Positions 1 through 64,000 of a stretch of 64,000 bases of DNA are shown piece after piece. The position numbers and the translations under genes were made by a program. Below the pieces are notes generated by a model. It saw nothing but the letters and a program-made list of their open reading frames with translations, did not search any database and was not told where the DNA came from. Source of the stretch: a virus; IMG/VR virus record IMGVR_UViG_3300008262_002626, positions 1-64,000 of that record; one strand, given 5' to 3'. How positions within the stretch are numbered: position 1 is the stretch's first letter; each line of letters begins with the position of its first letter.

Positions 1-280
1 TTGATTTACGGTCATCGCCTACCGTGTTGCCGTCTCTATTATCTCACCCTGTCGAAACCATGGCAGGCCCATCATAAGAAAACTTAACCTAAATCGTATA
101 GGATACGCCAGTCGGTAGCAGTAAATTTATACATTCCAAAACGCTTACCGCTAGGAAATCTTTTACCGCCATTCAAATAATACAATAATTTAGGTTTCAT
201 CTCAAACTTTCTTATGGTGGACCTGGCGGGAGTCGAACCCGCGTCCAGAATGCCTTCACTTTGAAGGGATTACAACAATT
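1..280 (-). ncRNA. ssrA: Circularly permuted (two-piece) tmRNA gene; acceptor piece ~280-215, intervening segment 214-71, coding piece from 70 running off the window edge
   Basis: Minus strand reads ...GGACGCGGGTTCGACTCCCGCCAGGTCCACCA (T-arm and CCA ending at 215) upstream of GGGCCTGCCATGGTTTCGACAGGGTG (tmRNA 5' end at 70). GGGCCTG/CAGGTCC forms a 7-bp acceptor stem with the G3-U70 alanine determinant; AGGGTG/CATTCT forms helix 2. There is no anticodon arm. Confidence 0.9.
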
Positions 281-349
281 CTATAAAACAAGAAGAACGA
301 CTATAACTACTACAGCAAAGCCTATCAAAAATCTTGTTAGATCATCCAT
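281..349 (-). CDS. 22-aa single-pass membrane micropeptide MDDLTRFLIGFAVVVIVVLLVL
   Basis: Hand-translated; TAATG stop/start overlap with the upstream ORF; hydrophobic. Confidence 0.55.
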   Translation of the reverse strand: MDDLTRFLIGFAVVVIVVLLVL

Positions 350-423
350 TACTTGCGTTTCTTTAAAACTCTGCGAGCTGTTGCCTTAATAGAACGTGGG
401 TGATGTGCCTTCCATTTAGCCAT
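349..423 (-). CDS. 24-aa Lys/Arg-rich peptide MAKWKAHHPRSIKATARRVLKKRK
   Basis: Hand-translated; TAATG overlaps at both ends; paralogous to the next ORF. Confidence 0.65.
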   Translation of the reverse strand: MAKWKAHHPRSIKATARRVLKKRK

Positions 424-491
424 TATTTTCTCCTACGCATCGCTCTGCGAGCTGCCGCTTTTACGCTGTTCTTTTTTGCCTTGTATGCCAT
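423..491 (-). CDS. 22-aa Lys/Arg-rich peptide MAYKAKKNSVKAAARRAMRRRK
   Basis: Hand-translated; AAGGA SD upstream of the ATG; TAAATA box further upstream. Confidence 0.65.
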   Translation of the reverse strand: MAYKAKKNSVKAAARRAMRRRK

Positions 492-609
492 TTTAATTTC
501 CTTTTTTACAAGTGGTGTTTGTATAGTGTATTTAAACATAATTTGGTTAAAAAGTCAATTATTATGGCAAAAACTAAATACTTGTGTTATCAGAGCGGAG
601 CGAATCAAA

Positions 610-891
610 ATGAGCGAAATATTCAAACTTATCGGGGACCTTGGGTTCCCTATTGCTGTAGCCCTATCCGGCGGCTACTTTGTATATCTAACAATCAAAC
701 TACTATTACAAGGCGTACTAGGTTCAATTAACGGTATGAAGGGCATTATTATTGCTCTTGACAATCGTGTTAAAACTATGAACCACGATGTTGTGCGTAT
801 CGATACTATAGTATCTAACGCATTAGGTTTAAAGCCAGATGTAGATCGTATCGCCCGAGCTGATGGTAAGAATGATGCTAGAAGGGATTAA
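610..891 (+). CDS. Small membrane protein (N-terminal GFPI transmembrane segment plus coiled coil; YvrJ/holin-like)
   Basis: Start reassigned to MSEIFK after GGAG SD and TAAATA; LGFPIAVA motif shared with 1365..1769. Confidence 0.6.
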   Translation: MSEIFKLIGDLGFPIAVALSGGYFVYLTIKLLLQGVLGSINGMKGIIIALDNRVKTMNHDVVRIDTIVSNALGLKPDVDRIARADGKNDARRD

Positions 892-893
892 TT

Positions 894-1091
894 ATGTTAT
901 ACCTGGATTATTCCTGGGACTGTAGTCCTAATGGAATCATATTAGATGAAGAATTTAACAGCGATAAACTTGGCTGGCGAGGTGGAGACCTTTTTAAGCT
1001 GATCAATCGTAACGGTCGACAGATGTTAGTTAAAGTCGACCCAGTTGAGGCATTTAGCAAAGGATACCCTGTAAATGTTCAAGAAGAGTAA
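894..1091 (+). CDS. Hypothetical protein
   Basis: ORF track; tight packing. Confidence 0.6.
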   Translation: MLYLDYSWDCSPNGIILDEEFNSDKLGWRGGDLFKLINRNGRQMLVKVDPVEAFSKGYPVNVQEE

Positions 1092-1233
1092 ATGGGAATT
1101 ATGGTACGATGCTCAACCAGAGCATATTAAGCGTTGGATGGATCAAGACCATGCTATATGGTATGATCGTGACATGTACAAAGCAGTTGCTTTTGGATTA
1201 TTTGTTGGAGTGTTGATTGGACTTGCTATTTGA
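1075..1233 (+). CDS. 52-aa protein with C-terminal TM helix
   Basis: Hand-translated MFKKSKWELWYDAQPEH...AFGLFVGVLIGLAI; fills gap. Confidence 0.55.
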   Translation: MFKKSKWELWYDAQPEHIKRWMDQDHAIWYDRDMYKAVAFGLFVGVLIGLAI

Positions 1234-1240
1234 GTCTTTC

Positions 1241-1363
1241 ATGGTATTTTATCTGCTAGAGCTGATAGTGTTAGCCCTGGCATATTACCTTTACTTCAAA
1301 GAATCTAAAGTCCAAGAGAAAAAAATCTGGGACCCGTGGGGAGTATGGAAGGAGATAAAATAA
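1241..1363 (+). CDS. 40-aa membrane micropeptide
   Basis: Hand-translated MVFYLLELIVLALAYYLYF...WDPWGVWKEIK; fills gap. Confidence 0.45.
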   Translation: MVFYLLELIVLALAYYLYFKESKVQEKKIWDPWGVWKEIK

Positions 1364-1364
1364 T

Positions 1365-1769
1365 ATGGATGTAGTAGAGTTAATTAACAAATATGGATTT
1401 CCGATAGTAATGGCTGTCGGCTTAGGTTATATTATCAAGTATGTTTGGGAGTGGGCTACTAAAGAAGTTAAACCTGTTATCAGCGAAGCCAACACAACCT
1501 TAGTCGCCCTGATAGATCGTATTCGTATGTTAGACAATGATTTAATTCGTCTAAACCAAAAGGTCAACACAGTCTTACACCTACGTGGTAAGATTATCGA
1601 AAGTGATCGTGTTATGGAAGCCGTTAAAGTAGAAAGAGAAGCATCACAACGTTTCGATGAAGCAGCCAAACTCGACGACAATAAACCAAAATTTGTCAAG
1701 CGCCGAGATGATATTGCAGATGCTGAAGAAGAAGAAAATAAAAAAACAGCAGCCTCAGGGGAAGGCTAA
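1365..1769 (+). CDS. Small membrane protein (GFPI TM plus coiled coil; YvrJ/holin-like)
   Basis: YGFPIVMA motif; AAGGAG SD; paralog of 610..891. Confidence 0.65.
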   Translation: MDVVELINKYGFPIVMAVGLGYIIKYVWEWATKEVKPVISEANTTLVALIDRIRMLDNDLIRLNQKVNTVLHLRGKIIESDRVMEAVKVEREASQRFDEAAKLDDNKPKFVKRRDDIADAEEEENKKTAASGEG

Positions 1770-1774
1770 AGAAT

Positions 1775-1860
1775 TCACCTTAGGACCTTTGTAGTTAGGT
1801 GATGGGCGGCTACTGCCCGGGGGCTCCACGATTCGCTACCGTATCCCCCGAAAGTGGCAT
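1775..1860 (+). ncRNA. Candidate structured RNA (three hairpins with possible pseudoknots), function unknown
   Basis: GC-rich island; stems TCACCT/AGGTGA, GGGCGG/CTGCCC, CGGGGG/CCCCCG; strand uncertain. Confidence 0.45.
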
Positions 1861-1913
1861 TTTATTGACCTCCTTGTCTAGAACCATAAATACTAGGCTT
1901 ACAAGGAGATACC

Positions 1914-3122
1914 ATGAAAAAGCGAAATTACACACAAGACACAGTCCGCAAGTTACAAGGCTCATTACAAATTGAGCATACATTAGCAAAACGTGGTGCT
2001 ATCAAACTACGTGAACTACTAGCAAACGAACCATACGTTAACACGCTAGGTGCATACAGTGGACAACAAGCCGTCCAACATGCCAAGGCAGGACTTAAAG
2101 CAATTTATCTATCAGGCTGGCAGGTGGCCGCAGCCGCAAACACAGCAGGACAAACATACCCAGATCAAAGTTTGTATCCTGTAAACTCAGTACCGACAAT
2201 CGTTAAGCAGATTAACAATGCTTTCCGTCGTGCTGATCAAATTGAACATTCAGAAGGCCAAGTAACTACAGATTACTTCTTACCAATCGTAGCTGATGCT
2301 GAAGCAGGCTTTGGTGGTGCATTAAACGCATATGAACTAATGATGGCCATGATTGAAGCAGGTGCAGGTGGTGTACACTTTGAAGATCAGTTATCAAGTG
2401 AAAAGAAATGTGGACACTTAGGTGGCAAGGTTTTAATCCCTACTAGTCAAGCAATACGAAATTTGCAGGCTGCACGGTTAGCCGCAGACGTAGCAGGTGT
2501 TGATACTGTTATCCTAGCACGTACAGATGCCGAGTCAGCAACGCTTATTACCAGCGACCATGATCCACTAGATAAGGATTTTATCATCAATGAACGCACT
2601 GAAGAAGGTTTCTATAAGTTCCGTAATGGATTAGATGCTTGTATTGCTCGCGGGCTTGCTTATGCTCCCTATGCAGATCTACTATGGTTTGAAACTAGTA
2701 CACCTGATATCCAACAGGCCAAGAAGTTCGCAGATGCAATCCACGCACAGTTCCCGGATCAAATGTTGGCTTACAACTGTTCTCCGTCGTTTAACTGGCG
2801 TAAGTTCTTAAGCGAAGAAGAGTGCGAAACATTTCAACATGAACTAGGAGAGCTAGGATACAAGTTCCAGTTCATTACACTAGCAGGTTTCCACTCAGTT
2901 AATCTTGCTACATTTGAACTAGCAGAAGCATACAAGGCACGTGGCATGGCTGGTTATTCAGAAATGCAACAACGTGAGTTTGCCGCACAAGAACGTGGGT
3001 TCACAACTGTTAAACATCAGCGTGAAGTTGGAGTTGGTTATTTTGACTTAATTAGTGAAGCAGTCGGTGCTACCAGTACTGTAGCAAATAAAACTTCTAC
3101 CGAAGCTGATCAGTTCCACTAA
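1914..3122 (+). CDS. aceA: Isocitrate lyase
   Basis: [11 protein letters not shown] catalytic motif, [27 protein letters not shown]. Confidence 0.97.
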
Positions 3123-3132
3123 ATAGTAGACT

Positions 3133-3855
3133 ATGTTTACTATTACTTTCTTGCAGGGTTTGCTGATAACCCTGCTACTCACACATCTTACTATTATCAG
3201 CGTAACCTTGTATCTTCATAGATCACAAGCACATCGTGGAGTAGAGTTTCATCCTTGGCTTAATCATTTTTTCCGTTTTTGGATTTGGTTAACAACAGGT
3301 ATGACTACTAAGGCATGGGTAGCAGTACACCGAAAACACCATCAAACTACAGATGTAGAAGGCGATCCACACAGTCCACATGTATTTGGAATTTGGAAAT
3401 TACTATTTGGTGGCTGGAGTTTATATCATGAAGCTACGAAGGACGCGACCTTTGTTATTAAATATGGAGCCGGAACTCCTAAAGATAAACTTGAAATATT
3501 TTATATGAAGTATCACCGGGCAGGATTCTTGTTGATGTTGGTCATAGACCTTGTTCTTTTTGGCCTGCCTGGTATTCTTATTTGGGGTGTTCAAATGATC
3601 TGGATTCCGTTCTGGGCCGCTGGCTTTATTAACGGTATTGGTCATTGGTGGGGATATCGTAACGGAGACACTAACGACTATAGTCGTAATGTTAGTCCTA
3701 TTGGTATTTTAATCGGCGGAGAAGAACTACATAACAATCATCATTTAGATCCTGCTAATCCTAAATTCAGACGTCGTTGGTTTGAATTAGATATCGGTTG
3801 GATCTATATTAAAATACTAGAAGCTTTAAGACTTGCTACCGTTAGGAGTGCATAG
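3133..3855 (+). CDS. Membrane fatty-acid (delta-9 acyl-CoA type) desaturase
   Basis: His boxes HRSQAH, HRKHH, HNNHH; TM segments. Confidence 0.92.
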   Translation: MFTITFLQGLLITLLLTHLTIISVTLYLHRSQAHRGVEFHPWLNHFFRFWIWLTTGMTTKAWVAVHRKHHQTTDVEGDPHSPHVFGIWKLLFGGWSLYHEATKDATFVIKYGAGTPKDKLEIFYMKYHRAGFLLMLVIDLVLFGLPGILIWGVQMIWIPFWAAGFINGIGHWWGYRNGDTNDYSRNVSPIGILIGGEELHNNHHLDPANPKFRRRWFELDIGWIYIKILEALRLATVRSA

Positions 3856-4552
3856 CAAGATAAACTGCCTCCGGAACACGGGTTTTAGTATTTTTACTAT
3901 TCAATAGGACAACAATGCGTTGTCCTATTTTTGTATTCACTAGCATGACGATGCAACCACCGCTGGCTCGAATCCATCCTGTTTTGCTCACAACAAAATC
4001 ATGTGTTGCAATCATTGGGTTTGTATTTCTAAATACTAAAACTTTCTTTTTCTTATGAATCTTTATTTCACTCATCTTGCTGGCTTCGACAATTTCTGTA
4101 TAATTTTCTGCGGCACGTACTAACTTTATCAGATCGTACGCTGTGCTAGAATTCATTACACCTAAACCAGTTGGATCAATAAAACGACTATCTATCATAC
4201 CCAAACTTTTTGCTTTATTATTCATAGCTGTAATACAACTTTGCCGACCGCCTGGATAATGTTTGCACAACTCTTCTGATGCACGATTATCGGAATGAAC
4301 GATAGCCAATTGAATTAGCTCTTTTCTTGTGTATGGTTTTAAAAATTCATCTAAGTCTTGTCTAGCATCTAACACAACCATGACCGTCATTAGTTTGGTT
4401 ATACTGGCAATGCTACGTTGTTGATACATGTTCTCACTTTGAATAACATGCCCGTCGGCATCTGCTACTAACCAACTAGTAGCAGTTATTTTCTCAGCCG
4501 ATGCAGAAAAAGACAGGGATGCTAACAGTAAAAAAAATATATGTTTAATCAT
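3842..4552 (-). CDS. Peptidase S11 D-Ala-D-Ala carboxy/endopeptidase (PbpG-like), secreted
   Basis: Signal peptide; SITK (SxxK), SDN (SxN), KTG motifs. Confidence 0.9.
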   Translation of the reverse strand: MIKHIFFLLLASLSFSASAEKITATSWLVADADGHVIQSENMYQQRSIASITKLMTVMVVLDARQDLDEFLKPYTRKELIQLAIVHSDNRASEELCKHYPGGRQSCITAMNNKAKSLGMIDSRFIDPTGLGVMNSSTAYDLIKLVRAAENYTEIVEASKMSEIKIHKKKKVLVFRNTNPMIATHDFVVSKTGWIRASGGCIVMLVNTKIGQRIVVLLNSKNTKTRVPEAVYLAMHS

Positions 4553-4716
4553 TATCTACAGATGCTAAAAGATTTAATGCCGTTGAGACTAAATTGACTT
4601 AGAAACTTTTCCATATCGTCGTTAACGCTAATCATTTTTGCTGGATACATAAACTTGTATTGTAGCATAAGCCATACATAATAGTCAAACCACCAGTCAA
4701 CCGGAGTATAAATCAT
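4552..4716 (-). CDS. Small hypothetical protein
   Basis: Start MIYTP overlaps the cyclase stop (ATGA); stop overlaps the PbpG start. Confidence 0.55.
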   Translation of the reverse strand: MIYTPVDWWFDYYVWLMLQYKFMYPAKMISVNDDMEKFLSQFSLNGIKSFSICR

Positions 4717-6755
4717 TTTTCGTGTGCGACAAATTCGCCATTCCAATTATCTGGAAGGTCTTGCTGTTTCATAAATTCGCAACGCTCAATCCAGATTTTG
4801 TAGTACTTGTCCATTTGTCCGCCAAATGTGCCTTTCATTTTCTTACACATTTCTGCGGCTTCGTCAAACTTCTTAGCCTTGTATAGAGATTGCATTTCGT
4901 TATACTTGACTAGGTCTTTACTCCAATCTTCACCGTTAGGTCTTAAGGCTGTATAGATTAAGTCTGCTACACTTTTGCCTTTTGGTTGTAAATTATCGAT
5001 ACACAAGTAAAAGAAATCGTCCTTGGTTCTATTGTAGGTTTCAGCACCAATAATACATAACACACCATAAGCCTTGCAACGTGCTTCTAAACGTGCGGCT
5101 GTTGAAACCATGTCACCTAAGATGTCATAACTATGTCTATCTGTGCTACCCATCTCACCAATAAAGCCTATACCTGTGTTACAACCCCAACCCATAGCCG
5201 CAGGTGGTAATCCCTGTGCTTCCATTTCTTTTGTATAAGCATCAACAGCGTCTAACATTTCAAGTCCAACAGCAACGATTGTACGAGCATGATTAGGATC
5301 TTCAATCGGAGCACCGTGTATGTGCATTGACGCATCTCCTACATACTTAATGACCATACCTTTGTTGTCCATGATTGGGCGGCTGATAGCGTCCATGTAT
5401 CCATTCATATACTTGCCTAGGCCAGCAACGTCATCACCATAGTGTTCACCAATAGGAGTAAAGCCGCGCAAGTCACTGAACATAACACTTACGTCTTTGC
5501 GCACACCACGCTTGATCAAGTCTGGATCTTTCTGTAACATCTCTACTACTTCTTTTGAGCAGTAGCCAGCAAATTGTTTTTTGATTGCCTGCTTCTGTAA
5601 GAATTCACTTACAAACTTAACCCCATAAGTATGCAGAGCGACGAGAATAAGACCAGCCGTGCTTGCCGTCGCGTCTCCCAAGATTCTGAATTCACTGAAA
5701 CCGTACCGACTAGCAACAACACAGGCAACGATCCCACTAACAGTTGTAAAAATACCGACATAGGTCCACCTCGATAATCCAATAATAATTAAACCTAATA
5801 CTAACAAGGTTAGTATTTCCGCTCCATCGGCCCAATCAGGACGTTGGATTACTACACCGTTGGCCATTGTACCGATTACAGCCGCTTGCACTTCATGTGG
5901 CCATACTGCTCCTTTTGCTGTAGGTAATGGATTTCCTATACCTGCGGCGGTTGGTCCTACAATGACTATAGCACCTTCTAAATCTTTAGGCAATTTTAGT
6001 AAACTAAAACTGCGCGACTGCTGACTCCAGTCGATCCACACACGACCTAGTTGATCTGTTGTAATAGGACCAAATTTAGGAATACGCATTTTCTCAATGC
6101 CACCCTCAAACATTTTAACTTGTACTGTTGAATCACCTGCGGCAACACGTAGAGTTTCTAGACTTAGTGATGGATAAAGTTTGCCATCTACTGTAACCAG
6201 TAACGGCATACGACGATTGACACCGTCAACCTCTGGGAGTGTATTTGTAATACCGACACCAGCGGCATTATTTTCTAATACTGGAATATTAGCAATAAGT
6301 CCAGGATACTGGACTATTTGATCTGCGAATTCTGAATTAATTACTGCTGATCCCGGAACACGTGGAGTATTCTTTGTTTTTTGTGCAGGAGTAGAACTTA
6401 AAACTACTGGTGCTTCTTTTAGAGCTTGACCCAGCGCACTGTCGCCACCTGTACGGTCTGCTTCTGGCATGAGTACATTAAGTACAACAAGGCCAGCTCC
6501 CCTCTGATATAAATCTCGTACAATTTTAGCATATTCTGCTCTTGGTAGGGGCCACTGTCCATATTTATTTAAACTCTCTTCGTCAATATTTACAGTTACA
6601 ATATTGTTAAAGGTAGGTTCTTTGGCTGTAATCAGTGTGTCAAAATAACGTAGTCTAACGCTTTCGACAAATGTAGGATCTGCAACACGTATGCCCACTA
6701 CTAACGCTAAGGTTAATAGTGCAGTCCATGGGCTTAAAAGTATTTTTTTTACCAT
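4713..6755 (-). CDS. CHASE2-domain class III adenylate/guanylate cyclase, membrane-bound
   Basis: CHASE2 (IDEESL..YGQWPLPR, DGVNRRMPL), three TM helices, cyclase motifs FSDLRGFT, KYVGDA, GDMVSTAARLE. Confidence 0.93.
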   Translation of the reverse strand: MVKKILLSPWTALLTLALVVGIRVADPTFVESVRLRYFDTLITAKEPTFNNIVTVNIDEESLNKYGQWPLPRAEYAKIVRDLYQRGAGLVVLNVLMPEADRTGGDSALGQALKEAPVVLSSTPAQKTKNTPRVPGSAVINSEFADQIVQYPGLIANIPVLENNAAGVGITNTLPEVDGVNRRMPLLVTVDGKLYPSLSLETLRVAAGDSTVQVKMFEGGIEKMRIPKFGPITTDQLGRVWIDWSQQSRSFSLLKLPKDLEGAIVIVGPTAAGIGNPLPTAKGAVWPHEVQAAVIGTMANGVVIQRPDWADGAEILTLLVLGLIIIGLSRWTYVGIFTTVSGIVACVVASRYGFSEFRILGDATASTAGLILVALHTYGVKFVSEFLQKQAIKKQFAGYCSKEVVEMLQKDPDLIKRGVRKDVSVMFSDLRGFTPIGEHYGDDVAGLGKYMNGYMDAISRPIMDNKGMVIKYVGDASMHIHGAPIEDPNHARTIVAVGLEMLDAVDAYTKEMEAQGLPPAAMGWGCNTGIGFIGEMGSTDRHSYDILGDMVSTAARLEARCKAYGVLCIIGAETYNRTKDDFFYLCIDNLQPKGKSVADLIYTALRPNGEDWSKDLVKYNEMQSLYKAKKFDEAAEMCKKMKGTFGGQMDKYYKIWIERCEFMKQQDLPDNWNGEFVAHEK

Positions 6756-6766
6756 ATAATATTTAA

Positions 6767-7063
6767 TTAAATTGAATCACTTAAAAATTTAGAATCTTGG
6801 CCCACTCCGATAATACAGGCTATTTTTGAAGTCATTTGTAATAATGTCCAGAATCCAGTCTTCTCGTTAACAAATAAAGCAAATCTAGTATCGTCTACAG
6901 GATTACGTGCAGTCCATACAGGCTTTTCATTGTAGTTTTCAGTAAGGCTTTTAATAAGAGTTTGTGTATCATCGCAAAGCACGGGTTTACGGCTTTCAAA
7001 TGGTTCGGCATTTGCTAAAGAAACAGTCAAGCTAAGTAGTAACGCTGATAGTAAAGTACGCAT
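6767..7063 (-). CDS. Small secreted protein with two Cys
   Basis: Signal peptide; AGGAG SD; TAAATA upstream. Confidence 0.7.
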   Translation of the reverse strand: MRTLLSALLLSLTVSLANAEPFESRKPVLCDDTQTLIKSLTENYNEKPVWTARNPVDDTRFALFVNEKTGFWTLLQMTSKIACIIGVGQDSKFLSDSI

Positions 7064-7085
7064 AGCATACTCCTTAAAACTATAT

Positions 7086-9224
7086 TTATTGCCTTACTAC
7101 TGTGGTGCAACCTGCAGGATTTGTACAGCTCTGTATAATATTAAATGATTTGCCGCCAGTCTGTTGTAAATCGACATTAGCGGCGCCGCCGGAGTTTGTA
7201 AGATTAATGCTGGCGTTATTAGCAGTAGATCCGCTTTGAGTAACTGTAACTGTATGCCCATTACCTGTTAGCATATTTTCTAAATAATGATTGCCTGTAC
7301 CTTCTTGTACTGCTGTTACAGAATTGTTGCTACCATTTACTGTAGTAAACATAATTTTATTTGCATTATCTTTTTGGTTAGTATTGACAATATTATTGCT
7401 ACCGGTTATAGTAGTCTCTTTAAAATTACTGCTGGTACTATTATTTGATTGTTGTGTAGTAATATTATTATAGGCACCGTTAACATCTAATTTATGATAG
7501 TTAGTTCCAGTCTGTGTTAAATTAATATTATTACTGCCGGACCCCGCGATAGTAGCTTCGGTTGTATTTTTGCCAGCTGATGTAGTCTGTGTCACAGTTA
7601 CATTGTTAGCATTTCCGCTGACCTGATCAATGTACAAATAATTGTTTGAATTTTGACTAGAACCGTTGTTCCAGTTATTAATTCTTCCTTGCTGTTGCGG
7701 TGTTGGCATAACACTGCCTGCACCACTGTTAATAACTTCTTGGCCAGTACCGTTGGTCATTGTGATTGTTCCGCCCTCAACGACTGGTCCTAGGTTAACA
7801 GTAGATCCAGTAATGTTAACCACAGAGGAATTAGAATACACAACTCCTGTTGTATCCACAGTATAGGTAGGAATAGTACCTGTAGTAAATGCACTATTAG
7901 ATATAGTTCTTAGGCCGTCGCCGTAATCCCAATAAAATGTGTTACCAAATCCGCCTTCTGTATTCCAATACCATGCTTCAATATTATATGTTTGTCCTGC
8001 TACAACATCCATCCAACCACTGCTAGTATAACCAAATATAGCCTGATATCGAACAGTTTCATTTTGATTGATGACAGTATTTCCATTTATACGTAAAACA
8101 AATCCGTCATCGGTGTTGTTGTAAAAATACAATCTGTAAACAGTTCCTGCAGGCTTTGATGAAGTTATTGGTGCTGTTATAGTTCCCGAGTATCTAATAA
8201 CTGTACCATCGTTAGATCCAAACCAACTGTTGTCGTTGTTTGGTAAATCAGAATTGGTTGCAATAAAAATGCCGTTACTAGTAACCCCACTGTTTACTGT
8301 GTTGCCATAGTCCGATATATTAGTAGACGGTGTTCTGTAAGTGAAGTTCCAAGTACATATTCCGAGGAAACAATTATAATTTTTGGGATCATATCTCCAT
8401 ACTTGAAAATTAAGACCTCGCTGTATGGTTTGAGAGGATGTTACAGCAGTACCGTTTGATTCAATAGTTGTTCCAGATACGCCTGTTGTTGTAACAGTAT
8501 TAATAGGTGTGTTAATAGTTGTTAGTGTATTTCCAACAATAGTATTAGTTGTCACTGTGCTAGATACCTTTGTCTGATATAGTGATTCTGTACCATTACT
8601 GCTTGTACTAGTTCCGTCGCTATAAGTTGTAGTAGTTACAGGTGTACGATAAACATAAGTTGTATTACCACTTGTTACTGTTCTTGTTGTATAGGTTGTA
8701 GTTGTACCTGTTACAGTAACTACTGGAGCACTAGGTTGTGCTGTTTGACCGGACGTTAAAGGTGTTGTACTTGCCCACGTATAATTAGACAAGTCGGTTG
8801 ATGATACAGAAGTATCCATATTTGGAAAGGACGCACTAGCTCCGTAACTATAACCTTGCGCTGTACTAATGACATTACCAAAAAAACCTGAACCTATATA
8901 AAATATAGCGCCATTTCCCAAAGCAGTAATATCGCCATAGTCATGAACAACTTTTGCCAAGGTTCCGTTGCTGTTATATAAACCTAATCCATATTGACCG
9001 GGATTAGTTGTACTAGGAAAGAATTGAAAATATTGTCCGCTAGATACTGTAACAGTTTGAAAGTTTTTATCATACGGTGCTATAAAATTACTGGCATATA
9101 ATGTTGTTCCACTCCAATAATACTGCACATCAAAAATTTGGTTGACGCCAAATTTACCGTCGGTGATGGCTGCAAAAGCATTTGAACACATCAGCGTGAG
9201 AAGAAATAAAATTCGTTTTATCAT
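7086..9224 (-). CDS. Secreted adhesin-like protein: Thr-rich stalk, PA14-like domain, C-terminal curlin-like repeats
   Basis: Signal peptide; YSGTITAP...TDDGFVLRING...AGQTYNIEAWY (PA14-like); N-x5-Q-x-G-x2-N repeats in the last ~190 aa. Confidence 0.75.
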   Translation of the reverse strand: MIKRILFLLTLMCSNAFAAITDGKFGVNQIFDVQYYWSGTTLYASNFIAPYDKNFQTVTVSSGQYFQFFPSTTNPGQYGLGLYNSNGTLAKVVHDYGDITALGNGAIFYIGSGFFGNVISTAQGYSYGASASFPNMDTSVSSTDLSNYTWASTTPLTSGQTAQPSAPVVTVTGTTTTYTTRTVTSGNTTYVYRTPVTTTTYSDGTSTSSNGTESLYQTKVSSTVTTNTIVGNTLTTINTPINTVTTTGVSGTTIESNGTAVTSSQTIQRGLNFQVWRYDPKNYNCFLGICTWNFTYRTPSTNISDYGNTVNSGVTSNGIFIATNSDLPNNDNSWFGSNDGTVIRYSGTITAPITSSKPAGTVYRLYFYNNTDDGFVLRINGNTVINQNETVRYQAIFGYTSSGWMDVVAGQTYNIEAWYWNTEGGFGNTFYWDYGDGLRTISNSAFTTGTIPTYTVDTTGVVYSNSSVVNITGSTVNLGPVVEGGTITMTNGTGQEVINSGAGSVMPTPQQQGRINNWNNGSSQNSNNYLYIDQVSGNANNVTVTQTTSAGKNTTEATIAGSGSNNINLTQTGTNYHKLDVNGAYNNITTQQSNNSTSSNFKETTITGSNNIVNTNQKDNANKIMFTTVNGSNNSVTAVQEGTGNHYLENMLTGNGHTVTVTQSGSTANNASINLTNSGGAANVDLQQTGGKSFNIIQSCTNPAGCTTVVRQ

Positions 9225-10330
9225 TTTTGTATTAAGGTAATAATAGTATTACCTCCCTGATTAACACGATTTTTAAATTCTAAACTACCCTGTTGTTGAT
9301 AGATTGTTGAGTTTTGTGTTAATGGAGTGGTTACGCATTGTACATCTGCACCATTATCTCTACACAAAGTTATGTTAGGGTCCTCTTTAACAACAACTAT
9401 ACCGGACGATTTTTTATAGTCCGGTAATACCGGATCAACTGGTTCTAGAAATTTTTCATCTAGTGCATTTCCTATTATGTCAAATAGGCTAGCAAGGAAC
9501 GCACTATCTAAAAAGTTTTGTTGTAATTTATTTTCATAGAAAGTATTGGCCTGCATGTCTAAGAAATTCTCAAGGCCTTTTTCTTTTAAAAAATCAAAAT
9601 CTAACGGATTAAACATCTTTTGTTGTTCTTGTACAGCACGTTTGATCTCTGCCGGAGGACTAACAATCAACAGATTACTGATAGCCATCTCACTTAGATT
9701 TAAAACTTTAGGTGGTGTAGGTGGGTGACTTCTACTAGTTACTTTAGTGACTTGGAACGGCTGATTTAATATTACTGTACCCATTTCGTTACTGACTTCA
9801 ATTGTTCCAGTTTTACAACTGGCTTCTATATCTTTCACTGTACGAGTCGGGCGATCATTTGGACAACTTGGCAATAAAACAATAGTACTAGCACCAAGTT
9901 CGTCAACTGTAGCTGTAAAGTCTGTACCTCGAACTGCTACTGTAGCAGTGGGCGTATTAAGGGCAACATTCTGTGGACTGTTTTTGGCTATTTGTCCGCT
10001 GGCATAACGAACAGTACCGAGTGCAATTTTAGCACCTAGCTTTCCACTTTTACTCTTGGGGTCATACACAAAATCGTCAATTACAAGTTTACTATTTTCG
10101 TTTACCTGTACTTTTGTATCATCTTCAAAGGTTATTCCGACTTTTCCCTGTAGAGTCTTGATAGCATCGTTCATCTCTACGCCAGTCCCTTTGGATCCCG
10201 TTAGTGTCGAATTCTGCCTGGTTATACTGGGAGGAGTATTTACTAGTTCCGTTACCTTTCCTATCGCGGCGTCGGCTTTCCACGATATACTCAGCAACGG
10301 AACGCATAGTATTACCATCCATAGTTTCAT
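9221..10330 (-). CDS. Periplasmic FecR-domain protein
   Basis: Signal peptide; IKTLQGKVGITFEDDTKVQVNENSKLVID and TPTATVAVRGTDF FecR signatures. Confidence 0.85.
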   Translation of the reverse strand: MKLWMVILCVPLLSISWKADAAIGKVTELVNTPPSITRQNSTLTGSKGTGVEMNDAIKTLQGKVGITFEDDTKVQVNENSKLVIDDFVYDPKSKSGKLGAKIALGTVRYASGQIAKNSPQNVALNTPTATVAVRGTDFTATVDELGASTIVLLPSCPNDRPTRTVKDIEASCKTGTIEVSNEMGTVILNQPFQVTKVTSRSHPPTPPKVLNLSEMAISNLLIVSPPAEIKRAVQEQQKMFNPLDFDFLKEKGLENFLDMQANTFYENKLQQNFLDSAFLASLFDIIGNALDEKFLEPVDPVLPDYKKSSGIVVVKEDPNITLCRDNGADVQCVTTPLTQNSTIYQQQGSLEFKNRVNQGGNTIITLIQK

Positions 10331-10339
10331 GCAACCCTC

Positions 10340-11314
10340 TTAGTTTTTCTGTAAAATTGTATATGTATTTCCTGATCCACTAATTGCAAGATTTGTTAAA
10401 TTACTAACAGTACCTTGCTGTGTTACACCGATAGTATTTGAACTTCCAGTTACTGCCATAGTTGTATGATGCCCTGTACCAGCACCACCTGTTTGTGATA
10501 GTGTGATACCGTTACTACTGCCGGTTACTGTTATACTAGCATAATGATCAAACAATCCAGTCTGTGTTACATCTGTAGTGTTGCCTGACCCGTTAACATT
10601 AACTATTACTTGTGCGCCGGTAGAACCGTATGCGCTCTGTGTTATGTTAGTAGTATTTGTTGCGCCAGTTGTAGTTACACTAACTTGACCCTTATTGCCA
10701 GTCATGTTAAGTGTTGTTGAATTGCCGCCACCTAGTGTATTGCTTACTGTTGCTACAGTTTCGTCTGCATTGATAGTTCCTGTGAAGCTATTGTTTGCGC
10801 CGCCTGACTGTGTAACTGATAGATTGTTACTTGTGCCTGTCATGTTTAATGTAGTAGTTGCTCCACCACCTGCTTGTGTAATACCTACTACATTTCCGCT
10901 TGCTGTGCCCAAGCCGTTGTTATTAATATTGATATAACCTGTATTTCCGCCGCCACTAACTACATAGTTTAAGTTAACACCGACATTAGCATAGCCAGAA
11001 ACTGTTCCGCCTTGTGTACTATTAACACCTAAAGATAATACGTTTGTCGCACCAGTTTGCTCAATATTGATTGTCTGTGCGTTTCCTGTTAACTTTGCTG
11101 GATCTGTAGTGCCGCCAGCATTACCGTTTGTTAAAATACCTTTTACTTTGTTTCCAGATCCGTCCTGTGTCATAGTAATAGTACTGTTATCACCCGACTG
11201 TTCTATGTAAATGCTGTTGTCAGCCGCGTGACCCAGTGTTGCCATTGCAGACAACACCAGAATAGTGAGTACTTTTCTCGACAACCCACCAGCGCCTGTT
11301 CTACTTGTTTCCAT
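10340..11314 (-). CDS. Curlin-like (CsgA/CsgB-type) amyloid repeat protein
   Basis: Signal peptide then NSIYIEQSGDNS, TQDGSGN, EQTGATN, TQSGGANN, TQQGTVSN repeats; adjacent to csgG. Confidence 0.8.
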   Translation of the reverse strand: METSRTGAGGLSRKVLTILVLSAMATLGHAADNSIYIEQSGDNSTITMTQDGSGNKVKGILTNGNAGGTTDPAKLTGNAQTINIEQTGATNVLSLGVNSTQGGTVSGYANVGVNLNYVVSGGGNTGYININNNGLGTASGNVVGITQAGGGATTTLNMTGTSNNLSVTQSGGANNSFTGTINADETVATVSNTLGGGNSTTLNMTGNKGQVSVTTTGATNTTNITQSAYGSTGAQVIVNVNGSGNTTDVTQTGLFDHYASITVTGSSNGITLSQTGGAGTGHHTTMAVTGSSNTIGVTQQGTVSNLTNLAISGSGNTYTILQKN

Positions 11315-11360
11315 TTTTTTCTGCTCCTTGGTACTTTATTATTTTTATAAGTGTACCATA

Positions 11361-12575
11361 TTATTTTACTGCGTCTTTCGCTATCCACCCTTTCTTGCCG
11401 TTCTCTAATTCAATGTATAAAAGAACACCTTCTTCTTTTACTACTTTTACTACTTGACCGGATTCAAGAACGGCAATAATTGTTGAACCCGATTTACTAC
11501 TTTCTCTTACGTTACTCTTACCCTTTGAAGTTACTGTTTTTTCTTTTGTATCTTCGACGGGCTTGTTCTCAACTTTGTTTCCTTCAGGGCCTTTTCCGTC
11601 ATTGGACTGCTGTAGTGCGGTTGCAGGCCCGGAGGTTCCTTGGGATGGCGTAACGGTTTGTGATTGAACCAACTCATCTCGTTTCTCCTCAGGTTTTTTG
11701 ATTTCTGATGAAATCACAGGTTGCTTAGATTCTTCTTTTGCCGGAACAGCTGGTGGCAATGGTGCTTGTGCTTCTTGTTGAAGTTTAAAACCCCAGATAC
11801 CTTTACGCTGTCCTTCTTTGATTAATTCAACAACTGCCATTTCTGTAGCAGCCTTAACTGCGTATGTTCCTGGCTCATTGATATTCATACCTGCTTCTGC
11901 TTCAAAAGCCTTTGTTCCAGCATCATAAAATTTTAATGCTGTTACACTATCTGCAGAACTTAAAATAGTTTTTTGTACTGTAACGCTGGCCAACACTTTG
12001 CCGGTATTTACGCTAACTGCTCGTAAACTGACAGTAACTGTGTCTGTACTCCACTGTGTTTGTTTTCCGATACCGAAAATTCGTTGTCCGATACCGCCGC
12101 TGGTCGTGCTTTGATCGTAACCAACTATGCCACCTTCAAGAATGATGCCTGCAAACTGCATCGGTAATAAAGGTCTAGCATCTTTACCCTCATATGCTTC
12201 TCTCATCTGGCGAATAATTAATCGCTCTTTAGTTAAATTATCAATACCAACACGTTCGACAACTTCAAACCATTCTCCACGTCCAACATTTTGTAGAGCT
12301 TGGATTAAGAATGTTTCTGCACCTTGCGTAACTGCGGTTGATAGGCTAGCGATATTACTCTGTGGTCTACGTTGACCTGTTTTATCTGTAAAACTGTAAA
12401 CTGCTACACTTAATGGTTTTCCGGCTTGTGGTCCGGGAATAGTGTCAAACTCTTTCTTGACTCCTTTCATTTGTGTAGTGACTTCAGGTTCTCTATCCAA
12501 TACTCCGGTTGCCTGCATCATAGCACAACCAGAAAGCATACTCAATACTGCTAGGGATAATATCGTTTTTTTCAT
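11361..12575 (-). CDS. csgG: Curli secretion channel lipoprotein CsgG with C-terminal linker and SH3b-like domain
   Basis: Lipobox LSGC; VAVYSFTDKTGQRR, STAVTQGA, FEVVERVGIDNLTKERLIIR, EGGIVGYD; C-terminal NVRE...G..V.V......YIEL.NGKKGWI. Confidence 0.92.
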   Translation of the reverse strand: MKKTILSLAVLSMLSGCAMMQATGVLDREPEVTTQMKGVKKEFDTIPGPQAGKPLSVAVYSFTDKTGQRRPQSNIASLSTAVTQGAETFLIQALQNVGRGEWFEVVERVGIDNLTKERLIIRQMREAYEGKDARPLLPMQFAGIILEGGIVGYDQSTTSGGIGQRIFGIGKQTQWSTDTVTVSLRAVSVNTGKVLASVTVQKTILSSADSVTALKFYDAGTKAFEAEAGMNINEPGTYAVKAATEMAVVELIKEGQRKGIWGFKLQQEAQAPLPPAVPAKEESKQPVISSEIKKPEEKRDELVQSQTVTPSQGTSGPATALQQSNDGKGPEGNKVENKPVEDTKEKTVTSKGKSNVRESSKSGSTIIAVLESGQVVKVVKEEGVLLYIELENGKKGWIAKDAVK

Positions 12576-12578
12576 GAT

Positions 12579-13124
12579 TTAGTTCCCTGGCATTTGGAAT
12601 GACTGTAATGGCACATAGACACAACTCATTCCAGTGTCTGTACATGCGGCCGTACTTGGATTAGTAGCAGTAGGATCTGCAATTTTCATCATTATGCAAT
12701 ATCCGTACGCAGTGGAACAGTTTGCATCATCTGCACTACTAACTCTATTCCAACTAATGAAGTTTCCTTGGAAGTCAATACTTCCAGTGCAATTTGTGTT
12801 TGTACTTGCGGTACAATTATTATTAGCAAACATAGCAGTTGCTACGTTTTGGCTAATCTGTGCATAGATACGTGATTCTAAATTACTGACAAATTTAGCT
12901 AAGTTTGTATTTTTCTTATCGGCGGCTGCTTTGTCGATTTCTGCTTGTAATTTGTCTGCACGTTCTTTTTGTCGTGTTCTTTCTTGATTTTCAATCGTTA
13001 ATACGTGACTACTATAACCAACACCATTGAAGGAAGGACTCTTAAACTGAAAGTCACCCAATGGAGCGGCTACTGCCACAACTGGCAATATGAATAACGC
13101 TATTATTTTTGGTAGTTTGGACAT
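12579..13124 (-). CDS. csgF: Curli assembly component CsgF-like
   Basis: Signal peptide; FQFKSPSFNG, LTIENQE, FVSNLESRIYAQIS; immediately upstream of csgG. Confidence 0.8.
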   Translation of the reverse strand: MSKLPKIIALFILPVVAVAAPLGDFQFKSPSFNGVGYSSHVLTIENQERTRQKERADKLQAEIDKAAADKKNTNLAKFVSNLESRIYAQISQNVATAMFANNNCTASTNTNCTGSIDFQGNFISWNRVSSADDANCSTAYGYCIMMKIADPTATNPSTAACTDTGMSCVYVPLQSFQMPGN

Positions 13125-13150
13125 TGGTTCGCTCCCGGTATCCTGTATTA

Positions 13151-13156
13151 TATTTA
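13151..13156 (-). promoter_or_regulatory. T4-late-like TAAATA promoter box heading the curli operon
   Basis: TAAATA 26 nt upstream of csgF; the same box precedes many genes in the window. Confidence 0.6.
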
Positions 13157-13187
13157 CTACCGGGGAGGAACTTATTAAGCGACAATA

Positions 13188-14705
13188 TTATGTTGCTATA
13201 CCTGCATTCTTTTTTACTGTATCAAGTTCGTCTGGTTCTGCAGGTTCTTGTGGAATAATTTGTGGTTGATCTTGTTGTGGTTGAACTGCTGTAGGTGTTG
13301 TATTGCTAGGTGGTAAACTTGGAGTAAGTTTAGTCTTGGCCTGCATAACTGTTAATTCTGATAATAACGGTTCCATAGTAATGGAATTCCAAATCTTTTT
13401 ATTATCACCAGTAGCATGATATCCCATCTTAACTAAACTTTTACCTGAGTTTTTATCGAAGATGTTTATTTCAGGTCTTGGCTCTCCGTTGTTACTTACA
13501 CCTTCTCTATAGGAAACAGTTAGGTCAATATTACCTGCAACTAATTTTTGCATTAGACCCTTAAAATTGTGTACTGTACTGATGCCTTTTTTTCCTAGTT
13601 GCACAAGACGAACTGTGTCATCACCTTTTGTAGCATGATGTACAATTACTGATGCTATTCGAGATATAACTCCAGCTTCGTCTCTAGCGTCAAATCCTGC
13701 TAATTGTTCTTTTAGTTGACGAGTTGCTTCTTTATAGGCCTTAGTCCAAAAGGCTACTTTAGTGGTTGGAGTCCTTTTTGGTGTATCGATAGTAACACCA
13801 AGAGGTCCGAAAAAGTTTACAGTACTTTGCCATATCCCCTTACTGCTTTTAACATCAGATGTTATTGATCCTGCGCCTTGTTGTCCAAATTGACTACTAC
13901 CTGCTTTTAAACTAATCTTGAGATTTTTCAAAGGTCTAACTTCACCGTTGGCTGTTCTCACAAACGCTTCGATGTCTGTCTTTTTGCCTTTTTGATCACT
14001 CATTCCGTCGCTTTGGACCCAGATAGCATCAACCTTTCCATTCTTATAAAAGTAGTCTGCGTATTTGTCTATCTGTCCGCTATTAGCATAATGAACAGCA
14101 CTAGGTAACAAGGGACTATATGTTTCCCAGAAACTAGGAGACTGCATAAACACTTTTGTAGGTTCACGGACTGCTACTGTAAATTTAATAATGTCAGCAA
14201 TTTTACTATTCTTATCAGCTACTGTATATGTACTATTTCCTTGGCTGATTGCTTTATTAAGACAATCAATCACGTCTTTATCTGTAATGTCTTCTATACT
14301 ATTGCTACCGCGCTTGATTAGTTTAGCCACGACAGCCGCACTTAAAACAGGCTCTGAGAGATCTCCTACATTCCCTTCTGTACTGCCTTTTTGTCCTGGG
14401 GCATGTACTAGACCGCTTTGTATGCTATTATCGGTTCCAACAATATCTATGTATGTTTTATTTGGACGTTTGAAACTTCTAACAACGCTGCCAGTCCCAA
14501 ATTGTATTTTAGGAGTTCTTGCAGGAGAACTTTTAATCCATTCTAAATCTTCGCTGGGATCAAAATCAGGTACTATCTTTTTAATAGCAGTTAATAGGGA
14601 CTTGCCCTTCGCTGACGATGCTCCTACACGAACTTTGTGTCCGTAGGAATACTTGTCTTTTCTGGTAAAAATGCTGGCTTCGCCGATAATTTCAAAGGTC
14701 TTCAT
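13188..14705 (-). CDS. Late protein with capsid-targeting-like N-terminus; possible PD-(D/E)XK-type nuclease
   Basis: Start MKTFEIIGE 5 nt after TAAATA; KTDI...KISLK motif. Confidence 0.55.
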   Translation of the reverse strand: MKTFEIIGEASIFTRKDKYSYGHKVRVGASSAKGKSLLTAIKKIVPDFDPSEDLEWIKSSPARTPKIQFGTGSVVRSFKRPNKTYIDIVGTDNSIQSGLVHAPGQKGSTEGNVGDLSEPVLSAAVVAKLIKRGSNSIEDITDKDVIDCLNKAISQGNSTYTVADKNSKIADIIKFTVAVREPTKVFMQSPSFWETYSPLLPSAVHYANSGQIDKYADYFYKNGKVDAIWVQSDGMSDQKGKKTDIEAFVRTANGEVRPLKNLKISLKAGSSQFGQQGAGSITSDVKSSKGIWQSTVNFFGPLGVTIDTPKRTPTTKVAFWTKAYKEATRQLKEQLAGFDARDEAGVISRIASVIVHHATKGDDTVRLVQLGKKGISTVHNFKGLMQKLVAGNIDLTVSYREGVSNNGEPRPEINIFDKNSGKSLVKMGYHATGDNKKIWNSITMEPLLSELTVMQAKTKLTPSLPPSNTTPTAVQPQQDQPQIIPQEPAEPDELDTVKKNAGIAT

Positions 14706-14713
14706 ACGAATAT

Positions 14714-15412
14714 TTATCGTATTTCTGGGAACAGACAATCCTGGATAAAAACACGTACATCTTCCTCGTCTAAACCTAAACTTGTCATAACACGGGGTGT
14801 ATGGGGGTTTTGTTTTTGATTTTGTGCGTAATAGTTCTGTTCAAAAGTAGTGTCTGCAACCATATTATTAGTTTGACCCACAGTTTCTAGGTAGTGTTCA
14901 ATACCCTTTTCAGCCATAGCAAATATCTGATCTAGTTCTGTTTCATCTTGCACATTGCCTGCGGCAACCATGCTAGGACTAAAAATACGTTTTGCCCAAT
15001 CAGGAAGCTCACGTTCTCTGCGCCATTCTAGTTTCGATGCTTCATTAGCGAACCAATCACACATAGGATGTTCTTTATCAGAGGTAGGACTATAATCGTA
15101 AAAACAGCCAGTGATCTTACGAGCACCGGCAATAACATCAAAACCAAATATAGGAGCAGGATTGTGTATATGTGGGAAGATGCAACAGTGCATCATCCAC
15201 AGTCCTTTTGTTTCTCGGGCATCTACTACATCAACGTGGGCTCTTCGATAATTACCTGATGACCATACACGATTAACCCATCCTGGTTGATTAAATCGAT
15301 TCATTCCAGGTTCGAATACTTCTATTCCAGTATCGTTAAATGATTTTTCTAAGAGATGCTGGATACTGATCAATGTATCCCAAACTTTACTCTGCTGGTT
15401 GTTCAACATCAA
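14714..15412 (-). CDS. Ferredoxin-dependent bilin reductase (PcyX/PcyA family)
   Basis: RRAHVDVVD, MMHCCIFP, PIFGFDVIAG, LPDWAKRIFS, QKQNPHT; next to heme oxygenase. Confidence 0.85.
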   Translation of the reverse strand: MMLNNQQSKVWDTLISIQHLLEKSFNDTGIEVFEPGMNRFNQPGWVNRVWSSGNYRRAHVDVVDARETKGLWMMHCCIFPHIHNPAPIFGFDVIAGARKITGCFYDYSPTSDKEHPMCDWFANEASKLEWRRERELPDWAKRIFSPSMVAAGNVQDETELDQIFAMAEKGIEHYLETVGQTNNMVADTTFEQNYYAQNQKQNPHTPRVMTSLGLDEEDVRVFIQDCLFPEIR

Positions 15413-15947
15413 CGATTTCCATCATCTGTTCGAAGGTCTTAGCGGCAAAGTCAAAGCATACCTTTGCTTCTTCTGCTAGACTGTCATCAAGTTTGGTACG
15501 GATTATTTCTTTAATTTTTTCAGGTTCGTCGCCAAACTGATAATACTTACCTTGGCCCGGAACACGTTTAGCAATCATCTGTCCGCCGCTAAGGTCTCCC
15601 ATATGGCGAACATAGATATGAGCCATTAGTTTGTTAGGATCGTTTTTGATGCTTAGAATATACTTTAAGTATTCGTCAACTACGGGAAAGATTTTAGGTT
15701 GACCATAGTCTTCTTTCCATAGCTCTAGAAAATCTTCTAGGATAGCCGGTGCTCTACGAATCTCAGGAATATCTTGGAATAGACCGTGCGGCATAGCACA
15801 CACTTCTAACACTTCGTACATAAGATGTTGATTCTTGAGATATGTTGCGTAGATCTTAGGATCAACGTGTCCGGAAAATAAGACTTTAACAAAAGGCCTA
15901 GTTTCTGCTCTTCGATGTTGTTCCCAAGTTAGTTCTTTTAAACTCAT
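15387..15947 (-). CDS. Heme oxygenase (biliverdin-producing)
   Basis: LKELTWEQHRRAE (proximal His) and AHIYVRHMGDLSGGQMI. Confidence 0.92.
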   Translation of the reverse strand: MSLKELTWEQHRRAETRPFVKVLFSGHVDPKIYATYLKNQHLMYEVLEVCAMPHGLFQDIPEIRRAPAILEDFLELWKEDYGQPKIFPVVDEYLKYILSIKNDPNKLMAHIYVRHMGDLSGGQMIAKRVPGQGKYYQFGDEPEKIKEIIRTKLDDSLAEEAKVCFDFAAKTFEQMMEIVDVEQPAE

Positions 15948-16246
15948 TCTTCCTCCAACTTAATTTGTAAAGGAAACCCGTTACTTCTAGCTTGGTTAGT
16001 TGCTTCAACTGCTTTCGCTTCGGCAATCTCAAAACTGTAAACTCCGGCGATACCGCTACCTGTTTCGTGTACAGTTAGCATAATCTCTTGAGCACTATCT
16101 ATTGAGTGTCTAAATATTTCCATTAATATGGAAATAACAAACTCCATAGGAGTCGAGTCATCATTAAGAAGTATAACCTTCCAACGCTTAGGTTCGCTTA
16201 CAGTAACCTTAATCTTTTCATCTAGTTGGATATCTGTGCTAGGCAT
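15944..16246 (-). CDS. clpS: ATP-dependent Clp protease adaptor ClpS
   Basis: KVILLNDDSTPMEFV, VHETGSGIAG, FPLQIKLE. Confidence 0.93.
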   Translation of the reverse strand: MPSTDIQLDEKIKVTVSEPKRWKVILLNDDSTPMEFVISILMEIFRHSIDSAQEIMLTVHETGSGIAGVYSFEIAEAKAVEATNQARSNGFPLQIKLEEE

Positions 16247-16257
16247 GTCTTTCTCTT

Positions 16258-16292
16258 TTTTTTAAGTAATGGGGGAGTTTCCTCCCCCGGGT
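16258..16292 (-). terminator. Probable intrinsic terminator/hairpin after hsp20
   Basis: GGGGAG...CTCCCC stem-loop; weak U-tract. Confidence 0.4.
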
Positions 16293-16300
16293 TTCAAAAC

Positions 16301-16732
16301 TTATTTAATCTCGATAGTACGAGGCTTTAGTGCTTCTGGAATAATACGCTCTATTTGTATCTTGAGCATACCGTCCTTAACTTCTGCACCCTTAACTTCC
16401 ATATACTCTGCAAGAGTAAATGTTTGTTCAAAATCACGAGCCGCTAATCCACGATGCAAGTATTCTTTAGTTTCGTCTACATCGATAGACTTAGTGCCTG
16501 AGATCATTAGTTGATCTTGGTCAACTTCGACTGTAATTTCCTCTTTGGTAAATCCTGCAACAGCAACCTCAATGCCATATTCATTTTCAGTATACTTTAC
16601 AATGTTGTATGGGGGGTAGTTGCCGTTTGCGTGTGCATTGAAGAATCGATCATTGAAAATACGATCAAATCCAACAAGTGCTTTGTTTAATTGTGCTAGT
16701 GCTTGTGTGTCAATAGTTCTTAATTGTGTCAT
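16301..16732 (-). CDS. Small heat-shock protein Hsp20/IbpA family
   Basis: NYPPYNI, EVAVAGF, YLHRGLAARDF, GMLKI..ER. Confidence 0.95.
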   Translation of the reverse strand: MTQLRTIDTQALAQLNKALVGFDRIFNDRFFNAHANGNYPPYNIVKYTENEYGIEVAVAGFTKEEITVEVDQDQLMISGTKSIDVDETKEYLHRGLAARDFEQTFTLAEYMEVKGAEVKDGMLKIQIERIIPEALKPRTIEIK

Positions 16733-16792
16733 TTTATATCTCCTTTAATTAAGCAAGATTAGTGTAGGGCCCGACCATCGGCACCCTACATT
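16733..16792 (-). promoter_or_regulatory. ROSE-like RNA thermometer in the hsp20 5' UTR
   Basis: 5' hairpin TGTAGGG...CCCTACA followed by TCTTGCTT-aatta-AAGGAGA (U(U/C)GCU opposite the SD). Confidence 0.75.
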
Positions 16793-16807
16793 TTTATTAT
16801 AAGACTG

Positions 16808-18703
16808 TTAGTCTTTTTTATCAACCTCTTTGAACTCCGCATCTACGGTTTGTTCGCCTTGGGTTGTTTGGCTTTGAGCGGCAGACTCAGAGGCTTGCTT
16901 TTTGGCAAACACTGGACTAGCCGATTCAAATAGTTTTTGTACTGCGGTGTCGATCGCAGACTTATCTTCGCCTTTGATAGCATCCTCGACTGCTGTTTTT
17001 GCAGTTTCAAATAAAGACTTTTCTTCGTCTGACAATTGATCCTTGTAAGTATCAAAATCTTTGTTAATCGAATGAACAGCACCTTCTGCTTGGTTGCGAG
17101 CTTCAATAAGTTCCTTAGCCTTCTTATCAGCTTCGGCATTTTCTTCTGCCTCTCGAACCATACGTTGTATTTCTGCTTCTGAAAGTCCTGAATCCGATTT
17201 AATAGTAATTTTATTTTCTTTACCAGTCGACTTGTCCTTAGCACTGATGTTCATGATACCGTTCGCGTCAATGTCAAAAGTAACTTCGATCTGGGGCATG
17301 CCGCGTGGAGCAGGATTAATACCGTCTAATTTAAATTCGCCAAGTGTTTTATTGTATTTGAATAACTCACGTTCGCCTTGTGCTACTTTAATATCAACAG
17401 CTGGTTGATTATCTTCTGCTGTTGAGAATGTTTGACTGGCCTTAGTTGGGATTGTTGTGTTCTTTTGAATCAACTTAGTAAACACACCTCCCATTGTTTC
17501 GATGCCTAGAGATAATGGAGTAACGTCTAGCAATAGAACGTCTGTCTTATCTCCTCCCAACACCGCACCTTGGATGGCAGCACCGGCAGCAACGGCCTCG
17601 TCTGGATTGACGTCTTTACGTGGAGCCTTACTAAACAGTTTCTCAACTGCTTCCTGTACTTTAGGCATACGTGTTTGACCACCGACAAGGATAACTTCAT
17701 CAATGTCGCTTGCGCCTACACCCGCATCTTTTAGTGCTTGTTTACAAGGATCGATAGACCGCTGGATTAGATCTTCGACCATTGATTCAAACTTAGCACG
17801 GGTAATAGTAACATTCATGTGCTTAGGCCCAGATGAGTCGGCTGTAATATAAGGTAAATTTACTGCTGTTGATTGTGTGCTTGACAATTCAATCTTAGCT
17901 TTTTCTGCGGCATCTTTTAGACGCTGTAATGCCAACATGTCTGTCTTTAGATCAATACCATTTTCTTTCTTAAACACTTCAACAAGATGATCCATAATAC
18001 GTTGGTCAAAGTCTTCGCCGCCTAGGAATGTATCGCCATTAGTTGACAACACTTCGATTTGTTTATCGCCTTCGACGTTGGCAATTTCAATAATACTGAT
18101 GTCGAATGTACCGCCACCGAGGTCATATACAGCAACCTTGCGGTCTTTCTTATCTTGTTTATCAACACCGTAGGCTAGAGCAGCCGCAGTTGGTTCGTTG
18201 ATAATACGTAATACTTCCAAACCTGCAATCTTACCTGCATCTTTAGTTGCTTGTCTTTGACTGTCGTTAAAATATGCAGGAACTGTGATGACAGCTTTTG
18301 TGACTGCTGTACCAAGATAGTCTTCAGCAGTCTTTTTCATCTTGCGTAGAACTTCTGCGCTAACCTGTGGAGGTGCAAGTTCTTTATCTTGTGCCTTGAT
18401 CCAAGCATCACCGTTCTTTGCTTCTGTAATTTCATAAGGCATTAAATCAATATCCTTCTGAACTTCTTTTTCAGAAAACTTACGGCCAATTAAACGCTTG
18501 GCGGCATAGATTGTATTTTTTGGGTTTGTGACTGCTTGTCGTTTTGCTGTTGCACCTACTAAAATTTCTTCTGGTGTGTACGCAACAATTGATGGTGTTG
18601 TACGGGCGCCTTCTGAGTTTTCAATAACTTTAGCTACACCGTTTTCTAGGATGGCTACGCAACTATTTGTGGTGCCAAGGTCAATACCTATGATTTTGCT
18701 CAT
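16808..18703 (-). CDS. dnaK: Chaperone DnaK (Hsp70)
   Basis: [37 protein letters not shown]; start reassigned to MSKII after AGGAGA. Confidence 0.98.
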
Positions 18704-18762
18704 ATCTGTTCTCCTTATGTTAAGCAAGAATATTGTAGAACCCTATTGGCGTCCTACAATAT
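18704..18762 (-). promoter_or_regulatory. ROSE-like RNA thermometer in the dnaK 5' UTR
   Basis: 5' hairpin ATTGTAG...CTACAAT followed by TCTTGCTT-aacat-AAGGAGA, the same architecture as at hsp20. Confidence 0.7.
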
Positions 18763-18765
18763 TAT

Positions 18766-19791
18766 TTATACCTGTTTTTCAAAAATATTATTATACTGGG
18801 TGTTTACTCTAACGAATGTAGTACACTTAGATAACTGCTTTAGAGTCGGAGCACCGACGTATGTACATGTACTACGTAACCCTCCTAGGATATCTAGTAC
18901 AGTATCTTCTACAGGGCCTTTGTATTTTACCTGTACAGTACGGCCTTCACTGCTACGATAACTAGCAACACCGCCGTGATGTTTGTCCATAGCAGTATCA
19001 GAGCTCATACCGTAAAATGTAACCTTACCGTCTTTGACTTCACCGCCACCTTCATCATGCCCAGCTAGCATGCCGCCTAGCATTACAAAGTCCGCACCAG
19101 CCCCGAAAGCCTTAGCAACATCACCAGGGCAAACACATCCGCCGTCAGCAATAATATGCCCGCCAAGACCATGAGCGGCATCGGCACACTCAATAATAGC
19201 ACTAAGCTGTGGGTAGCCCACACCAGTTTGGATACGAGTAGTACAAACGCTACCAGGGCCAATGCCCACTTTAACAATGTCCGCGCCACGTAAAATTAAC
19301 TCCTGTGTCATGTCTCCGGTAACCACATTACCGGCAATAATAGTTTTATCTGGATGTTTAGTTCTAACACGTTCAACAAAATCGCCAAAGTGTTCACTAT
19401 AACCATTTGCAACATCTATACAAATAAATTTTATTGTCGGTAAAACACTTAAGGTGATATTTAATACTTCAAATGCTTTGTCGCCTGTGCCTGTAGAAAC
19501 TGCCAGATATTCTTCATTCAGATCATTAATGTGATCAAACCAGTCTCTTACTTCAAGACTTTTAACTAGACAAGTAAACATATTATGATTTTGCAATGAC
19601 TTGGCCATAGCAAATGTGCCTACGCCGTCCATGTTACTGGCCATGATAGGCACACCGATCCATTCTTGTTGACTGTGTCTAAATTTATATTTTCGATTAA
19701 GCTCAACATGCTGTCTACTTGCGAGCTTACTACGTTTCGGGCGAATTAAAACATCTTTAAAATCTAAAAGAATTTCATTTTCAATACGCAT
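18766..19791 (-). CDS. guaC: GMP reductase
   Basis: [45 protein letters not shown]. Confidence 0.95.
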
Positions 19792-19794
19792 TTT

Positions 19795-20382
19795 TTATCT
19801 TTCATTTGAAAAGGGCGAGATCATTTTACCATCATAGGTAGTGCTTGATCTCAAAGCATTATACACATTTTGAATACCTACCGCCTGGTTCCATGCATCT
19901 TGTAGTGCGTGGTGTGCGGTTACTGGGGGTCGATGTGGATTGATTCCAAGATCGAATGCTGTACGAACATCTCGAACTTGCCAGAAACTCCAAGGAACTG
20001 CTTTGTTTAATCTCTTAAACACATTTTCACAAATGACTATGTCAAAGCCTGCACCATTTGACCAAACACGTTTCGCACCCCAACAGAATTTGTACAGTTG
20101 ATCGAATGCTGTTCGAATATGTACTCGATCTTTTCCTTCTCCGAACGCCTCGTCTTGTGCTTCCTTGCTCTGGTTTGACCACCATGCGATGGTATCATCA
20201 TTTACAGCCAATCCTAGATCGTGACAGCTATCAAGGTCGACTCGAACATAGAAGCTTTCCATTTGAGGTTCTTGAAGATCTTTACCAAAAGGATCAAACT
20301 TAACTGCTCCTATGGTAAGAATGGCGGCATCGTTTGATGTCGCCAAAGTTTCTAAGTCAATCATTACATCTGTATTAGCCAT
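19795..20382 (-). CDS. DnaQ-like 3'-5' exonuclease
   Basis: MIDLETL, WSNGAGFD, HHALQDA (DEDDh). Confidence 0.85.
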   Translation of the reverse strand: MANTDVMIDLETLATSNDAAILTIGAVKFDPFGKDLQEPQMESFYVRVDLDSCHDLGLAVNDDTIAWWSNQSKEAQDEAFGEGKDRVHIRTAFDQLYKFCWGAKRVWSNGAGFDIVICENVFKRLNKAVPWSFWQVRDVRTAFDLGINPHRPPVTAHHALQDAWNQAVGIQNVYNALRSSTTYDGKMISPFSNER

Positions 20383-20409
20383 ATACTCTTTCGTTATTTG
20401 AGAGTATAT

Positions 20410-20438
20410 ATTTTAACACGAAATGTTATTGATGTCAA
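20410..20438 (-). promoter_or_regulatory. Sigma70-type promoter
   Basis: TTGACA-17 nt-TAAAAT. Confidence 0.7.
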
Positions 20439-20665
20439 TACATTTTTGGTGGTAATTGCTCTTTTTGGAGTTTCTTTTTCCAACGGGCTTTCGCGGCACC
20501 CTTGGCACGTTTACGAGCAGTAGTTGGTTTCTCGTAAAACTCTTTTTTACGCAGGTCGTCTAGAATACCTGCGTCTTCAACCTTACGCTTAAATCTTTTA
20601 AGTGCTTGATTTATGTTTTCGTGATCTTTTACGATAACACCTGTACCTTTACTCTTCTGAATCAT
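20435..20665 (-). CDS. rpsU: Ribosomal protein bS21
   Basis: ENINQALKRFKRKV, KKEFYEKPTTARKR; start set after the GAGGA SD. Confidence 0.9.
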   Translation of the reverse strand: MIQKSKGTGVIVKDHENINQALKRFKRKVEDAGILDDLRKKEFYEKPTTARKRAKGAAKARWKKKLQKEQLPPKMY

Positions 20666-21053
20666 TATCATCCTCTTCTGTAAATTGTTCAACTATTCCG
20701 TCCAAATCCCAAATTCTATTTTTACTAATCAAATTATAAGGAGTTGTTTCGTCTAATGTTATATAGTGTGAGTTTGGTTTTGCCAACATAAAAGTGATAA
20801 AACTTTTAGTAATCGGATCGCAGTTATCGACATCGATAATCACTACGTCAACTTGTTGGCTAACACTTAACATCCATGCTATATCATCGTCATTATGATC
20901 GTATATAAAAATGTTGAGATCATCTAAACACTTACTAAGAATAGTTTGAAATTGCTGTTTAACTGCATTCGAAGGTTTAACTAACAGATAGCTTAAATTG
21001 TCATTAAAAAGTTTATCCGGCGGTGTTATTACCGTTATTTTTCCTAAGTTCAT
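20649..21053 (-). CDS. Hypothetical protein
   Basis: ORF track; AGGA SD. Confidence 0.7.
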   Translation of the reverse strand: MNLGKITVITPPDKLFNDNLSYLLVKPSNAVKQQFQTILSKCLDDLNIFIYDHNDDDIAWMLSVSQQVDVVIIDVDNCDPITKSFITFMLAKPNSHYITLDETTPYNLISKNRIWDLDGIVEQFTEEDDNDSEE

Positions 21054-21351
21054 ATATCCTACTTACAAATTCTTTTAATCTTTCAGGGCTATAGTTTGCA
21101 AACTTAGGCCCTTTTGTTTTTGTTTCTTCTACAAACTCGTACAGAGCAGGATCTGTGTATCTGTCGATGATTAGATCGTTAAAATTATCCAATCCATAAA
21201 GCCTATATAATTCGTCCTTAGGTTTAACTGTGTTGCCTATTCTTGACCAAATTGAATTTTCACTTTGTTCAGCGTTTTGTACATATCCTGTTACGATCTG
21301 TTCTTGACTTGTATCTTGCCTGTCTCGTCTTTGGTCATGTAAGTTTTTTTT
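21013..21351 (-). CDS. ATG-less -1 frame extension (112 aa) of the 21291..22520 gene, reached via an A10 slippery run
   Basis: Frame opens at the A10 run (21353-21344) immediately after an in-frame TAA, has no Met, and fills the intergenic gap. Confidence 0.7.
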   Translation of the reverse strand, partial: KKNLHDQRRDRQDTSQEQIVTGYVQNAEQSENSIWSRIGNTVKPKDELYRLYGLDNFNDLIIDRYTDPALYEFVEETKTKGPKFANYSPERLKEFVSRIYELRKNNGNNTAG

Positions 21352-22520
21352 TTAGATTCTTCTTCTACTGCCTTTTCTGCCTCTTCGATCATTTTGTTCC
21401 ATTGTTCAACTGGCATAGGTGTCTCTTCTAATTGAGCTACTTTTTCCTGAATACGGTCTTCAGCTCTTTTTAGATAGTCTGGTTCTAGATTGACTTCCTC
21501 TGCTGGTTTCTGCTGTTCTTCTTGCGCTGTTTGTTCACCCCCTTGGTCAGTCACAAGCTCGGTTGCTGGAACTTCTTTTTTCTCTTCTTCCCAAGGTTTA
21601 CCTTCGGGATAAAGATCTTTTTCATCCGCTAGAAACTTAAAATCATCTTCTTTTTCTTTAACTGGAAATGGCCACGGACTGTGTACATGTCCTGTATCTT
21701 CAGGCTCTGGCTCTTTAAAATTATCTATTTCATATAGGTCACTGGCCATTTCTTCTGTCTTTTGTTCTCTAGCCCATTGGAATGTCATTTGTGCGGCCAG
21801 CAACATAATAACTGCTAACGGATCAAAAACAAAAACAATAACGATAATAACCCAGGTTACTGCTTTTTCTAAAAGATTGGCATCTGGATTATCTCCATAA
21901 ATCAATTTAGCAATATACTTGATAGGACCAACTTCTGCTTCTACTTTACGAAGATCTTTAGCGATAGGAGCACGTTCTTCGTTAAGTGCGGCAATGGCTT
22001 TTTGTGCCTTAGCAATATCGTTCTGTAGGTTGGTGCGTTCACGTGCTTGATTTCGACGAAGTGCGGCGGCTTTGTCTGCACCTTTTTCATCAGTTGAACG
22101 AGCCATTGTCTGATCGACAGCTTCGTCCATCTGACGTAATGCTTTACGAGCGGCTTCAATATTATCTTTTTGAGTTTTTATTTTCTCGTCAAGTATAGCC
22201 ACCTTGTCAACGACATCACCACTGACAATACTTTGATCTAAATGTGCTTTACTTAAAAAACCAAAGATACCCATAGATGTAATGAACATTAACACAACCA
22301 CAGCAATGGTCATGTAGGTTTTCATTAATCGGGGCACACGTTCCCAATTGGCTTTAAGCCAACTGGCACAGACTAGTTTGGCTACTTCTAATGCACTTCC
22401 CATGATATAGATGGGAATAGCAGCCGCGGCAAAGATAGCAGCCAAACCTACTACGGAGTAGTAGATTGCGACTGCTGAAATTGTTAAACCAGTTAGAAGT
22501 AGTAACCAGGCTAGGATCAT
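21291..22520 (-). CDS. Multi-pass membrane protein with coiled coil and acidic tail
   Basis: Three N-terminal TMs, coiled coil, TM with FVFDPLAV, E/P-rich tail. Confidence 0.8.
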   Translation of the reverse strand: MILAWLLLLTGLTISAVAIYYSVVGLAAIFAAAAIPIYIMGSALEVAKLVCASWLKANWERVPRLMKTYMTIAVVVLMFITSMGIFGFLSKAHLDQSIVSGDVVDKVAILDEKIKTQKDNIEAARKALRQMDEAVDQTMARSTDEKGADKAAALRRNQARERTNLQNDIAKAQKAIAALNEERAPIAKDLRKVEAEVGPIKYIAKLIYGDNPDANLLEKAVTWVIIVIVFVFDPLAVIMLLAAQMTFQWAREQKTEEMASDLYEIDNFKEPEPEDTGHVHSPWPFPVKEKEDDFKFLADEKDLYPEGKPWEEEKKEVPATELVTDQGGEQTAQEEQQKPAEEVNLEPDYLKRAEDRIQEKVAQLEETPMPVEQWNKMIEEAEKAVEEESKKKTYMTKDETGKIQVKNRS

Positions 22521-22530
22521 TGATTACCTA

Positions 22531-23139
22531 TTATTCTGCATCGCCGCTGGCGTCTGCGGTAGTTAACTCGGTGCCGTCAATTAGTGTAACAGCCACAGTA
22601 CCAAGGGTCTGAGTTGCTGTAGCACCAGTATGGGTAACTGTGATAGGTAATTGCTTGTCTTGACCAGTAGTACCATCATACACTCGAGCATTGGCTGTTG
22701 TTGATACACGAATTGCTTTGGCAACTTCGTTTTTAAGATAAAGTGCTTTGGTAGTAATACTTCCGCCGGCAATGTCAGTTCCAGAAGTAGGAATGAACGC
22801 ATCGCGATCGTACTTAACAGTAAATGCCAATGTTGTAGCCTGTGCATCACCGTTAGACTCGTCGCTGTCTAATTCAATATCTAAAATCTGGCAATCTGCT
22901 ATTCCTGAAAGAGCGTTAACGATGTTACGGAAACGCATATTTCCTCTTGCACGGGCTTGTCCTTTAGCTAGGGTAGTTGGCAAGTTAGCAGTTGAAAAAC
23001 TGTCAGAACTATTAGGTGTTACGCCACCGTTATCGTCGCTGTCAGCTGTTGGGTAATAGGTTGTGTTTGTCATTGTTAGCACAACTCTGTAAAAACCAGG
23101 TGCTAGTTGGTTTGAGTCTTGTTGAAATCCTGATGGCAT
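22531..23139 (-). CDS. Probable virion structural protein
   Basis: T/A/G/S/D-rich; TAAATA at ~23162 and AGGAG SD. Confidence 0.55.
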   Translation of the reverse strand: MPSGFQQDSNQLAPGFYRVVLTMTNTTYYPTADSDDNGGVTPNSSDSFSTANLPTTLAKGQARARGNMRFRNIVNALSGIADCQILDIELDSDESNGDAQATTLAFTVKYDRDAFIPTSGTDIAGGSITTKALYLKNEVAKAIRVSTTANARVYDGTTGQDKQLPITVTHTGATATQTLGTVAVTLIDGTELTTADASGDAE

Positions 23140-23175
23140 AATATGCTCCTAAGTTATCTAATATTTATCAGCAAA

Positions 23176-23210
23176 ACGCCCTTAAAAACAATTATAGCTT
23201 TTAAGGGCGT
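23176..23210. terminator. Hairpin/terminator
   Basis: ACGCCCTTAAAA...TTTTAAGGGCGT inverted repeat. Confidence 0.55.
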
Positions 23211-23220
23211 ATATAGCAAT

Positions 23221-23523
23221 TTATTTGAAGAAAATAAGTGCCATCATAACTGCTTGGATGATAAAACCAAATCCAATCGTTACTACATTTAACATATCTT
23301 TCTGAACTGCGGCCTTAATGAACATCAAACTAAGACCGGCCCAAACTAGTAAAACTAGATCAACAGCAGGTAGTCTATCAGTTAGGCCACTCATAACAGC
23401 TAGCATACTCGGAATAGTGCTGGCATGTAATACGATAGCCGCTAGCCATCCAAATGTTTCTGCAGAAATATGACTGATTTTTGTGCTGACAAACTCTTTG
23501 AGCTGATTAATATTGTCGATCAT
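23221..23523 (-). CDS. Small 3-TM membrane protein
   Basis: Hydrophobic; ATGA-coupled to the upstream hydrolase. Confidence 0.7.
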   Translation of the reverse strand: MIDNINQLKEFVSTKISHISAETFGWLAAIVLHASTIPSMLAVMSGLTDRLPAVDLVLLVWAGLSLMFIKAAVQKDMLNVVTIGFGFIIQAVMMALIFFK

Positions 23524-24074
23524 ATACGTCTCTCTTTCTCTTTATAAAAAATGTGTTGTCCTATTACTCCTATCTTTTCCAACTGCCATCTTGGGTTGAC
23601 ATAGGTGGCATGATAATATAGAGCATCTTTGAGAATGTCCAATCGGAAGTTTTCCAAAAGAACTTTTTTAGCAACGGCATAACTTTCATTATAGGCCTCC
23701 TTGTTTATAGGTCTTGCTTTGTGTACTGAATCACATGCCCATGAGAATTGGCATACAACTTTTTCCATAATTACATTTTTTTGGTAAACAACGCCGCAGA
23801 CGTCGTTACCGAATTTTCCAGAAGCTACACGGTTCATAGTAACCTGTGCGACAGCTACTTTACCTTCAAATGGCTCGTAGCCTGCTTCTCTATAGATATT
23901 GATTGCTAAACAGTCTAATTGTTTTTCTCGTGTCTTGATCGAAACAATGTCTTGACTGAAAAGACCATTGCGTTCTTTGAGAACAGCAAATTTTTGTGTA
24001 GTCAGTGTTTGTACCAAAAAGGCCACAGCTACAAATCCTATCATGCAGGATATAAATTTAATCGACTTTTCCAT
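23520..24074 (-). CDS. Cell wall hydrolase, SleB/Hydrolase_2 family
   Basis: CLAINIYREA, VAQVTMNRV, CQFSW, ALYYHATYVNPRW, IGQHIFY; start MEKS after AAGGAGG. Confidence 0.9.
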   Translation of the reverse strand: MEKSIKFISCMIGFVAVAFLVQTLTTQKFAVLKERNGLFSQDIVSIKTREKQLDCLAINIYREAGYEPFEGKVAVAQVTMNRVASGKFGNDVCGVVYQKNVIMEKVVCQFSWACDSVHKARPINKEAYNESYAVAKKVLLENFRLDILKDALYYHATYVNPRWQLEKIGVIGQHIFYKEKERRI

Positions 24075-24114
24075 AAGTCCTCCTTTCACTTGGTGTTACG
24101 ATATTTTGTAACAT

Positions 24115-24327
24115 TACATTAAGGGAGTAAACTTCACGAGGCTCAATAAAAGAACCCTACTTTCGTGTAGTTGTCTCCATCGGACGCACAAGCTCATAAC
24201 ATTGTGTGCCTTTGGCGACCCTTGGCATCCCGAAAATACGGGTTTCTCATTAGCCAAGACCCGCCGGTTTGAGTCAGATATTTCGCTACCATATCAAACC
24301 AACTATCTTAGTTTCTTTGCGAAACGT
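24115..24327 (-). ncRNA. Candidate ~210-nt highly structured RNA (leader of the SleB gene or independent ncRNA)
   Basis: ORF-free; six or more stems; TATAAT immediately upstream. Confidence 0.5.
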
Positions 24328-24372
24328 ATATTATATAGCCCATTGCACTAAAATTCCCAGAGAAAAAGGTAA

Positions 24373-24762
24373 TTATCGGCGCATTTTGGCTATTGCTACT
24401 GCTTCTTCATCACTGAAGATTGGTACTGCATTACTTTTGTGCATAGTGCCAATGCCTTTGATCATTGTACCGGTATAGACCTTATCGGGGGCTTTAGTAC
24501 AAGGACCCGCAGTAAATGGCAGGCTGTTAATTTTTGGTGTTTCTCTACGGTACGGCTCAACCTTAGGAGATTGGTAAGTACCAGACTCCATAGCACGTTT
24601 CCGTTTACGTTCTTCTTGTTCAATACCGTGACGCTTGAGCAGATCTTGCCAAGCATCGGCTTGTTCGCGGGCCTTACGAGCCTGCTCAGCATTTCGAAAC
24701 TTCTGTTTGCCTTTTTTCTTGCCTGTGGTGCTGAGCCACGGACCTTCCAAATGCATACTCAT
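24373..24762 (-). CDS. Basic hypothetical phage protein (HKSNAVP motif)
   Basis: ORF track; GGAG SD; sigma70 promoter upstream. Confidence 0.75.
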   Translation of the reverse strand: MSMHLEGPWLSTTGKKKGKQKFRNAEQARKAREQADAWQDLLKRHGIEQEERKRKRAMESGTYQSPKVEPYRRETPKINSLPFTAGPCTKAPDKVYTGTMIKGIGTMHKSNAVPIFSDEEAVAIAKMRR

Positions 24763-24790
24763 AATTTCTCCAAAAATTTAATATACTTCT

Positions 24791-24819
24791 ATTATACGAT
24801 TTTTTTTGGATAGAGTCAA
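24791..24819 (-). promoter_or_regulatory. Sigma70-type promoter
   Basis: TTGACT-17 nt-TATAAT. Confidence 0.75.
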
Positions 24820-24824
24820 GTATA

Positions 24825-25151
24825 TTATACTCGAAAAGATTCTCCACAGCCACAGCGATCACGTTCATTTGGATTAATGAATTCAAAACCTTCATTTAGT
24901 CCATTTTTTACCCAATCCATTGTTAGGCCGTTTAAGTAGGGAAGACTTTTAGCATCAACTAATACTACAAAGTTTGGCTGGGCGAAATTTGTAACTCCAA
25001 CTTCTGGGTCGTATTTGTCTACATATTCTATAGTGTATGCTAAACCACTACATCCTGTAGTTTTGACTCCTAACCGAATACCGACACCCTTACCTCGTCG
25101 TTCAAGTAGTTGCTTGATTTTCTGTTGGGCTATGTCGGTTACGGTAATCAT
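24825..25151 (-). CDS. iscA: Fe-S cluster assembly A-type carrier IscA
   Basis: GVKTTGCSGLAY, FINPN...CGCGESF. Confidence 0.95.
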   Translation of the reverse strand: MITVTDIAQQKIKQLLERRGKGVGIRLGVKTTGCSGLAYTIEYVDKYDPEVGVTNFAQPNFVVLVDAKSLPYLNGLTMDWVKNGLNEGFEFINPNERDRCGCGESFRV

Positions 25152-25509
25152 TGACTGCGGCTTTAATGGCGTCTTCTGCTAGGATACTACAATGTATTTT
25201 AACAGGAGGTAATGCTAATTCTTCTGCGATGGCTGAGTTTTTAATTGTTCCGGCTTCGTCGAGAGTTTTTCCTTTGAGCCACTCTGTGACAAGGCTCGAA
25301 CTCGCGATAGCCGATCCACAGCCATACGTTTTAAATTTTGCATCTGTAATAATACCTGTATCATCATCCACCTTTATTTGTAATTTCATAACATCACCGC
25401 AAGCAGGGGCACCAACCATGCCGGTGCCTACTGTTGGATCATTTTTATCAAAACTGCCTACGTTACGTGGATTTTCGTAATGATCAATTACTTTATCACT
25501 ATACGCCAT
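25102..25509 (-). CDS. iscU: Fe-S cluster scaffold IscU
   Basis: HYENPRNVG, GAPACGDVM, FKTYGCGSAIASSS, LPPVKIHCS. Confidence 0.97.
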   Translation of the reverse strand: MAYSDKVIDHYENPRNVGSFDKNDPTVGTGMVGAPACGDVMKLQIKVDDDTGIITDAKFKTYGCGSAIASSSLVTEWLKGKTLDEAGTIKNSAIAEELALPPVKIHCSILAEDAIKAAVNDYRNRHSPTENQATT

Positions 25510-25533
25510 ACCAAACTCCTTGTTTGGTATTTA
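25508..25533 (-). promoter_or_regulatory. RBS/start-sequestering hairpin overlapped by a TAAATA late promoter
   Basis: ATACCAAAC-AAGGA-GTTTGGTAT perfect 9-bp stem including the AT of the ATG; TAAATA at 25533-25528. Confidence 0.65.
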
Positions 25534-25734
25534 TTACTTGCCGGTTGCTTCTTTACGAGCGTTTTTAACTGCTGTGACGTCGTTACGAACTTCTTTGCAA
25601 AGTTTGGCAAGTTCTTGTAGGTGTTTGCGAACACGGGTACCAGCCGCACCAACTTCTTTATCATAGAACTTTTCGAAATCGCTTTCCATTGCTTCTACGA
25701 TTGCGGTAAATTCTGAATGTCTATTTTGAGCCAT
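25534..25734 (-). CDS. Hc1/histone H1-like small basic protein
   Basis: DFEKFYDK..GAAGTRVRKHLQEL..L....R. Confidence 0.7.
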   Translation of the reverse strand: MAQNRHSEFTAIVEAMESDFEKFYDKEVGAAGTRVRKHLQELAKLCKEVRNDVTAVKNARKEATGK

Positions 25735-25810
25735 AATATTTCTCCTTGTCTAATAATTATGTCGACTAGGATAGCTTATAATAAAATGTGGTTTTAGTAA
25801 AGTTTTTTGG

Positions 25811-26059
25811 TTAGGCAAATACTTTTGTACTGCCACTTTGGACGTTTCCACCGCCGCTCATAGGATCGCTCTCTCTAGCAATGGCTTTATCATTGACTAT
25901 GACTTTTGAGTTACCGGCTACTACAGTTTTGCCTTTAACATTAGCAGAAGTTACAAATGCTGTTTTGGCATCGTTAGTAATAACATTGACAGAACCAGAA
26001 ACTAATAATGATCCAGCGGCAATATCTTTTCCTACTCGTGCTACACTATTCTTAGCCAT
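25811..26059 (-). CDS. PAAR-like spike-tip protein
   Basis: Three repeats VARVGKD / SGSVNVITND / AGNSKVIVNDKAIARESD / SGSTKVFA. Confidence 0.65.
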   Translation of the reverse strand: MAKNSVARVGKDIAAGSLLVSGSVNVITNDAKTAFVTSANVKGKTVVAGNSKVIVNDKAIARESDPMSGGGNVQSGSTKVFA

Positions 26060-26062
26060 AGT

Positions 26063-26773
26063 TTATGGCCCTGGTGGGATTGGAGTTGGATCTACTAGTA
26101 GAGCGCCGCGTGTAGTTGCTTTCTGCTCGGCAACGGTTTCTTTAATAGGAGGATCGGAAATTCCCAACCATCCCTTAAGAGTTCCCCAAGCACTTGTTGC
26201 GGCAGTTCCAATAAAGCTATTTGCAATAATGTTGTTAGCGGTTGTAGTAGTCCAAGCGACAGCACTTGTAATTTGCTCTTCGACCAGTGCTGAAGTTTTA
26301 ACCTGTGCTTTAACTGTCAATGTATCTTGTACTGCTGATTGAATGCTAGTTTGTAAATCAGTAGGTAATACAACTGTCTTAGGTAATTCAGCTCTTTCAA
26401 GTGCCGCGTTTGTTGTTTGTTGCTGAAATTGGTTATTTTTAATTTGATCTGCAACTGCCAGCTGTTGTGTTGTTACACCAGCGGCAACGTTTGCACTAAC
26501 TGATGCTAGTGCAGATTGTAATACCTGTACAGAAGCAGTTAATTTTTTCTGCTGATCGATAATTTCTGATAATAGAACAGTCATGTCATTGAGAGACTGT
26601 GCTTGCATACGAGCCACAGCCGCAGGACTTCCTGGTATTGCAGTCGCGGCTTTTCCAAAATTTAAATCTAAGTACGTAACAAAAGTTTCGTAAATTGCTA
26701 ACTGTTGTACATTTTGTTCTTTGATTGCCGCGGCAATCGCCATTGCGGCTGTATCGCTGACTGCTACTGCCAT
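26063..26773 (-). CDS. Ala/Thr/Gln-rich helical protein, probably virion-associated
   Basis: TAAATA and AGGAG upstream; adjacent to the PAAR-like gene. Confidence 0.55.
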   Translation of the reverse strand: MAVAVSDTAAMAIAAAIKEQNVQQLAIYETFVTYLDLNFGKAATAIPGSPAAVARMQAQSLNDMTVLLSEIIDQQKKLTASVQVLQSALASVSANVAAGVTTQQLAVADQIKNNQFQQQTTNAALERAELPKTVVLPTDLQTSIQSAVQDTLTVKAQVKTSALVEEQITSAVAWTTTTANNIIANSFIGTAATSAWGTLKGWLGISDPPIKETVAEQKATTRGALLVDPTPIPPGP

Positions 26774-26798
26774 AATATTTCTCCTGTGCTAGAGATAT

Positions 26799-27089
26799 TT
26801 ATGCTAGTTTTATACCAGTAGTTGCCTGTATAAATTGATCAGCAAAGCTCTTGTCTGTGGCTTCTACAACTGTAACTGTAGTTTTAAACAGTTTTACATC
26901 CTTTTCTGGATGTACAGTAAACAAGTAGGGCATCAATCCTGGGCCGTTTGCACCCATACCAATAACCATTGGACGACTTAATTTGTAGTAGGAAACTGCA
27001 TCTTCTACTAGTTTAGCTACAATTTCCTCTCCGCTAGTTAGTTTAAGAGTAATTACTTCGCCTTCTGTTACACCTTTGTCTATTAGCAT
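26799..27089 (-). CDS. Small beta-rich (Sm-like) hypothetical protein
   Basis: TLKLTSGEEIVAK pattern. Confidence 0.6.
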   Translation of the reverse strand: MLIDKGVTEGEVITLKLTSGEEIVAKLVEDAVSYYKLSRPMVIGMGANGPGLMPYLFTVHPEKDVKLFKTTVTVVEATDKSFADQFIQATTGIKLA

Positions 27090-27090
27090 A

Positions 27091-27318
27091 TTATACCTTT
27101 TGTAAATGTGTGCGTAGTTCTGTAAACCCGCCTATTAATTTATCATCTAAAAAAATCTGCGGTAAAGTTCTGGCTGTTGGAACTGCTTCTAGTAATTGTT
27201 CCTTGGTCCAATCTTTATTGATATTTCTTTCCTCGTACTCAATGTTCTTTGATGCGAGCAAGTTTTTGGCTTGAACACAAAAAGGACACTGATCCTTACT
27301 CCAAACTATTGCTTTCAT
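27091..27318 (-). CDS. Glutaredoxin
   Basis: CPFC, TLPQIF, IGGF; next to RNR. Confidence 0.93.
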   Translation of the reverse strand: MKAIVWSKDQCPFCVQAKNLLASKNIEYEERNINKDWTKEQLLEAVPTARTLPQIFLDDKLIGGFTELRTHLQKV

Positions 27319-27327
27319 AATTCCTCT

Positions 27328-28428
27328 TTAAATTGCTGGTAATTTATCGTAATCAATTACGTCACTCATAACACCAATGACATAATTCGTTGATTCGTTT
27401 TCTTGTAGTGCAGTTTGTTTTTTGCTAGTATCGCTATGTTTATTGAACCACGGAATCGGTGTTGTCTTTGATGCAGAATTCCAGTACTTGATTCCAATGT
27501 CTTTAAGAGCACCAACTGCTGTGTAGTCAACAAAATCTTTTAGAATATTTGCGTTAAGACCGATAACAGGTCCTTTCATAAACAAATAGTCTGCCCATGC
27601 TTTTTCTTCTGCAATGACATCCTTATATATCTGTAAGACTTCTTCTTGACATTCCTGTGCGGCCCTAGCAAAACGTGGATCTTCTTTAACTACTTGATTA
27701 ATTAACCAAGCTGTCCAACCTTTGTGTAGTAGTTCGTCTTGTAGAATTAGGCTGATGATGTTGCCATTACCAATAAAGATCTTGTTCTCAACCATTGCTA
27801 GACTTGTAGCAAATGACACCATAAAGCGGAATGCTTCTAAGGCATAACTCGCATGTAAAGCGAGGTAAATGGCCTTGATATGAATCTCTTCAGGTACCAC
27901 TTCGCCAAGCTCTTTCCTGCTGTTGATGATATGCAGGTCATCATAATAACGTCCAACACTTGATGCCATATCGACAATTTCTTTAGTGTCATGGATTGTA
28001 TTGAATATGTCTTTTGGTACATTGTAAATATTCCGAATAATATGACTGTAACTACGGCTATGAATGTTAGTTTCAAAGAATGTCCAGTTGTAGACCAATG
28101 CTTCTAGTTCTGGAAGACTTACGACCGGAGTAAAGATTTGACTTGGGCCGCGACCTTGCAGACTGTCAAGAGCAGTTTGCCTAAGCAGGTTGCTAGTGAA
28201 GATATGTTTAACTGCATCTGATGCATCCTTAAAATCTTGTGCATCTTTGGTTAGACTAATCTCTTCTGGAACCCAAAAGAAACCCCTAGCTGTCTTTTCA
28301 AAGTCTGCAATCTTGTTATACTTTACTTCTTCAAATCGTTGAATGGTAACTGGGCCCGCTGGATCCAAAAACATTTTACGACTCAAGTAGTCAGTTTTTG
28401 TCTGTAAGTTATATTGTTGTTTGCTCAT
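27328..28428 (-). CDS. nrdB: Ribonucleotide reductase class Ia beta subunit
   Basis: FFWVPEE, ETNIHSRSY, EAFRFMVSF, DELLH, ALQENE; start MSKQ by TAATG overlap. Confidence 0.95.
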   Translation of the reverse strand: MSKQQYNLQTKTDYLSRKMFLDPAGPVTIQRFEEVKYNKIADFEKTARGFFWVPEEISLTKDAQDFKDASDAVKHIFTSNLLRQTALDSLQGRGPSQIFTPVVSLPELEALVYNWTFFETNIHSRSYSHIIRNIYNVPKDIFNTIHDTKEIVDMASSVGRYYDDLHIINSRKELGEVVPEEIHIKAIYLALHASYALEAFRFMVSFATSLAMVENKIFIGNGNIISLILQDELLHKGWTAWLINQVVKEDPRFARAAQECQEEVLQIYKDVIAEEKAWADYLFMKGPVIGLNANILKDFVDYTAVGALKDIGIKYWNSASKTTPIPWFNKHSDTSKKQTALQENESTNYVIGVMSDVIDYDKLPAI

Positions 28429-29084
28429 TAGTAATTTCCTGATGCAAGAACAATCTTGCAAATATGTTCTAATCGTTCTATATGTTCGTAGGCACGCCAA
28501 GGACTAGTATCGATAGCAACTACACCATGTCCTTTGATGCCTACTATATCAAATTTAATATTGCCATCACGATCTAATTGTAACTTCTCGTGACATTGAT
28601 TTCCTAGTTCTTCGGAAATTGGGGGTACGTCACCTACATTCGGAGCAACTTTAGTGTACCGACTAAGCTCTGGAAAATATTGGCAGAGAGTATTCAATTC
28701 GATTCCGGCATGCATAGCCGCAACAGTATAAGTTGGATGCACATGAATCACTACCCGAACGTCGTCCTTGTGTTGTCCCATTTCTTTTTGTAATCCAAAA
28801 TGTAATGGGATCTCTCCAGATGGTCTTAGTTTGGCGCTGATATCAGTATATTGTATATCTTCCCAACTGTAGTTAAATGCGGCACTACCTACACCACTAT
28901 TAATAGTTCTCCAAATTTTAATTTTCTTGAACTGATCAGGTTGTAGTGTTTGCTTACGGACACCGCTAGGTGTAATATAAAAGTGATCACGGTCGTGGTG
29001 ACGAATACTTACATTACCATCACGACTGGTAATCCAATTACGTTGATAAGCATCTTTAAGAACTTCACAAATAGTTTCTAACAT
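28428..29084 (-). CDS. Class II aldolase/adducin family protein
   Basis: DGNVS, ITPSG, PSGEIPLH, HVHP, GHGVV. Confidence 0.88.
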   Translation of the reverse strand: MLETICEVLKDAYQRNWITSRDGNVSIRHHDRDHFYITPSGVRKQTLQPDQFKKIKIWRTINSGVGSAAFNYSWEDIQYTDISAKLRPSGEIPLHFGLQKEMGQHKDDVRVVIHVHPTYTVAAMHAGIELNTLCQYFPELSRYTKVAPNVGDVPPISEELGNQCHEKLQLDRDGNIKFDIVGIKGHGVVAIDTSPWRAYEHIERLEHICKIVLASGNY

Positions 29085-31432
29085 TATAACTTACACGCCT
29101 CACAATCTTCTTCTACCATCTCGACATCGACACTATGCCCATTCATTCCAGCTGTGTGGTATCCGTTAACTTCCGATGCTACTTCGATTGCTTTACTGCC
29201 TGCTTTATTAATTAGGCTGTAGTAGAAAGTCTTAATACCCCATAGCTGTGCTTGCATTAAGTTCTTAGCAATCAGTGTAGTTGGTACTTTGCGCTCTGGG
29301 AAGTGTGCAGGATTATAGAATGTGTTTGTTGAGATACTTTGATCAACATAGACTTGGAGAACAGCCGCTGTTTTTAAATATCCTACACAGTCAGTTTGAT
29401 CCCACATCAATTGATACTTGTTCTTTAGTTTATGATAATCCGGAACAACTTGTGTGAATGATCCTGCCTTAGACTCTTTAGTACTAATAAGGCTCATCGG
29501 CATTTCTATTCCATTTGTACTATTAATAACAACACTACTAGACTCAACTGGAGCAATAGCCATAAGTGTAGCATTTCGTACGCCATGTTCCTTCATCTCC
29601 TTACGTAGTGGTTCCCAGTCAAGCTCTGGTTTAAAGTTTGCTAGTTCGTTTACACCCTTAGCACGGATTTCCCATGGAAATATACCTTGACCATAGCGTG
29701 TCTTATCACTGTCTAAACATTTTCCACGTTCTTTAGCTAGTTCAACCGTTGCTTCTGTTAGATAATAGGCTTGATGCTCCATCCAGCTCTTAACTTCTGC
29801 TAGTGCATCTTTCTCACCATACTTATGACCTCGCTTGGCATGCCAGTAGGCTAGATTAGTTACGCCAATACCCAGTGGTTGAATTTCGTCGTTACTTAAT
29901 TTAGATTGGATGCTAAGAAAGTCTTGGTAATCCAATATATTGCAAAGACTACGCTGAAGTATCCTGCAAGCACGACGCATATCTTCGGGATTACGGAACG
30001 CTCCCCAGTTGATGCTGCCAAGAGTACATAAAGCGATGCGGCCGGAAGGGTCATCGAGGCGCTTAAAACTACGAGTAGGTAAAAGTATTTCACAGCATAA
30101 GTTTGACTGATAGATAGTGTGGTACTCAGGATCAAATGGCCCTTGGTTCATGACATTATCAATGAACACCAGGTAGATGCGACCTGTATCAGTCCTCTCC
30201 TTTAAAATACCACCTTTAAATACATCTTCGGCATTCATCGACTTCTTACGAAGGCCGGCCTGCTTCTCATATTTGACATACAATTTTTCGAATAATTCGG
30301 TGTCTCTGTAAAAGGCTTCGTACAAGTCAGGCACTTCATTAGGATCAAAAAACGTAATGTTTTCTTTATTTTTGAAACGGCGCCAAAAGAATGCTGATAG
30401 CACCACTCCGTAGTCCATGTGACGCACACGAGTTTCTTCAGTTCCTTGATTGTTCTTAAGGACAATGAGGTCGTCAAACTGATGATGCCAAATAGGATAA
30501 AAGACTGTAGCACTAGCGTTACGTATTCCACCTTGACTGCAACTCCTTAAATCTCCAAACCATTTCTTTAGAAATGGGATCATACCAGTATGCATGATCT
30601 CACCACCTCTGATGGGGCTACCTAGTGGACGTAGACGCCCAATCTCCAAACCAATGCCAGCACGTTTGCTGGCATACTTGGCCATCATCTCACCAGAAGC
30701 AAATATGCTATCCAGATCGTCGTCACTGCGGATAAGAACACAACTAGAAAACTGTTTAGTAGGAGTCCCGAGGCCAGCCAACACAGGTGTAGCAAGAGTA
30801 AACAGACCATCTGAAGCACAGTTGTAGTACTCTTTGATGTAACGCATACGGGCCGCATTAGGTTCCTCTTTATGGAATACAGTCGCGGCCGCAACCATAT
30901 AACGAACCTGTGGTGTTTCATAAATTTCCTTTGTCGCACGATTGCGTACCAAATATTTTTCAATCAACTGCTCAATAGCGGCGTACGAGTATGTTTCGTC
31001 TTTTTCGTGATCGATAAACTCGTCCATCTTATTCCAATCATCTTCTGAATACCAGTTTAGCAACTCCGGAGTATATAGACCAATGTCTACATTTCGTTTG
31101 ACAATTTCGTATAGACGAGGAACTTGATAGTCTCCGTACACATCCTTTCGCAACATACTAAGACGTTGTTTGCCTGCTACATATTGATAATTGGTGTGCC
31201 CTACATCTGGATTATGTTCTACATCAATAAGATCAACGATTGCTCTAAGAGTTATTTCGTCGATTTCTCTAGTAGTAATTCCATCATAGAAATGTGGTTG
31301 ACTCTTAATTTCTATCATTGATTGGCTAACGTCGGCAATACCACTGCATACTTTCGCTACCTGAGCTTGCCATTTTTCTACTGCTAGTGGTTCACGCTTT
31401 CCGGATCTTTTAATTACTGTAATGTTATTCAT
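29084..31432 (-). CDS. nrdA: Ribonucleotide reductase class Ia alpha subunit with ATP cone
   Basis: VIKRSG ATP cone, QFSSCV, SNLCCEI, APVESSS, C-terminal CEACKL. Confidence 0.97.
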   Translation of the reverse strand: MNNITVIKRSGKREPLAVEKWQAQVAKVCSGIADVSQSMIEIKSQPHFYDGITTREIDEITLRAIVDLIDVEHNPDVGHTNYQYVAGKQRLSMLRKDVYGDYQVPRLYEIVKRNVDIGLYTPELLNWYSEDDWNKMDEFIDHEKDETYSYAAIEQLIEKYLVRNRATKEIYETPQVRYMVAAATVFHKEEPNAARMRYIKEYYNCASDGLFTLATPVLAGLGTPTKQFSSCVLIRSDDDLDSIFASGEMMAKYASKRAGIGLEIGRLRPLGSPIRGGEIMHTGMIPFLKKWFGDLRSCSQGGIRNASATVFYPIWHHQFDDLIVLKNNQGTEETRVRHMDYGVVLSAFFWRRFKNKENITFFDPNEVPDLYEAFYRDTELFEKLYVKYEKQAGLRKKSMNAEDVFKGGILKERTDTGRIYLVFIDNVMNQGPFDPEYHTIYQSNLCCEILLPTRSFKRLDDPSGRIALCTLGSINWGAFRNPEDMRRACRILQRSLCNILDYQDFLSIQSKLSNDEIQPLGIGVTNLAYWHAKRGHKYGEKDALAEVKSWMEHQAYYLTEATVELAKERGKCLDSDKTRYGQGIFPWEIRAKGVNELANFKPELDWEPLRKEMKEHGVRNATLMAIAPVESSSVVINSTNGIEMPMSLISTKESKAGSFTQVVPDYHKLKNKYQLMWDQTDCVGYLKTAAVLQVYVDQSISTNTFYNPAHFPERKVPTTLIAKNLMQAQLWGIKTFYYSLINKAGSKAIEVASEVNGYHTAGMNGHSVDVEMVEEDCEACKL

Positions 31433-31679
31433 GTCTTTTACGCTCTTTGTGTATGGTTCTATATTGTTGTTTATTATGATTAGGAAGTATTTAGTGGCTC
31501 ATACCGAACCAAAGAAATATCGTGGTTCTCAATGGTTTAAGCCTTGATTTTGCTTGATTTTGGAAAAAAAATTTTTCAACACGAACCTTATCAAAGATAT
31601 AAAGTAAATTATATGCGTATTTTTTGATAAGGTCAAGAAAGATTGATTAGGATGGAAAATAATATTCCATCCAAACCAA

Positions 31680-33869
31680 TTACATGATTGCAGTATATGA
31701 ATATGTAAATGTGCCACTAGCCAAATCATTTACGACACGTAGGGCAACTGCTCGAGGAGTGTCTGTACCACCAAACACTGATCCATTTTCATTTAATAGA
31801 ACTGCTGAGAATTCTAAGTCTAACGATGATTCTTCAGATACTCCGGTGATAACGTAATCGTCGGAAAGCTGGAGTTTGTTTTGACCGGTGGAATCACTTG
31901 CATCAACATCAACTAGTAATGATATTTTTCCTTTTCTAGTAAAAGTATTACTGTCTGCTTTGAAAACATAATCAATAACATAACTTATTGATCCACTAGC
32001 TGTCCCATTAGCACCTGTTGAGATTGGTAATACAGTAACCAATGATGGACTTGAAATCGGTCCAAGGTTTACTTGCCTTGTTGCATATGATGTATAGGTA
32101 ACATTTCCTGCAACTTCTGGAATATATGGTATCAACGACAGGTCTCCAACTAGTGTTGGATGGGTGCTTGAATTAAATGTTCCAGTCATATTTCCTGTAG
32201 AAACAGTTAATGATCTTTGTGGGCCGCCTAAAGTGTTGCTAATCGAAAACGTATTATCATCAACAATATTTTGAACATAATATGTTGTTCCAGAAGTAAC
32301 ACCACCTAAGTTGCTGTTAAATGTAATAGGTGTTCCTACTACTAATACATCCGTTGACTGGCTCGATTCAATAGTAAATGCTGTTGATGATGAACTTACG
32401 ATTGTTAATGTGTCTTGATCTGCAAAGGCTTCTGTAAAAGTTGTTTCGCCTACCGGTCTTATTTTCAAATTACTAAAATTGTTAAATTCAGTTAGATATC
32501 TTGTTACAAGAGTTATTGTTGAATCTGAAGTATAATCTTGTTTCAACGTTCCTCTAACTAGTGTTGTATTCTGCTCAATAGTATCTCCGCGACTAGCAGT
32601 TATAGGAGCACTCAATGTTAAGTCAACTGTAAATGACAGCACTGACAGTGATTCTTCTCTATCGGATTGATTATTACTACTTACATTACCTATTGAGCCG
32701 AACCACATCTGAGGATACTCTGGAAAGAAAACGCCGGCGCCGTCGTTACCAACATTAACTAATTTAGAATCTTCTACAGTATTTCCTTTGCCTCTACCGA
32801 TGTAAACAGCATGTCTCATTATATCTTCAAACTTACAAGAGCTAATCTGTGTTTCTCTAGGACCATATTGTTGTCCAACTGTAGTACCGTCAGCAGTTTC
32901 GCCTAGAACGAATCCCTGGCGGCAATCTCTTACTACGCATTCAGTAAATTGATTATTTAAAATATCTTGATTAGCATATACAGCAAAGCTAAATCCGAAT
33001 ATATTAATTCTATTAAACACGTTGTCCTGGCAGGTAACAATGCTAGATACAGCATTCATAACTATACCTTTACTGTCAGGATCATATATACCTTGCCAGC
33101 TACCTTCTATTACTAGATCTTCGAACACACTGTCTTTAACTGCATCTAGTTGTAGTACAGTTTGATCATTGTCATTACTCTTAAGAGTCATACCTTTGAT
33201 TATAATGTGTCTTGGCTGTGTATTTGCTGTTGTACTACCTAATGCACTTGGATTGTCAATAACCGAACTATCATTAATAAATTGAATTACAGGACCATTG
33301 CCTGTATGAGAAATAATAGTGCTGTTTGGGCCTGCGCCAATTAAACTGGCATAACTTGGAATATATAGTGTTCTTGTAGTTTTGTAAATGCCCGGAGGTA
33401 ATTCTAAAATCACACGAGCTTTAGCACCATCAGCGTCTTCAACTGATGCTTTTGTTGTTGGGTTGAGAAATAATTGATCTATGGCACGTTGTAATGCATC
33501 AGTGTCATCTGTTGTGCTGTTGGCTTCTGTTCCGAAGTCAGCTGTAGTAACTCTCTCATCTAACCGATCTTGTAGATCTCTTGATACAGGGTCGTTTGTT
33601 GATGGACCTGTTTGTATGGCAGGATCATTAACTTTATAAATGTAACTTAATAAATTTAGTAGGTTACCCTGAGCAGTTAGGTCACGCTCAGTTAGAATCT
33701 TTGTATTACCTACAGCAGGTGCACCTTCAGAAACAGACCCGTTACCAATATAAAGCTCTTGGGTATCTAGAGACCACGCTAGTTCGCCCGAAGCTAACTG
33801 CGGAAGTCCTGTTCCTGATAGTGATTTTCCTCTGCGTATTTGAATACGGCTGATTTGCACAACTGCCAT
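31680..33869 (-). CDS. Virion structural protein with beta-helix (pectate-lyase-like) region; tail fibre/baseplate candidate
   Basis: N-terminal QIRRG...LASGELAWSLDTQELYIGNG; DDTDALQRAID...LPPGIY; TAAATA upstream. Confidence 0.7.
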   Translation of the reverse strand: MAVVQISRIQIRRGKSLSGTGLPQLASGELAWSLDTQELYIGNGSVSEGAPAVGNTKILTERDLTAQGNLLNLLSYIYKVNDPAIQTGPSTNDPVSRDLQDRLDERVTTADFGTEANSTTDDTDALQRAIDQLFLNPTTKASVEDADGAKARVILELPPGIYKTTRTLYIPSYASLIGAGPNSTIISHTGNGPVIQFINDSSVIDNPSALGSTTANTQPRHIIIKGMTLKSNDNDQTVLQLDAVKDSVFEDLVIEGSWQGIYDPDSKGIVMNAVSSIVTCQDNVFNRINIFGFSFAVYANQDILNNQFTECVVRDCRQGFVLGETADGTTVGQQYGPRETQISSCKFEDIMRHAVYIGRGKGNTVEDSKLVNVGNDGAGVFFPEYPQMWFGSIGNVSSNNQSDREESLSVLSFTVDLTLSAPITASRGDTIEQNTTLVRGTLKQDYTSDSTITLVTRYLTEFNNFSNLKIRPVGETTFTEAFADQDTLTIVSSSSTAFTIESSQSTDVLVVGTPITFNSNLGGVTSGTTYYVQNIVDDNTFSISNTLGGPQRSLTVSTGNMTGTFNSSTHPTLVGDLSLIPYIPEVAGNVTYTSYATRQVNLGPISSPSLVTVLPISTGANGTASGSISYVIDYVFKADSNTFTRKGKISLLVDVDASDSTGQNKLQLSDDYVITGVSEESSLDLEFSAVLLNENGSVFGGTDTPRAVALRVVNDLASGTFTYSYTAIM

Positions 33870-33896
33870 AATAATATCCTCTATATAGGATATTTA

Positions 33897-34616
33897 TCAG
33901 TTGTTGCGGTAGTATTCCTCTACTCTGTCCCACCAGCGTTTTTCCCAGTAGTCAAAGTCTTTTGATTCAAGTATAAACTCTTGATATTTGGGTTCTTCCA
34001 CCATAATTAACTGCTCGTTTAATTTAGGGCTAACACACATTAAGACAACACCTTTGCGTATGTTTGTACCATGTACTTCATTGTGTGCTAGGGCATAGGC
34101 AGTTAATTGTAGATAATAATCCTCAATCCACTCTTGTTTTTTAGGTTTATTAGTTTGTTTGTAGTCTAGGATACTTTCTTCGTTTAGGTGTAAACCGCAT
34201 CCATCAGTCGTTCCTGCATACAGCCCCGGAAAATACAAAGGAACTTCTACACCCCATACTTCGTTAACATTTTTAAGGCCTTCACTAATAATGTGCTGTG
34301 CCATTTTATGACTTTGTTTACTGTAAGGATTAGTCCCTGGATCGTTTAAGTTTCCTGTAGTAATATAATCTTCTAGAAACTTGTGCATCCTAGTTCCCCT
34401 GCCGGCAGCTTCTGTAACGATAGCCTGTGCCTTTTCTTCACCTACTCGTTTCTTCCAGGCCTGAAGAGCCTGTACTTTTTCAATAGGTTTTGTTTTATCT
34501 AGGATTGTTGTAACTGACGGAACTTTGCTTCCGTCTGGAGTAGCATAAAGTCTTCGACCTTCTACGCTTTCTCTGCTGATTGGTGTATAATTAAATTTTG
34601 AAGTTAAGAGAGTCAT
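33897..34616 (-). CDS. PD-(D/E)XK exonuclease (Cas4/RecB-like phage exonuclease)
   Basis: PSVTTIL, RGTRMH, AGTTD, ILDYKQ, QLTAYA. Confidence 0.85.
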   Translation of the reverse strand: MTLLTSKFNYTPISRESVEGRRLYATPDGSKVPSVTTILDKTKPIEKVQALQAWKKRVGEEKAQAIVTEAAGRGTRMHKFLEDYITTGNLNDPGTNPYSKQSHKMAQHIISEGLKNVNEVWGVEVPLYFPGLYAGTTDGCGLHLNEESILDYKQTNKPKKQEWIEDYYLQLTAYALAHNEVHGTNIRKGVVLMCVSPKLNEQLIMVEEPKYQEFILESKDFDYWEKRWWDRVEEYYRNN

Positions 34617-34622
34617 GGTGCA

Positions 34623-34651
34623 AGTATATAGTCACTTGCACCATTTGTCAA
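34623..34651 (-). promoter_or_regulatory. Sigma70-type promoter, leaderless transcript
   Basis: TTGACA-17 nt-TATACT, 6 nt before the ATG. Confidence 0.75.
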
Positions 34652-34655
34652 TATA

Positions 34656-34840
34656 TTATTTGCCTAGTTTAGTGGCACGTTTAGCCATTTTCTCAACTTC
34701 ACTTTGGCCGGAATCTGTTCCTACTTCTGGTTCTTCTTCTGCCGTCTTTAGTGTAAGTCCTGTGCCGTCAAACTTATCTACCATTTTATGTAAAACCTGT
34801 TGTTCAGGTGGTAGTTGATCTTCTTGATCCCACGCGGCCA
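34656..34840 (-). pseudogene. Probable 3' fragment of a gene lacking its own start
   Basis: Protein-like C-terminus, but the only upstream start is a TTG inside the previous gene with no SD. Confidence 0.4.
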
Positions 34841-35742
34841 ACTTCAGCTGCCGGAGCGGCCATTGGCTCTTCTTCAGCACCTAATTCTGGTGGTGCGCCT
34901 AAGTCTGCTGTCATTTCGTCGCCTGTTGGTGCGCCCATTGCCATAGGTGCCTCACCGCCTGATACGATAGATAATGCTGATGAAAGGCCTGTACGTGATG
35001 TTTCAAGTGCTGTATAAATTGCCTCAAGTGCTGGCTTGACTGATTCTTGCCAACGTTGTGCAACGTCGCTACCTTGTGTTTCTCTTATAGAGTCTACTAA
35101 TTCTAAAAGCTGTTCTGCCTTCATGGCGGCCACGTCTTCTAGCCACCCTGTGATGCGGTCAACCATATCTTTGGTAGCCATAATGGTTTCAGCTTTATCT
35201 TCTTCGCCTTCCATTAGAACCCAGCCGGCAACGGATTCGTTTAGGTCGTAACGTAGTTGTAGTTCGGCCTTTAATTCTTCCTTGTCTGACTCGCCTAGTT
35301 CCATACGTGATAAAGCAGTATTGATCCAAGTTGTTGGAACTGACTCACTCATTGCACGTTTGCGAATAGTTGCGAAATAAACATTTTCGCCTTTCTCTTT
35401 ACCATATTGTTTTTTCATAGATGCCTTCATTCCTGAATCGTCTGTTTTAGCTTTGATATCTTTTTCTTTCTTTTTCTCAGCTGGAGTCATTTCTCTTTCT
35501 AGGATCTCTTGATTAATAACATCTAGCATTAGTCTTGTTTTTTGATATGTTGGACTTTCTAGCACAGAATCAAAGCTTTCTGAAAGCTCTAGTTGGCTTA
35601 TTCGTGTGCGTAGCTTATTACGTGCATCTTCAAGTTGCACATCTGTAAACTGCTCAAAGTTTAGCTTGTAGCCAAACTGTTTAGCTAGACTCTCGTTGAG
35701 CTGACTAGCTGTAGGTTGTTTTGAAAATTCTCTAATTTGCAT
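34804..35742 (-). CDS. Acidic helical late protein (prohead core/scaffold-like)
   Basis: MQIREF start after TAAATA; many LxE sites; E/A/P-rich tail. Confidence 0.55.
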   Translation of the reverse strand: MQIREFSKQPTASQLNESLAKQFGYKLNFEQFTDVQLEDARNKLRTRISQLELSESFDSVLESPTYQKTRLMLDVINQEILEREMTPAEKKKEKDIKAKTDDSGMKASMKKQYGKEKGENVYFATIRKRAMSESVPTTWINTALSRMELGESDKEELKAELQLRYDLNESVAGWVLMEGEEDKAETIMATKDMVDRITGWLEDVAAMKAEQLLELVDSIRETQGSDVAQRWQESVKPALEAIYTALETSRTGLSSALSIVSGGEAPMAMGAPTGDEMTADLGAPPELGAEEEPMAAPAAEVGRVGSRRSTTT

Positions 35743-35771
35743 GATTCTGTCCTAGAATTCTTATTACGTAT

Positions 35772-36233
35772 TTATACAAATGACCACTTAAACATCTTAG
35801 AAATTTCTTGCTTAAAATGCTGTTCTTTGAATGAGCTAGTTTCAAATCTAGTCAGCAATATCTGATATCTTTCGTAGTCTTTGGTTAATTTCATATTGTA
35901 TTTAAACACTTGAGAATCAATATGATTTGCCCAGTATTGTGTATCCAAGCGTTTAATTTCTTGTAGTTTTTCTAACTTAATCTCGTTATAGGCTTTTGCT
36001 GCCATAAGAGCACAGGTTTTTAAGAAAAACTCTCCTACATGCTGATCATGTTTAAAATTATACACAGACCAGTTGCCGGCTTTGGTCTGTTTAACGATAA
36101 AGTCTTCGTAGGATATCGAACCGTTGGGTAAAACTGTAATAGGAAGATTGCGATCTAGCTCTTCCTTAAATTGTTCAGCTAGGGCTCGTACTTTAGAACG
36201 ATTGATTTTATGTTTTGATTTTTTCATTTGCAA
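35772..36233 (-). CDS. Hypothetical protein
   Basis: ORF track. Confidence 0.65.
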   Translation of the reverse strand: MQMKKSKHKINRSKVRALAEQFKEELDRNLPITVLPNGSISYEDFIVKQTKAGNWSVYNFKHDQHVGEFFLKTCALMAAKAYNEIKLEKLQEIKRLDTQYWANHIDSQVFKYNMKLTKDYERYQILLTRFETSSFKEQHFKQEISKMFKWSFV

Positions 36234-36417
36234 CTACAGTAGGATTTTCCATTCCTATCTTAGTTACCAAACTTTTGCGGATCATGGCCTCAACTTTGAA
36301 TTGCTCGTGTTCGCTTAGAGTAGAGAGCTTAACTGGACGAGTTAGCTTTTTTAATATTTCTGCTTCTTCGTTAGTAGTCCAGATTTCGAAGTTATCAACT
36401 AGTTCGCTTATTTTCAT
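36208..36417 (-). CDS. Small hypothetical protein
   Basis: MKISELV start; ATGA coupling. Confidence 0.65.
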   Translation of the reverse strand: MKISELVDNFEIWTTNEEAEILKKLTRPVKLSTLSEHEQFKVEAMIRKSLVTKIGMENPTVVANEKIKT

Positions 36418-37112
36418 AGCCCAGATAGTTTCTTAATTGCTAGTAGTTCTTGATTTTCAAACTTTAGACTTGGATTTGTAGGATGTTGTCCAGGAAGACC
36501 AATAAAATCTAAACCTCTACCTACCATATTTGATTTTTGTAGGTATTCGGGACTTAGTCCATCCTTGCCAATCAATCTTGCAATAGTTGTTGGATCTGTA
36601 GTTTTCTCCCACTCAACTGGAGAAAGTACTTTTTTGTCTCTAGGTACTTGTCCTGACTGTACCGCTTTGATTCTATATTCTAACTGCTTCTTTTCCCAGG
36701 GTTGGGTAGCCTGTTGCATTAATGCAGTCAGCTGAGAAATATAATTTTGTGCTAGTTGATCATTAGGACCTTCTTCCATGTTCTTTTCAGCATTGACTGT
36801 AGTACCAGGTGCAATATTATCAGGAGTATTTAAGGTTAAAGTATTATTCTCGCCGGGTTTTAATTGTGATAGTTCGACAGTTTTGGCCTGCCCGTCTGGT
36901 CCGGTAATAGTTGCTGTGCCTGCGGCTTGGTTAACCTGGGAAATTTTACCTACCATACCACCTGGTTGCGTTTCGTTGACTTTCTTTTTGTCATCTCCCG
37001 GAGCAACAGGACCTTGTGGCTTTATCGGCTCAATATACTGCTTTGGCTTCTGTGCATACTTTTTAGCTCTAAAGCCTTTTTTATGTTCACCTACGATCTG
37101 ATTAACCTTCAT
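36414..37112 (-). CDS. Late protein with capsid-targeting-like N-terminus
   Basis: Start MKVNQIVGE after GGAG; C-terminal LAIKKLSGL. Confidence 0.65.
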   Translation of the reverse strand: MKVNQIVGEHKKGFRAKKYAQKPKQYIEPIKPQGPVAPGDDKKKVNETQPGGMVGKISQVNQAAGTATITGPDGQAKTVELSQLKPGENNTLTLNTPDNIAPGTTVNAEKNMEEGPNDQLAQNYISQLTALMQQATQPWEKKQLEYRIKAVQSGQVPRDKKVLSPVEWEKTTDPTTIARLIGKDGLSPEYLQKSNMVGRGLDFIGLPGQHPTNPSLKFENQELLAIKKLSGL

Positions 37113-37803
37113 TTTGTTCTCCAATGCTAAGACTAGCACTTTCTAATTTGTCTATATATTTACGCAATTTATCAATCTTACCTCTCGCTCTGAGTAACTT
37201 AAAAGCTAGATTTTCAACAGAATGTTCGCCGCCTTGTTCTAGGCCTGCTTGGCGGAGTCGTCTTATATTAGCCATAGTTTCTTTGGCTGTGGTTAGATCA
37301 TCAGATTTTAATGCTTGATTGATGCGTGAAGCATAGTTTCGAGCTTTGCTTTTTACTTCTTGTGCTGTAGCACGAGGTGCTCCCGGTTTTGGTTCACTGA
37401 GCCAGCTGTTATTTAAAACACTATAGATTCCAGCCGAGTAGTGTCGTTGTTCGTGGTCTTGTACATAAAGTTCTACATCGATATCTTTGATTTTAATAGA
37501 GTATCGACTGTTGTAGACATTCTTTTTAGCATCGTAGAGTTCTACCTTTTCCGGTGAGTCTACTACTGCTACTAGGTGCAGATCTAGATCACTGCTGTCG
37601 TTATAACCATAGCTGGCATTTGAGCCACTAATAGTTATGTCTTTAAGATCTAGTTTTTCTACGTTGAGATATTCTGCGAAGTGTCGAGCTATTTTTAGTA
37701 GTTGTAGTCTAACTTCGGGTATGAGTTTATTGTTGTCCCAGAGTTTAGGATTTAACTCGGGATGATAGGTAATAGGAGCAACTGATAGTTCTTGAAAGTT
37801 CAT
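37102..37803 (-). CDS. Pol-beta-superfamily nucleotidyltransferase
   Basis: SGSNASYGY...SDLDLH and VELYVQD. Confidence 0.75.
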   Translation of the reverse strand: MNFQELSVAPITYHPELNPKLWDNNKLIPEVRLQLLKIARHFAEYLNVEKLDLKDITISGSNASYGYNDSSDLDLHLVAVVDSPEKVELYDAKKNVYNSRYSIKIKDIDVELYVQDHEQRHYSAGIYSVLNNSWLSEPKPGAPRATAQEVKSKARNYASRINQALKSDDLTTAKETMANIRRLRQAGLEQGGEHSVENLAFKLLRARGKIDKLRKYIDKLESASLSIGEQNEG

Positions 37804-37806
37804 TCA

Positions 37807-38091
37807 TTATTTAAAGAATTGTGCTACGCTATCCCAATGACTTGACATCCAACCAAGCACGGCCATGCCGCCTAGTATCATGTAAGTCCATTTCATCTTA
37901 AACCCTTCTAGGTCTTTGATCTTTCCAGCAAGTTGGGCGTGTTGTTCGCAACTGGCATCATACATGGTCTTTAGTTGTGCTTTGATATCGTCATGGCCAG
38001 CTTTGATGTCCACCTGCAGATGGTCAATTTTTTCATCTAAGTTAGCTACTTTCGTTTCGACTATACCAAGTCGTTCTGCTGTTGTCGCCAT
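37807..38091 (-). CDS. Coiled coil plus C-terminal TM protein (holin/XhlA-like)
   Basis: ERLGIVETKV..LDEKID; TM YMILGGMAVLGW. Confidence 0.55.
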   Translation of the reverse strand: MATTAERLGIVETKVANLDEKIDHLQVDIKAGHDDIKAQLKTMYDASCEQHAQLAGKIKDLEGFKMKWTYMILGGMAVLGWMSSHWDSVAQFFK

Positions 38092-38176
38092 CGTGGCATT
38101 CTCCGTTATTAAGTCAGGGCTCTTATGAGCATGTGCCTAATCAAAAATGCCTTGTAGTTGCCTTATGATATATTTA

Positions 38177-38578
38177 TTAAAGTTGTTTAAAAATAATGTT
38201 GCGGGCATCGCCATCTGTTACAAAAACAGCATAGTTTTGCTCCATAGATTCGTCTAATCCACTAATATAAGGTACACCCTCAAAGTCATTTATTAAAAAT
38301 GAAACAGGATTATTCAAATCTCCGAATAGGTAATCTTTTTCTACTTCAAATTCAAAAACCCAAACTTTTATTATTTTACTAGTTTTAAATCCAACTACGT
38401 TACCTGCTACTGTTATTACTTCAGGTTTTTTAGAAAAAGATACATTTGCCCTCATACCTAAAGTTTGAAGAACTGTTTGGAAGTTTTGTTCCTTCCATCG
38501 ATCTGTTTCTTGTCCAGAAATATTTCTATATTGTTCTGTATTAGTAATATCAACTGTAGTATAGATAGTATAACGCAT
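38177..38578 (-). CDS. Hypothetical late protein
   Basis: ATG 5 nt after TAAATA. Confidence 0.7.
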   Translation of the reverse strand: MRYTIYTTVDITNTEQYRNISGQETDRWKEQNFQTVLQTLGMRANVSFSKKPEVITVAGNVVGFKTSKIIKVWVFEFEVEKDYLFGDLNNPVSFLINDFEGVPYISGLDESMEQNYAVFVTDGDARNIIFKQL

Positions 38579-38597
38579 GGCTGTATTTAACAGTCAT

Positions 38598-38624
38598 AAA
38601 AAAAGCCTACTATAAAGTAGGCTT
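38598..38624 (-). terminator. Intrinsic terminator
   Basis: AAGCCTACT-TTAT-AGTAGGCTT followed by a T-tract on the minus strand. Confidence 0.75.
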
Positions 38625-38644
38625 CCCTTCCCATCCCTAGGAAA

Positions 38645-38977
38645 TTATACTGGGTTCTGATCGAAATCAGCAACAACAGCTAGAGTAATGTCTGTACCGT
38701 AGTCGCCTGAGCTAGTACCGATAGTACCTGTTCCTTGAACTGCTAGGTAAACTGGATCTGTACCGATAGTTCCTGCGATACCTGCAACTGTGAATGCATC
38801 GTTTGTTGAACCAACGTCTGTTCCAACTGTTAGTGCTTTGATAACTGCAACTAATTCAGCTTCTGTTGCGTTGCCTGTTCCTTTGTTTACGCTAACAATG
38901 CGTGTACGTGGGCCTAGGCCGTTTACTGTTGATAATTGCTCGTAATTAGCAATGACTGTTCCTGATAATGCTGGCAT
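38645..38977 (-). CDS. Probable small virion structural protein
   Basis: G/T/A/V-rich; own TAAATA, strong GAGGAG SD and terminator. Confidence 0.6.
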   Translation of the reverse strand: MPALSGTVIANYEQLSTVNGLGPRTRIVSVNKGTGNATEAELVAVIKALTVGTDVGSTNDAFTVAGIAGTIGTDPVYLAVQGTGTIGTSSGDYGTDITLAVVADFDQNPV

Positions 38978-39059
38978 AATAATTTCTCCTCTTTAGCATT
39001 AAACCTACCACTCCGTAGGCTTTTGTATATGTATTTATTATTTGGACTAGAAATCTAGC

Positions 39060-39902
39060 TTAAAGGGCCAGTTTTTGGCGAATAGATTTGAACCAATCTA
39101 CTGTGCCTTCTTTTACGGCTACACCCTTTTTAGCCATATCGTCACGGAACTGTGCTAGGCGAGGGCTGTCTATGCCCCCAACAGCATCTATAATGCTTTC
39201 AGCACTGCCTAGATCGTCTGCTGTAGCTTTAGGACCTAGCACAATGCGAGCAAGCTCGTCAACATCTTGTGTTACGATTTCTCCAGTAGCACGATTTTTT
39301 AGGCTACCGCCAAACCCGTCATACTGGAATGTCTTAGGAGGGTGTCCTGGAATACTGTTAACTAGACTAGATACTGCTAACTGTTGATCAACACCTTTGT
39401 ACGGACTGTCTTTGCGACTGTAATCATGCTCATGATGACGTCCGATAGCATGGGCATTTTTCATAGTCATTAGATCTATTTGAAAGTATGCAGGTAGGCC
39501 TTCTATTTCTTTGCCCACAGGCAAGCCTATGTGTACATTTTTACCAATCTGTGTAGTTGGAAACTGCTGGCTCATTGCTTTAGCCAGGGCAACACGTACT
39601 TCTTTGTCGTCTGCTTCCGGTGCTAGGCCAAGTTTGCCTTTGATTGCATCTGTGTCAATAAACACGTCAACATCACCGGAATCAATTTTAGTAGTTCCTT
39701 TCTTGGCAAAACGATGTTCTGGGTCAAATGATCCGGCGCCACCACTACGCCAAAAACCTGGATCACCTAGGTCTGCTAGAATAGGCTGTAGTTGCTTTTT
39801 GATCTGTAAAAACTGTTCTTTGCTTAGGCGGACTAATACACCCTTTTCTGGGTTATTGTCTAGCGCATCTATTCCTAGCTTTTTAAGAGCATTACCACTC
39901 AT
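39060..39902 (-). CDS. Nucleotidyltransferase-fold protein
   Basis: GAGS...SGDVDVFID and FQIDLM. Confidence 0.6.
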   Translation of the reverse strand: MSGNALKKLGIDALDNNPEKGVLVRLSKEQFLQIKKQLQPILADLGDPGFWRSGGAGSFDPEHRFAKKGTTKIDSGDVDVFIDTDAIKGKLGLAPEADDKEVRVALAKAMSQQFPTTQIGKNVHIGLPVGKEIEGLPAYFQIDLMTMKNAHAIGRHHEHDYSRKDSPYKGVDQQLAVSSLVNSIPGHPPKTFQYDGFGGSLKNRATGEIVTQDVDELARIVLGPKATADDLGSAESIIDAVGGIDSPRLAQFRDDMAKKGVAVKEGTVDWFKSIRQKLAL

Positions 39903-40150
39903 TCTTTAGATTCCTGAATACGTTTAACACCACGCTTAAATTTCGCAGGATCACCTGATTTAATGCTATTGATAAATCTACGCTCAAGTTCTGCGGCTGT
40001 TTCGATATCGTAATGTTCTCTAATCAGTGAGATTAGATTGATAGCACTTTGTATGATGTTACTGCCCCGGCTTTCTACTACGAGATCAGTATCTCTACTA
40101 ATCCCTAAATCCGAAAGCTCCTGCAGAATCGATCTAGTTGATTTTCTCAT
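39899..40150 (-). CDS. Hypothetical late protein
   Basis: MRKSTRSIL start; TAAATA upstream. Confidence 0.65.
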   Translation of the reverse strand: MRKSTRSILQELSDLGISRDTDLVVESRGSNIIQSAINLISLIREHYDIETAAELERRFINSIKSGDPAKFKRGVKRIQESKE

Positions 40151-40282
40151 ATTTGTGTCTTCCAACATTATTTATTGTATATTACAATATCTTTTTGGTA
40201 AAATCAAGCCGTTAGAACAGGTCAATAAATGTGCAGTTGCACACGACTCAGTATAAATACTGATACACACAAGGAGAGAGTA

Positions 40283-40405
40283 ATGTTTAAAAAAGTTCTA
40301 TCATCAGTATGGGATTTTTTCTGTGCAGTTGGGGAAGCTCGATATGCCGCAGAATTAGCCCGCAATGGCAAATGGCGTGAAGCCCAGGAATATTGCCAGA
40401 AGTAA
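40283..40405 (+). CDS. 40-aa protein MFKKVLSSVWDFFCAVGEARYAAELARNGKWREAQEYCQK
   Basis: TATAAATA at ~40252 then ACACACAAGGAG SD. Confidence 0.65.
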   Translation: MFKKVLSSVWDFFCAVGEARYAAELARNGKWREAQEYCQK

Positions 40406-40406
40406 T

Positions 40407-40616
40407 ATGTTTTGCGAATTCCAAGAAGTACCGTATCACCAGTGGGGGCCGTGGCGTAATCAATGGGGTTACATAACCACGGTAGCCCAGTTTGCTGAAG
40501 ATGATATCCTGCTTAAATCTATCACCCCTTATAAAACAAATATCGTTAAACGATATAGCGACTGGGAAGATTGTCAGCGTGGGATAGAATTAATTGAACA
40601 GGATAGGAGATTCTAA
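40407..40616 (+). CDS. Hypothetical protein
   Basis: Start MFCEF 1 nt after the previous stop. Confidence 0.55.
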   Translation: MFCEFQEVPYHQWGPWRNQWGYITTVAQFAEDDILLKSITPYKTNIVKRYSDWEDCQRGIELIEQDRRF

Positions 40617-40696
40617 TGACACAGTTACACTGGCAACCAATGACCGACGAAGATGTCGAATGGGTAAATAATCCAGGGAAAAAATCATGTTGACTC

Positions 40697-40725
40697 TTGA
40701 TTTCTTTCCTGCAGGTATATATAAT
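40697..40725 (+). promoter_or_regulatory. Sigma70-type promoter
   Basis: TTGATT-17 nt-TATAAT. Confidence 0.65.
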
Positions 40726-40752
40726 AATAACACATACACACAAGGAGGAGTT

Positions 40753-40974
40753 ATGTTTTCACCACACTTTTATATTGAATCTTTTCAGAACACTAAAAAG
40801 ATTGTTACTGATCAGATCTTCAAAGATCCCGCCCTAAACAAAGCGGCACATGCATATATCGATGCACAAACCCAATTCGCCAAGATGGCTGTTAACAACA
40901 CCATTGACATGGCTAAATATTCTGTGGAAACAGTCAGCAAGTATCTGTTTCCTAAGAAGGAAGGTACCGCCTAA
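40753..40974 (+). CDS. Small helical, phasin-like protein
   Basis: AAGGAGGAG SD; amphipathic helix FQNTKK...YIDAQTQFAK. Confidence 0.55.
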   Translation: MFSPHFYIESFQNTKKIVTDQIFKDPALNKAAHAYIDAQTQFAKMAVNNTIDMAKYSVETVSKYLFPKKEGTA

Positions 40975-41006
40975 AGGTACAGACATACACACACAAGGAG
41001 ATTATT

Positions 41007-41291
41007 ATGTCAACAGTATTAAATGGACTACCAGAAGTGAAACTACCAGAAGTTAAATTTAACAAGAACGGCTACGAAATCCGTACAGACATCCTAGCAA
41101 TGGCCAAGGACCTAGTTGAAAGCGAATATCGCGTTGCTTTCCAAGGTTGGGAAATGTCAGCACAGCGTGACGAGAAGACTGGTCAGATCGTTACTACAGT
41201 GGCTATGCCACAATTTCCAGGACTTGATAAAGTTCTAGAAACAGCTGAAAAGATGTATGGTTTTGTTAACGCTGGTGCTAGCAAGAAGTAA
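41007..41291 (+). CDS. Hypothetical protein
   Basis: ACACACAAGGAG SD; KNGYEIRTDILAMAKD. Confidence 0.75.
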   Translation: MSTVLNGLPEVKLPEVKFNKNGYEIRTDILAMAKDLVESEYRVAFQGWEMSAQRDEKTGQIVTTVAMPQFPGLDKVLETAEKMYGFVNAGASKK

Positions 41292-41340
41292 TTATATCGG
41301 CTAAATGCCTTATAGTCACGCATAGCGTTTATTATATATT

Positions 41341-41467
41341 AGGACGGGCACTACGGTGCTCGTTCTCTTATGTGAGCTTAGGGAATTTGGCCTTTACCCT
41401 TGTGCTAGTGGAAACAAGGAAAACACTAGCATTCAGCATCCTTCCATACCTTGTTGATCTAAGCTCA
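41341..41467 (-). ncRNA. Candidate late small RNA
   Basis: TAAATA at 41477-41472, then closing stem TGAGCTTAG/CTAAGCTCA with internal hairpin TGCTAGTG/CACTAGCA; second hairpin at 41341-41367. Confidence 0.5.
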
Positions 41468-41474
41468 ATAGTAT

Positions 41475-41879
41475 TTAAACTATCGACTCTCGATCAAACA
41501 GGTTAGGGTGCTTTTTACCCCAATTACGCATAATCACTGCGGCTTCGGCATTGGCTTCGTTTTCTTGTGGGCTACCGGTAGCACCAGGATCGTCGCCATC
41601 AAGTTCTCGATTTAGATCTTGTTTGTAGTGGACAAGCTCGTGTGCCAGTGTACGACAGACATCCATGATGTGTCTGTTAACTACAGTAATACGAATATGT
41701 TCGTTACCGTAGCCTCCGAAACTAGAATGTTCAACACTACCTTTAGCATCAAACTTAAATTCAAACTTAGGAAGGCTGTCAAGTTCTAAGTGTTCTGCGG
41801 CAAATCGAACAAATTCAAGCAAGGTGCTGTAAGTATCTTTACGACTCATTCCTTCGGTTAGTAGCTCTTTGATTTTCAT
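41475..41879 (-). CDS. HExxH zinc metallopeptidase-like late protein
   Basis: RTLAHELVH...ENEANA; MKIKELLTE start. Confidence 0.7.
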   Translation of the reverse strand: MKIKELLTEGMSRKDTYSTLLEFVRFAAEHLELDSLPKFEFKFDAKGSVEHSSFGGYGNEHIRITVVNRHIMDVCRTLAHELVHYKQDLNRELDGDDPGATGSPQENEANAEAAVIMRNWGKKHPNLFDRESIV

Positions 41880-42292
41880 TACTTCTTCCTACCTTGGCAA
41901 TGAGCACGTTGGCTAAATCCTTTTGGATTGTTACAGTTGATAGAACGCTTGTATTTGTCGCTCCACTCTTCACCAATATTTTTATCTATACCTCTGCTAC
42001 CTGTACCACCCTTACGACGTTTGGCAGCTAGTTCTTCAATGCCGTGGCGAATCTGTTCTAAGTTCTGCTCTAGACCCATAAACAGACCGCCCTTGGCATC
42101 ACGCACAATACTCTGCCACACTAGTAAATCGTTTGACTCTGCACGTTCTGCTAGATCTTTTAATTGAGCACGGGCCTGCATGATGCGCCCTTTTAAGCTC
42201 ATTGGATTAGCTTTTTCGTGGCCGTAGATTACGGGATCGTTAGGATCACCGGTCATATCTATTGGAGTTTCTAGCAGTTGATGTATCTTCAT
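41879..42292 (-). CDS. Late protein with capsid-targeting-like start and basic Cys-containing tail
   Basis: MKIHQLLE; C-terminal WSDKYKRSINCNNPKGFSQRAHCQGRKK. Confidence 0.65.
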   Translation of the reverse strand: MKIHQLLETPIDMTGDPNDPVIYGHEKANPMSLKGRIMQARAQLKDLAERAESNDLLVWQSIVRDAKGGLFMGLEQNLEQIRHGIEELAAKRRKGGTGSRGIDKNIGEEWSDKYKRSINCNNPKGFSQRAHCQGRKK

Positions 42293-42307
42293 AATAATAC
42301 TTATCTT

Positions 42308-43639
42308 TTAGTAGATTTCGCGCCACTGTAGACCTGCACCTACGTTAGTGCTCTGAGCGCCAATATTAGTTGCTACAATCAAATAAATTTCGCTATCAGT
42401 ACTGTCATAGTTTTGTACGATATAATTCTTTTTAGCTTCGCTAGGTAAGTTAGATGCTGGCGCACCACCTGCTTTTTGACTACCCTGTGTGCTGGCTCCT
42501 ACCCAACCGTTGTCTAGCTCGTCACCGTCAGTCCAAGTAGTAGCATCTACATTATATTGTACACCGCTGTCATCATCTACATCTGTCCAGGTAGTGTCGT
42601 TAAGAAAAGTACTATTGGGTAGTTTTAACAAGCGCCATTTAATACTGTCGCCATCACTGAACATCTTAAGATTGCCCATACGCACAATCATACGATTGGC
42701 ATAGGTTCTAAATGCAGTTTTTAATCTAATGGCTATGATAGGCGATGTAGCACCTGCGGCAATATTTTTTAGGGTAGGACTAGTTACAGCCCAATCAATA
42801 CCTGCTTCCACATAGCCACCTTCGCTGGCCACAGTACTACAGATCTGATCAAAGTAGGCACCTGTGGTTGCGCCTGTGTTTACAATTTCACAGCGTACAG
42901 GCAAGTTAGGTGTACTCATATACACAGTAGACAAATTATTAGAGTGATGGAATATGTGACAGGGTATGAATGAACCTTCGTGTACAAATCCCACAGTAAC
43001 CGAACCTACCCCTAACCATTGAAACTCTATAAATGACAGTTGTGTTTTAGTAATATCTAAGCTAAATTGGCTTCCGCCTTGTCCGTTACAACTATCAATG
43101 TTCCATTCGCTTTGTGTCTTACGAACTTCTTGTGGCGCTCCAGTTATATAACTGCGTATGACCCAACTCAGTGTACCATCGCCCGCCTGTTCAAAGTAGA
43201 TGCCATTGTTGTCATCGTAGTAACCTGTGCGTTTGGTTACATTAGGTGTTGCCGCATAGAAATTAAAACTGCTGAGTATCTGCTGACTCTTGCCAGGCAT
43301 ATAATGATGATAGAATTTGGTCTGATGCACTACACGGCTGCTAGGATCGTTTGAGGTTGTTAGTCTAGCACAGGCTTTGTTAGGTTGAAATGCCACAGTA
43401 CCGCCATTGACTAGGTAATCTACAAAGTTTGGATCTAATCCATATAAATGCTTATAGTCGCCTAAGGTAAACGGACTAGACATACGAATACGGCCAAACG
43501 CATCTGTCTGTCCTACCTTAAGTGTGGTACGAAGCACAGGTTGCCCTAGAGCATTGTACTCCATGGTATTATGTAGGTCTAGTAGATTAGACTCATGCGG
43601 ATGCTGATAGTTAGTTGAATTAGGTTGTTGAACGCCCAT
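42308..43639 (-). CDS. Beta-rich probable virion protein
   Basis: TDAFGRIRMS, QWLGVG; structural-gene context. Confidence 0.6.
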   Translation of the reverse strand: MGVQQPNSTNYQHPHESNLLDLHNTMEYNALGQPVLRTTLKVGQTDAFGRIRMSSPFTLGDYKHLYGLDPNFVDYLVNGGTVAFQPNKACARLTTSNDPSSRVVHQTKFYHHYMPGKSQQILSSFNFYAATPNVTKRTGYYDDNNGIYFEQAGDGTLSWVIRSYITGAPQEVRKTQSEWNIDSCNGQGGSQFSLDITKTQLSFIEFQWLGVGSVTVGFVHEGSFIPCHIFHHSNNLSTVYMSTPNLPVRCEIVNTGATTGAYFDQICSTVASEGGYVEAGIDWAVTSPTLKNIAAGATSPIIAIRLKTAFRTYANRMIVRMGNLKMFSDGDSIKWRLLKLPNSTFLNDTTWTDVDDDSGVQYNVDATTWTDGDELDNGWVGASTQGSQKAGGAPASNLPSEAKKNYIVQNYDSTDSEIYLIVATNIGAQSTNVGAGLQWREIY

Positions 43640-43642
43640 GGA

Positions 43643-44659
43643 TTACAAGCCCCATTTATTGCTGAGATAGTTTTCCACGTTAGAAATTTCAGTAGAATTT
43701 AACGCATGGGTAAAAATTAAGAACTCGCCTATATCACCTGTATAGTAGTTGGCACCATTATTGTTACCAATATATAAAGTAGTATTACTTGCACTGAGAG
43801 TATCACCTACTGTTCCGGCAAATGTAAGTGTAATATCAGTTTTATCGTATCGGTACTTTAAACTTGCGGCATTGGTAGTTTGTGTACCGTCATAGGCAAA
43901 AGTATGTATATGGAATGCTGTGCCATCATTGACTACTGTACTAGTTCCTACGCCGCCAGCAGCCTTGGCTACAAACTTTCCTGCCGTAGTATCATAAATC
44001 AATCCGGTAGCACCACTATTGGTTACAAATATATTTGGGCTTCCTGTTGTTGCTGTCATCTTCATCACTACAAAAACTGTCAGGGCAGGAGCACTGGCTA
44101 ACGAAGAATACGGATTGATACTTAAACCATCGTTACCGTCAAAACGAACAACACTTAGAGTATTCTGTTCACTGGTCTGGTAACTGGCTCTAGTAGTAGC
44201 ACCGCCAATTGGGTTAGCGTTGTGGGCGAAACCAGACTTGTCTGTCCATTGCGTGAACGTCTGGCCGTCACTAGGGTTGCTTGGAACGAATTGTACTCCA
44301 TCACTGCCATCATACCAAGATTCAAGCTGAACAAAAGTTTCTGTAGGAACTGCTTCTTCAATTGTAGCAGGTGCCGACAATGATGCAATTCCTACCCAGG
44401 GCCTAGCTGGTAGTAAAGGGTCTGCATCTGCTGTGGTTCCGTAGGCCAAACTTAATGCATCTAAATCATAAACGTTGTTAGTTCTATAATAGGGTTTAGA
44501 TGAATCTACTGATCCAGAAATAGTTCCATCATCAGCAACTATTTTACCTTGACGTTTTGCCTGTGCAATATCTAATTTAGCCACCTGTCTTGCGGCTTTG
44601 TTAGCAACAGGATCAGATCCGTCGCCTGAAATTAAATGAGCAATACCGTTAGCTGACAT
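43643..44659 (-). CDS. Virion protein with LamG/concanavalin-like domain
   Basis: WYDGSD...QWTDKSG...FDGND...GDIGEFLIF...VENYLSNKWG. Confidence 0.7.
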   Translation of the reverse strand: MSANGIAHLISGDGSDPVANKAARQVAKLDIAQAKRQGKIVADDGTISGSVDSSKPYYRTNNVYDLDALSLAYGTTADADPLLPARPWVGIASLSAPATIEEAVPTETFVQLESWYDGSDGVQFVPSNPSDGQTFTQWTDKSGFAHNANPIGGATTRASYQTSEQNTLSVVRFDGNDGLSINPYSSLASAPALTVFVVMKMTATTGSPNIFVTNSGATGLIYDTTAGKFVAKAAGGVGTSTVVNDGTAFHIHTFAYDGTQTTNAASLKYRYDKTDITLTFAGTVGDTLSASNTTLYIGNNNGANYYTGDIGEFLIFTHALNSTEISNVENYLSNKWGL

Positions 44660-44994
44660 TATTCATTCTCCGGATTATGTTGGTGCCCAGGATAAGCACT
44701 TGGATGCTGTACACGAATATCGCTAGGATGTTTAGGTTCTTGCCAACCACCGCCAGCATCTTTAGTTACTGCGTCTATATCTGCATATTCTTCCTTAGGT
44801 GCATTTGAAAAAACGCTAGCAGAGCCGTCTGTATCGTCTTTGCTGACTAGATCTACTATCTGTTTAAATTTGCGAATAGTATCCGGATTCTCTTCTTGCG
44901 GCTCTGCTACAGCAACTACCTGTATTTCTGGTTCTGCTGTTTTCTGGCCGTCAATTAAGTCTAAAATACTGCGTATGATTTCTTGGGCTCTCAT
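44659..44994 (-). CDS. Hypothetical late protein
   Basis: MRAQEII start; TAAATA at 45019-45014. Confidence 0.65.
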   Translation of the reverse strand: MRAQEIIRSILDLIDGQKTAEPEIQVVAVAEPQEENPDTIRKFKQIVDLVSKDDTDGSASVFSNAPKEEYADIDAVTKDAGGGWQEPKHPSDIRVQHPSAYPGHQHNPENE

Positions 44995-45036
44995 GATTGT
45001 TTCCTGTATCCTATATTTAGTGTTAAATAGCGTACT

Positions 45037-46239
45037 ATGATAAACAAAGAACCTTTCAAAAAACTACTACAAGATCTAAAAGATTCAGGAAAATATCGTG
45101 TTTTTAACGATATTGTACGAGAAGCTGGTAAATTTCCTACAGCTATTTGGTATGGACCCTATGCTATTAAAAATATAGTTAACTGGTGCTCGAATGATTA
45201 TCTAGGCATGGGACAGCACAAAGTTGTTATTGATGCTATGCACACAGCATTAGATCATACTGGGACAGGATCAGGCGGAACTCGTAACATCGGAGGAACT
45301 AGTCATTATCATGTAGCTTTGGAACATGAACTAGCAACATTACATAAGAAAGAACGTGCCTTGCTGTTCAGTAGTGCTTACGTTGCAAATGAATGGACAC
45401 TGATCGCATTGAGCAAGATCGTACCCAATATTGAGTTTATCAGCGATAGTAAGAATCATAATAGTTTGATAGTCGGAATACAACATAGTAAAGCTAAGAA
45501 AGTAGTCTTTAAACATAACGACTTAGAAGATCTAGAACAAAAACTTAAAATTAGTTTTGCACAAGGCAATACTCCTTGCATAGTATTTGAAAGTGTTTAT
45601 AGCATGGATGGAGATGTTAGTCCTATCAAAGAAATATGTCGCCTAGCTAAAAAATACAAAGCAATCACTTATATCGACGAAGTACACGCAGTAGGACTCT
45701 ACGGAAATCGCGGAGGAGGCAAAGTAGAAGAATTAGGCCTAGAAGATCAAATTGATATTATCAACGGAACATTGGGTAAAGCATTTGGTGTTCAGGGCGG
45801 ATACATCGCAGCCGATAGTGATATCGTTGATGCTATCCGTTCAGTGGCTGCTGGCTTCATCTTTACAACATCGATGAGTCCTGTAAGTTGTGCCGGTGCT
45901 CTGGCCGCAATCAAGTGGTTGAAGGAGCATAACGAAATACGCGAAAAGCACCAAGAACGTGCTCGTAAATTAAAGTATCGATTGAACAAAGCAGGTATTA
46001 CAGTTATGGAGTGTTCAACTACACACATTGTTCCTGTACTAGTAGGTGAGGCTAAGAAATGTAAAAAGATCAGTGATTACCTATTAGCTGAACACGGTAT
46101 CTATGTACAGCCAATTAATTACCCAACTGTCGATGTAGGCACAGAACGACTACGCTTTGCTCCTACACCATACCATGATGACGGTATGATCGAAGATCTA
46201 GTTGATGCTCTTAAACAAGCATTTGAGCAATTTGAGTAA
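45037..46239 (+). CDS. hemA: 5-aminolevulinate synthase (C4/Shemin pathway)
   Basis: [58 protein letters not shown]. Confidence 0.95.
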
Positions 46240-46447
46240 CACCAAAAACTAGCATAGAGCGAGCTTCGGCATTAGTTGCTTCTTCGTTTAACTTATCTGT
46301 ATTAACCAAATCTTGTAACAAAGCACGAGCTTCGTCTGCTGATATTTCACCGTTGCGGTTAGCTTCGGCAATCTGTAGTGCCATCTGGGCACGAGTCTCA
46401 GCCCAAGGTAAACCACATCCTGCTAGTTGTAATAGACTATCTGACAT
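46211..46447 (-). CDS. Hypothetical protein
   Basis: ORF track; GGGAG SD. Confidence 0.6.
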
Positions 46448-46831
46448 TTAGAATCTCCCCTGTACTGTATGAGCAATCATATCAGCCTGTTGAATTAATA
46501 TCTTCTTTTTGATTTCGCAATAGGTAGGACTTACTGGACCTTTGGCTGTACGATCTACCATTTCTTTTACAGAGTCCTGCATCTTGCCTACAGGTACAAT
46601 TACGTCGCGTGTTGGTTTGCTCTTTGCGTAGATTTCAAACCATTCGATCTTTTGTGCTAGGTCTCTTGACTGTTGTGCAATATCGCCTTTGCAGTCAAAG
46701 TTACGAGTTGTCTGTTGTATTGTTGTAATGCTATGGCTTTGGTTGGCATCCCATTTAACCGGGATCCATTGTTGAATTGTTGAACAACCGGTTAGCCCAA
46801 CAAATGCTAATGCTAGTATTATATTTTTCAT
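46448..46831 (-). CDS. Lipoprotein
   Basis: Lipobox LTGC. Confidence 0.75.
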   Translation of the reverse strand: MKNIILALAFVGLTGCSTIQQWIPVKWDANQSHSITTIQQTTRNFDCKGDIAQQSRDLAQKIEWFEIYAKSKPTRDVIVPVGKMQDSVKEMVDRTAKGPVSPTYCEIKKKILIQQADMIAHTVQGRF

Positions 46832-46839
46832 GACTATCC

Positions 46840-47244
46840 TTATGTAATAGGGCCGCCTTCGATCCAGGCATCACATGTCCGTTTAGCGGCACATTTAAAT
46901 TTTAAAAACTTACAGTAGCCTAACTGCCCTGCATCTACTGTATCGTGTGGATTTGAACCGGGCTCACTGCCTATACCTGTTGCTATACAATCCTGCATTT
47001 TTTCTGATATATCAAATGCTCCGCAGTTACCACAACGATTATTTTTAACTGATTCTATATCTTTAGTGTTCCACTTATCTGCTAGTTTTTGCCAATATTC
47101 ATCATTTGGCTCGTTAGGATTTAGTGGGCCGTAATGATACTCGTTTATAGCCTTTTGTCTATTCTTTAGATTAAGATCGATATCTTGGGTAGCTGGTGGA
47201 CACCCCTTCTCTAGTGCCTCAACGACATTGATATAATTTCTCAT
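46840..47244 (-). CDS. Cys-rich metal-binding protein (HiPIP-like Cys spacing)
   Basis: CGNC...GYC...TCDAW. Confidence 0.55.
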   Translation of the reverse strand: MRNYINVVEALEKGCPPATQDIDLNLKNRQKAINEYHYGPLNPNEPNDEYWQKLADKWNTKDIESVKNNRCGNCGAFDISEKMQDCIATGIGSEPGSNPHDTVDAGQLGYCKFLKFKCAAKRTCDAWIEGGPIT

Positions 47245-48368
47245 TTCTTTTTTGCCCTTCCGGCTTTCATGTTAGCTAACCAATGTGCTAGTTGTCCTTT
47301 ACGTCCACCCTGCTTGGCAGTCTTACGTAGACTACTAATGCTAGCTTTAGTATTGATACCATGGCGTTTAGCATCTCCTTTGTCTTGTGGATTGCGTCCA
47401 TCTGCAAAGTTTTCATCTATGTCGTGTGTTGTTAGTCCTAGATCTTTTAGATACTTTAAGTATTCGTGTTCTAGTGGTTCACTGCCAAAAGCCATTACAG
47501 TCTGTGGAGGTCCTTTACCAAAATCATGTTTTCCTAGACCATCGAGATCGCTAATGTGCTGTCCTAACTTATACCAATCATATACATCGCTAACGTCGAT
47601 CTTTACAGTACCTTTAGGCCAAGGTATTAAATCACCCTCTTCTATACTTTCGCCACCTCCGTCTCCACCACCGCCATCTCCGCTGTAGCCTGAGTCATAC
47701 CCGTACCAACCATATGGGCCTGGGCCGTATGCTCCGAAACGATACTTAGTCTTTTTCTTACGCCGTTTAGCTTCTTCGATATTCTGTGTTACACCACCAG
47801 GGCCAACATAGATAGCACGGAAATCTACTTGAGGATATTCTTTTTGTAGTTCCTTAAATACACGCAGATTGCTCATGCTATCATCATACAAGCGAACATG
47901 TCCATATTGTTTAGTGTCGAGGTATTTACGAACCCATACCGCTTTCTTGTAAGCTGGAGATTCATCTCCAGGTAAGTTACCTGCACGATGCACGTGAACA
48001 CGGCTCATGTTTATGCCTAAATCTTTAAATGTCTGCAGAAACTCTTCTTTGTTGTCAAAGTCTGCACGGGCTGTCAGCATGATAACTTTGGCATTACCTG
48101 CATGATTAAGAATTGTTTTAAGTTTTCTAATCATCGGAACGATCGGCTTGCTTTCTTGGCGGAACTTTTCTGCATCTCTAAATTCGCCAAAGTCAAACTT
48201 TTCACCCGGTTGTAGTTGGTAGTTATTAAACTCTTGGTTAGTTAAATCACGTATGACCTGCCCTTGTGCATTTAAAACTTTAATCTTTGCTGTCGTGTGA
48301 AGTAATGTATCATCTATATCAAAGATGATTAGATCTCGATTACCGGGAGTAAATTCATTCGCTCTCAT
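47241..48368 (-). CDS. HAD-family phosphatase with appended modules
   Basis: FDIDDTL, MLTAR, K, LYDDS; start MRANEF. Confidence 0.75.
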   Translation of the reverse strand: MRANEFTPGNRDLIIFDIDDTLLHTTAKIKVLNAQGQVIRDLTNQEFNNYQLQPGEKFDFGEFRDAEKFRQESKPIVPMIRKLKTILNHAGNAKVIMLTARADFDNKEEFLQTFKDLGINMSRVHVHRAGNLPGDESPAYKKAVWVRKYLDTKQYGHVRLYDDSMSNLRVFKELQKEYPQVDFRAIYVGPGGVTQNIEEAKRRKKKTKYRFGAYGPGPYGWYGYDSGYSGDGGGGDGGGESIEEGDLIPWPKGTVKIDVSDVYDWYKLGQHISDLDGLGKHDFGKGPPQTVMAFGSEPLEHEYLKYLKDLGLTTHDIDENFADGRNPQDKGDAKRHGINTKASISSLRKTAKQGGRKGQLAHWLANMKAGRAKKK

Positions 48369-48486
48369 AAGGTATTCCACCTAAGCCGCAACCAAAGCGG
48401 GCTATTGCCTCATACAGGGCTGTAAGGATTTCTTGGAAGGTCATAGCCGTCGTCCTCTGGATAAACTGGATAATCGTTTGGGTTCA

Positions 48487-48933
48487 TTAGTTACACCAAC
48501 TTTGTTTTGCATCACCATAGTATTCACGAGCAAAGCCGTTAGCAATTAAAGCTGAACGTAGGCTCTGTCCGTTGACTAAAATGTCCCCGAGAACACGACC
48601 ACCAAATTTGTCCCATCCGTAGAGTGTAGCTTGAAATTTACCACCGCTGGCTGCGGCTTGGGCGATTGCATTTTTAGTAAAAGCAGATGCGGCTTCTCCT
48701 CGCTGTGCTTCGCTAGGGCATTGTGCTCTGTGTCCTTTTTCTGGAGTGTCAACTCCGTAAACTCTGACAGCAAGTTCTGGCTTAAGAGGTGCTGGTAAAA
48801 AGGGGGCGGCGATCACAACTGTATCGCCATCGCTCACTCGTAGAATTTGTGCGTCATATGTAACACCTTTGGGTGCTTTTTGTGCTAGGGCTAGTGTTGG
48901 AACTAGTAATAATAAAGCCAGTAACTTTTTCAT
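48487..48933 (-). CDS. Secreted thermonuclease (SNase-like)
   Basis: Signal peptide; VSDGDT, RVYGVDTPE, DKFGGRVLG. Confidence 0.9.
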   Translation of the reverse strand: MKKLLALLLLVPTLALAQKAPKGVTYDAQILRVSDGDTVVIAAPFLPAPLKPELAVRVYGVDTPEKGHRAQCPSEAQRGEAASAFTKNAIAQAAASGGKFQATLYGWDKFGGRVLGDILVNGQSLRSALIANGFAREYYGDAKQSWCN

Positions 48934-48964
48934 AGAATACTCCGTAATATTTACAGAGTATTTA

Positions 48965-49399
48965 TTAGATATAATTGTTGAACCAACCTACTTTACGTCC
49001 TTCTGCGATACGACGATCGTGTTCTTCTACACTACTAGGATAACGCCAAGCCCATACTGCAACACAGGCCATAAAGACTGCTGTACTGATTATACCAATA
49101 GGCTTTACTCCGCCTGTGTACATAAGCACAAGACTTAAACTCATCATGGCCAGCATGAAATATTTCATTTTCTGGGGGAATACACGCTTTTCATTCCAGT
49201 TGGTTAGGAACGGCCCAAATAGTTTATGATTGTACAGCCAGGCATGCATCTTGGGTGAGCCTTTGGCAAAACAATAGGCGGCAAAAACCACAAAGGGACT
49301 GTAGGGTATGCCGGGTGTTACCACGCCGACATACGCCATACCTAGGCTACAAAAGCCTAGTATCTTCCAAAACCACTTTTTTAAATGAACTGTAACCAT
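48965..49399 (-). CDS. YbaN/DUF454 inner-membrane protein
   Basis: GVVTPGIPYSPF...AYCFAKGS....WL..HKLFGP. Confidence 0.85.
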   Translation of the reverse strand: MVTVHLKKWFWKILGFCSLGMAYVGVVTPGIPYSPFVVFAAYCFAKGSPKMHAWLYNHKLFGPFLTNWNEKRVFPQKMKYFMLAMMSLSLVLMYTGGVKPIGIISTAVFMACVAVWAWRYPSSVEEHDRRIAEGRKVGWFNNYI

Positions 49400-49893
49400 T
49401 CGTCAAACCTCACGTTGAAGCCTTGCTTCTTACGCTTATTTACAAGTTCAAAGTAGTCTGGCTTGTAAGGTTTGATTTTAGGCTTGTGGGTGTGGGTCTT
49501 GTCTGCCTTATCAGCATTACATGGGCCACATGCAGTCACACAGTTTTCCCAGACGGTTTTACCACCCTTTGAAATAGGGTGTACATGGTCTAGGGTAGAT
49601 TCTTTACGTTCTACTCCTGTACCGCAGTATTGGCAAGTTCCTTCGTCGCGTAGGTACACATTGCCGCGACTGAAGCGGACAGCATTTTTTGGCTTCATGT
49701 AGTCTCTAAGCATGATAACGCTAGGAACAGGTGTTTCCCAACGTGCAGATCTCACGATCCAATTGTCATGCCAAGACAGTACATCGGCCTTATCAAGGAC
49801 CATGTATTTGATGGCTTCTTGCCAATCAATAGTGCTCAACGGTAGGTAGCTGACTGGTAATCCGTCAGCATTCAGAACTAGGGTGTCTGACAT
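49381..49893 (-). CDS. HNH endonuclease
   Basis: RD...CQYCG, TLDHVHP...GG...WENCVTACGPCN..K. Confidence 0.92.
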   Translation of the reverse strand: MSDTLVLNADGLPVSYLPLSTIDWQEAIKYMVLDKADVLSWHDNWIVRSARWETPVPSVIMLRDYMKPKNAVRFSRGNVYLRDEGTCQYCGTGVERKESTLDHVHPISKGGKTVWENCVTACGPCNADKADKTHTHKPKIKPYKPDYFELVNKRKKQGFNVRFDEWLQFI

Positions 49894-49940
49894 TTTACTT
49901 CCTTCTTAGTTGTGTTACAGACCCAACCGAACGAGCTTAA

Positions 49941-49969
49941 ATTATAAGCTCATATTGTACTTATGTCAA
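49941..49969 (-). promoter_or_regulatory. Perfect-consensus sigma70 promoter for the HNH gene
   Basis: TTGACA-17 nt-TATAAT. Confidence 0.85.
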
Positions 49970-49974
49970 CTCTT

Positions 49975-50526
49975 TTATGCTAGTATTTTTTGGGCGAATT
50001 CTAATCCGGAACGGTCAAGGGCGTTGCACCATTGATCCTTATTGTCCGATCCGAAAACCAATTCTTCGTCTGCACTAGCCAAGCACCAACTAGTTTCTTT
50101 ATTCCAGGGCGGATCACCTTTGATTTCGCCTGCCAGTTGCCCATGCGCCCAACCACACATACCGAGAAACATACGCCAACGTTCGGGCTCATCTCCGTTA
50201 GCAATTCTAGGTAATATATCATCAGCAGAGCTTATGCTGAAGTGATCGTTAACACGCATGGTATTTTTACATTCCCAATCGCTGGTGTGTAATAGGCTTA
50301 GACTTTTTACGTTAACCGGGCCACCTAGATAAATGAATCCCGGACGATCTAGTGGAAATCCTAATTGGTCTCCAAACTCTTTTACGCTCATCTGGCTACG
50401 TTTGTTTAGTACTAAACCGACACTACCATGATTATGGTTTTCAGTAATCATAACTACTGTCTTGTACCAGAAGCTGCCTTTGACCGCAGGCGGCGCGATG
50501 ATAAGATTTCCAACTAATGTGTTCAT
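49975..50526 (-). CDS. YqgE/AlgH (DUF179) family protein
   Basis: LIIAPP, GSVGLVLNK, YLGGPV, GMCGW..GQL..E; start MNTL. Confidence 0.88.
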   Translation of the reverse strand: MNTLVGNLIIAPPAVKGSFWYKTVVMITENHNHGSVGLVLNKRSQMSVKEFGDQLGFPLDRPGFIYLGGPVNVKSLSLLHTSDWECKNTMRVNDHFSISSADDILPRIANGDEPERWRMFLGMCGWAHGQLAGEIKGDPPWNKETSWCLASADEELVFGSDNKDQWCNALDRSGLEFAQKILA

Positions 50527-50539
50527 GCAATATTTACAT

Positions 50540-51949
50540 TTATGCGCGAGCTTGGATCGCTCTTCTGACATCGCCTGCTGTGAGTATTCCATCCTTGGTA
50601 ACATCTAACCCGTCGTTCCAGTCGTAGACTGCACTTCCTCTTTTAGCAATGACGTAACTGTTAGGTTTTCCTACACCTGCAGGCCAGAACACTGAAAGAT
50701 AAAGATCGCCTAACTTCATTCCTGGTTGTACACCTCGCATGACAAAATACTTGTAGACATAATCTAGCTGTTCAACTGCTGACATTTTCTTTAGTTCATC
50801 AACTGTTGTCCCAAGAGATCGTGCTGTGTCTGGCATAAACTGAATTAATCCAGTAGCCTTAGACTTTTTGTTTTGTATTGTATGATCAAGGCCAGATTCT
50901 AACCTCATGATAGCAATTAGATCTGATTTAGCTACTCCTAACTTATCGGCAATCTTTTGTAGTTTGTTATTAAAGTCTGGATCCTGTATTGTTGTAGTGT
51001 CAATCTTACGTTTCTCAAACGATCCTCTAGCTGGTTTAACTTCTGCATCTGTACTCTTAGTTAGGCCTTTGAATAGCTCAGGTTTAGATTTGATTATTGC
51101 ATTTAACTTCGCGACAGTTTCTGGTCCTGGATCTCCGTCAACACTAAGTCCATTGTCTCGTTGGAACAGCATTACTGCCGCAGATGTTTCTCTTCCTCTA
51201 ATACCGTCGACGCCGTGTGTTGGTAACTTATAGCCTAGAGCCAATAATGCTTTTTGTACGTCTGCTACTGCTGGCTCTCGTCGAGTCTTAGGAACATCAA
51301 TTATAAACGATCCAGGTGTGGTGGGCTGTACAGGCTTACCGCTTTGATCCGGCTTTGCTGGTGTTGTGCTAGCGGACCTACCTGCTAATGATATAGCTTC
51401 TTGGGCCGCGGATTTGTAAGCCCCTGGAGTGCCATGTATTCCATCTGAAGAAAGACCTTTGCCATCTAGGTCAACAACAGGAACACCTACAGCAGATTTA
51501 ATTGCCTGTCTAACTTCTTCTTGGTAATCACCTGAATAATACTTGGCCAATCCTGGAGCTCTCGCCTGGCCGTTTGGAAATAAAATAAACACTACAGTAT
51601 GTCCTGCAGCCTTGGCAGCATCAACTACTCGTCTTACGTTGCTGGCAATCGTAGCTGGGGGTACTAAGGGTCTTTTACCTTTAGAATCCATATGTGCTCT
51701 TGCACTGTTAGCAGTATCGTTGGCACCTTGGCTAATTAAAACTATTTGATTTTTTGGAATAGTTTCAATACCTACTGGGCCACCGTTCTTTGTATGGCGC
51801 CCATTAAAATTATTTTGGTGTGTCGATGGAACTCCACCGTTGGCTCTATTAATAACACCTTTCTGATAGGCCAATCCTTCAGCATGACTATCGCCTACTG
51901 AATAGACTTTTCTTTCTTCTTCAAATAGTTTAAATTCTGCGTATCTCAT
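50540..51949 (-). CDS. SGNH esterase, peptidoglycan-binding domain and lytic transglycosylase fusion
   Basis: GDSH/GAND/DGIH; VDGIRG.ET..AV..FQ...GL.VDG..G.ET; ESG...ATGLIQFMPDTA. Confidence 0.85.
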   Translation of the reverse strand: MRYAEFKLFEEERKVYSVGDSHAEGLAYQKGVINRANGGVPSTHQNNFNGRHTKNGGPVGIETIPKNQIVLISQGANDTANSARAHMDSKGKRPLVPPATIASNVRRVVDAAKAAGHTVVFILFPNGQARAPGLAKYYSGDYQEEVRQAIKSAVGVPVVDLDGKGLSSDGIHGTPGAYKSAAQEAISLAGRSASTTPAKPDQSGKPVQPTTPGSFIIDVPKTRREPAVADVQKALLALGYKLPTHGVDGIRGRETSAAVMLFQRDNGLSVDGDPGPETVAKLNAIIKSKPELFKGLTKSTDAEVKPARGSFEKRKIDTTTIQDPDFNNKLQKIADKLGVAKSDLIAIMRLESGLDHTIQNKKSKATGLIQFMPDTARSLGTTVDELKKMSAVEQLDYVYKYFVMRGVQPGMKLGDLYLSVFWPAGVGKPNSYVIAKRGSAVYDWNDGLDVTKDGILTAGDVRRAIQARA

Positions 51950-51950
51950 A

Positions 51951-52553
51951 TTATTCTGCTATTGGGTTAACTTGTTGACCGCTTGCATATTTTTCCCAAT
52001 GCAAGTGAGGGCCTGAACTAAAACCAGTGCTGCCAACTGCACCTACTGTTTGTCCTTTTTTCACTTCATCACCTTGTCTTACTGATATCTTTGATAGATG
52101 CATAAATCTATGTTTCACGCCGCTGGCTGTAATTAGTTCGACTAGATTGCCTGCTGAGCCTGCCATACCAGCAAATTGTATCTTGCCATCATCAGGTGCG
52201 ATAACTGGAGTTCCTGTAGGTGCTCCGATATCAACACCCGGGTGTTTAACTTTATTTCCTTTAGGGCCAGTTACAGTTCTACCATAGTGTCCTGTGATCG
52301 TGCCCTTGGTTGGCATGATTTCACCTGAGGAAGTTGTTGGAGATCTAGGTTGTGTGTTTGTTCTGGGAGCAGGTGCTGAGCCTGGCGACTGTCCGCTTAG
52401 ATATTTGTCTACAGCGGCCTTAGTGTAAGGTCCCATTATTCCGTCATCTTTAGTAGGACCTAGATCATAACCTTTGGATATCAAATATCGTTGCATTTGT
52501 TTCACGATTGGACTAAAAACACCTTCGAGTAATTTAAATTCTGAGTAACGCAT
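51951..52553 (-). CDS. Peptidoglycan-binding domain plus M23 peptidase
   Basis: DGIMGPYT; HPGVD, HLS, GSTGFSSGPHLHWE. Confidence 0.9.
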   Translation of the reverse strand: MRYSEFKLLEGVFSPIVKQMQRYLISKGYDLGPTKDDGIMGPYTKAAVDKYLSGQSPGSAPAPRTNTQPRSPTTSSGEIMPTKGTITGHYGRTVTGPKGNKVKHPGVDIGAPTGTPVIAPDDGKIQFAGMAGSAGNLVELITASGVKHRFMHLSKISVRQGDEVKKGQTVGAVGSTGFSSGPHLHWEKYASGQQVNPIAE

Positions 52554-52555
52554 CG

Positions 52556-52897
52556 TTAACTCCAATCGGGCAAAGGCCCGCCGTACTTGTGGCCTTTGAT
52601 CTTATGTCCGCCTACCTTAACACGGCTCTTGGGACTTTTACCAAGTTTATGACTCTTTTCGCCATCACGAGCACGTAGACCTTGACTCTTACAGCTGGAC
52701 AGTTGGCTAGCACCTAATTCGTCGTCGGGCTTAGAACTTAGGCATAGTTTACGACTAGCCTTTCCTGCTTCGTCTACATCAACTGATTTGTATTGAGGCA
52801 CTGGTTCGTGCCCGCGGCTAGGACGGCTACCAGATCTTGCTGGGCGTTTAGGGTTTATACCTATAGGGTCTTCGACTATAAATTCTTTTGCTCGCAT
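52556..52897 (-). CDS. Basic late protein with capsid-targeting-like N-terminus
   Basis: MRAKEFIVE, 7 nt after TAAATA. Confidence 0.7.
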   Translation of the reverse strand: MRAKEFIVEDPIGINPKRPARSGSRPSRGHEPVPQYKSVDVDEAGKASRKLCLSSKPDDELGASQLSSCKSQGLRARDGEKSHKLGKSPKSRVKVGGHKIKGHKYGGPLPDWS

Positions 52898-52916
52898 AGT
52901 TATGTATTTATTGTTC

Positions 52917-53735
52917 TTACTGTGCTAAGAACTCAAATACATTTAGCCATTTACGTTTGCCTATAGTTGCTTTAAGATTAGTTAAATCTGCCTTAGTTGT
53001 GTGTCTAAAGCGGGTTTTTTCGATATCAGGCATGGGTACAAATTCTAAAGGTACACCTTCTTGCTCTGCTATCTCTTCAGCAATATCTAAGAAACTGTGG
53101 GTAAGCCCGCTACCAACATTCCAAATTCCGGACCCATTAACTTGTTTAATGAAGTCAATGTGTAGACGACAAACATCACCAACCCAAGTCCAATCACGAC
53201 GAACATGTTCAGCGTTCTCCCATACTGTTATTTTACCCTCGTTGCGAGCCTGTGTACGCCACTTATGTATTGCGTTTGCCCTACGTCCTCTAAGATGCAT
53301 CCATTTTCCGTAAACATTAAAATAACGGAAACCCTGCACCATTACAGTAAGCCTTTGTTGAAACACCCAACGATCAAATAGATACTTGCTCCAAGCATAA
53401 GGAGTCTGTGGATGACAGGCAGAGTGTTCGCTAAAGTCTTTAGTATCGCCGTATACTGAACTCGAACTAGCATATTGTAGATGTGTACCATGTTTGTTGC
53501 ACTCGTTGAACAACCATTGACTAAACTCGTAGTTCTGTTTCATGACTAGATCTACATCTGTACAGGTCATGTCGGCAATAGCACCTAGGTGTATAACCCA
53601 ATCGTAGTGTTCTACTTCGGGTAAATTTATAGGGTCCCATTCCCAACCATCAACTTGCCAGCCTTCTTCTTGGTGGCACCAAGCCAGCATATTGCGGCCA
53701 ATAAAACCCTCATGGCCGGTTATTAGTATCTTCAT
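52917..53735 (-). CDS. NAD-dependent epimerase, ADP-L-glycero-D-manno-heptose 6-epimerase-like
   Basis: TGHEGFIG, HLGA, YASSSSVYG, YAWSK, FRYFNVYG. Confidence 0.85.
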   Translation of the reverse strand: MKILITGHEGFIGRNMLAWCHQEEGWQVDGWEWDPINLPEVEHYDWVIHLGAIADMTCTDVDLVMKQNYEFSQWLFNECNKHGTHLQYASSSSVYGDTKDFSEHSACHPQTPYAWSKYLFDRWVFQQRLTVMVQGFRYFNVYGKWMHLRGRRANAIHKWRTQARNEGKITVWENAEHVRRDWTWVGDVCRLHIDFIKQVNGSGIWNVGSGLTHSFLDIAEEIAEQEGVPLEFVPMPDIEKTRFRHTTKADLTNLKATIGKRKWLNVFEFLAQ

Positions 53736-53743
53736 ACTGCTAT

Positions 53744-54091
53744 TTAATTCGTAGGTAGCTCTTGTAAAAAATTATAATTTTCTACAATTAATTTTAATTT
53801 GAAATGTCTTTCTTTAATAAGATCTTCTACATATTTCTTAAGAGTCTTCATTGAAACATCTTCATTCAGCCACTCTGTTTTCCAGTCTTCTATTTGCCAG
53901 ATGTTATCAATATACTGTGTTTTGATTGTACGTTCAATGGCTTTGGCGTGAGCTCTAAGTCCACCGTACAGATGCATATTAACAATACCGCCCGCATGTG
54001 AGCAGTATTGTTTATTACGTTCTTTAGGATCCTGTGCAATGCCAAAGCCTGCACGGCCTCCTAACGATTCGATCAAATAGAAGTAATACAT
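53744..54091 (-). CDS. GIY-YIG/T5orf172-like small protein
   Basis: YFYLI...GFGI...P.ER..QY...IE. Confidence 0.5.
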   Translation of the reverse strand: MYYFYLIESLGGRAGFGIAQDPKERNKQYCSHAGGIVNMHLYGGLRAHAKAIERTIKTQYIDNIWQIEDWKTEWLNEDVSMKTLKKYVEDLIKERHFKLKLIVENYNFLQELPTN

Positions 54092-55221
54092 TAGTCAGCC
54101 ATGTCTAGCAAGTCTTGATCAAAGAATTCGATCAAACCATCAAACTGATCTAACAGGGTTGGAGCAATCTTTTCCTTGCCGCCGAAATGTTGATACAGCT
54201 GAACAAGGGCGCAAGCATAAGCGTCATCGTCCCAGTTGGCTTGATAGCCGTAACGCTTTGTAGTCCAACGACGATGTGCCTCTGTTACACTCTCTTGGAA
54301 CTGTGACAGATTACCAAACAGGTTCTGCACTAGAGCCGCAAGCTCTTCTAGGAACTTAGGTGTGAGTTTAATCTTTGCACTGTCAGACTGACGAATTAAA
54401 TCACGGAAGGCAAAAAACAAACTAACGTGAACATTTTCATAATGGAAGTATTTGTCATGCCATCCACAGGCAACACTAATTTCTTCTGTATTAAGAGTCT
54501 TAAATGTTGCGATGTTAGTAAAGGTGCCTGGATACTTGCTTAGGTCACTGTCTACTTCAACAGGGAAGCAATTATGCTTTTCTGCTGTAGCAACTTTCTT
54601 TTCAAGTTCAACATCGTCCTTATCACTCTTATCCTTGTCAATACGAATAGCAAAAACGCCATTACGGAGATCTTGATAAGCACTCTGTTTCTTTTTACCT
54701 TTGCCGTTAAGGATACCAAACGCCTTACGAGCATAAGCAAGGTTGTCCGTTTCTATATACATAAACGGATATTTAAATGTGCGCCAGTTAGTGTGTCCAG
54801 GGACTAGTCCTGCATCAATTAAGGCCGCAACGGTACTGACAGAATGTTGTGCGTCAATACTGATGAATTTGCCTTTGCTTGTTTTGATACAGATAACTGG
54901 CTGTAGTAGGGCAGGGTCAAAGACATCAGGATTAGCGATCGTTTTAGCACAATGCTTCTCGTCTAACTCGCGCTGAATATCCTCTTCGATATCTAGCACA
55001 ACTAATTCTTCATTAGTGATTTTTGGAAAACGAGTCATGTCAAAAGTTTTATTTTGGGCCAGCCATGCCTTGATGGTCTTTTTCCAAACTGCACTCTTGT
55101 TTAGTTTATCAACTCGATCCTGTAGGTTAACAACCTTAGCAGATCCACGTTTGAGTGGATTGATTTTAACCATCGGATTTGGTTTACGAACTACATCTTC
55201 GTATTTGAGTTTAAATGCCAT
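54091..55221 (-). CDS. ParB/DGQHR-like domain protein
   Basis: IQRELD...FDP.LLQP...SIDAQH; F..LNG.G.K. Confidence 0.5.
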   Translation of the reverse strand: MAFKLKYEDVVRKPNPMVKINPLKRGSAKVVNLQDRVDKLNKSAVWKKTIKAWLAQNKTFDMTRFPKITNEELVVLDIEEDIQRELDEKHCAKTIANPDVFDPALLQPVICIKTSKGKFISIDAQHSVSTVAALIDAGLVPGHTNWRTFKYPFMYIETDNLAYARKAFGILNGKGKKKQSAYQDLRNGVFAIRIDKDKSDKDDVELEKKVATAEKHNCFPVEVDSDLSKYPGTFTNIATFKTLNTEEISVACGWHDKYFHYENVHVSLFFAFRDLIRQSDSAKIKLTPKFLEELAALVQNLFGNLSQFQESVTEAHRRWTTKRYGYQANWDDDAYACALVQLYQHFGGKEKIAPTLLDQFDGLIEFFDQDLLDMAD

Positions 55222-55250
55222 TGTGTGCCTTTCTGTGTTTATGTGCCTTT

Positions 55251-55279
55251 ATTATATTCTCGTTTATGCAAACTGTCAA
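55251..55279 (-). promoter_or_regulatory. Perfect-consensus sigma70 promoter
   Basis: TTGACA-17 nt-TATAAT; leader has two AAAGGCACA repeats. Confidence 0.8.
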
Positions 55280-55548
55280 AAACTATTCCGATTATAGACA
55301 ACTGGCATCTCACAAACATACTGCCTATTAACAGTATGTTTAATAAGATTACAGTCTCCGCCTGTGACTGCAGAACCTGCATGGTCACCTATGCCTTTAC
55401 CCGTTACGGCGTATGAACCTATACTAGCCGCAGTATAAACAGCACAACCGTTTAACGAGATTCCGGCAATGGCGAGAATCGCGATAAGAAGGCTTCTTGT
55501 CTGCATGAGTATTCTTGTAGAGTCTTGATATTGAAGTATTCTACCCAA
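55276..55548 (-). CDS. Small lipoprotein (true start likely downstream)
   Basis: LNGC lipobox-like. Confidence 0.5.
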   Translation of the reverse strand: MGRILQYQDSTRILMQTRSLLIAILAIAGISLNGCAVYTAASIGSYAVTGKGIGDHAGSAVTGGDCNLIKHTVNRQYVCEMPVVYNRNSF

Positions 55549-55634
55549 GGGTCGTTTTCTTCACTTTTATTGAATACGGCTTTGATCTTAAATATCGTGC
55601 CATTGCCGCCGCTGTATAAATCGTTTAACTTCAC
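55452..55634 (-). CDS. Small hypothetical protein
   Basis: ATGA coupling. Confidence 0.6.
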   Translation of the reverse strand: MKLNDLYSGGNGTIFKIKAVFNKSEENDPWVEYFNIKTLQEYSCRQEAFLSRFSPLPESR

Positions 55635-55921
55635 ATTAGCATCCTTATTAATCCAATGGTATCAATAGTAGTCAGCAAGAGGTAGTTAGCCAACATGCCA
55701 AATGATTTCCTAGTATAACTAGCCCAGCCATACATAGCACAGCCAAAGATCCAGATAGGATATAGGACAAGTAAGGGAGGATTGGGAACTGTAAGAGCCA
55801 TCGTAATGCTACATCCAATCGATATCGCCCAAGCCAGTACCTCAACAACGAAACGAAACGGATTTGATTGCCAGTCATCTTTTATCCATTCTAGTGTAGG
55901 TTTAAAAAAAGTATCTATCAT
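55631..55921 (-). CDS. Small 3-TM membrane protein
   Basis: Start MIDT 6 nt after a sigma70 -10 box. Confidence 0.7.
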   Translation of the reverse strand: MIDTFFKPTLEWIKDDWQSNPFRFVVEVLAWAISIGCSITMALTVPNPPLLVLYPIWIFGCAMYGWASYTRKSFGMLANYLLLTTIDTIGLIRMLM

Positions 55922-55927
55922 AAGTTT

Positions 55928-55956
55928 ATTATATAACATCTTAACTAAAATGTCAA
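55928..55956 (-). promoter_or_regulatory. Perfect-consensus sigma70 promoter, leaderless transcript
   Basis: TTGACA-17 nt-TATAAT. Confidence 0.8.
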
Positions 55957-55967
55957 GACATAAAATG

Positions 55968-55992
55968 AAAAAGCCCACCGAAGTGGGCTTTT
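55968..55992 (-). terminator. Intrinsic (likely bidirectional) terminator
   Basis: AAAAAGCCCAC-CGAA-GTGGGCTTTT. Confidence 0.85.
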
Positions 55993-56015
55993 GGATAGGC
56001 CTATCCTCTGATTAA

Positions 56016-56288
56016 TTAGAGGGTGATACCCATTGCCTTAGCCTTGTAGCCAAGTGCAACGATTTCACGTGATGGCTTACCCATAACATACTCAGTTACT
56101 GTAACGCCATTACCTGCTGTACGGCTATTAGCATAGACAGCATAACCGTTTGAACGGATGCGGCTTGCTTCAGCGGCTAGGTTCTTTACACCAAAACGCT
56201 TAGAAGCCTGAGCGGCTGTTAGTGCTTCGCCATTGTAAAGTGCGTTAAAAACTTTGTATGTCTTTGTCTCTGGGTTAAAAAATTTCAT
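56016..56288 (-). CDS. Winged-helix DNA-binding protein
   Basis: GEALTAAQASKRFGVKNLAAEASRIRSNGY. Confidence 0.7.
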   Translation of the reverse strand: MKFFNPETKTYKVFNALYNGEALTAAQASKRFGVKNLAAEASRIRSNGYAVYANSRTAGNGVTVTEYVMGKPSREIVALGYKAKAMGITL

Positions 56289-56358
56289 ATCATTTCCTCT
56301 TTTAGATTATGCTGTAATTAAACAGCTAGTATTAGTTTATAATAATCTGTAATCTAAA

Positions 56359-56727
56359 TCAAGCTGTTTGGTTAGATATGTGTTGTTTTTCCAGCCAAAA
56401 ACTTTTGCCAGGGAATCTTGATTTGGCTACGAGGAAAGCATCTTCAATGCTAGATCCCTGTGCTATAAATTGATTATCATCAAGCCCAAAAAGATAAACA
56501 TTTGAGTTGATGACTTCTGCGCGAACTTTAACACCTTCTGCAATTTTCACAGCGTCTTCGGAATTAAATCCAGCTTGCTCAGCTTCGTTAATCTTTTGGA
56601 TCTTTTTAAGAGAATCAATTACCTGTTCTGGATTTTCGCTTAGATGGTATAGCATAATTGCTCCGCGAGTTCGCCAGCCAATCCACGCTCCAACAAGTCC
56701 TGCAACAATGTAACCAAAGTATTCCAT
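56359..56727 (-). CDS. Hypothetical protein with N-terminal TM
   Basis: AGGAG SD. Confidence 0.7.
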   Translation of the reverse strand: MEYFGYIVAGLVGAWIGWRTRGAIMLYHLSENPEQVIDSLKKIQKINEAEQAGFNSEDAVKIAEGVKVRAEVINSNVYLFGLDDNQFIAQGSSIEDAFLVAKSRFPGKSFWLEKQHISNQTA

Positions 56728-56748
56728 AGAATGCTCCTGTTTGATTTG

Positions 56749-57078
56749 TTATTTAATCAATTCCAAGTTCAAAATCTTAGCTACCCTGGCACCCACGTCT
56801 TCTCCACTGGGGATAACATAAGTTTGAGTATCGTGCATGTCTTTACGCTGATCATATCTGCGTACATTTAGGATGCGGCCGCCTACTGCTGATGTAAGCT
56901 CAAAACTAATACGATCCTCGCCCTCGGCCCGACCCTTTTCGATTGCCATTGCTGTTCCCACCTGTAATCCCCTATGTGCTTTCGTTTTGTTAACGTAAAT
57001 GTCTTCTTCGTATTTTTGGCTATTGTCCCACATGTTGCGAACTTTGCCGTATAGCCATCGATCAAACCATGTTGTCAT
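56749..57078 (-). CDS. Hypothetical protein
   Basis: ORF track; start MTTW. Confidence 0.65.
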   Translation of the reverse strand: MTTWFDRWLYGKVRNMWDNSQKYEEDIYVNKTKAHRGLQVGTAMAIEKGRAEGEDRISFELTSAVGGRILNVRRYDQRKDMHDTQTYVIPSGEDVGARVAKILNLELIK

Positions 57079-57268
57079 CAGGTTCTCCCACAGGTTTTTC
57101 GATTCCAATCTTGCCACGACCTGCGGCTATATTGGCCAAGATTTGTGTTTTTTGTTCTGCCCATGCTTGTTCGCTTAGGGTATGTAAGCCTAAACATTTT
57201 CCTGTTGGGCTACGGCCACAGCCGCAACGTCCAAACTCTTCAGAATCTTCAGTTACTCGTACTTGCAT
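57062..57268 (-). CDS. CDGSH-like Fe-S/Zn finger protein
   Basis: CGCGRSPTGKCLGLH (C-x-C-x2-S-x4-C-x-G-x-H). Confidence 0.65.
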   Translation of the reverse strand: MQVRVTEDSEEFGRCGCGRSPTGKCLGLHTLSEQAWAEQKTQILANIAAGRGKIGIEKPVGEPDDNMV

Positions 57269-57731
57269 TCTTTGTCTCCTTGGTAAGTTCGCAAATCATT
57301 ATAAATTTTTCAAAGGCCTTACGCACGACTGGATTAGTCAACAGATGTTCTGCTTCAGTCATCATAGCCTTAACTCCTGCTTCGGCAGCTTCTCTATATG
57401 AACAATATTCTAGTGCATATACTTCTTTTCCCATGGCCTTACTAAAGTTTTCCCAGGCAAGACGTTGCTCGTTTGTGAGTTGTTTACGATCACGTTCTGG
57501 AACACGAAGTTTACTAGTTTCCATAATATGTTTGCTGATAGCATCTTCGGCAACACGGCCGGCTGCAATCATAGCCACATAGTTTGGATCAACATTGAAC
57601 CTACGACTTGAGCCACCGGGGTAGACCATAACCAGATGGTTTCCTTTTGGAAAAGCATCGAGAAAGTCACTATCGTATTCCTGTACAGGAACATAGCGTC
57701 GGCCTTTCTTTTCGTAATAAATTTTTTTCAT
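57249..57731 (-). CDS. Hypothetical protein
   Basis: Start MKKIY by TAATG overlap. Confidence 0.7.
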   Translation of the reverse strand: MKKIYYEKKGRRYVPVQEYDSDFLDAFPKGNHLVMVYPGGSSRRFNVDPNYVAMIAAGRVAEDAISKHIMETSKLRVPERDRKQLTNEQRLAWENFSKAMGKEVYALEYCSYREAAEAGVKAMMTEAEHLLTNPVVRKAFEKFIMICELTKETKNASTSN

Positions 57732-57985
57732 TACAAACCTTTTGAACGTCTTTCTTCTATAGTCTGGCAATGGATGCAGAGTTGCACTCCTGGGATTGCC
57801 TTCTGTCGAGCTTCGGGTATATCTTCTCCACATTCAGCACATTCACTAAGACTTACAAACTTACGCTGTTCTGCAAGTTTTCTTTGAACATCGCCGATGG
57901 CGTTTAAGTGCATGTGGATACTTTGAAGTTGAGCCATTTCGGCTTCTTCTTCATTATTGTATTCAAAATCATTAATATCATTCAT
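57731..57985 (-). CDS. DksA/TraR family C4 zinc-finger protein
   Basis: CAECGEDIPEARQKAIPGVQLCIHCQ. Confidence 0.9.
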   Translation of the reverse strand: MNDINDFEYNNEEEAEMAQLQSIHMHLNAIGDVQRKLAEQRKFVSLSECAECGEDIPEARQKAIPGVQLCIHCQTIEERRSKGL

Positions 57986-57990
57986 GCCTA

Positions 57991-58019
57991 ATTATAGCAC
58001 CTAGTGACATTTCAGTCAA
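57991..58019 (-). promoter_or_regulatory. Sigma70-type promoter, leaderless transcript
   Basis: TTGACT-17 nt-TATAAT, 5 nt before the ATG. Confidence 0.75.
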
Positions 58020-58387
58020 CCTGTGTACCATCCTCGCAGAACATATTCTGTCCACCGTTTGGGCGTTATGTGTGCTGTGATGACAACTTGATATCCGTAT
58101 GAAATTGGATCTGCATTGATATGATAGGTCGGATCTTTAGAGTTAGCCATTACCCATTTGCCATGATCTGTTTGTTGCCATTCGTAGATTGGGTGGGCCA
58201 TGTATATCTCTGGATCTTCTACATCGCCTAAAACAAATTTGTGAACAACTCGGCGTTCATATACGTGATCGTCATATACTTGATACTTTTGGGTTTTCTT
58301 TGTTGTATCCATGCCTAGCTGTTTACTCACCTGTTCTCGTAGATTTTCATCCAGCCCAGGCCATCGTACCTTTGAACTTATCGCCAT
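58016..58387 (-). CDS. Hypothetical protein
   Basis: GDVEDP..Y...PIYEWQQTDHGKWVM. Confidence 0.65.
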   Translation of the reverse strand: MAISSKVRWPGLDENLREQVSKQLGMDTTKKTQKYQVYDDHVYERRVVHKFVLGDVEDPEIYMAHPIYEWQQTDHGKWVMANSKDPTYHINADPISYGYQVVITAHITPKRWTEYVLRGWYTG

Positions 58388-58874
58388 TAAAAATTTCCTC
58401 TAACCAAGGTCTACACTTTTCCCATGTAGTGTATTCGTGTGCTAGGCCTCCAGCACTACGCCATTCTGAACAATTACTGTGTCTATCATCAATTAGGATA
58501 TCTCCTACTTCGCAATGGCGCCACTTATCGTGACTATACGGGCCAAAGAATACAGGAGTACCTTTGAAGTATTCATCTGCCCACCACACCTTATCCTGCG
58601 AAGCCCAAGGCATAGAGTTGTCATGCGGTAGTGCTGTTAAAAAGAACAGACCTTCTGCTTGGCCTTCTTCTACTAAAGACTTGCAGTAATTGTAGAGTTC
58701 ATAGGCACCTGGTTTCAAAGGTAGCTCGCGATAGAAACGGCTGTACTGTTTAATCTTGTTCCATTCGTGTTGTGGAATACGTTCACCCTCTTTGTTCCAG
58801 CGGCGCTTGAGGAATATCTGTGCGGCCTCGTGCCAGTCTGCAACAACATCGTCCATATCTAAATAAATCTTCAT
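58347..58874 (-). CDS. 5'(3')-deoxyribonucleotidase-like HAD phosphatase
   Basis: YLDMDDVVAD, FLTA, K, ILIDD. Confidence 0.85.
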   Translation of the reverse strand: MKIYLDMDDVVADWHEAAQIFLKRRWNKEGERIPQHEWNKIKQYSRFYRELPLKPGAYELYNYCKSLVEEGQAEGLFFLTALPHDNSMPWASQDKVWWADEYFKGTPVFFGPYSHDKWRHCEVGDILIDDRHSNCSEWRSAGGLAHEYTTWEKCRPWLEEIFNGDKFKGTMAWAG

Positions 58875-59116
58875 TCTTCTGCCTTTAACATATCAAACAC
58901 TGTACCGTATTCTACTATAGGTTCCATGTGAAAGCCTGTACCCCATACTGCCCAGTACTTACGCTTATACACTTTCTTACCCCAGACATATCGACCACCG
59001 ACTGTCTTAACTGGCCATAAAGCATAAACTTCGCGCCACGGATAGCAATCTGCTCCGTTAAATATTCGTTGCGTTATTATCATAGGTGTAAATGTATCTT
59101 TGCCAAACTTTTCCAT
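58871..59116 (-). CDS. Hypothetical protein
   Basis: ORF track. Confidence 0.6.
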   Translation of the reverse strand: MEKFGKDTFTPMIITQRIFNGADCYPWREVYALWPVKTVGGRYVWGKKVYKRKYWAVWGTGFHMEPIVEYGTVFDMLKAEE

Positions 59117-59117
59117 A

Positions 59118-59759
59118 CTACTTTGATAAATTATCTTTTAGAATTCTCTGTATCGTTTTTGCTGTTTCGATTTGAGAAAGAGGCCCCGGGTGCCGATCGT
59201 TTTTACATTCATCGATACAACTAATTCCATCTGTATAGAGATTGTCAATCGGTCCAATAAAGTCAGGCCTGTGTTCTGATAGCTCGTGTGGGAAAGCTGG
59301 GAAATGTATATATTTTAAATTTAAACTCTTAAGATATAAATCAGCATGGTGCATGTACAACCAACTCTTTATTATACTGTCCACTGGTTCGACTCTAGAT
59401 AACCATTCGGCAATGTATCCAGACCTTGCCGACATCCAAACTCCTAGTTGCCGGTAAGGTTTTATTTTTTTAGTACCAGATATAAAATGCATGTCTCGAT
59501 TAGGTAAACTCCACATAACGACTACAAAATCGTTAGGTTGAAAATCAAAATTTAATATATGATACAATATTTCAATATTACTTGATCCAGGTACGCCTTT
59601 GTTCACTGCTTCAACATTTAGCAATTTTCCTAATTCAAATGGCCAAGATTGTTTAGCAGGCTTTGAACTTATTTTAGTCGTGTTGTTACCGGTCTTACAT
59701 CCTGGAAGACCCGACCCGTATGTAAATGAACAGCCAAAGGCAACAACTCTATTAATCAT
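59118..59759 (-). CDS. SGNH-like hydrolase
   Basis: FGCSFTYG, NKGVPGSSN, DRHPG. Confidence 0.7.
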   Translation of the reverse strand: MINRVVAFGCSFTYGSGLPGCKTGNNTTKISSKPAKQSWPFELGKLLNVEAVNKGVPGSSNIEILYHILNFDFQPNDFVVVMWSLPNRDMHFISGTKKIKPYRQLGVWMSARSGYIAEWLSRVEPVDSIIKSWLYMHHADLYLKSLNLKYIHFPAFPHELSEHRPDFIGPIDNLYTDGISCIDECKNDRHPGPLSQIETAKTIQRILKDNLSK

Positions 59760-60022
59760 TTCCAATACTTTATTTTGAACAGCATAAACTTCTTTGGATT
59801 CTTTATAGTATAATCAGCCGTGTAATTTCCTGTGCCATCTATAGCCATGGCAAATCCATACTTTTCTTCTGCCCAATAATGTATGCTAGGACGACTCATG
59901 CTGAAGTCTCCTTTATATTCTTCCATGTACTCTTGACGCATCCTACGGATAGCATCAAAGTATCTTTCACGTTCTGCTTTGTCCTGCATATCCCATGCTC
60001 GGTATTCGTAGACCATTCCCAT
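59756..60022 (-). CDS. Small protein, F-x-[LMI]-[KR]-W tail family
   Basis: C-terminal MLFKIKYW. Confidence 0.6.
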   Translation of the reverse strand: MGMVYEYRAWDMQDKAERERYFDAIRRMRQEYMEEYKGDFSMSRPSIHYWAEEKYGFAMAIDGTGNYTADYTIKNPKKFMLFKIKYWK

Positions 60023-60265
60023 TTAAAAATACTCGTCTGGTTCTGCAAAGTAATCCCAACCTTGACCGCCTAGAGCTTTCCACATATCCCATCTAGCTTC
60101 TTCATCTTTGCACTTCTGTGGCATCTGGTCACTGCCTACTACTGCTTCACATTGAGCACAAAAATAGTTCATACCGAATGTAGGTTCATCGTAATAGGCA
60201 ACTCCGCCACAGGGCAGTACCATGTAATCAGTAAAATCTTTCATGACCACCTCATAACAAACCAC
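60023..60265 (-). CDS. Small Cys-containing protein
   Basis: PCGG...CAQC...C. Confidence 0.6.
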   Translation of the reverse strand: MVCYEVVMKDFTDYMVLPCGGVAYYDEPTFGMNYFCAQCEAVVGSDQMPQKCKDEEARWDMWKALGGQGWDYFAEPDEYF

Positions 60266-60459
60266 ATGGCTTTCTTTTCGTCATTAAAAGTTAATCCTTT
60301 GCTACCCGTAAAGGCTGTAACCCCATACTCCTGTTCAAGCCAGTCATAGATATTATCAATATCCTGTTCCCACTTTATATGATCGTAAAAATAATCAATA
60401 AGTTTATCCCAGTACAGCTCTTTGTCTACTGTCATCCTAACCACCTCATCTTGAACCAC
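60241..60459 (-). CDS. Small protein, F-x-[LMI]-[KR]-W tail family
   Basis: FNDEKKAMWFVMRWS. Confidence 0.65.
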   Translation of the reverse strand: MVQDEVVRMTVDKELYWDKLIDYFYDHIKWEQDIDNIYDWLEQEYGVTAFTGSKGLTFNDEKKAMWFVMRWS

Positions 60460-60758
60460 ATAGCATCTGTGTCTTCTTCAAATAACCAAACCAATCCTCG
60501 ATTCCAAAATCTTCCTTTGACACGTTTGCTAACCCAAACGTCAACTTCTGTACTCTGTTCATGTGTCATAACCCAAGGTACAACAACTTGATGCCAACCG
60601 ATTCCTACCAGCATACCTCTAAGCACTTCAGCATCAATTTCGTCTGCAAGGGCTTTGGCTTTTTCTTCCAGTATCTGTTCTTGTAGATCACCGGAACGAT
60701 CGGTTAGTAACTTCTTTTTAAGCATTGTCTTCTTTCTTGCAACGTTTATTAATTTCAT
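60432..60758 (-). CDS. Small protein, F-x-[LMI]-[KR]-W tail family
   Basis: FEEDTDAMWFKMRWL. Confidence 0.65.
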   Translation of the reverse strand: MKLINVARKKTMLKKKLLTDRSGDLQEQILEEKAKALADEIDAEVLRGMLVGIGWHQVVVPWVMTHEQSTEVDVWVSKRVKGRFWNRGLVWLFEEDTDAMWFKMRWLG

Positions 60759-60963
60759 CCGACCAGCGTAGTATAAACCACTCTCTGTGTGCTTCTTTCT
60801 TAAAAGACCACAGACGTTCTGTCATGCTCATGCCTACACCTTCTGCTTCAGCCCAGGCGATCATTTCTTCGTTTAGATCTTCAGGCAATTCACCTTTGTC
60901 AAAGGCAATGCCTGGCAAACGAAAAGGGCCTACTTCACAGTTTTCCATTGCTGATAATCTCAC
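60718..60963 (-). CDS. Small protein, F-x-[LMI]-[KR]-W tail family
   Basis: FKKEAHREWFILRWS. Confidence 0.65.
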   Translation of the reverse strand: MRLSAMENCEVGPFRLPGIAFDKGELPEDLNEEMIAWAEAEGVGMSMTERLWSFKKEAHREWFILRWSDEINKRCKKEDNA

Positions 60964-61255
60964 TGAACTTCATTAAAAACATTGTACGCTTATTCTCACT
61001 GTAGAAATCTAAATGTATTTGGAATTGATAATAGCCAACATTTAGATCATCTCCGGCAGTATCGGGCTTGTCTATCCAAGCCTTGTGTTCACGCACAGTA
61101 AAACCCAAGACACGTTTCATCTTGTCTCGGATCATAAACACAGTCTTAGGATACTCTTCGTGTAGTTCTTTACGAATAGCCTTCCACTGTTCAACGCTTA
61201 GTATTACGGGCTTCATTAGCAATGGCTTGATAGCCCTGGTAAGTTGGATGGACAC
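60935..61255 (-). CDS. Small protein, F-x-[LMI]-[KR]-W tail family
   Basis: FYSENKRTMFLMKFS. Confidence 0.6.
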   Translation of the reverse strand: MSIQLTRAIKPLLMKPVILSVEQWKAIRKELHEEYPKTVFMIRDKMKRVLGFTVREHKAWIDKPDTAGDDLNVGYYQFQIHLDFYSENKRTMFLMKFSEIISNGKL

Positions 61256-61616
61256 CGTCTTTGCTCAGAGGGTGTTGGCGGCTGTCAATAACTATGTCAC
61301 CATACTTGTCGGCTACCTTACGAACATCACTGCGTTTATTATCTTTGATCGCAGGCAAGATCCAGTAGACACGATCAGCACGTACTAGATGACGTAGTGT
61401 ATCCAGTTCTTCATAGGTTTTGATTCTAGCCGTGTCGTTAGAACCCAAACTGATAATCACAGTCTTGGCTTCTTTGTTATTTGATCCTGTGTGCATGACG
61501 TGTCTATTGACATAGTCATAACTGTTAATACCGCTCTTGGCATAGGTTACACATTCTTTGCTTACCTGTCCTACACCTACTGCTAGGCTATCGCCCATGA
61601 TTAAACATTCTAACAT
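61191..61616 (-). CDS. SGNH/GDSL hydrolase
   Basis: GDSL, SLGSND, DGVHP; start MLEC. Confidence 0.8.
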   Translation of the reverse strand: MLECLIMGDSLAVGVGQVSKECVTYAKSGINSYDYVNRHVMHTGSNNKEAKTVIISLGSNDTARIKTYEELDTLRHLVRADRVYWILPAIKDNKRSDVRKVADKYGDIVIDSRQHPLSKDGVHPTYQGYQAIANEARNTKR

Positions 61617-61618
61617 TA

Positions 61619-61894
61619 TTATTCCTCGTAAATTTCCCAACATCCGCGATCGTAGTTCCAATGCCTGGTGTCGTGGATGACCAAAGTAAAACACCATGTA
61701 AACAACCCAAACTCAAATCTAAGGCCTGCATGATCCTGTCTATGTGTTAGTTCAAACACGAACTCTGCTAGTACATTACTACGATATACTTGGCACTCCC
61801 AGGCCTTGTGTTTGGTTAATTTATTACCCCAACACCAACCAGCATCAAATAAGGTACTCCAGGGATTAGTAATACTGAATCTAAAGTTAATCAT
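61619..61894 (-). CDS. Hypothetical protein
   Basis: Start MINF by ATGA overlap. Confidence 0.6.
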   Translation of the reverse strand: MINFRFSITNPWSTLFDAGWCWGNKLTKHKAWECQVYRSNVLAEFVFELTHRQDHAGLRFEFGLFTWCFTLVIHDTRHWNYDRGCWEIYEE

Positions 61895-62256
61895 GTCAAC
61901 ATCCAAACAATAAACAAGTAGGTAAAATAGTGTGCCATTTGATCTAGGCCCAGGTGATTCCAAAAAGCAGGCGTAGTAATATCTCTATTACCCCAGTTCA
62001 TCTTGGCCCAGTCAATGTGATAGTGTAAAATGAAATCTATAATACCAGCTGTGATACTAAACCATAGGACCACATCTGCGGTGGCCAGCATCAGTAGCGT
62101 ACCTATGCCATGTTTAAGGCTGTGCTTGATGCCCAGCCATCGACCATACTGTCCTTTGTTGTCTACTTCTTCTTGGGTTTGATCAACAAAGTCTATGTAC
62201 CAATGTTTGATAAACAGCAGGCCCAGTAAGATGAATATTGCGCTAGAGTAATCCAT
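61891..62256 (-). CDS. DUF3307-like membrane protein
   Basis: KHWYIDF, HS..H, HYHID, DQMAH. Confidence 0.75.
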   Translation of the reverse strand: MDYSSAIFILLGLLFIKHWYIDFVDQTQEEVDNKGQYGRWLGIKHSLKHGIGTLLMLATADVVLWFSITAGIIDFILHYHIDWAKMNWGNRDITTPAFWNHLGLDQMAHYFTYLFIVWMLT

Positions 62257-62416
62257 TTCTTATCCTATGAAGGTATTCTCGTTTGAGCCAATACTTGTAG
62301 CGTTGGAAGTATTCTTTCTGGGTATAGGGCAGTTCGCCGTAGAGTCTATGTTCCTCGACGTTGTCGTACCAAATTTCCTGCACCCAACTACGGAAAGATT
62401 TTCTACTGATTCCCAC
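62243..62416 (-). CDS. 57-aa hypothetical protein (GTG start)
   Basis: Hand-translated ...FRSWVQEIWYDN...YKYWLKREY...; fills gap. Confidence 0.55.
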   Translation of the reverse strand: MGISRKSFRSWVQEIWYDNVEEHRLYGELPYTQKEYFQRYKYWLKREYLHRIRNGLL

Positions 62417-62463
62417 ACCTGCTCCCTGTAGAGTTTACGATATTATCTTGTATTTTATTACAA

Positions 62464-62814
62464 TTAGTTAGATCTGTCAATGGTCTTGACTATAAGCTCA
62501 GTCCAATAGAGTTCGAATAGCATGGCTCGTTTGGGCACCCGTATGTTCATAACCCAAACATTATCCTGGGCACCGCCTTCATAGATAAACCAATCTTTGT
62601 ACTTTTCTCCCAAGTTTTGAGCGGACCACTTGTAGAGTTCGTGCTTGTGTGTTTTCTTGATGTGATAACACCTAAATGGACGTAGATACTCTGTGACCAT
62701 GCGTCCAAAGTCCGGATCTGATTCACCGGGCATTTTTACTGTGCCGCCACTGTCAAGGACTTGATTGTACTTGTTCAGATTCTGCATCGTTGTCGTGCTC
62801 CACAAACTTTTCAA
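62464..62814 (-). CDS. Small protein, F-x-[LMI]-[KR]-W tail family (divergent)
   Basis: KRAMLFELYW. Confidence 0.55.
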   Translation of the reverse strand: MKSLWSTTTMQNLNKYNQVLDSGGTVKMPGESDPDFGRMVTEYLRPFRCYHIKKTHKHELYKWSAQNLGEKYKDWFIYEGGAQDNVWVMNIRVPKRAMLFELYWTELIVKTIDRSN

Positions 62815-63148
62815 TTAGGTCAAAGTTTGCTTCAGCTCGTTGTATAGCTTCCCAGGCCCGTTGTAGTGCTGGATTGTTTCGTATCAATGATTGACGCTGT
62901 GCTTGTCGGTCACGTTCCTGTCTAGCCCAATCTAACAGCATCTGTGCTTCGCTATTTAGATCTACAGTAGCATAGTTCATGGCCAACTGCATCCAGTTGT
63001 TACCATCAAACACTTCCATATTTTGACTGGTAGTGTTGAACCGTATCTGCCCTACATTTAGAGCACCTGGAAAGTGATTTACATAGTTACTGGAGGGCTG
63101 TCCGTTTTGTACATTTAGGTAGCGGCCACCGGATATTCCTTTGATCAT
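62753..63148 (-). CDS. Hypothetical protein
   Basis: GQIRFN...MEVFDGNNW; NPALQRAW tail. Confidence 0.65.
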   Translation of the reverse strand: MIKGISGGRYLNVQNGQPSSNYVNHFPGALNVGQIRFNTTSQNMEVFDGNNWMQLAMNYATVDLNSEAQMLLDWARQERDRQAQRQSLIRNNPALQRAWEAIQRAEANFDLIEKFVEHDNDAESEQVQSSP

Positions 63149-63149
63149 A

Positions 63150-63503
63150 TTATTTCCTTGACATTTCTAACAGCAGTTGATAGTTACGCCAAGCTCGCTC
63201 CACACTGGGATTATTCTTGCGTACCACTTCATCTGCGACCATTTGATTGACCACTTGTACAGCGTAGTCGTGCTGTCGACTCATTTTAGTCCAGTATCGA
63301 TCCTGTTCTACTAGAGTCTGGAACTCACGCTGAGGTATCAGCATTTCTACATAGCGTAGACGCACATGGTCTACCAAGCTCATGCTGGCAGTGACATTGG
63401 TCCAATCGTGCAGTCTAGGCACCTGGGGTTCCATATATTCCTTATGGGGGTGCAGGCTGGCCTGGGCACGGTATTTCTTTAGAAAATCATCTACATCTTG
63501 CAT
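63150..63503 (-). CDS. Hypothetical protein
   Basis: NPSVERAWRNYQLL tail, similar to neighbour. Confidence 0.65.
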   Translation of the reverse strand: MQDVDDFLKKYRAQASLHPHKEYMEPQVPRLHDWTNVTASMSLVDHVRLRYVEMLIPQREFQTLVEQDRYWTKMSRQHDYAVQVVNQMVADEVVRKNNPSVERAWRNYQLLLEMSRK

Positions 63504-63504
63504 A

Positions 63505-63900
63505 TTAACTATTCCACCTTAGAACAAACCAATCACGATCTTTACAATCTCGGAACCAAAACTTACGATTATTCATATACCAACGTTCACTGGGCGAGGG
63601 TGCAGTCTTGTCACCCCACATGTTGTGGCCACTAGAGCCAAATGTAGTCAAACACCAGGCCTGCATGTCAACCCACGAGCCACCCACGGGCTCTACACAG
63701 TAGTAGCGAGCACCGTAGACACGACCTTCAGTGAGTATCAGAGCTTCCAGGGGCTGACTGTTTAGATCCTGCATGAGTCGTTCGATAGCCTGGGCTGTGA
63801 ACTGGCTCTTGCCCTGACCACGCCCTGTGATCTGTATCAAGCCCCGACCAATATAAACAGGCTCACTCACGGGGCACCTCAAACAGCAGGGTCTGATCAT
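63505..63900 (-). CDS. Small protein, F-x-[LMI]-[KR]-W tail family
   Basis: FRDCKDRDWFVLRW. Confidence 0.6.
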   Translation of the reverse strand: MIRPCCLRCPVSEPVYIGRGLIQITGRGQGKSQFTAQAIERLMQDLNSQPLEALILTEGRVYGARYYCVEPVGGSWVDMQAWCLTTFGSSGHNMWGDKTAPSPSERWYMNNRKFWFRDCKDRDWFVLRWNS

Positions 63901-64000
63901 AGATCTCCAATAGATCCTGATCAGTTAGGTCAGCCAGTTCATCCTCAGTGATGCTGAAACGCTCAATCAGCTCTTCGGGATCAAAGGCAAACAAGATATA

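What the first reader, a model, noticed from the sequence alone, without database searches (positions are those of the whole stretch)
281..491. Three translationally coupled micro-ORFs upstream of tmRNA, two resembling tiny basic ribosomal peptides
Seen, but missed by the ORF track: MAYKAKKNSVKAAARRAMRRRK and MAKWKAHHPRSIKATARRVLKKRK share MA..K....S.KA.ARR....RK. They are followed by a 22-aa TM peptide, all joined by TAATG overlaps, with an AAGGA SD and leading directly into ssrA. Established: eL41, bS22 and bTHX are ~25-30-aa Lys/Arg-rich peptides that bind rRNA pockets. Inference: these are phage ribosome-binding peptides (or SmpB-tail mimics) co-expressed with tmRNA; nucleic-acid-condensing peptides are the alternative.
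Basis: partly seen in the sequence, partly recalled or inferred. Interest (0 to 1): 0.7.

Follow-up and report, generated by a model that had tools for sequence, protein, structure and literature searches.

The report
Tiny basic-peptide genes leading phage tmRNA
Three real, conserved micro-genes (two tiny positively charged peptides and one tiny membrane peptide) are built into the front end of the transcript that makes a lake phage's two-piece ribosome-rescue RNA (tmRNA), so this stable-RNA precursor also serves as a messenger; what the peptides do, and whether they touch the ribosome, remains untested.

Summary
Observation confirmed. On the minus strand, three ORFs (491-423, 423-349, 349-281) are joined by TAATG overlaps. 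The first has an AAGGA Shine-Dalgarno, and the last stops 3 nt before a stable RNA.

That RNA is a circularly permuted two-piece tmRNA, cut off by the contig start.

The two basic ORFs belong to an unannotated family that appears phage-restricted:
- 44 distinct peptides of 21-35 aa in 53 viral loci.
- Clear purifying selection (pS 0.67 vs pN 0.15), seen only in the called frame.
- No detectable relation to ribosomal proteins, SmpB or ArfA.

The membrane ORF belongs to a family found both in tmRNA leaders and inside tmRNA spacers.

A conserved sigma-70-type promoter lies upstream and no terminator intervenes, so the pre-tmRNA probably doubles as a polycistronic mRNA.

The tmRNA link is frequent but not obligatory. 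When the peptides are searched for independently, the MAYRAK type precedes a tmRNA in 13 of 16 informative loci. The MAKFKAHH type does so in 7 of 21 and otherwise precedes iscU.

The function is most likely nucleic-acid binding by an Arg-rich helix. This is inferred; ribosome binding is untested.

The scan had already found micro-genes in phage tmRNA spacers on other DNA. The basic leader family is new to it.

The parts
530..558 (-). Sigma-70-type promoter with extended -10: TTGACT (558-553), 17-nt spacer ending TG-T (TG at 538-537), TTAAAT (535-530)
   Evidence: Read from the sequence. The same TTGAC(A/T)-17-TG-T-TTAAAT architecture stands upstream of the first gene of the csp/micro-ORF/tmRNA unit in 13 of 97 distinct loci on the sense strand, against 1 on the opposite strand. 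Promoter activity is inferred.
499..503 (-). Shine-Dalgarno AAGGA of ORF1, 7 nt before the ATG
   Evidence: Sequence.
423..491 (-). ORF1: 22-aa basic micro-protein, subtype B1 (MAYKAKKNSVKAAARRAMRRRK), stop 425-423
   Evidence: Homologs include MAYRAKNGSVKAAARRALRRRQK (L047) and MAYRAKKNSPKATVRRVLRRRKG (L037), among others. Against these, pS is 0.82-0.85 and pN 0.13-0.17.
349..423 (-). ORF2: 24-aa basic micro-protein, subtype B2 (MAKWKAHHPRSIKATARRVLKKRK), stop 351-349; its AGGAG SD lies inside ORF1's last codons
   Evidence: Against the L046 homolog, pS is 0.56 and pN 0.09, with no such signal in shifted frames. 14 distinct B2 sequences were found.
281..349 (-). ORF3: 22-aa single-pass membrane micro-protein (MDDLTRFLIGFAVVVIVVLLVL), stop 283-281
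   Evidence: Family members occur in leaders (L030, L045, L049, L102) and inside tmRNA spacers (L010, L021, L024, L041, L104, L116). The DDLTRFLxGF motif is kept through 4 synonymous against 1-2 non-synonymous codon changes.
300..328 (-). Sigma-70-like match TTGATA-17-TATAGT inside ORF3 (possible alternative tmRNA start)
   Evidence: 10 of 12 matches. Such matches are common in this AT-rich DNA (7 found, 3.0 expected). Not conserved in relatives; uncertain.
215..277 (-). tmRNA acceptor piece (T-arm, 3' acceptor strand, encoded CCA ending at 215)
   Evidence: RF04321, RF01850. The exact 32-mer at 246-215 is shared by more than 118 viral contigs, and nearly all with enough downstream sequence are called permuted tmRNA by ARAGORN.
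71..214 (-). Intervening segment (spacer) removed on maturation, closed by a stem; carries a 38-aa ORF at 200..84 (MKPKLLYYLNGGKRFPSGKRFGMYKFTATDWRILYDLG)
   Evidence: The ORF starts 14 nt after CCA behind TAAGAAAG, the positional equivalent of TAAGGAG/TAAGGAAG in relatives. The protein is conserved in six other contigs, both inside tmRNA spacers (L168, L170) and free-standing (L166, L167, L169, L171).
1..70 (-). Start of the tmRNA coding piece (GGGCCTG acceptor strand onward), cut off by the contig end; tag not recoverable
   Evidence: match truncated at the 3' end. The window begins at base 1 of the contig. ARAGORN finds nothing for this reason.

Best explanation
The three ORFs are genuine micro-genes forming a modular cassette in the 5' leader of a phage tmRNA precursor.

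A host-type (sigma-70, extended -10) promoter at 558-530 starts one transcript. It is translated as ORF1-ORF2-ORF3 by coupled initiation (shared TAATG; ORF2's SD lies inside ORF1). It then continues without a terminator into the permuted tmRNA gene: acceptor piece, spacer with a fourth micro-gene, then coding piece. tRNA-type processing releases the two tmRNA pieces. The parts that are discarded for tmRNA, the leader and the spacer, are the messengers.

ORF1 and ORF2 are paralogous subtypes (B1, B2) of an unannotated family that appears phage-restricted. Its members are 21-35 aa Lys/Arg/Ala-rich peptides. The conserved core, K-[ST]-V-K-A-x-A-[KR]-R-[AV]-x-[KR][KR][KR], is predicted to be an amphipathic helix. 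They most likely bind nucleic acid, probably RNA, in the manner of arginine-rich-motif peptides, early in infection. ORF3 is a tiny single-pass membrane peptide.

The cassette is a mobile passenger on strongly expressed units (tmRNA leader, tmRNA spacer, iscU operon). It is not a proven cofactor of trans-translation.

Shown: coding status, paralogy, family spread, coupling signals, tmRNA identity, position, alternative contexts.
Inferred: the single transcript, the timing, nucleic-acid binding.
For: Anatomy:
- ORF coordinates and overlaps; SD sequences.
- Permuted tmRNA starting 3 nt after ORF3's stop.
- No terminator-like site in 1-1000.

Coding status:
- pS 0.67 against pN 0.15, p 2e-22, in the called frame only.
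- ORF3's motif is kept through synonymous changes.

Family:
- 44 distinct peptides in 53 loci, with subtypes B1 (14), B2 (14), B3 (7) and others (9), in tandem arrays of 1-4.
- A profile search of 1.84 billion representative proteins finds only the family itself.
- The two subtype DNA patterns give 0 hits in 185,579 prokaryote species genomes, against 22 and 24 viral contigs.

Position:
- In relatives the last leader ORF ends 3-11 nt before the acceptor piece.
- The promoter box is conserved and strand-specific.
- Relatives without leader ORFs instead have TTGACA/TATAAT directly at the acceptor piece.
- RNA-library contigs of relatives run from the acceptor piece into the end of their leader TM ORF (weak evidence).

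Modularity:
- The same peptides precede iscU-iscA.
- TM families occur in both leader and spacer.
- 61% of spacers of 70 nt or more are filled by an ORF with a canonical SD right after CCA, against 33% coverage in shuffles.

Helix: the AlphaFold model of the 35-aa member has its core in a helix at residues 22-34, mean pLDDT 80.
Against: - There is no direct expression data for this phage. RNA contigs laid on the window covered only the conserved tmRNA pieces.
- A sigma-70-like match inside ORF3 (328-300) could drive the tmRNA separately from the ORFs.
- Nucleic-acid binding rests only on composition and a predicted helix.
- The B1 subtype precedes a tmRNA in 13 of 16 informative, independently found loci. 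That is more than a pure 'passenger' model predicts, unless it reflects inherited gene order.
- Many loci are near-identical metagenome variants, so counts are not independent.
Confidence: 0.6

Rival explanations
1. Dedicated trans-translation or ribosome factors. The basic peptides would bind the ribosome, for example the empty mRNA channel as SmpB, ArfA or ArfB tails do, or an rRNA pocket as bTHX or bS22 do. Alternatively they would bind and stabilise the two-piece tmRNA. Being made in cis with the tmRNA would keep supply matched.
For: - They lie directly upstream of and co-oriented with the tmRNA. B1 does so in 13 of 16 independently found informative loci, and sometimes it is the only protein gene in a tRNA-Trp/tmRNA/tRNA unit.
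- An RNA-chaperone gene (csp) often heads the same unit.
- No SmpB is found in the 91-kb fragment, so the phage tmRNA would otherwise depend on host factors (the fragment is only about 20% of the genome).
- The core is a basic helix.
Against: - No sequence relation to any ribosomal protein, SmpB or ArfA.
- B2 precedes iscU in 14 of 21 distinct loci.
- Contig G002 has B2 at iscU while its tmRNA stands elsewhere with its own promoter and no leader ORFs.
- The tmRNAs that share this window's spacer gene (L168, L170) have no leader cassette.
- Cultured phages with permuted tmRNA (XacN1, QDWS595) have no such ORFs.
Confidence: 0.2
2. DNA-binding or condensing peptides (protamine-like), acting on the host nucleoid or on packaged phage DNA.
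For: About 42% Lys+Arg on average across the 44 distinct family peptides, almost no acidic residues, very small size. The phage is large (the fragment is estimated at 20% of the genome), and charge neutralisation could matter in such a genome.
Against: - The promoter is of the host sigma-70 type rather than a late type (inferred timing), which does not suit a packaging role.
- The conserved, position-specific core with a nearly invariant Arg speaks for a specific contact rather than bulk charge.
- The neighbours are RNA genes and Fe-S genes, not structural or packaging genes.
Confidence: 0.1
3. Regulatory leader ORFs. The act of translating them (ribosome traffic ending 3 nt before the acceptor piece) would gate folding or processing of the pre-tmRNA, and the peptide products would be incidental.
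For: - The stop of the last leader ORF always lies 3-11 nt from the acceptor piece, so a terminating ribosome would cover its first bases, which pair with the coding piece.
- In spacers, the SD and stop are embedded in the closing stem.
Against: - Strong purifying selection on the amino-acid sequences.
- The same peptides are conserved in front of iscU, where no RNA maturation is at stake.
- Many related tmRNAs have no leader ORFs.
Confidence: 0.07
4. Chance ORFs in a non-coding tmRNA leader.
For: They are shorter than gene callers accept, and no database annotation exists.
Against: Conservation in 53 loci, frame-specific selection, SD sequences and coupled starts.
Confidence: 0.02

Closest known systems
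Phage-encoded two-piece (permuted) tmRNA genes of aquatic myophages, e.g. OM43 phage Melnitz and pelagimyophages (PMC9004378)
   Same: Permuted ssrA carried by an aquatic phage, placed behind an early-type promoter. The downstream RNA here meets RF04321 and RF01850.
   Different: That paper describes a glutamine riboswitch in ssrA and no protein genes in the leader or spacer. Here the tmRNA is of the betaproteobacterial type and its leader carries three translated micro-genes. No T4 capsid or portal hallmark was found in this fragment.
Micro-genes inside phage tmRNA spacers, found earlier by this scan on other genomes (e1-5370117, e1-5734071, e1-5319932 and others)
   Same: The same principle: a part of the pre-tmRNA that is discarded serves as a messenger, and the slot is swappable. 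I saw it independently here. ORF3's family occupies both spacer and leader.
   Different: Those findings concern the spacer. The present cassette is in the 5' leader, is polycistronic, and brings in a basic-peptide family not noted before.
Arginine-rich-motif (ARM) RNA-binding peptides, e.g. the N-terminal ~20 residues of lambda, P22 and phi21 N proteins (own knowledge)
   Same: About 20 residues, rich in Ala, Arg and Lys, helical, phage-encoded, early. There is a local A-R-R-A type core.
   Different: N-protein ARMs are the tips of ~100-aa antiterminators and bind a defined boxB hairpin. Here the peptide is the whole protein and no RNA target is identified. The resemblance comes from recall and composition, not from a test.
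Very small basic ribosomal proteins (bTHX, bS22, bL34, bL36, eL41) and phage-encoded ribosomal proteins such as bS21 (own knowledge)
   Same: Size and charge. Phages are known to carry some ribosomal protein genes.
   Different: No profile or sequence match at permissive thresholds, even against all PDB ribosome chains. The patterns are absent from prokaryote genomes.
ArfA, a small basic-tailed rescue factor whose mRNA is truncated by RNA processing and which is controlled by tmRNA (own knowledge)
   Same: A small basic protein whose message ends at an RNA-processing site, in the orbit of trans-translation. Here ORF3's stop lies 3 nt from the expected processing site.
   Different: There is no sequence similarity. 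ArfA needs RF2-binding parts that a 22-aa peptide lacks. The basic ORFs are not the last in the leader, so processing would not truncate them.

Membership tests
Circularly permuted two-piece tmRNA (Rfam RF04321; betaproteobacterial type RF01850), for the RNA the ORFs lead into | Covariance-model match above the gathering score, with the acceptor piece (T-arm, CCA) preceding the 5' acceptor strand | tested here: met
   RF04321 106.4 bits (cut-off 47) and RF01850 103.1 bits (cut-off 84), with the order acceptor piece 277-215, spacer, coding piece from 70.
Circularly permuted two-piece tmRNA | Tag reading frame ending in a proteolysis tag | not testable with these tools
   The coding piece is cut by the contig start. 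Relatives encode tags such as ANDEQFALAA or 27-31-aa tags.
Small basic ribosomal proteins (bL34, bL36, bS21, bTHX, bS22, eL41) | Significant sequence or profile similarity to the family | tested here: not met
   No Pfam or NCBIfam hit for the two basic peptides at E<=10. The family profile against all PDB chains finds only designed helical repeat proteins.
Small basic ribosomal proteins | Physical association with the ribosome | not testable with these tools
   Needs co-sedimentation or cryo-EM.
SmpB C-terminal tail / ArfA-type mRNA-channel probes | Sequence similarity to SmpB (PF01668) or ArfA | tested here: not met
   No hit. No SmpB in the 91-kb contig.
New basic micro-protein family (B family) of large freshwater phages | 21-35 aa, about 40% Lys+Arg, core K-[ST]-V-K-A-x-A-[KR]-R-[AV]-x-[KR][KR][KR], own SD and ATG, under purifying selection | tested here: met
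   Alignments A1 and A2. ORF1 and ORF2 score E 2e-7 and 5e-9 against the family profile. Selection test; census.
Arginine-rich-motif RNA-binding peptides | Short basic helix | tested here: met
   Composition. The predicted helix covers the conserved core.
Arginine-rich-motif RNA-binding peptides | Specific binding to an RNA hairpin | not testable with these tools
   No target was identified; needs binding assays.
tmRNA-associated membrane micro-peptides (ORF3 type) | 22-24 aa, acidic N-terminus, x-G-F/V motif, hydrophobic run ending L-[IV]-L-[LF], located in a tmRNA leader or spacer | tested here: met

The most novel reading that the evidence does not exclude
The basic micro-proteins are phage-made cofactors of ribosome rescue, produced in cis from the tmRNA precursor. 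They would be free-standing ~22-aa helices that either occupy the vacant mRNA channel or an rRNA pocket of stalled ribosomes, or clamp the two tmRNA pieces together. Either way they would tune or redirect trans-translation during infection.
Probability: 0.15. Interest if true: 0.85.

Novelty: new variant of a known kind. Interest (0 to 1): 0.5.

Why it matters
Peptides this small (21-24 aa) fall below gene-caller limits. That explains why a family present in dozens of phage contigs is essentially absent from a library representing about 15 billion predicted proteins.

The locus adds a second way in which a stable-RNA precursor doubles as a messenger. Besides the spacer, a polycistronic 5' leader ends 3 nt from the mature RNA. 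This raises testable questions about how translation and tRNA-type processing share one molecule.

If the peptides turn out to act on ribosomes or tmRNA, they would be the smallest known trans-acting factors of ribosome rescue and a new phage takeover tool. If they do not, they are still a clean example of modular micro-gene 'passengers' moving between highly expressed slots (tmRNA leader, tmRNA spacer, iscU operon).

Tried and rejected
- ARAGORN on the window found nothing, because the tmRNA is cut by the contig end.
- Pfam, PHROGs and NCBIfam on all four micro-proteins at E<=10 gave nothing. The one exception is a meaningless 12-bit daptide hit for ORF3.
I used degenerate DNA patterns instead.
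- tblastn of B2 and B3 against 50,697 cultured phage records gave no match; the low-complexity filter may contribute.
- Protein atlas: best score 0.83, in the range of shuffled sequences, with HTH-type leads only. Discarded.
- RNA runs: four freshwater metatranscriptomes laid on 1-1400 covered only the conserved tmRNA pieces, and the contigs came from relatives. There was nothing on 283-700, so there is no expression evidence for this phage's ORFs either way.
- The recurring 'MPKVL...' ORF upstream in relatives is the wrong frame of a cold-shock protein gene.
- The 'MKIPGMSDLL...' membrane ORF after B2 in iscU loci is the wrong frame of IscU's HYENPRNVGSF segment. Both were rejected as genes.
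- A degenerate pattern for ORF3's N-terminus found no viral contig.
- The GTTTAAATA box is only mildly enriched in the window (4 against 1.6 expected). The promoter argument rests on conservation across loci.
- T4 capsid and portal hallmark searches found nothing in the fragment, and their controls did not ring either, so they are uninformative.
- No complex prediction was run, because I do not claim a specific protein partner.

Full report
**What is there**

The three ORFs lie on the minus strand exactly as described.
- ORF1 is 491..423 (MAYKAKKNSVKAAARRAMRRRK).
- ORF2 is 423..349 (MAKWKAHHPRSIKATARRVLKKRK).
- ORF3 is 349..281 (MDDLTRFLIGFAVVVIVVLLVL).

Neighbouring ORFs share one base, which gives the TAATG overlaps. 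ORF1 has AAGGA 7 nt upstream. ORF2's AGGAG is made of ORF1's own Arg codons.

Three bases after ORF3's stop, Rfam places the start of a circularly permuted, two-piece tmRNA gene of the betaproteobacterial type (RF04321 106 bits, RF01850 103 bits).
- The acceptor piece is 277-215, with an encoded CCA.
- A 144-nt spacer is 214-71.
- The coding piece runs from 70 off the contig start.

ARAGORN misses this gene only because it is truncated. The window starts at base 1 of a 91-kb viral contig estimated to be about 20% complete. The contig recurs in freshwater and lake metagenomes.

**Are the ORFs real genes?**

The exact 32-mer of the acceptor T-arm occurs in more than 118 viral contigs. Nearly all of those with enough downstream sequence are called permuted tmRNA by ARAGORN. 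In a subset, the bases just upstream encode peptides clearly homologous to ORF1, ORF2 and ORF3.

I compared equal-length homolog pairs codon by codon. Pooled synonymous divergence was 0.67 and non-synonymous divergence 0.15 (Fisher p 2e-22). The two shifted frames show no such contrast. For ORF3, the N-terminal motif DDLTRFLxGF is kept through 4 synonymous and 1-2 non-synonymous codon changes. The ORFs are therefore protein-coding.

**The families**

The basic peptides form a multi-subtype family. I found 44 distinct sequences of 21-35 aa in 53 loci, averaging 42% Lys+Arg.
- Subtype B1 starts MAYRAK; ORF1 belongs here.
- Subtype B2 starts MAKFKAHHPRS; ORF2 belongs here.
- Subtype B3 starts MPSPRRVSQILKGKK and is 33-35 aa.
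- Several further subtypes exist.

They occur in tandem arrays of one to four genes. The shared core is K-[ST]-V-K-A-x-A-[KR]-R-[AV]-x-[KR][KR][KR], with one nearly invariant Arg. AlphaFold, using the family alignment, predicts this core as a helix (residues 22-34 of the 35-aa member, mean pLDDT 80).

The family is essentially unannotated.
- A profile search of 1.84 billion representative proteins returned four true hits, all the same micro-proteins, plus one spurious repeat protein.
- Cultured phages gave no tblastn hit.
- The two subtype DNA patterns occur in 22 and 24 viral contigs but in none of 185,579 prokaryote species genomes.

ORF3 belongs to a family of 22-24-aa single-pass membrane peptides. 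Its members lie either in tmRNA leaders or inside tmRNA spacers.

**Transcription unit**

No terminator-like site lies between the ORFs and the tmRNA.

Upstream of ORF1 is TTGACT (558-553), a 17-nt spacer ending TG-T, then TTAAAT (535-530). This is an extended -10, sigma-70-type promoter. The same architecture precedes the first gene of the unit in 13 of 97 distinct related loci on the sense strand, against 1 on the opposite strand.

In many relatives a cold-shock protein gene heads the unit, in the order csp, micro-ORFs, tmRNA. In relatives the last leader ORF ends 3-11 nt before the acceptor piece, which leaves no room for a separate promoter. Relatives without leader ORFs have a canonical TTGACA/TATAAT promoter directly at the acceptor piece.

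In RNA libraries, contigs from relatives run from the acceptor piece straight into the end of their leader membrane ORF. This is weak evidence, because these are contigs and DNA carry-over is possible.

The single transcript is therefore well supported by anatomy but not shown directly. A sigma-70-like match inside ORF3 (328-300) could provide an independent tmRNA start in this phage.

**The wider pattern**

The spacer of these phage tmRNA genes is also a gene slot. Of 70 distinct spacers of at least 70 nt, 61% carry an ORF that covers at least 60% of the spacer. Mean coverage is 58% against 33% in shuffles. The ORF starts a fixed 9-14 nt after CCA, behind TAAGGAG or TAAGGAAG. The cargo ranges from 19-aa membrane peptides to a complete thioredoxin (L050, and L128 by inspection).

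The window's own spacer ORF (200..84, 38 aa) is conserved in six other contigs. Two of them have it inside tmRNA spacers and four as a free-standing small gene.

The scan had already reported spacer micro-genes on eight other phage genomes. My result agrees with those reports and extends the idea to the 5' leader. In the literature I could search:
- The 2025 tmRNA database paper mentions only a tRNA and a repeat element inside intervening sequences (PMC11915505).
- The Melnitz paper describes phage two-piece tmRNA without leader or spacer genes (PMC9004378).

**Is the cassette tied to tmRNA?**

Only partly. I searched for the peptides independently of the tmRNA, then combined ARAGORN with a direct acceptor-piece detector.
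- B1 precedes a tmRNA in 13 of 16 informative distinct loci, sometimes with tRNA-Trp between them. It precedes iscU in the other 3.
- B2 precedes a tmRNA in 7 of 21 and iscU-iscA in 14.

One contig has B2 at iscU and its tmRNA elsewhere, with its own promoter and no leader ORFs. The two tmRNAs that share this window's spacer gene have no leader cassette. Cultured phages with permuted tmRNAs (XacN1, QDWS595) have no comparable ORFs.

The cassette thus behaves as a mobile module with two favoured docking sites. In both it sits immediately upstream of, and co-oriented with, a highly expressed unit.

**What the peptides are not**

There is no Pfam, NCBIfam or PHROG match for the basic peptides at E<=10. 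The family profile finds no ribosomal protein, SmpB or ArfA among all PDB chains, only designed helical repeats, which merely echoes helix propensity. The likeness to bTHX, bS22 or eL41 is one of size and charge only.

**Most likely function**

My best reading is that B1 and B2 are early-expressed, arginine-rich helical peptides that bind nucleic acid, probably RNA, and ride on strong transcription units. ORF3 is a tiny membrane peptide of unknown role. I put about 0.6 on this overall; the coding and anatomy parts are much firmer than the function.

Rivals:
- Dedicated ribosome or tmRNA cofactors: 0.2.
- DNA condensation: 0.1.
- Purely regulatory leader translation: 0.07.
- Chance ORFs: 0.02, effectively refuted.

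**Verdict**

The ribosomal-peptide part is neither supported by homology nor excluded by experiment.

It is a new variant of a known kind: phage two-piece tmRNA operons, and micro-genes on pre-tmRNA. It brings with it an undescribed basic micro-protein family. Interest is moderate (0.5), and would rise sharply if ribosome or tmRNA binding were shown.

Noticed in passing
window 84-200 (minus strand): The tmRNA spacer carries a 38-aa ORF (MKPKLLYYLNGGKRFPSGKRFGMYKFTATDWRILYDLG) that starts 14 nt after the encoded CCA. The protein is conserved in six other viral contigs: two inside tmRNA spacers (L168, L170) and four as a free-standing small gene with ATGA-type overlaps (L166, L167, L169, L171).
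   Followed up: partly
L050 and L128 (tmRNA spacers): A complete thioredoxin-like gene (82-84 aa, MKILKFYADWCGPCKML...) sits inside the spacer of a permuted tmRNA. ARAGORN misses the tmRNA in L128 because of the long spacer.
   Followed up: partly
L148, between the leader cassette and the tmRNA: A 210-aa ORF starting MFYTVYKTTNLINGKIYVGLH is inserted between the leader micro-ORFs and the tmRNA. It looks like a GIY-YIG homing endonuclease by its motif, but I did not test this. A 199-aa Cys-rich ORF is similarly inserted before iscU in L140 and L150.
   Followed up: no
Related loci L009-L117 (ARAGORN tags): Many phage permuted tmRNAs encode unusually long tags of 23-31 aa, such as ANADTFDFSAMSFTGNTVSGKSKVALAA and ANANTFKFMQVDFDISAMNDEEFAIAA. 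The usual length is about 10 aa, as in ANDEQFALAA.
   Followed up: no
L013, L034, L037, L046, L065 and others, upstream of the tmRNA: A cold-shock protein gene (MATGKVKWFNETKGFGFITP...) directly heads the micro-ORF/tmRNA unit in many relatives. The window has only the promoter there.
   Followed up: partly
L129, L137, L146 and others (iscU start) compared with window 474-491: The first 18 nt of the B1 genes (ATGGCATATAGAGCTAAA, MAYRAK) closely resemble the start of the phage iscU genes (ATGGCATATAGCGATAAA, MAYSDK): 15 of 18 bases. This could be a recombination seam or a shared optimal start.
   Followed up: no
window 1914-3122 and 3133-3855 (plus strand): The phage carries an isocitrate lyase (PF00463, E 3e-101) followed by a fatty-acid desaturase (PF00487, E 4e-18). 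Class I ribonucleotide reductase subunits lie at 27331-31432.
   Followed up: partly
window 610-891 and 1365-1769 (plus strand): Two divergently transcribed small proteins share an N-terminal membrane segment (…LIGDLGFPIAVAL… and …LINKYGFPIVMAVGL…) and a following coiled region. They look like paralogs and have no Pfam family.
   Followed up: no
AP018399.1 37.2 kb (L164) and OK149171.2 55.3 kb (L165): Cultured phages XacN1 (Xanthomonas) and vB_Af_QDWS595 (Alcaligenes) carry permuted tmRNA genes (tags ANANTFDYALAA and ANDNVYAAAA). No feature is annotated over them in the fetched stretches of those records.
   Followed up: partly
L004, L033, L051, L116, L068 (leaders); L030, L088, L104: Two further membrane micro-protein families recur around phage tmRNAs. 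One has a TM segment plus W-x-MDWHDKFPDGE (about 31-36 aa). The other has a TM segment plus YDW-x-KFEED...DFLKPYE (about 41-44 aa). The latter is found in both leader and spacer.
   Followed up: no

Follow-up and report, generated by a model that had tools for sequence, protein, structure and literature searches.

The nine-gene block analysed here is, close to certainly, an enlarged version, from a giant freshwater phage, of the published viral T8SS (curli) region that includes FecR and an adenylate cyclase. The window, i.e. the whole stretch of 64,000 nucleotides that was analysed, belongs to a 91-kb record of a giant uncultured lake phage, and complete relatives in this freshwater lineage are 357-364 kb in size. 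All nine ORFs of the module (3842-13156) are co-directional on the minus strand with intergenic gaps of -34 to +46 nt, which bears out the tight cluster described in an earlier note on this DNA; its gene identities, including the PA14/curlin adhesin, were also recovered with Pfam, PHROG and AlphaFold fold matches. The genes are intact and their order is conserved across many phages. The cyclase was found in 270 IMG/VR contigs, and 63 of the 64 related phage loci in which 6.5 kb or more of sequence precedes the cyclase contained both csgG and FecR; a few relatives had the cyclase without adjacent csg genes. Reading the N-terminal sequences by eye, we found signal-peptide-like N-termini on seven proteins (CsgF, CsgG, curlin, FecR, the 712-aa and 98-aa proteins and the S11 peptidase).

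The secretion pore is represented by two genes. CsgF (12579..13124, minus strand; 181 aa, signal peptide) matched Pfam CsgF over the cut-off (E 2.6e-7, 31.3 bits) and phrog_35372 (E 5e-40), and has a conserved FQFKSPSF motif at its N-terminus. The adjacent csgG (11361..12575, minus strand) encodes a lipoprotein with the lipobox LSGC, in which CsgG (residues 1-270; Pfam E 3e-46) is followed by a low-complexity linker of about 90 aa and a C-terminal bacterial SH3 domain (355-403; SH3_3 E 3.7e-7). Such a C-terminal extension was present in 32 of 54 unique CsgG orthologues, with an SH3 score in 25/35 long forms. The protein aligned with E. coli CsgG 3x2r (E 4e-41); the constriction residues Y51, N55 and F56 are Q, S and L here. 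The reported absence of csgE, csgC and csgD could be extended from the window to the whole 91-kb record, where no match to CsgE, CsgC or GerE (CsgD-type) was obtained; neither a CsgE-like gate nor a CsgB-like nucleator was identified.

Two proteins are candidates for the exported fibre. The 324-aa curlin-repeat protein (10340..11314, minus strand; signal peptide, Pfam Curlin_rpt E 1e-6) gave weak NCBIfam matches to CsgB and CsgA and has visible repeats of the type Q-x-G-x-x-N-x-hydrophobic-x-hydrophobic-x-Q; it is presumed to be the major fibre subunit. The second is a modular secreted adhesin-like protein of 712 aa (7086..9224, minus strand) without a Pfam match as a whole, its PA14 match (18.8 bits, cut-off 24) and Curlin_rpt match both being sub-threshold. 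Its AlphaFold model consists of an N-terminal domain (19-170), a Thr/Ser-rich beta region (170-260), a PA14 domain (approximately 263-460) and a curlin-type beta-helix (508-712). With Foldseek and VIA-align the PA14 region matched the PA14 domains of RsgI, MpIBP, Flo, Epa and anthrax PA (Z 10-13.7) and the beta-helix matched that of SufD (Z 16.1), so that both folds are confirmed at the level of the predicted model. The domains of this protein are shuffled among orthologues.

A different use of the pore has been proposed for Melnitz and pelagimyophages (PMC9004378, PMC7029224). CsgG and CsgF would then serve lysis-timing permeabilisation of the outer membrane or the uptake of molecules rather than fibre export, with the curlin-like proteins being accessory or vestigial, as could fit the lack of an encoded CsgE gate, the altered constriction residues and the cell-wall peptidase linked to the module. 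However, two signal-peptide curlin-repeat proteins are conserved in most loci (60/82 and 54/82), the well-folded lectin-type head and the beta-helix predicted for the second of them would make sense only if exported and displayed, and CsgF is retained although, according to Zaragoza-Solas et al., CsgG assembly does not need it (PMC7029224). We therefore regard this explanation as quite improbable. It is extremely unlikely that the curlin-like and PA14 proteins are instead virion parts (fibres or decoration) and the block structural rather than a secretion system. Virions assemble in the cytoplasm, whereas all these proteins have Sec-type signal peptides and CsgG a lipobox, and a homologous block lies in a bacterial chromosome context. 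Late-type promoter boxes, the receptor-binding-protein-like shuffling of the 712-aa protein and the baseplate genes adjoining the block in Melnitz and HTVC008M would be in line with virion parts.

TAAATA boxes were present on the minus strand at all three positions given earlier: 13151..13156, resembling a late promoter and followed after 26 nt by the csgF start; 7083..7088, at 19 nt before the 98-aa gene; and 6760..6765, at 4 nt before the cyclase ATG. Genes of the window have the motif in front of them more often than control sequence does: it lies 5-45 nt upstream in 20/96 genes, as compared to 8/470 intragenic control windows. The box precedes csgF in the upstream regions of 46 of 53 unique relatives, mostly at 26-27 nt, the 98-aa gene in 7 of the 11 relatives having it, and the cyclase in 35/62 upstream regions, with a spacing of exactly 4 nt in 20; conservation was seen only ahead of these three genes. 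Two putative transcription units behind T4-late-type boxes are thereby shown, one with csgF, csgG-SH3, curlin, the FecR protein and the PA14-curlin protein, the other with the 98-aa protein, the CHASE2 cyclase, a small ORF and the S11 peptidase. The motifs predict late expression of the module; no RNA run was found to contain the stretch. With its box only 4 nt before the ATG, the cyclase would be translated from a leaderless mRNA.

The secreted FecR-domain protein (9221..10330, minus strand; 369 aa) matched Pfam FecR (E 1e-8) and phrog_37870 (E 7e-123). It has an N-terminal beta domain (20-210; pLDDT 80-89), a low-confidence helical linker (210-300) and a six-strand C-terminal region (311-368), the C-terminal part being modelled at pLDDT 50-75. 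The model superposed on the PupR CCSSD (6ovk_R; VIA-align Z 15.3). The protein may belong to the secretion apparatus itself instead of being a sensor for the cyclase, replacing the missing CsgE and CsgB. Its N-terminal domain would form a periplasmic plug or retention module under CsgG, the linker would thread the pore and a curlin-like C-terminus would provide the nucleus or the anchor of the fibre on the outside, leaving the cyclase as a neighbouring sensor, in contact with it or not. Such a role is consistent with the superposition of residues 20-92 on the MpIBP/LapA-type retention module 5ix9 (Z 10.5, rmsd 2.2 A, 72/76 residues, 24% identity), a match that nevertheless overlaps the FecR fold itself, and with a bacterial relative in which the same N-terminal domain is fused to RTX repeats. 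The tail, ending in GGNTIITLIQK, resembled the curlin profile (hhalign P 0.0016; controls 0.32 and 0.013), and 37/53 FecR tails scored higher on a curlin-tail HMM than the 95th percentile of the background, a rate equal to that of true curlin proteins; the motif is present also in the Caulobacteraceae FecR. The tail similarity is weak, however; CsgF tails also scored above background, and FecR and curlin tails did not co-vary significantly within the locus (p 0.21).

The FecR gene belongs to the csgF promoter unit and its product co-varies with CsgF, CsgG and curlin (rho 0.73-0.87), and Wittmers et al. reported FecR in all viral curli clusters, the cyclase only frequently (PMC9599517); these observations also favour a part of the apparatus. 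Co-variation with the CHASE2 domain was weak (rho 0.24-0.31), which gives a co-evolving FecR-CHASE2 interface no support, and a conserved promoter-like box of its own precedes the cyclase; the coupling of the cyclase via FecR, inferred earlier, is thus a candidate link. The weak FecR-CHASE2 signal could also stem from recombination at the hypervariable adhesin gene. On the other hand, unrelated bacteria have FecR beside CHASE2 proteins (cyclases or a histidine kinase), also where csg genes are lacking, which argues that FecR partners CHASE2 and agrees with the pairing assumed at the outset; FecR-domain proteins beside CHASE2 sensors with cyclase or kinase outputs have been described in bacteria (PMC5192318). 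Overall we find a role confined to the apparatus unlikely.

The membrane sensor cyclase (4713..6755, minus strand; 680 aa) matched Pfam CHASE2 (E 6.5e-42) and Guanylate_cyc (E 1.7e-14). It contains TM1, a periplasmic CHASE2 domain (15-323), three further TM segments (a 1+3 topology read from sequence), a class III domain (420-589) and a helical tail of about 80 aa; the nearest solved structures are CyaB 3r5g and 2w01. No other part of the module is as well conserved as the catalytic domain (mean pairwise distance 0.13). Asp428, Asp474, Lys470 of KYVGD, Arg555 and Lys592/594 were invariant in 81 sequences and Asp544 of SYDIL was kept in 80/81, in agreement with the first reading of the Lys and Asp. 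In class III cyclases this Lys-Asp pair gives adenine specificity, and the enzyme is predicted to make cAMP from ATP. The transition-state Asn is replaced by Ser (Ser551; Ser in 80/81), and activity may therefore be low or altered. This conserved change, a match of the catalytic domain to the Pycsar model PycC (47.9 bits) and the finding of no recognisable cNMP-binding domain or cAMP receptor in the 91-kb record or five relatives (three complete) could indicate another product, or a decoy or interfering cyclic nucleotide in phage-host defence unrelated to curli. This is very unlikely, since the Lys-Asp pair is conserved, Guanylate_cyc and solved adenylate cyclases outscore PycC, and the CHASE2 sensor architecture, with FecR next to it, corresponds to that of signalling pairs in bacteria.

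The remaining genes belong to the second unit. The small secreted protein (6767..7063, minus strand; 98 aa, signal peptide and two Cys by sequence reading) occurs in 13/82 related loci, has solely viral ESM Atlas clusters and gave no Pfam, PHROG or NCBIfam match. The small ORF (4552..4746, minus strand; 64 aa with TTG as start codon, 54 aa if it begins at the first Met, status uncertain) was taken from the ORF list; it overlaps the 3' end of the cyclase, had no match in the same three family collections, and gave tblastn matches in 20/82 loci with 41-81% identity. The secreted PbpG/PBP7-like S11 DD-peptidase (3842..4552, minus strand; 236 aa) matched Pfam Peptidase_S11 (E 1e-38) and, under the equivalog cut-off, NCBIfam D-alanyl-D-alanine endopeptidase (E 5e-49), with the motifs SxxK (SITK), SxN (SDN) and KTG. 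It was detected in 41/82 cyclase loci, mostly directly 3' of the cyclase.

Taken as a whole, we give about an even chance (0.5) to a mechanism in which a curli-type fibre is exported and FecR/CHASE2 envelope sensing leads to cAMP. The Sec system would export the products late in infection, and CsgG, held to peptidoglycan via its SH3b domain, would form with CsgF an outer-membrane channel passing curlin and the lectin-headed curlin protein outward. Together they could give the infected cell an adhesive beta-solenoid fibre, used for aggregation, adhesion or keeping other phages out. The FecR-fold protein and the CHASE2 cyclase would work as a pair in sensing the envelope, apparently like their relatives in bacteria, and the cyclase would report the condition of the secretion apparatus or of the cell surface by making cAMP from ATP. 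As the phage has no recognisable receptor, reading the cAMP would fall to a host factor, and the S11 DD-endopeptidase may remodel the cell wall locally. Counting against this mechanism are the lack of clumping in Melnitz-infected cells reported by Buchholz et al. (PMC9004378), the constriction unlike that of E. coli, the slight FecR-CHASE2 co-variation, the Asn-to-Ser change and the missing gate, nucleator and cNMP-binding domain.

The first interpretation of this locus thus stands for gene identities and synteny; the FecR-cyclase wiring is a candidate link, and the module is not new. The core csgF-csgG-curlin-FecR-curlin-cyclase is already known. It is the viral T8SS region, FecR and adenylate cyclase included, of Wittmers et al. 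2022 (PMC9599517), and the csgF-csgG-csgA/B-FecR-csgA/B-AC block has been published for pelagiphages with aggregation and superinfection exclusion as proposed uses (PMC9599517, PMC7029224, PMC9004378). New are the freshwater lineage with its common CsgG-SH3b fusions, the lectin-type head on the second curlin with N-terminal domains shuffled among relatives, the S11 peptidase often following the cyclase, the two late-type units marked by conserved TAAATA boxes, the Ser for the transition-state Asn, and FecR co-variation with csg genes and not with the CHASE2 domain. The synteny of csgG, curlin, FecR and CHASE2 cyclase, put forward earlier for checking, holds in HTVC008M and Melnitz, where the same six-gene order is annotated, and, as a further new observation, in a genuine Caulobacteraceae chromosome context, where a contig carries the whole six-gene block between bacterial flanks (acyl-CoA dehydrogenase, methylmalonyl-CoA mutase and TetR). 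For the suggested relay from the outer membrane to CHASE2 cyclases, S. meliloti provides a tested precedent, in which outer-membrane NsrA acts through CHASE2 cyclases and cAMP on Clr (PMC13001267).

The minus strand between positions 3842 and 13156 of the window carries nine close-packed ORFs. ORF calls together with Pfam and PHROG matches showed csgF (12579-13124), csgG (11361-12575) and a curlin-repeat gene (10340-11314) to be co-directional neighbours in a phage genome; other genes that mark the window as phage encode a ribonucleotide reductase, structural proteins of the virion and a lysozyme-domain baseplate hub. The curlin gene is followed directly by a FecR-domain gene (9221-10330), then by a second curlin-type gene encoding a 712-aa protein (7086-9224) and the gene of a CHASE2 class III cyclase (4713-6755). 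A 98-aa protein (6767-7063) precedes the cyclase and a 64-aa ORF (4552-4746) follows it, both without a family match, and the block ends with an S11 DD-peptidase (3842-4552). Pfam assigned CsgF, CsgG with its C-terminal bacterial SH3 domain, the curlin-repeat protein, the FecR protein, the cyclase and the peptidase; the whole 712-aa protein had no Pfam match. Signal-peptide-like N-termini were read on all exported components. The gene list of the earlier note, made from the sequence alone, was correct, as the Pfam matches agreed with the reading of motifs and N-termini. The absence of csgE, csgC and csgD that it described was also found in the 91-kb IMG/VR virus record to which the window belongs, a fragment, which gave no match to PF10627, PF10610 or PF00196. 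A search of the same record for a histidine kinase detected no HATPase_c domain.

We regard the gene and family assignments as solid, and infer from them all the functional steps of what is most likely a curli-type system for secretion and fibres, expressed late, whose subunits include a lectin-headed one and which is joined to a cAMP-making FecR/CHASE2 envelope sensor. The earlier note had proposed a phage curli secretion system wired to a FecR-CHASE2 cyclase; its observation was confirmed, and its interpretation was partly supported and is not new. Megablast with the region gave no match among GenBank phages, and a protein-level search was needed. This search found the cyclase to be 45% identical to that of Melnitz, a phage of OM43 (MZ577097), and 35% identical to that of the SAR11 phage HTVC008M (KC465899). 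The corresponding regions (Melnitz 50731-56876, HTVC008M 7562-13807) are annotated with CsgF, CsgG, a curlin-associated protein, a FecR-domain or hypothetical protein, a second curlin-type protein and the cyclase. In pelagimyophages a curli cluster was reported by Zaragoza-Solas et al. (2020), who put forward "sibling capture" (PMC7029224). For Melnitz, Buchholz et al. (2022) suggested a role as a pore or in lysis timing, and did not see clumping (PMC9004378). Wittmers et al. (2022) described the whole block, csgF-csgG-csgA/B-FecR-csgA/B-adenylate cyclase, lacking CsgC, CsgD and CsgE, argued that it originated in alphaproteobacteria, and considered aggregation, superinfection exclusion and import (PMC9599517). 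The core of the module is therefore not novel, being published for pelagiphages and annotated in both cultivated phages.

The module was found to be widespread in freshwater. A close relative of the cyclase was present in 270 IMG/VR contigs, 80 of which were fetched, and metagenomes of lakes, ponds and fresh water, from a dozen studies, contained near-identical copies of the stretch. Among the public runs listed as containing the stretch, none was of RNA. As a curli operon was not found in the freshwater SAR11 myophages described by Zaragoza-Solas et al. (PMC7029224), the near-identical copies extend the published range of both habitat and lineage. Three related records (G001, G002 and G003, containing loci L015, L067 and L072) are complete according to CheckV, measure 357-364 kb and carry the module, which indicates a giant-phage lineage in which the 91-kb record represents about a quarter of a genome. 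The predicted synteny of the cyclase and FecR genes with csg genes held in the relatives, with csgG and FecR both present in 63 of the 64 loci in which 6.5 kb or more of sequence precedes the cyclase. In a few shorter loci the cyclase, often together with the peptidase, was present without csg genes nearby. The S11 peptidase was found in 41/82 related cyclase loci, mostly directly after the cyclase, the 64-aa ORF in 20/82 and the 98-aa protein in 13/82. Directly upstream of csgF lies a gene for a 516-aa protein (phrog_3560, 13188-14738), which is not a module member since it was detected in only 3/82 loci. Auxiliary metabolic genes flank the region (1914-3855 and 14714-15412), encoding isocitrate lyase, a fatty-acid desaturase and a ferredoxin-dependent bilin reductase.

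TAAATA forms the core of T4-type late promoters, and this box was located 5-45 nt upstream of 20/96 genes in the window, as compared to 8/470 control windows. Among the relatives it preceded csgF in 46/53 distinct upstream regions, usually 26-27 nt ahead of the start, and the 98-aa gene in 7/11. It also preceded the cyclase in 35/62, most commonly 4 nt from the ATG, a spacing found exactly in 20 distinct relatives. It was almost never found before csgG, the curlin, FecR or adhesin genes. Based on this distribution the module reads as two units, one for secretion, fibre and FecR, and the other for the cyclase, the small genes beside it and the peptidase. Eleven boxes in the window (e.g. 3120 and 6765) lie 4-7 nt ahead of ORFs that have 50 codons or more, and this short spacing suggests a class of leaderless late mRNAs. 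Scans of the region for terminators and sigma-70 promoters gave no useful signal above chance. The best sigma-70-like match on the module strand (4659-4688, minus; TTGACT, 18 nt, TACAAT, with an extended -10 TG), from a scan that overall was not above chance, falls within the 64-aa ORF and precedes the S11 gene.

The phage CsgG has an LSGC lipobox, belongs to the Pfam CsgG family and has a solved relative in 3x2r (E 4e-41). In its constriction loop (residues about 65-80) the E. coli residues Y51, N55 and F56 are replaced by Q, S and L and one residue is inserted; given this alteration the pore may differ in selectivity. A C-terminal extension was present on 32 of the 54 distinct CsgG orthologues of this lineage, and 25 of the 35 long-form proteins scored as bacterial SH3. 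The CsgG-SH3b fusion is also common among metagenomic relatives, and the CsgG proteins of Melnitz and HTVC008M are without it. Peptidoglycan is the typical ligand of bacterial SH3 domains. The S11 peptidase keeps the SITK (SxxK), SDN (SxN) and KTG motifs (Pfam E 1e-38) and scored 167 bits against NCBIfam PRK11669 (PbpG/PBP7-like), below the equivalog cut-off of 294. Taken together, the SH3b domain on CsgG, a secreted PbpG-like DD-endopeptidase and LysM domains on bacterial FecR partners point to the cell wall. The 324-aa curlin protein gave one Curlin_rpt match above the Pfam cut-off. For CsgF, a sequence search against solved structures returned chance matches only, and the same type of search gave nothing useful for the FecR and 712-aa proteins.

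Searching parts of the 712-aa protein with Pfam gave sub-threshold matches to PA14 (E 0.0014, 18.8 bits, cut-off 24) and likewise to Curlin_rpt. An AlphaFold model, built with 20 relatives in the alignment and having a mean pLDDT of 68.5, divided the protein into four parts: residues 19-170 as an N-terminal beta domain, a beta region rich in Thr and Ser, a PA14 domain (about 263-460) and a beta-helix (508-712). Residues 263-460 superposed on PA14 domains with VIA-align Z scores of 10-13.7 over 137-170 aligned residues, and Foldseek gave a probability of 1.00 against the PA14 domains of MpIBP, Flo and Epa. The best superposition was on clostridial RsgI sensors (Z 13.7), followed by the yeast Flo, Epa and Cea adhesins (Z 10-13), the sugar-binding domain of the Marinomonas ice adhesin MpIBP (Z 11.6, 151 residues) and the anthrax protective antigen (Z 11). 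The modelled C-terminal beta-helix superposed on SufD with Z 16.1. Naming this protein a PA14/curlin adhesin, as the earlier note did, was right at the level of the fold, and the superpositions predict a lectin-type head. Among orthologues the curlin-type C-terminus is constant and the N-terminal domains are exchanged, a pattern that would be expected of a displayed, diversifying adhesin. The 19-170 domain was 71-94% identical in five relatives whose other domains differ, and proteins sharing it include forms of 1098-1164 aa with a different C-terminus.

The cyclase has the order TM, CHASE2, three TM and catalytic domain, with hydrophobic segments at residues 5-27 and 307-378 and CHASE2 at residues 15-323 (Pfam E 6.5e-42). 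This 1+3 TM order places catalysis in the cytoplasm. Across 81 sequences the metal-binding Asp428 was conserved in 81/81 and Asp474 in 80/81, with the remaining sequence gapped at that position, and Arg555 and Lys592/594 were invariant. In class III cyclases a Lys-Asp pair specifies adenine. Lys470 was found in 81/81 and Asp544 in 80/81 sequences, which supports the proposed preference for ATP as the probable substrate. The transition-state Asn is replaced by Ser551 in 80/81 phage sequences and is retained only in HTVC008M. The HTVC008M cyclase has a Ser at the position where the other sequences have the adenine-specifying Asp. The strong conservation of the catalytic domain argues for activity, perhaps with altered kinetics. 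The sole PADLOC result was a generic similarity to the PycC (Pycsar) cyclase, and this score reflects the shared fold. A cNMP-binding domain was detected neither in the 91-kb record nor in five relatives, three of them complete genomes, so any cAMP would be read by the host or by an unrecognised receptor.

How FecR relates to the cyclase on one side and to the secretion proteins on the other was approached with pairwise distance matrices of 58 cassettes. CsgF, CsgG, curlin and both halves of FecR diverged together (Spearman 0.67-0.87), whereas CHASE2 correlated weakly with these proteins (0.24-0.45). The catalytic domain was the most conserved part, with a mean distance of 0.13 in comparison to 0.39-0.67 in the exported proteins; at one locus (L047) the cyclase was 92% identical and CsgG and FecR 42-45%. 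The joint divergence with the csg proteins indicates that FecR belongs by inheritance, and probably by transcription, to the secretion cassette. The pattern is suggestive, and recombination at the hypervariable adhesin gene could produce it without functional meaning. In a test of co-evolution between FecR and CHASE2 the correlation was low (0.24-0.31), and as it is confounded by linkage and recombination it neither proves nor excludes a contact. In the main rival explanation FecR serves structurally within the secretion apparatus, as a plug, tether or nucleator, and is not primarily the sensor of the cyclase.

The FecR protein (Pfam FecR, E 1e-8) starts with a predicted cleavable signal peptide, the FecR fold comes immediately after, and its sequence contained neither a cytoplasmic anti-sigma domain nor a transmembrane helix or membrane anchor. 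In the model the N-terminal beta domain was confident (pLDDT 80-89), and the rest consisted of a low-confidence helical stretch and a six-strand C-terminal region. The N-terminal domain superposed on the PupR cell-surface signalling domain (6ovk_R; Z 15.3, rmsd 2.9 Å, 136 residues) and on a Bacteroidales anti-sigma factor (4m0h; Z 14.1). Residues 20-92 also superposed on 5ix9 (Z 10.5, rmsd 2.2 Å, 72/76 residues), a structure that represents the retention module of the Marinomonas ice adhesin and serves as template for the LapA plug, the element that holds LapA threaded through an outer-membrane pore. All csg-linked FecR proteins, viral and bacterial, end in a Gly-rich turn and an alternating hydrophobic strand, with a Gln near the C-terminus in most cassette types. 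These ends resemble those of curlins (profile comparison P 0.0016, controls 0.32 and 0.013). Of 53 FecR tails, 37 scored on a curlin-tail HMM above the 95th percentile of a background of 988 tails, while true second curlins passed at the same rate as FecR tails and CsgF tails passed as well (20/50). Co-variation of the FecR C-terminal strand with the curlin C-terminus per cassette type was unsupported in a permutation test on 12 types (matched 23.1, mismatched 21.9, p 0.21). What survives for the FecR tail is an apparent curlin-like character that is general and weak. As leads, and short of proof, these features would fit a FecR whose N-terminal domain is kept in the periplasm and whose C-terminus is exported. 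A more specific version, which unites the sensor and the structural explanations and which we consider improbable, is that FecR forms a trans-outer-membrane tether, with its N-terminal domain under the CsgG pore, able to touch CHASE2, and its curlin-like C-terminus in the fibre, and that fibre load or pore occupancy is thereby converted into cAMP. If this were true, the phage would install on its host an amyloid-coupled outside-in sensor, perhaps for lysis timing or for sensing neighbours.

FecR genes beside CHASE2 genes were found outside viruses when the FecR alignment was scanned against 185,579 species genomes and the resulting loci were searched with HMMs, which gave three groups. Two Caulobacteraceae contigs (GC 54-57%) have CsgF, CsgG, two curlins, FecR and the CHASE2 cyclase contiguous, flanked by ordinary bacterial genes (acyl-CoA dehydrogenase, methylmalonyl-CoA mutase, TetR, amidohydrolase). 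The Metallophos family includes the cAMP phosphodiesterase CpdA, and on these metagenome-assembled contigs (L088, 5794-13103, and L089) a Metallophos calcineurin-like phosphoesterase gene lies about 430 nt upstream. Low-GC contigs from bacterial bins that have the whole block (L084-L087, L091) are probably misbinned phage and were excluded from the bacterial count. In diverse bacteria without csg genes a FecR-domain protein adjoins a CHASE2 cyclase or a CHASE2-PAS-kinase-receiver protein. This adjacency agrees with the BiofilmReg operon of Burkholderia, which encodes a LysM-FecR protein and a CHASE2 kinase (PMC5192318), and with S. meliloti, where cyaD1 occurs with smc02177 (PMC5498481). In S. 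meliloti the outer-membrane protein NsrA passes a protein signal to CHASE2 cyclases, and these increase cAMP for the regulator Clr (PMC13001267). The pairing of FecR and CHASE2 as a sensor, claimed in the earlier note, is reasonable on the basis of bacterial gene neighbourhood, although direct contact between the two was reported in no study found. A 1218-aa protein of Minwuia (L093, 7001-10657) combines this FecR-type N-terminal domain with nine RTX nonapeptide repeat matches; its gene had no adjoining secretion or CHASE2 genes and stands alone among metabolic genes.

Since the core is already in the literature, the module opens no new question alone, and its value is comparative. Beyond marine phages of SAR11 and OM43, the block occurs abundantly and in highly diverse forms in giant freshwater phages, and a Caulobacteraceae genome has the complete unit. 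What the lake version adds, namely SH3b on the pore, a DD-endopeptidase and a curlin anchor bearing a lectin-type head, points to the cell envelope. The range of experiments that could reveal the purpose of phage curli and cAMP is narrowed by the separation of a fast-evolving secretion/fibre/FecR cassette from a conserved, separately promoted cyclase, and likewise by the conserved Asn-to-Ser change in the cyclase and by complete relatives without any recognised cAMP receptor.

Compared with the T8SS-FecR-AC region of pelagiphages, the module has the same gene order, the same absence of csgE, csgC and csgD, the same candidate functions and 35-45% identity for the cyclase, CsgG and FecR. It differs in being freshwater, in a lineage with genomes of about 360 kb, and in the CsgG-SH3b fusion, the larger second curlin (712 aa, including a PA14 fold and one more N-terminal domain), and an additional small ORF, S11 DD-peptidase and secreted protein of 98 aa. 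Its flanks are auxiliary metabolic genes instead of baseplate genes. In the podophage form of the viral region a histidine kinase precedes csgF, whereas here and in the myophage form there is none. With the curli system of E. coli and Salmonella (csgBAC-csgDEFG) it shares a predicted CsgG lipoprotein channel, the N-terminal motif of CsgF and putative secreted curlin-repeat subunits. Unlike in that system, CsgE, CsgC and CsgD were not found in the 91-kb record, CsgB is not recognisable, FecR and the cyclase are added, and the constriction residues are Q, S and L; the nearest cellular version is alphaproteobacterial (PMC9599517).

As in bacterial FecR and CHASE2 pairs, a secreted FecR-domain gene lies beside a 1+3 TM CHASE2 sensor with a cytoplasmic output, and the S. 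meliloti pathway shares the cAMP output, with its outer-membrane protein acting upstream. The bacterial FecR partners have LysM, RTX or long unknown regions instead of the curlin-like tail (PMC5192318), and the last step of their pathways is a known receptor, either Clr or a response regulator, whereas none was found here. The likeness to the FecR/PupR anti-sigma regulators lies in the N-terminal beta domain, whose fold is that of the PupR C-terminal cell-surface signalling domain, but the phage FecR has neither their cytoplasmic anti-sigma domain nor their TM helix. To the RTX adhesins LapA and MpIBP the likeness is of structure only, with the retention module in residues 20-92 of FecR and PA14 in the 712-aa protein. 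In those adhesins export is by a T1SS and RTX repeats are present, whereas the phage module would use a Sec and CsgG route, has no RTX repeats and carries the two features on separate proteins.

Follow-up and report, generated by a model that had tools for sequence, protein, structure and literature searches.

In phage T4, the prohead protease gp21 processes several head proteins other than the internal proteins, namely Alt (an ADP-ribosyltransferase), gp24, gp67 and gp68. In phage T7, the gp16-type core protein contains a lytic transglycosylase domain: a wall-cutting enzyme is stored inside the head and, once ejected, opens the peptidoglycan. The T4 internal proteins IPI, IPII and IPIII carry a capsid targeting sequence (CTS), which is removed by gp21 (Mullaney & Black 1996, as reviewed in PMC9026906 and PMC3012670); the cleavage rule is [I/L]-x-E, and IPII and IPIII are cut after the Glu of ...IAE, in front of an Ala (PMC9026906). 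The principle of such tagging has already been published for T-even phages: Repoila et al. describe variable internal-protein genes with CTS-like leaders, encoding small proteins of close enterobacterial T4 relatives, in which only the leader is common to differing, fast-changing proteins and the genes behind it are swapped among relatives. For the giant phages phiKZ and SPN3US, reports (PMC5694885, PMC7411985) describe many head-internal proteins that a T4-related prohead protease cuts after Glu, and the ejection of a large mass of protein; what they describe are cleaved head proteins, not a short common N-terminal address on unrelated proteins.

The window analysed here is a stretch of 64,000 nucleotides, positions 1 to 64,000 of IMG/VR record IMGVR_UViG_3300008262_002626; its contig measures 91,076 bp and has 162 ORFs by a crude gene call. 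We take the source to be an uncultured giant (jumbo) lake phage, of which the contig represents about 20% of the genome; protease, capsid and head genes were not found on the contig. Compared with the T-even genes, the carriers extend over several operons and include multi-domain enzymes. A preliminary description had listed twelve late proteins with T4-like N-termini, and all 12 are present, each starting at an ATG on the minus strand (Table 1). Longer frames from upstream TTG or GTG codons are possible at 14705, 37112, 48368 and 52553; the ATG at 14705 is supported by database homologues, which start with the tag.

Table 1. Tagged genes, untagged control genes and TAAATA boxes in the window
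Feature	Position	Strand	Remarks
505-aa basic protein, pI 9.4	13188..14705	-	leader MKTFEIIGE, then invariant mature start ASIFT
possible 13th member, 186-aa protein	15387..15947	-	start MSLKELTWE
312-aa acidic protein	34804..35742	-	leader MQIREF (I-R-E at residues 3-5)
69-aa protein	36208..36417	-	leader MKISELVDNFE, then conserved IWTTNEE
232-aa basic protein, pI 9.4	36414..37112	-	leader MKVNQIVGE, then conserved HKKGFRAKKY
233-aa nucleotidyltransferase-fold protein	37102..37803	-	leader MNFQEL; GS...D-L-D signature
134-aa HExxH protein	41475..41879	-	leader MKIKELLTE, then conserved G(M/L)
137-aa basic protein	41879..42292	-	leader MKIHQLLE; C-terminal W-S-x-K-Y-K-R-S...P-K-G-F-S module
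two untagged virion structural protein genes (phrog_1645 family; Laminin_G_3 protein)	42308..44659	-	internal control between tagged genes
111-aa acidic protein	44659..44994	-	leader MRAQEIIRS; heads TAAATA unit
375-aa basic protein	47241..48368	-	leader MRANEF, then HAD-type D-x-D-D-T start
469-aa protein	50540..51949	-	leader MRYAEFKLFE, then GDSL/SGNH hydrolase, PG_binding_1, SLT lytic transglycosylase
200-aa protein	51951..52553	-	leader MRYSEFKLLE, then PG_binding_1, Peptidase_M23
113-aa very basic protein, pI 10.0	52556..52897	-	leader MRAKEFIVE; heads three-gene tagged operon
TAAATA box	52905..52910	-	7 nt upstream of ATG at 52897
similar TAAATA boxes	14716, 35774, 37813, 45019	-	minus-strand reading

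The tag consensus, M-[KR]-hydrophobic-x-E-hydrophobic-hydrophobic-x-E, is nine residues long, compared with ten in the T4 leader MKTYQEFIAE. Common to both are the core E-hydrophobic-hydrophobic-x-E, ending in the [I/L]-x-E cleavage rule, and a hydrophobic spacing corresponding to T4 targeting residues 4 and 7 and processing residues 8 and 10. As in T4, a short N-terminal leader precedes otherwise unrelated, mostly basic proteins (median pI 9.3 for the tagged proteins, against 6.6). At least 12 carriers occur in 40 kb of a genome fragment, where T4 has three internal proteins, and the putative cargo includes sizeable enzymes (wall hydrolases, a nucleotidyltransferase).

The pattern ^M[KRQN]..[EQ][FILV], defined post hoc after the cases had been seen, matches exactly the 12 tagged ORFs among the 162 of the contig, with chance expectations of about 0.9 by the internal rate and about 3.4 by position-specific N-terminal frequencies. 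Positions outside the pattern are also enriched: a hydrophobic-x-E ending at residue 8-11 is present in 7/12 tagged and 9/150 untagged ORFs (p = 1.4e-5), and residue 3 is hydrophobic in 11/12 and 59/150, respectively (p = 5e-4). All tags fall in the minus-strand block at 13-53 kb (12 of its 54 ORFs, against 0 of 108 elsewhere; p = 8e-7). The strongly SD-led early block on the plus strand, with its 30 ORFs, contains no tagged gene. Of 82 distinct tagged N-termini of the lineage, about 72 have a hydrophobic residue 3, 52 have I/L/V/M at residue 7 and 32 have Glu at residue 9. The codons at the hydrophobic positions are diverse (TTT, ATC, TTA, CTA, ATT, ATA, GTA and others), so selection acts at the level of the peptide rather than the RNA.

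The tag is retained by homologues of tagged genes across about 80 related IMG/VR contigs (for instance 6/6, 4/4, 8/9 and 10/13), while homologues of untagged neighbours nearly all lack it (for instance 0/18, and 0/77 for the first of the untagged genes within 42308..44659). After removal of the tag, 83 distinct tagged proteins from these contigs form 30 clusters; the domains behind the tag are shuffled among relatives and the tag is retained. The carriers had been called unrelated, which is true of most but goes slightly too far, as a few have modules in common behind the tag: 50540 and 51951 both contain PG_binding_1, and 41879 and 47241 have relatives in common.

The leader boundary was traced in the family of 13188-14705, where 116 of 120 listed homologues could be anchored by the mature-start pattern. 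Their leaders vary from 8 to 21 residues, with the register fixed to the invariant mature start and not to the ATG; directly before that start, P1 is Glu in 116/116 and P3 is Ile or Leu in 106/116. By sequence, this boundary matches the T4 gp21 cleavage rule. In the AlphaFold2 models of 13188..14705 and 37102..37803 (pLDDT 85 and 88), the tag, residues 1-10 and 1-6 respectively, is a short helix with pLDDT below 50, detached from the well-modelled domains. In five of the 12 leaders (MQIREF, MNFQEL, MRAQEII, MRANEF and MKISELVDNFE), residues 8-10 contain no clean hydrophobic-x-E, and these leaders may be cut elsewhere or remain uncut.

A matrix built from the lineage N-termini, in a scan that allowed one deleted residue, retrieved the internal proteins of T4: among 278 T4 ORFs the top five were gp61.1, gp24, IPIII, IPII and IPI, with gp2 seventh. 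Just 2 of 493 internal Met sites reach tag-level scores. The power of the matrix is partly circular, because the training N-termini were picked by the finding-derived pattern; independence of that selection is limited to positions 3, 7 and 9 and to the tests on T4 and PA5oct. The top T4 match, gp61.1, is not a known head protein.

Protease and capsid genes are absent from the contig of the window, and it is through related contigs that the tag is linked to a gp21-type protease. One of these, G002, carries orthologues of the tagged genes and a head module of portal, 80-aa ORF, 301-aa ORF, S77 protease (89.5 bits, cut-off 27), scaffold and gp23, the T4 order 20-67-68-21-22-23. The lineage has both a gp21-type protease and T4 head-gene synteny, and its head genes are of the PA5oct / RaK2 / T4 type. 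The 80-aa ORF occupies the position of T4 gene 67. In T4, too, an enzyme (Alt) and core proteins use the same processing; the comparison of Alt, gp67 and gp68 with the cargo here covers gene position. The capsid protein of the cultured relative PA5oct is about 70% identical to that of G002. Four of the six top-scoring PA5oct N-termini that were looked up belong to virion proteins confirmed by mass spectrometry, against a base rate of 93/461 (PMC7318152), a small enrichment in clustered genes (binomial p about 0.02, our calculation); among the four is gp333, which is homologous to the 80-aa ORF of the head module.

Tag conservation, the [I/L]-x-E boundary, the match to T4 internal proteins and gp24, and the T4-type head module with its S77 protease together give strong support to a T4 CTS-like leader with a gp21-type cleavage site on unrelated late proteins, as the preliminary description had proposed. 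The full reading, in which the nine-residue leader is the lineage's version of the T4 CTS, we consider likely. The short amphipathic N-terminal helix would bind the scaffolding core while the prohead assembles, and any protein carrying it would thereby be enclosed. The S77 protease would then cut after the Glu of hydrophobic-x-Glu, usually Glu9 and possibly Glu5 in leaders without Glu9, releasing the mature protein within the head, and the cargo would leave through the tail along with the DNA. Once ejected, such proteins might serve host takeover, anti-defence or wall penetration, as the preliminary description suggested. Core binding, cleavage, retention in the virion, ejection and the roles of individual cargo proteins are all inferred from sequence comparison. 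Given the close match to the T4 head-loading signal, the phage probably loads a set of enzymes into its head together with the DNA.

The tag might instead be a protein-level address for something other than packaging, cleavage and ejection, for example an uncleaved docking helix for tail or baseplate, or a signal for another late process (chaperone, protease or membrane targeting). The missing second Glu in 5 of 12 leaders would suit such a role, as would the weak virion-structural match of 34804-35742 and the tail-fibre-like and structural genes that adjoin tagged genes; wall hydrolases of T4 itself are tail or baseplate parts (gp5). We regard this as unlikely: the matrix selects head-internal proteins and gp24 of T4, not tail proteins, a PA5oct head-core ORF has a tag-like leader, and the invariant P1 Glu follows the prohead-protease rule. 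Structural proteins in the same operon are untagged, which shows that the tag does not mark virion proteins in general. A role as ordinary holin-dependent endolysins, with leaders inherited from an ancestor or irrelevant to the job, could apply only to the two peptidoglycan hydrolases and is rather doubtful. PG_binding_1 with M23 or SLT and no signal peptide is a common endolysin layout, there are matches to many PHROG endolysin families, and the M23 hydrolase of PA5oct is absent from the virion proteins found (PMC7318152). Yet the first domains behind the two leaders differ (GDSL and PG_binding_1), relatives' hydrolases with other domain layouts retain the tag, the operon is headed by a third tagged protein that is unrelated and basic, and internal-virion, baseplate-hub and tape-measure families are also among the matches of the SLT part.

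An effect at the nucleic-acid level, with A-rich, unstructured first codons favouring initiation on weakly SD-led or leaderless late mRNAs, is very improbable. Several tagged genes do lack a clear SD and have a TAAATA box just 4-7 nt in front of the ATG, and codons 2 (AAA/AGA) and 5 (GAA) are A-rich; against this stand the codon diversity at the hydrophobic positions, the rarity of tag-level scores at internal Met sites, leaders that keep register with the mature start, and the absence of the tag at 38578, 40168, 53735 and 6755, where the box is equally close. The statement that most tagged genes lie in TAAATA-driven units holds for the operon heads at 14705, 35742, 37803, 44994 and 52897; the box does not distinguish tagged genes, since nrdA, dnaK, an IscU-like gene and others also have it. 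Chance combined with paralogy, in which a pattern was fitted post hoc to a handful of related genes, could draw on the late definition of the pattern and on the shared modules, and is barely credible: it is already contradicted by the 30 clusters, conservation in orthologues over about 80 contigs, enrichment at unselected positions, the leader boundary and the T4 cross-check, which is independent of the lineage.

Candidate cargo proteins, if the tag is a T4-type CTS, are two peptidoglycan hydrolases, a nucleotidyltransferase, a HAD-like phosphatase, a HExxH protein, a restriction-endonuclease-like protein and several small basic proteins. The two peptidoglycan hydrolases are confirmed by their domains (50540..51949: PG_binding_1 2e-15, SLT 5e-8, Lipase_GDSL 4e-6; 51951..52553: M23 7e-31), and on inspection their N-termini lack a hydrophobic signal-peptide stretch. 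The SLT part of the larger one matches PHROG 342 ('internal virion protein with endolysin domain', E 1.4e-6); its likeness to T7 gp16, a large core protein without CTS or gp21-type processing, is a functional analogy only. The expected nucleotidyltransferase is the 37803 gene, on the evidence of its signature and its best Foldseek matches, CdnE and the ANT(9)/AadA nucleotidyltransferases (prob 0.97); in its family of 2124 database clusters the N-terminus M[NK]-hydrophobic-Q-E-L is conserved. Other assignments are more tentative. The fold of 13188..14705 weakly resembles the restriction endonucleases HinP1I and MspI (Foldseek E 0.019 to HinP1I; VIA Z 6.5 and 5.7), which hints at the suggested nuclease. 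A small zinc metallopeptidase is possible for 41475..41879, with its HExxH motif, a match to phrog_87 (E 1.4e-4) and Peptidase_M78 in 14% of members of a sibling Atlas cluster. For 47241..48368, Acid_phosphat_B (E 4e-5, under the Pfam cut-off) and phrog_415 (E 4e-7) are consistent with the proposed HAD phosphatase.

The C-terminal basic module of 47241..48368 is common to other tagged proteins, while its relatives consist of tag and HAD domain only; in relatives' proteins, the C-terminal module of 41879..42292 directly follows the tag. In the 36208..36417 family, a 16-aa insertion in two relatives duplicates the x-F-E junction. Weakly similar to the virion structural protein family phrog_14154 (E 3e-8), 34804..35742 keeps M[QN]IRE[FL] in four closer orthologues; a distant homologue (30% identity) starts differently. 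The unit headed by 44659..44994 includes the two untagged structural genes; 8 of its 13 homologues are called with the tag, and in others an internal Met recovers it. The top matrix score of the contig belongs to 52556..52897. Next after the main set comes 15387..15947 (score 1.9), and in the relative G001 a protein with a near-identical N-terminus starts MNLKELTHE, which matches the pattern.

All twelve N-termini of the preliminary description are present at the minus-strand positions it gave, each starting from an ATG. The pattern ^M[KRQN]..[EQ][FILV] selects exactly these 12 among the 162 open reading frames (ORFs) of a crude gene call of the contig, where 0.9 would be expected from its internal frequency and 3.4 from position-specific N-terminal frequencies. 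Because this pattern was a post hoc fit, positions outside it were also examined. A hydrophobic-x-E motif ending at residue 8–11 occurs in 7 of the 12 tagged and 9 of the 150 untagged ORFs (p = 1.4e-5), and a hydrophobic residue 3 is present in 11/12 and 59/150, respectively (p = 5e-4); both trends are also seen in three related contigs. With a position matrix built from the leaders of this lineage, scores of 8 or more are reached by 10 of 162 N-termini versus 2 of 493 internal methionine positions. Tagged ORFs are restricted to the minus-strand block between 13 and 53 kb (12/54, versus 0/108 elsewhere) and none is found among 30 early plus-strand ORFs with strong Shine-Dalgarno sites, so early or metabolic genes do not carry the motif at the same rate.

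The consensus is M-[KR]-hydrophobic-x-E-hydrophobic-hydrophobic-x-E. The tag is retained in homologues of tagged genes (for instance 4/4, 6/6, 5/6, 8/9 and 10/13), and it is missing from nearly all homologues of untagged neighbours (for instance 0/77, 0/18 and 0/14 tagged). Several seeming losses are miscalled gene starts, in which an internal methionine restores the tag. Four long contigs and related loci together contain 83 distinct tagged proteins, which fall into 30 clusters once their first 12 residues are removed. In the 82 distinct leaders, residue 2 is Arg or Lys in 65, residue 3 hydrophobic in about 72, residue 5 Glu in 68, residue 7 Ile, Leu, Val or Met in 52 and residue 9 Glu in 32. 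The hydrophobic positions are encoded by many unrelated codons; therefore, the constraint acts on the peptide. We conclude that the tag is a genuine, non-random and modular feature under selection at the protein level.

A database search with the tagged 505-aa protein returned 168 clusters, of which the best 120 were examined and 116 could be anchored by the pattern of their mature start. Among these 116, the leader is 8–21 residues long (nine residues in 87), and its register follows the mature protein, not the initiating methionine. Counting back from the presumed cut, P1 is always Glu (116/116), P2 is variable, P3 is Ile or Leu in 106 and P4 is mostly hydrophobic (Phe, Ile or Leu in 92). 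The mature start, A-S-I-F-T...Y-G-H-K-V, is invariant or nearly so. The predicted boundary is that of the T4 prohead protease rule, [I/L]-x-E, and echoes the junction of the T4 internal proteins IPII and IPIII, ...I-A-E/A (PMC9026906). In other tagged families, too, a variable leader gives way abruptly to a conserved mature sequence after a Glu, as at ...L-T-E/G-M and ...I-V-E/D-P. AlphaFold models of two cargo proteins have overall pLDDT values of 85 and 88, with residues 1–10 and 1–6, respectively, below 50 and modelled as a short detached helix. Two homologues of the tagged protein 36208-36417 have a 16-residue insertion after the tag, repeating a hydrophobic-x-x-F-E junction ahead of the conserved I/V-W start and giving two tandem candidate cut sites.

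For T4 IPIII, the first ten residues suffice for packaging; targeting depends on residues 4 and 7, and processing on residues 8 and 10 (PMC9026906, a review of Black's work). In the lineage studied here, hydrophobic residues 3 and 6, hydrophobic residue 7 and Glu 9 reproduce the IPIII spacing moved by one residue. When the lineage matrix was applied to all 278 T4 ORFs with one deleted residue allowed, the top five were gp61.1, gp24, IPIII, IPII and IPI, of which gp24 and the three internal proteins are proven substrates of the prohead protease gp21 (T4 record annotation; PMC9026906). None of these four gives a matrix score without the deletion, which makes the tag a close variant of the T4 leader rather than an identical copy. 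It is the closest thing to the T4 capsid targeting sequence that sequence comparison can demonstrate. The start of gp61.1, a 54-aa hypothetical protein of the early primase region, is MKTFKEFIKE, the best such start among all T4 ORFs by this matrix. Seventh is gp2, the head-internal DNA-end protector, with MAIFQIINE.

The window makes up the initial 64 kb of a linear IMG/VR viral contig of 91,076 bp, with genes mostly on the minus strand in the window and a CheckV completeness of about 20%, which makes it a fragment of a jumbo phage. A megablast search with one 4-kb stretch of the window found no match to a cultured phage, and the nearest isolates are relatives at the protein level only. The untagged 443-aa structural protein shares 51% identity with a virion protein from the T4-like cyanophage S-RIM32, and scanning IMG/VR with it yielded 80 related loci at 54–94% identity. 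The "moraphages", which have Bacteroidota hosts (PMC12619734), belong to a separate lineage. The tagged block also contains untagged genes; the DnaK-like, ribonucleotide reductase and IscU-like ones were called by eye from N-termini or size, and a class I/II aminotransferase by Pfam.

The contig of the window was searched for gp21 and gp23; being a fragment, it yielded neither. A related 141-kb contig, G002, carries orthologues of the window's tagged genes, and the structural proteins of the two share 84% identity. Its head genes lie in a row matching the T4 order 20-67-68-21-22-23, with portal, protease and Gp23 all above their Pfam cut-offs. The jumbo phages Phosso, PA5oct and GAP32 have capsid proteins with about 70% identity to that of G002. 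Another relative, G003, has the same head module plus an extra ORF following the 80-aa gene, and further tagged genes adjoin the head modules of both. Capsid protein, scaffold and protease carry conserved hydrophobic-x-E sites, candidate cut sites, close to their N-termini. A protease and head module matching the gp21-rule boundary of the leader are present in the lineage. The 80-aa ORFs, which take the place of T4 gene 67 in the gene order, start MILRELF (G002) or MLLREFI (G003); these starts are tag-like, with a hydrophobic residue 2, and were therefore missed by the search pattern.

Coordinates and assignments of features in the window, its relatives and T4
Feature	Coordinates	Assignment or position	Scores and remarks
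Tagged 505-aa protein	13188-14705	HinP1I/MspI-type PD-(D/E)XK endonuclease-like fold (weak, from model)	HinP1I: Foldseek E 0.019, VIA-wide Z 6.5, 191 residues aligned; MspI: Z 5.7; such Z values are common for unrelated models
Untagged	16808-18703	DnaK-like chaperone	
Untagged	25102-25509	IscU-like protein	
Untagged	27328-31432	Ribonucleotide reductase subunits	
Tagged	37102-37803	Pol-beta-superfamily nucleotidyltransferase (confirmed)	CdnE, ANT(9)/AadA: Foldseek prob 0.92-0.97, E 2.5e-4; PDB sequence match 2rff marginal, E 0.11
Tagged	41475-41879	M78/ImmA-like zinc metallopeptidase (weak)	phrog_87, E 1.4e-4
Tagged	41879-42292	Basic C-terminal module	
Untagged 443-aa structural protein	42308-43639	phrog_1645	
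Untagged	45037-46239	Aminotransferase	
Tagged	47241-48368	HAD-superfamily phosphatase (weak); basic C-terminal module	phrog_415, E 4e-7; Acid_phosphat_B 23.6 bits, below cut-off 27
Tagged hydrolase	50540-51949	GDSL/SGNH + PG_binding_1 + SLT	SLT 32.8 bits (cut-off 21.3)
Tagged hydrolase	51951-52553	PG_binding_1 + Peptidase_M23	M23 106.7 bits (cut-off 28.7)
Homologue of 36208-36417	L011 9202-9459	16-residue insertion	
Homologue of 36208-36417	L012 17739-17993	16-residue insertion	
Tagged protein of relative G001	G001 72785-73999	Basic C-terminal module	
G002 portal		T4-type	PF07230, 368 bits
G002 80-aa ORF	L084 12779-13021	Between portal and 301-aa ORF	
G002 301-aa ORF		Between 80-aa ORF and protease	Acidic
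G002 protease		Peptidase_S77, gp21-type	89.5 bits (cut-off 27)
G002 scaffold-like ORF		Between protease and Gp23	
G002 Gp23		Capsid protein	329 bits
G003 80-aa ORF	L085 8308-8550	T4 gene 67 position	
T4 gp61.1	L134; NC_000866 18966-19130	Hypothetical	
T4 gp2 (gene 2)	L136; 76061-76885	DNA-end protector	

The hope that the cultured jumbo phage PA5oct bears the same expanded tag family was ruled out, only about seven weak-to-moderate matrix matches being present in its 455 ORFs. Six of these seven best-scoring proteins were looked up, and four (gp333, gp254, gp246 and gp104) are virion proteins identified by ESI-MS/MS, against a base rate of 93/461 (PMC7318152); the binomial p for 4/6 is about 0.02, with the genes being clustered. 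This enrichment lends modest backing to virion presence of proteins with tag-like starts. One of the four, gp333, with the start MKINDIITE, is encoded between portal and protease and is a homologue of the 80-aa ORF of G002. The PA5oct paper contains no discussion of propeptides or internal proteins (PMC7318152).

The enzymes attributed to the tagged genes fared unequally. The nucleotidyltransferase is confirmed by its G-S...D-x-D signature and its Foldseek fold, which was preferred over a weak Pfam match to BsoBI; the family extends over more than 2000 metagenome clusters. For the proposed HAD phosphatase, motif I (F-D-I-D-D-T, residues 16–21) is in place and the Pfam score falls short, leaving the assignment weak. 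The proposed HExxH peptidase has the motif H-E-L-V-H and no Pfam match, and M78 is found in 14% of the members of one sibling Atlas cluster; this assignment is weak as well. The possible nuclease, the 505-aa protein, has HinP1I as the top match in two independent structure searches, at scores that unrelated models commonly reach. Its family, which spans at least 168 clusters of exclusively metagenomic origin, is without a Pfam domain, and its confident model resembles the monomeric type II restriction endonucleases HinP1I, MspI and HhaI. PDB sequence searches with three cargo proteins gave nothing usable, and no function could be assigned to the other six tagged proteins, several of which are small and very basic. 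The median pI is 9.3 for tagged proteins versus 6.6 for the rest.

Capsid targeting with proteolytic removal is the probable function of the tag; the putative ejection of the cargo, and the roles proposed for it, are held with somewhat less confidence. The main rival is that the tag has a different address function or is not cleaved. At the leader end, [I/L]-x-E finishes at residue 8–11 in seven of the 12 window proteins, the other five fitting at residues 3–5 only or nowhere; the Glu boundary of the 505-aa family speaks against this rival, which we regard as improbable. The two peptidoglycan hydrolases might, for their part, be ordinary endolysins. Their domain assignments are confirmed by Pfam matches over curated cut-offs, including PG_binding_1 at 57.1 bits (cut-off 23), and inspection of both N-termini agrees with the earlier statement that neither has a signal peptide; both bear the tag, and for these two proteins alone an endolysin role seems unlikely.

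Beyond capsid targeting and removal, a widespread uncultured freshwater jumbo-phage lineage may have made the T4 leader a general plug-in address, by which dozens of interchangeable enzymes would be packed into the head and reach the host as a first-strike kit ahead of all phage gene expression, a possibility we take seriously while leaning slightly against it. Among the components of such a kit would be wall hydrolases and a nucleotidyltransferase, along with a phosphatase and a protein resembling restriction endonucleases. If the tag acts as that of T4 does, it would allow the injected proteome of uncultured giant phages of the T4 superfamily to be read from metagenomes by a simple sequence rule, flagging candidate anti-defence and takeover effectors that work before transcription, and pre-loaded enzymes, beyond small inhibitors, would emerge as a major strategy of large phages. 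The nine-residue tag could be tried straight away in the existing T4 packaging platform. For T-even phages the targeting principle is already in the literature (PMC3012670, PMC9026906); what this lineage adds is therefore breadth and type of cargo, the mechanism itself not being new. A full-text search of incomplete coverage found no paper pairing capsid targeting sequences with jumbo, huge or metagenomic phages.

Domains downstream of the tag are shuffled among relatives: the C-terminal module W-S-x-K-Y-K-R-S...P-K-G-F-S of 41879-42292 directly follows the tag in other proteins, and the HAD domain of 47241-48368 is found alone behind it. Two basic C-terminal modules, W-S-x-K-Y-K-R-S-I-N-C...P-K-G-F-S and one ending ...H-W-L-A-N-M-K-A-G-R, recur across different tagged proteins of the window and its relatives (loci L006, L012 and L052, and G001), at the protein end in some and straight after the tag in others. 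This variable placement suggests domain shuffling, and the modules possibly bind DNA.

TAAATA boxes mostly occupy intergenic DNA a short way ahead of genes, including the first genes of the tagged operons. They do not mark the tagged genes as a special class, as had been proposed, since the same box precedes nrdA, dnaK, the IscU-like gene and others; TAAATA is a general promoter-like element here. Late status of the tagged genes is therefore plausible, yet the box is not specific to them. At several minus-strand starts (window 6755, 14705, 37803, 38578, 40168, 52897 and 53735; contig 66332) the box ends 0–7 nt before the ATG, leaving no room for a Shine-Dalgarno site, and these genes may have leaderless or near-leaderless mRNAs.
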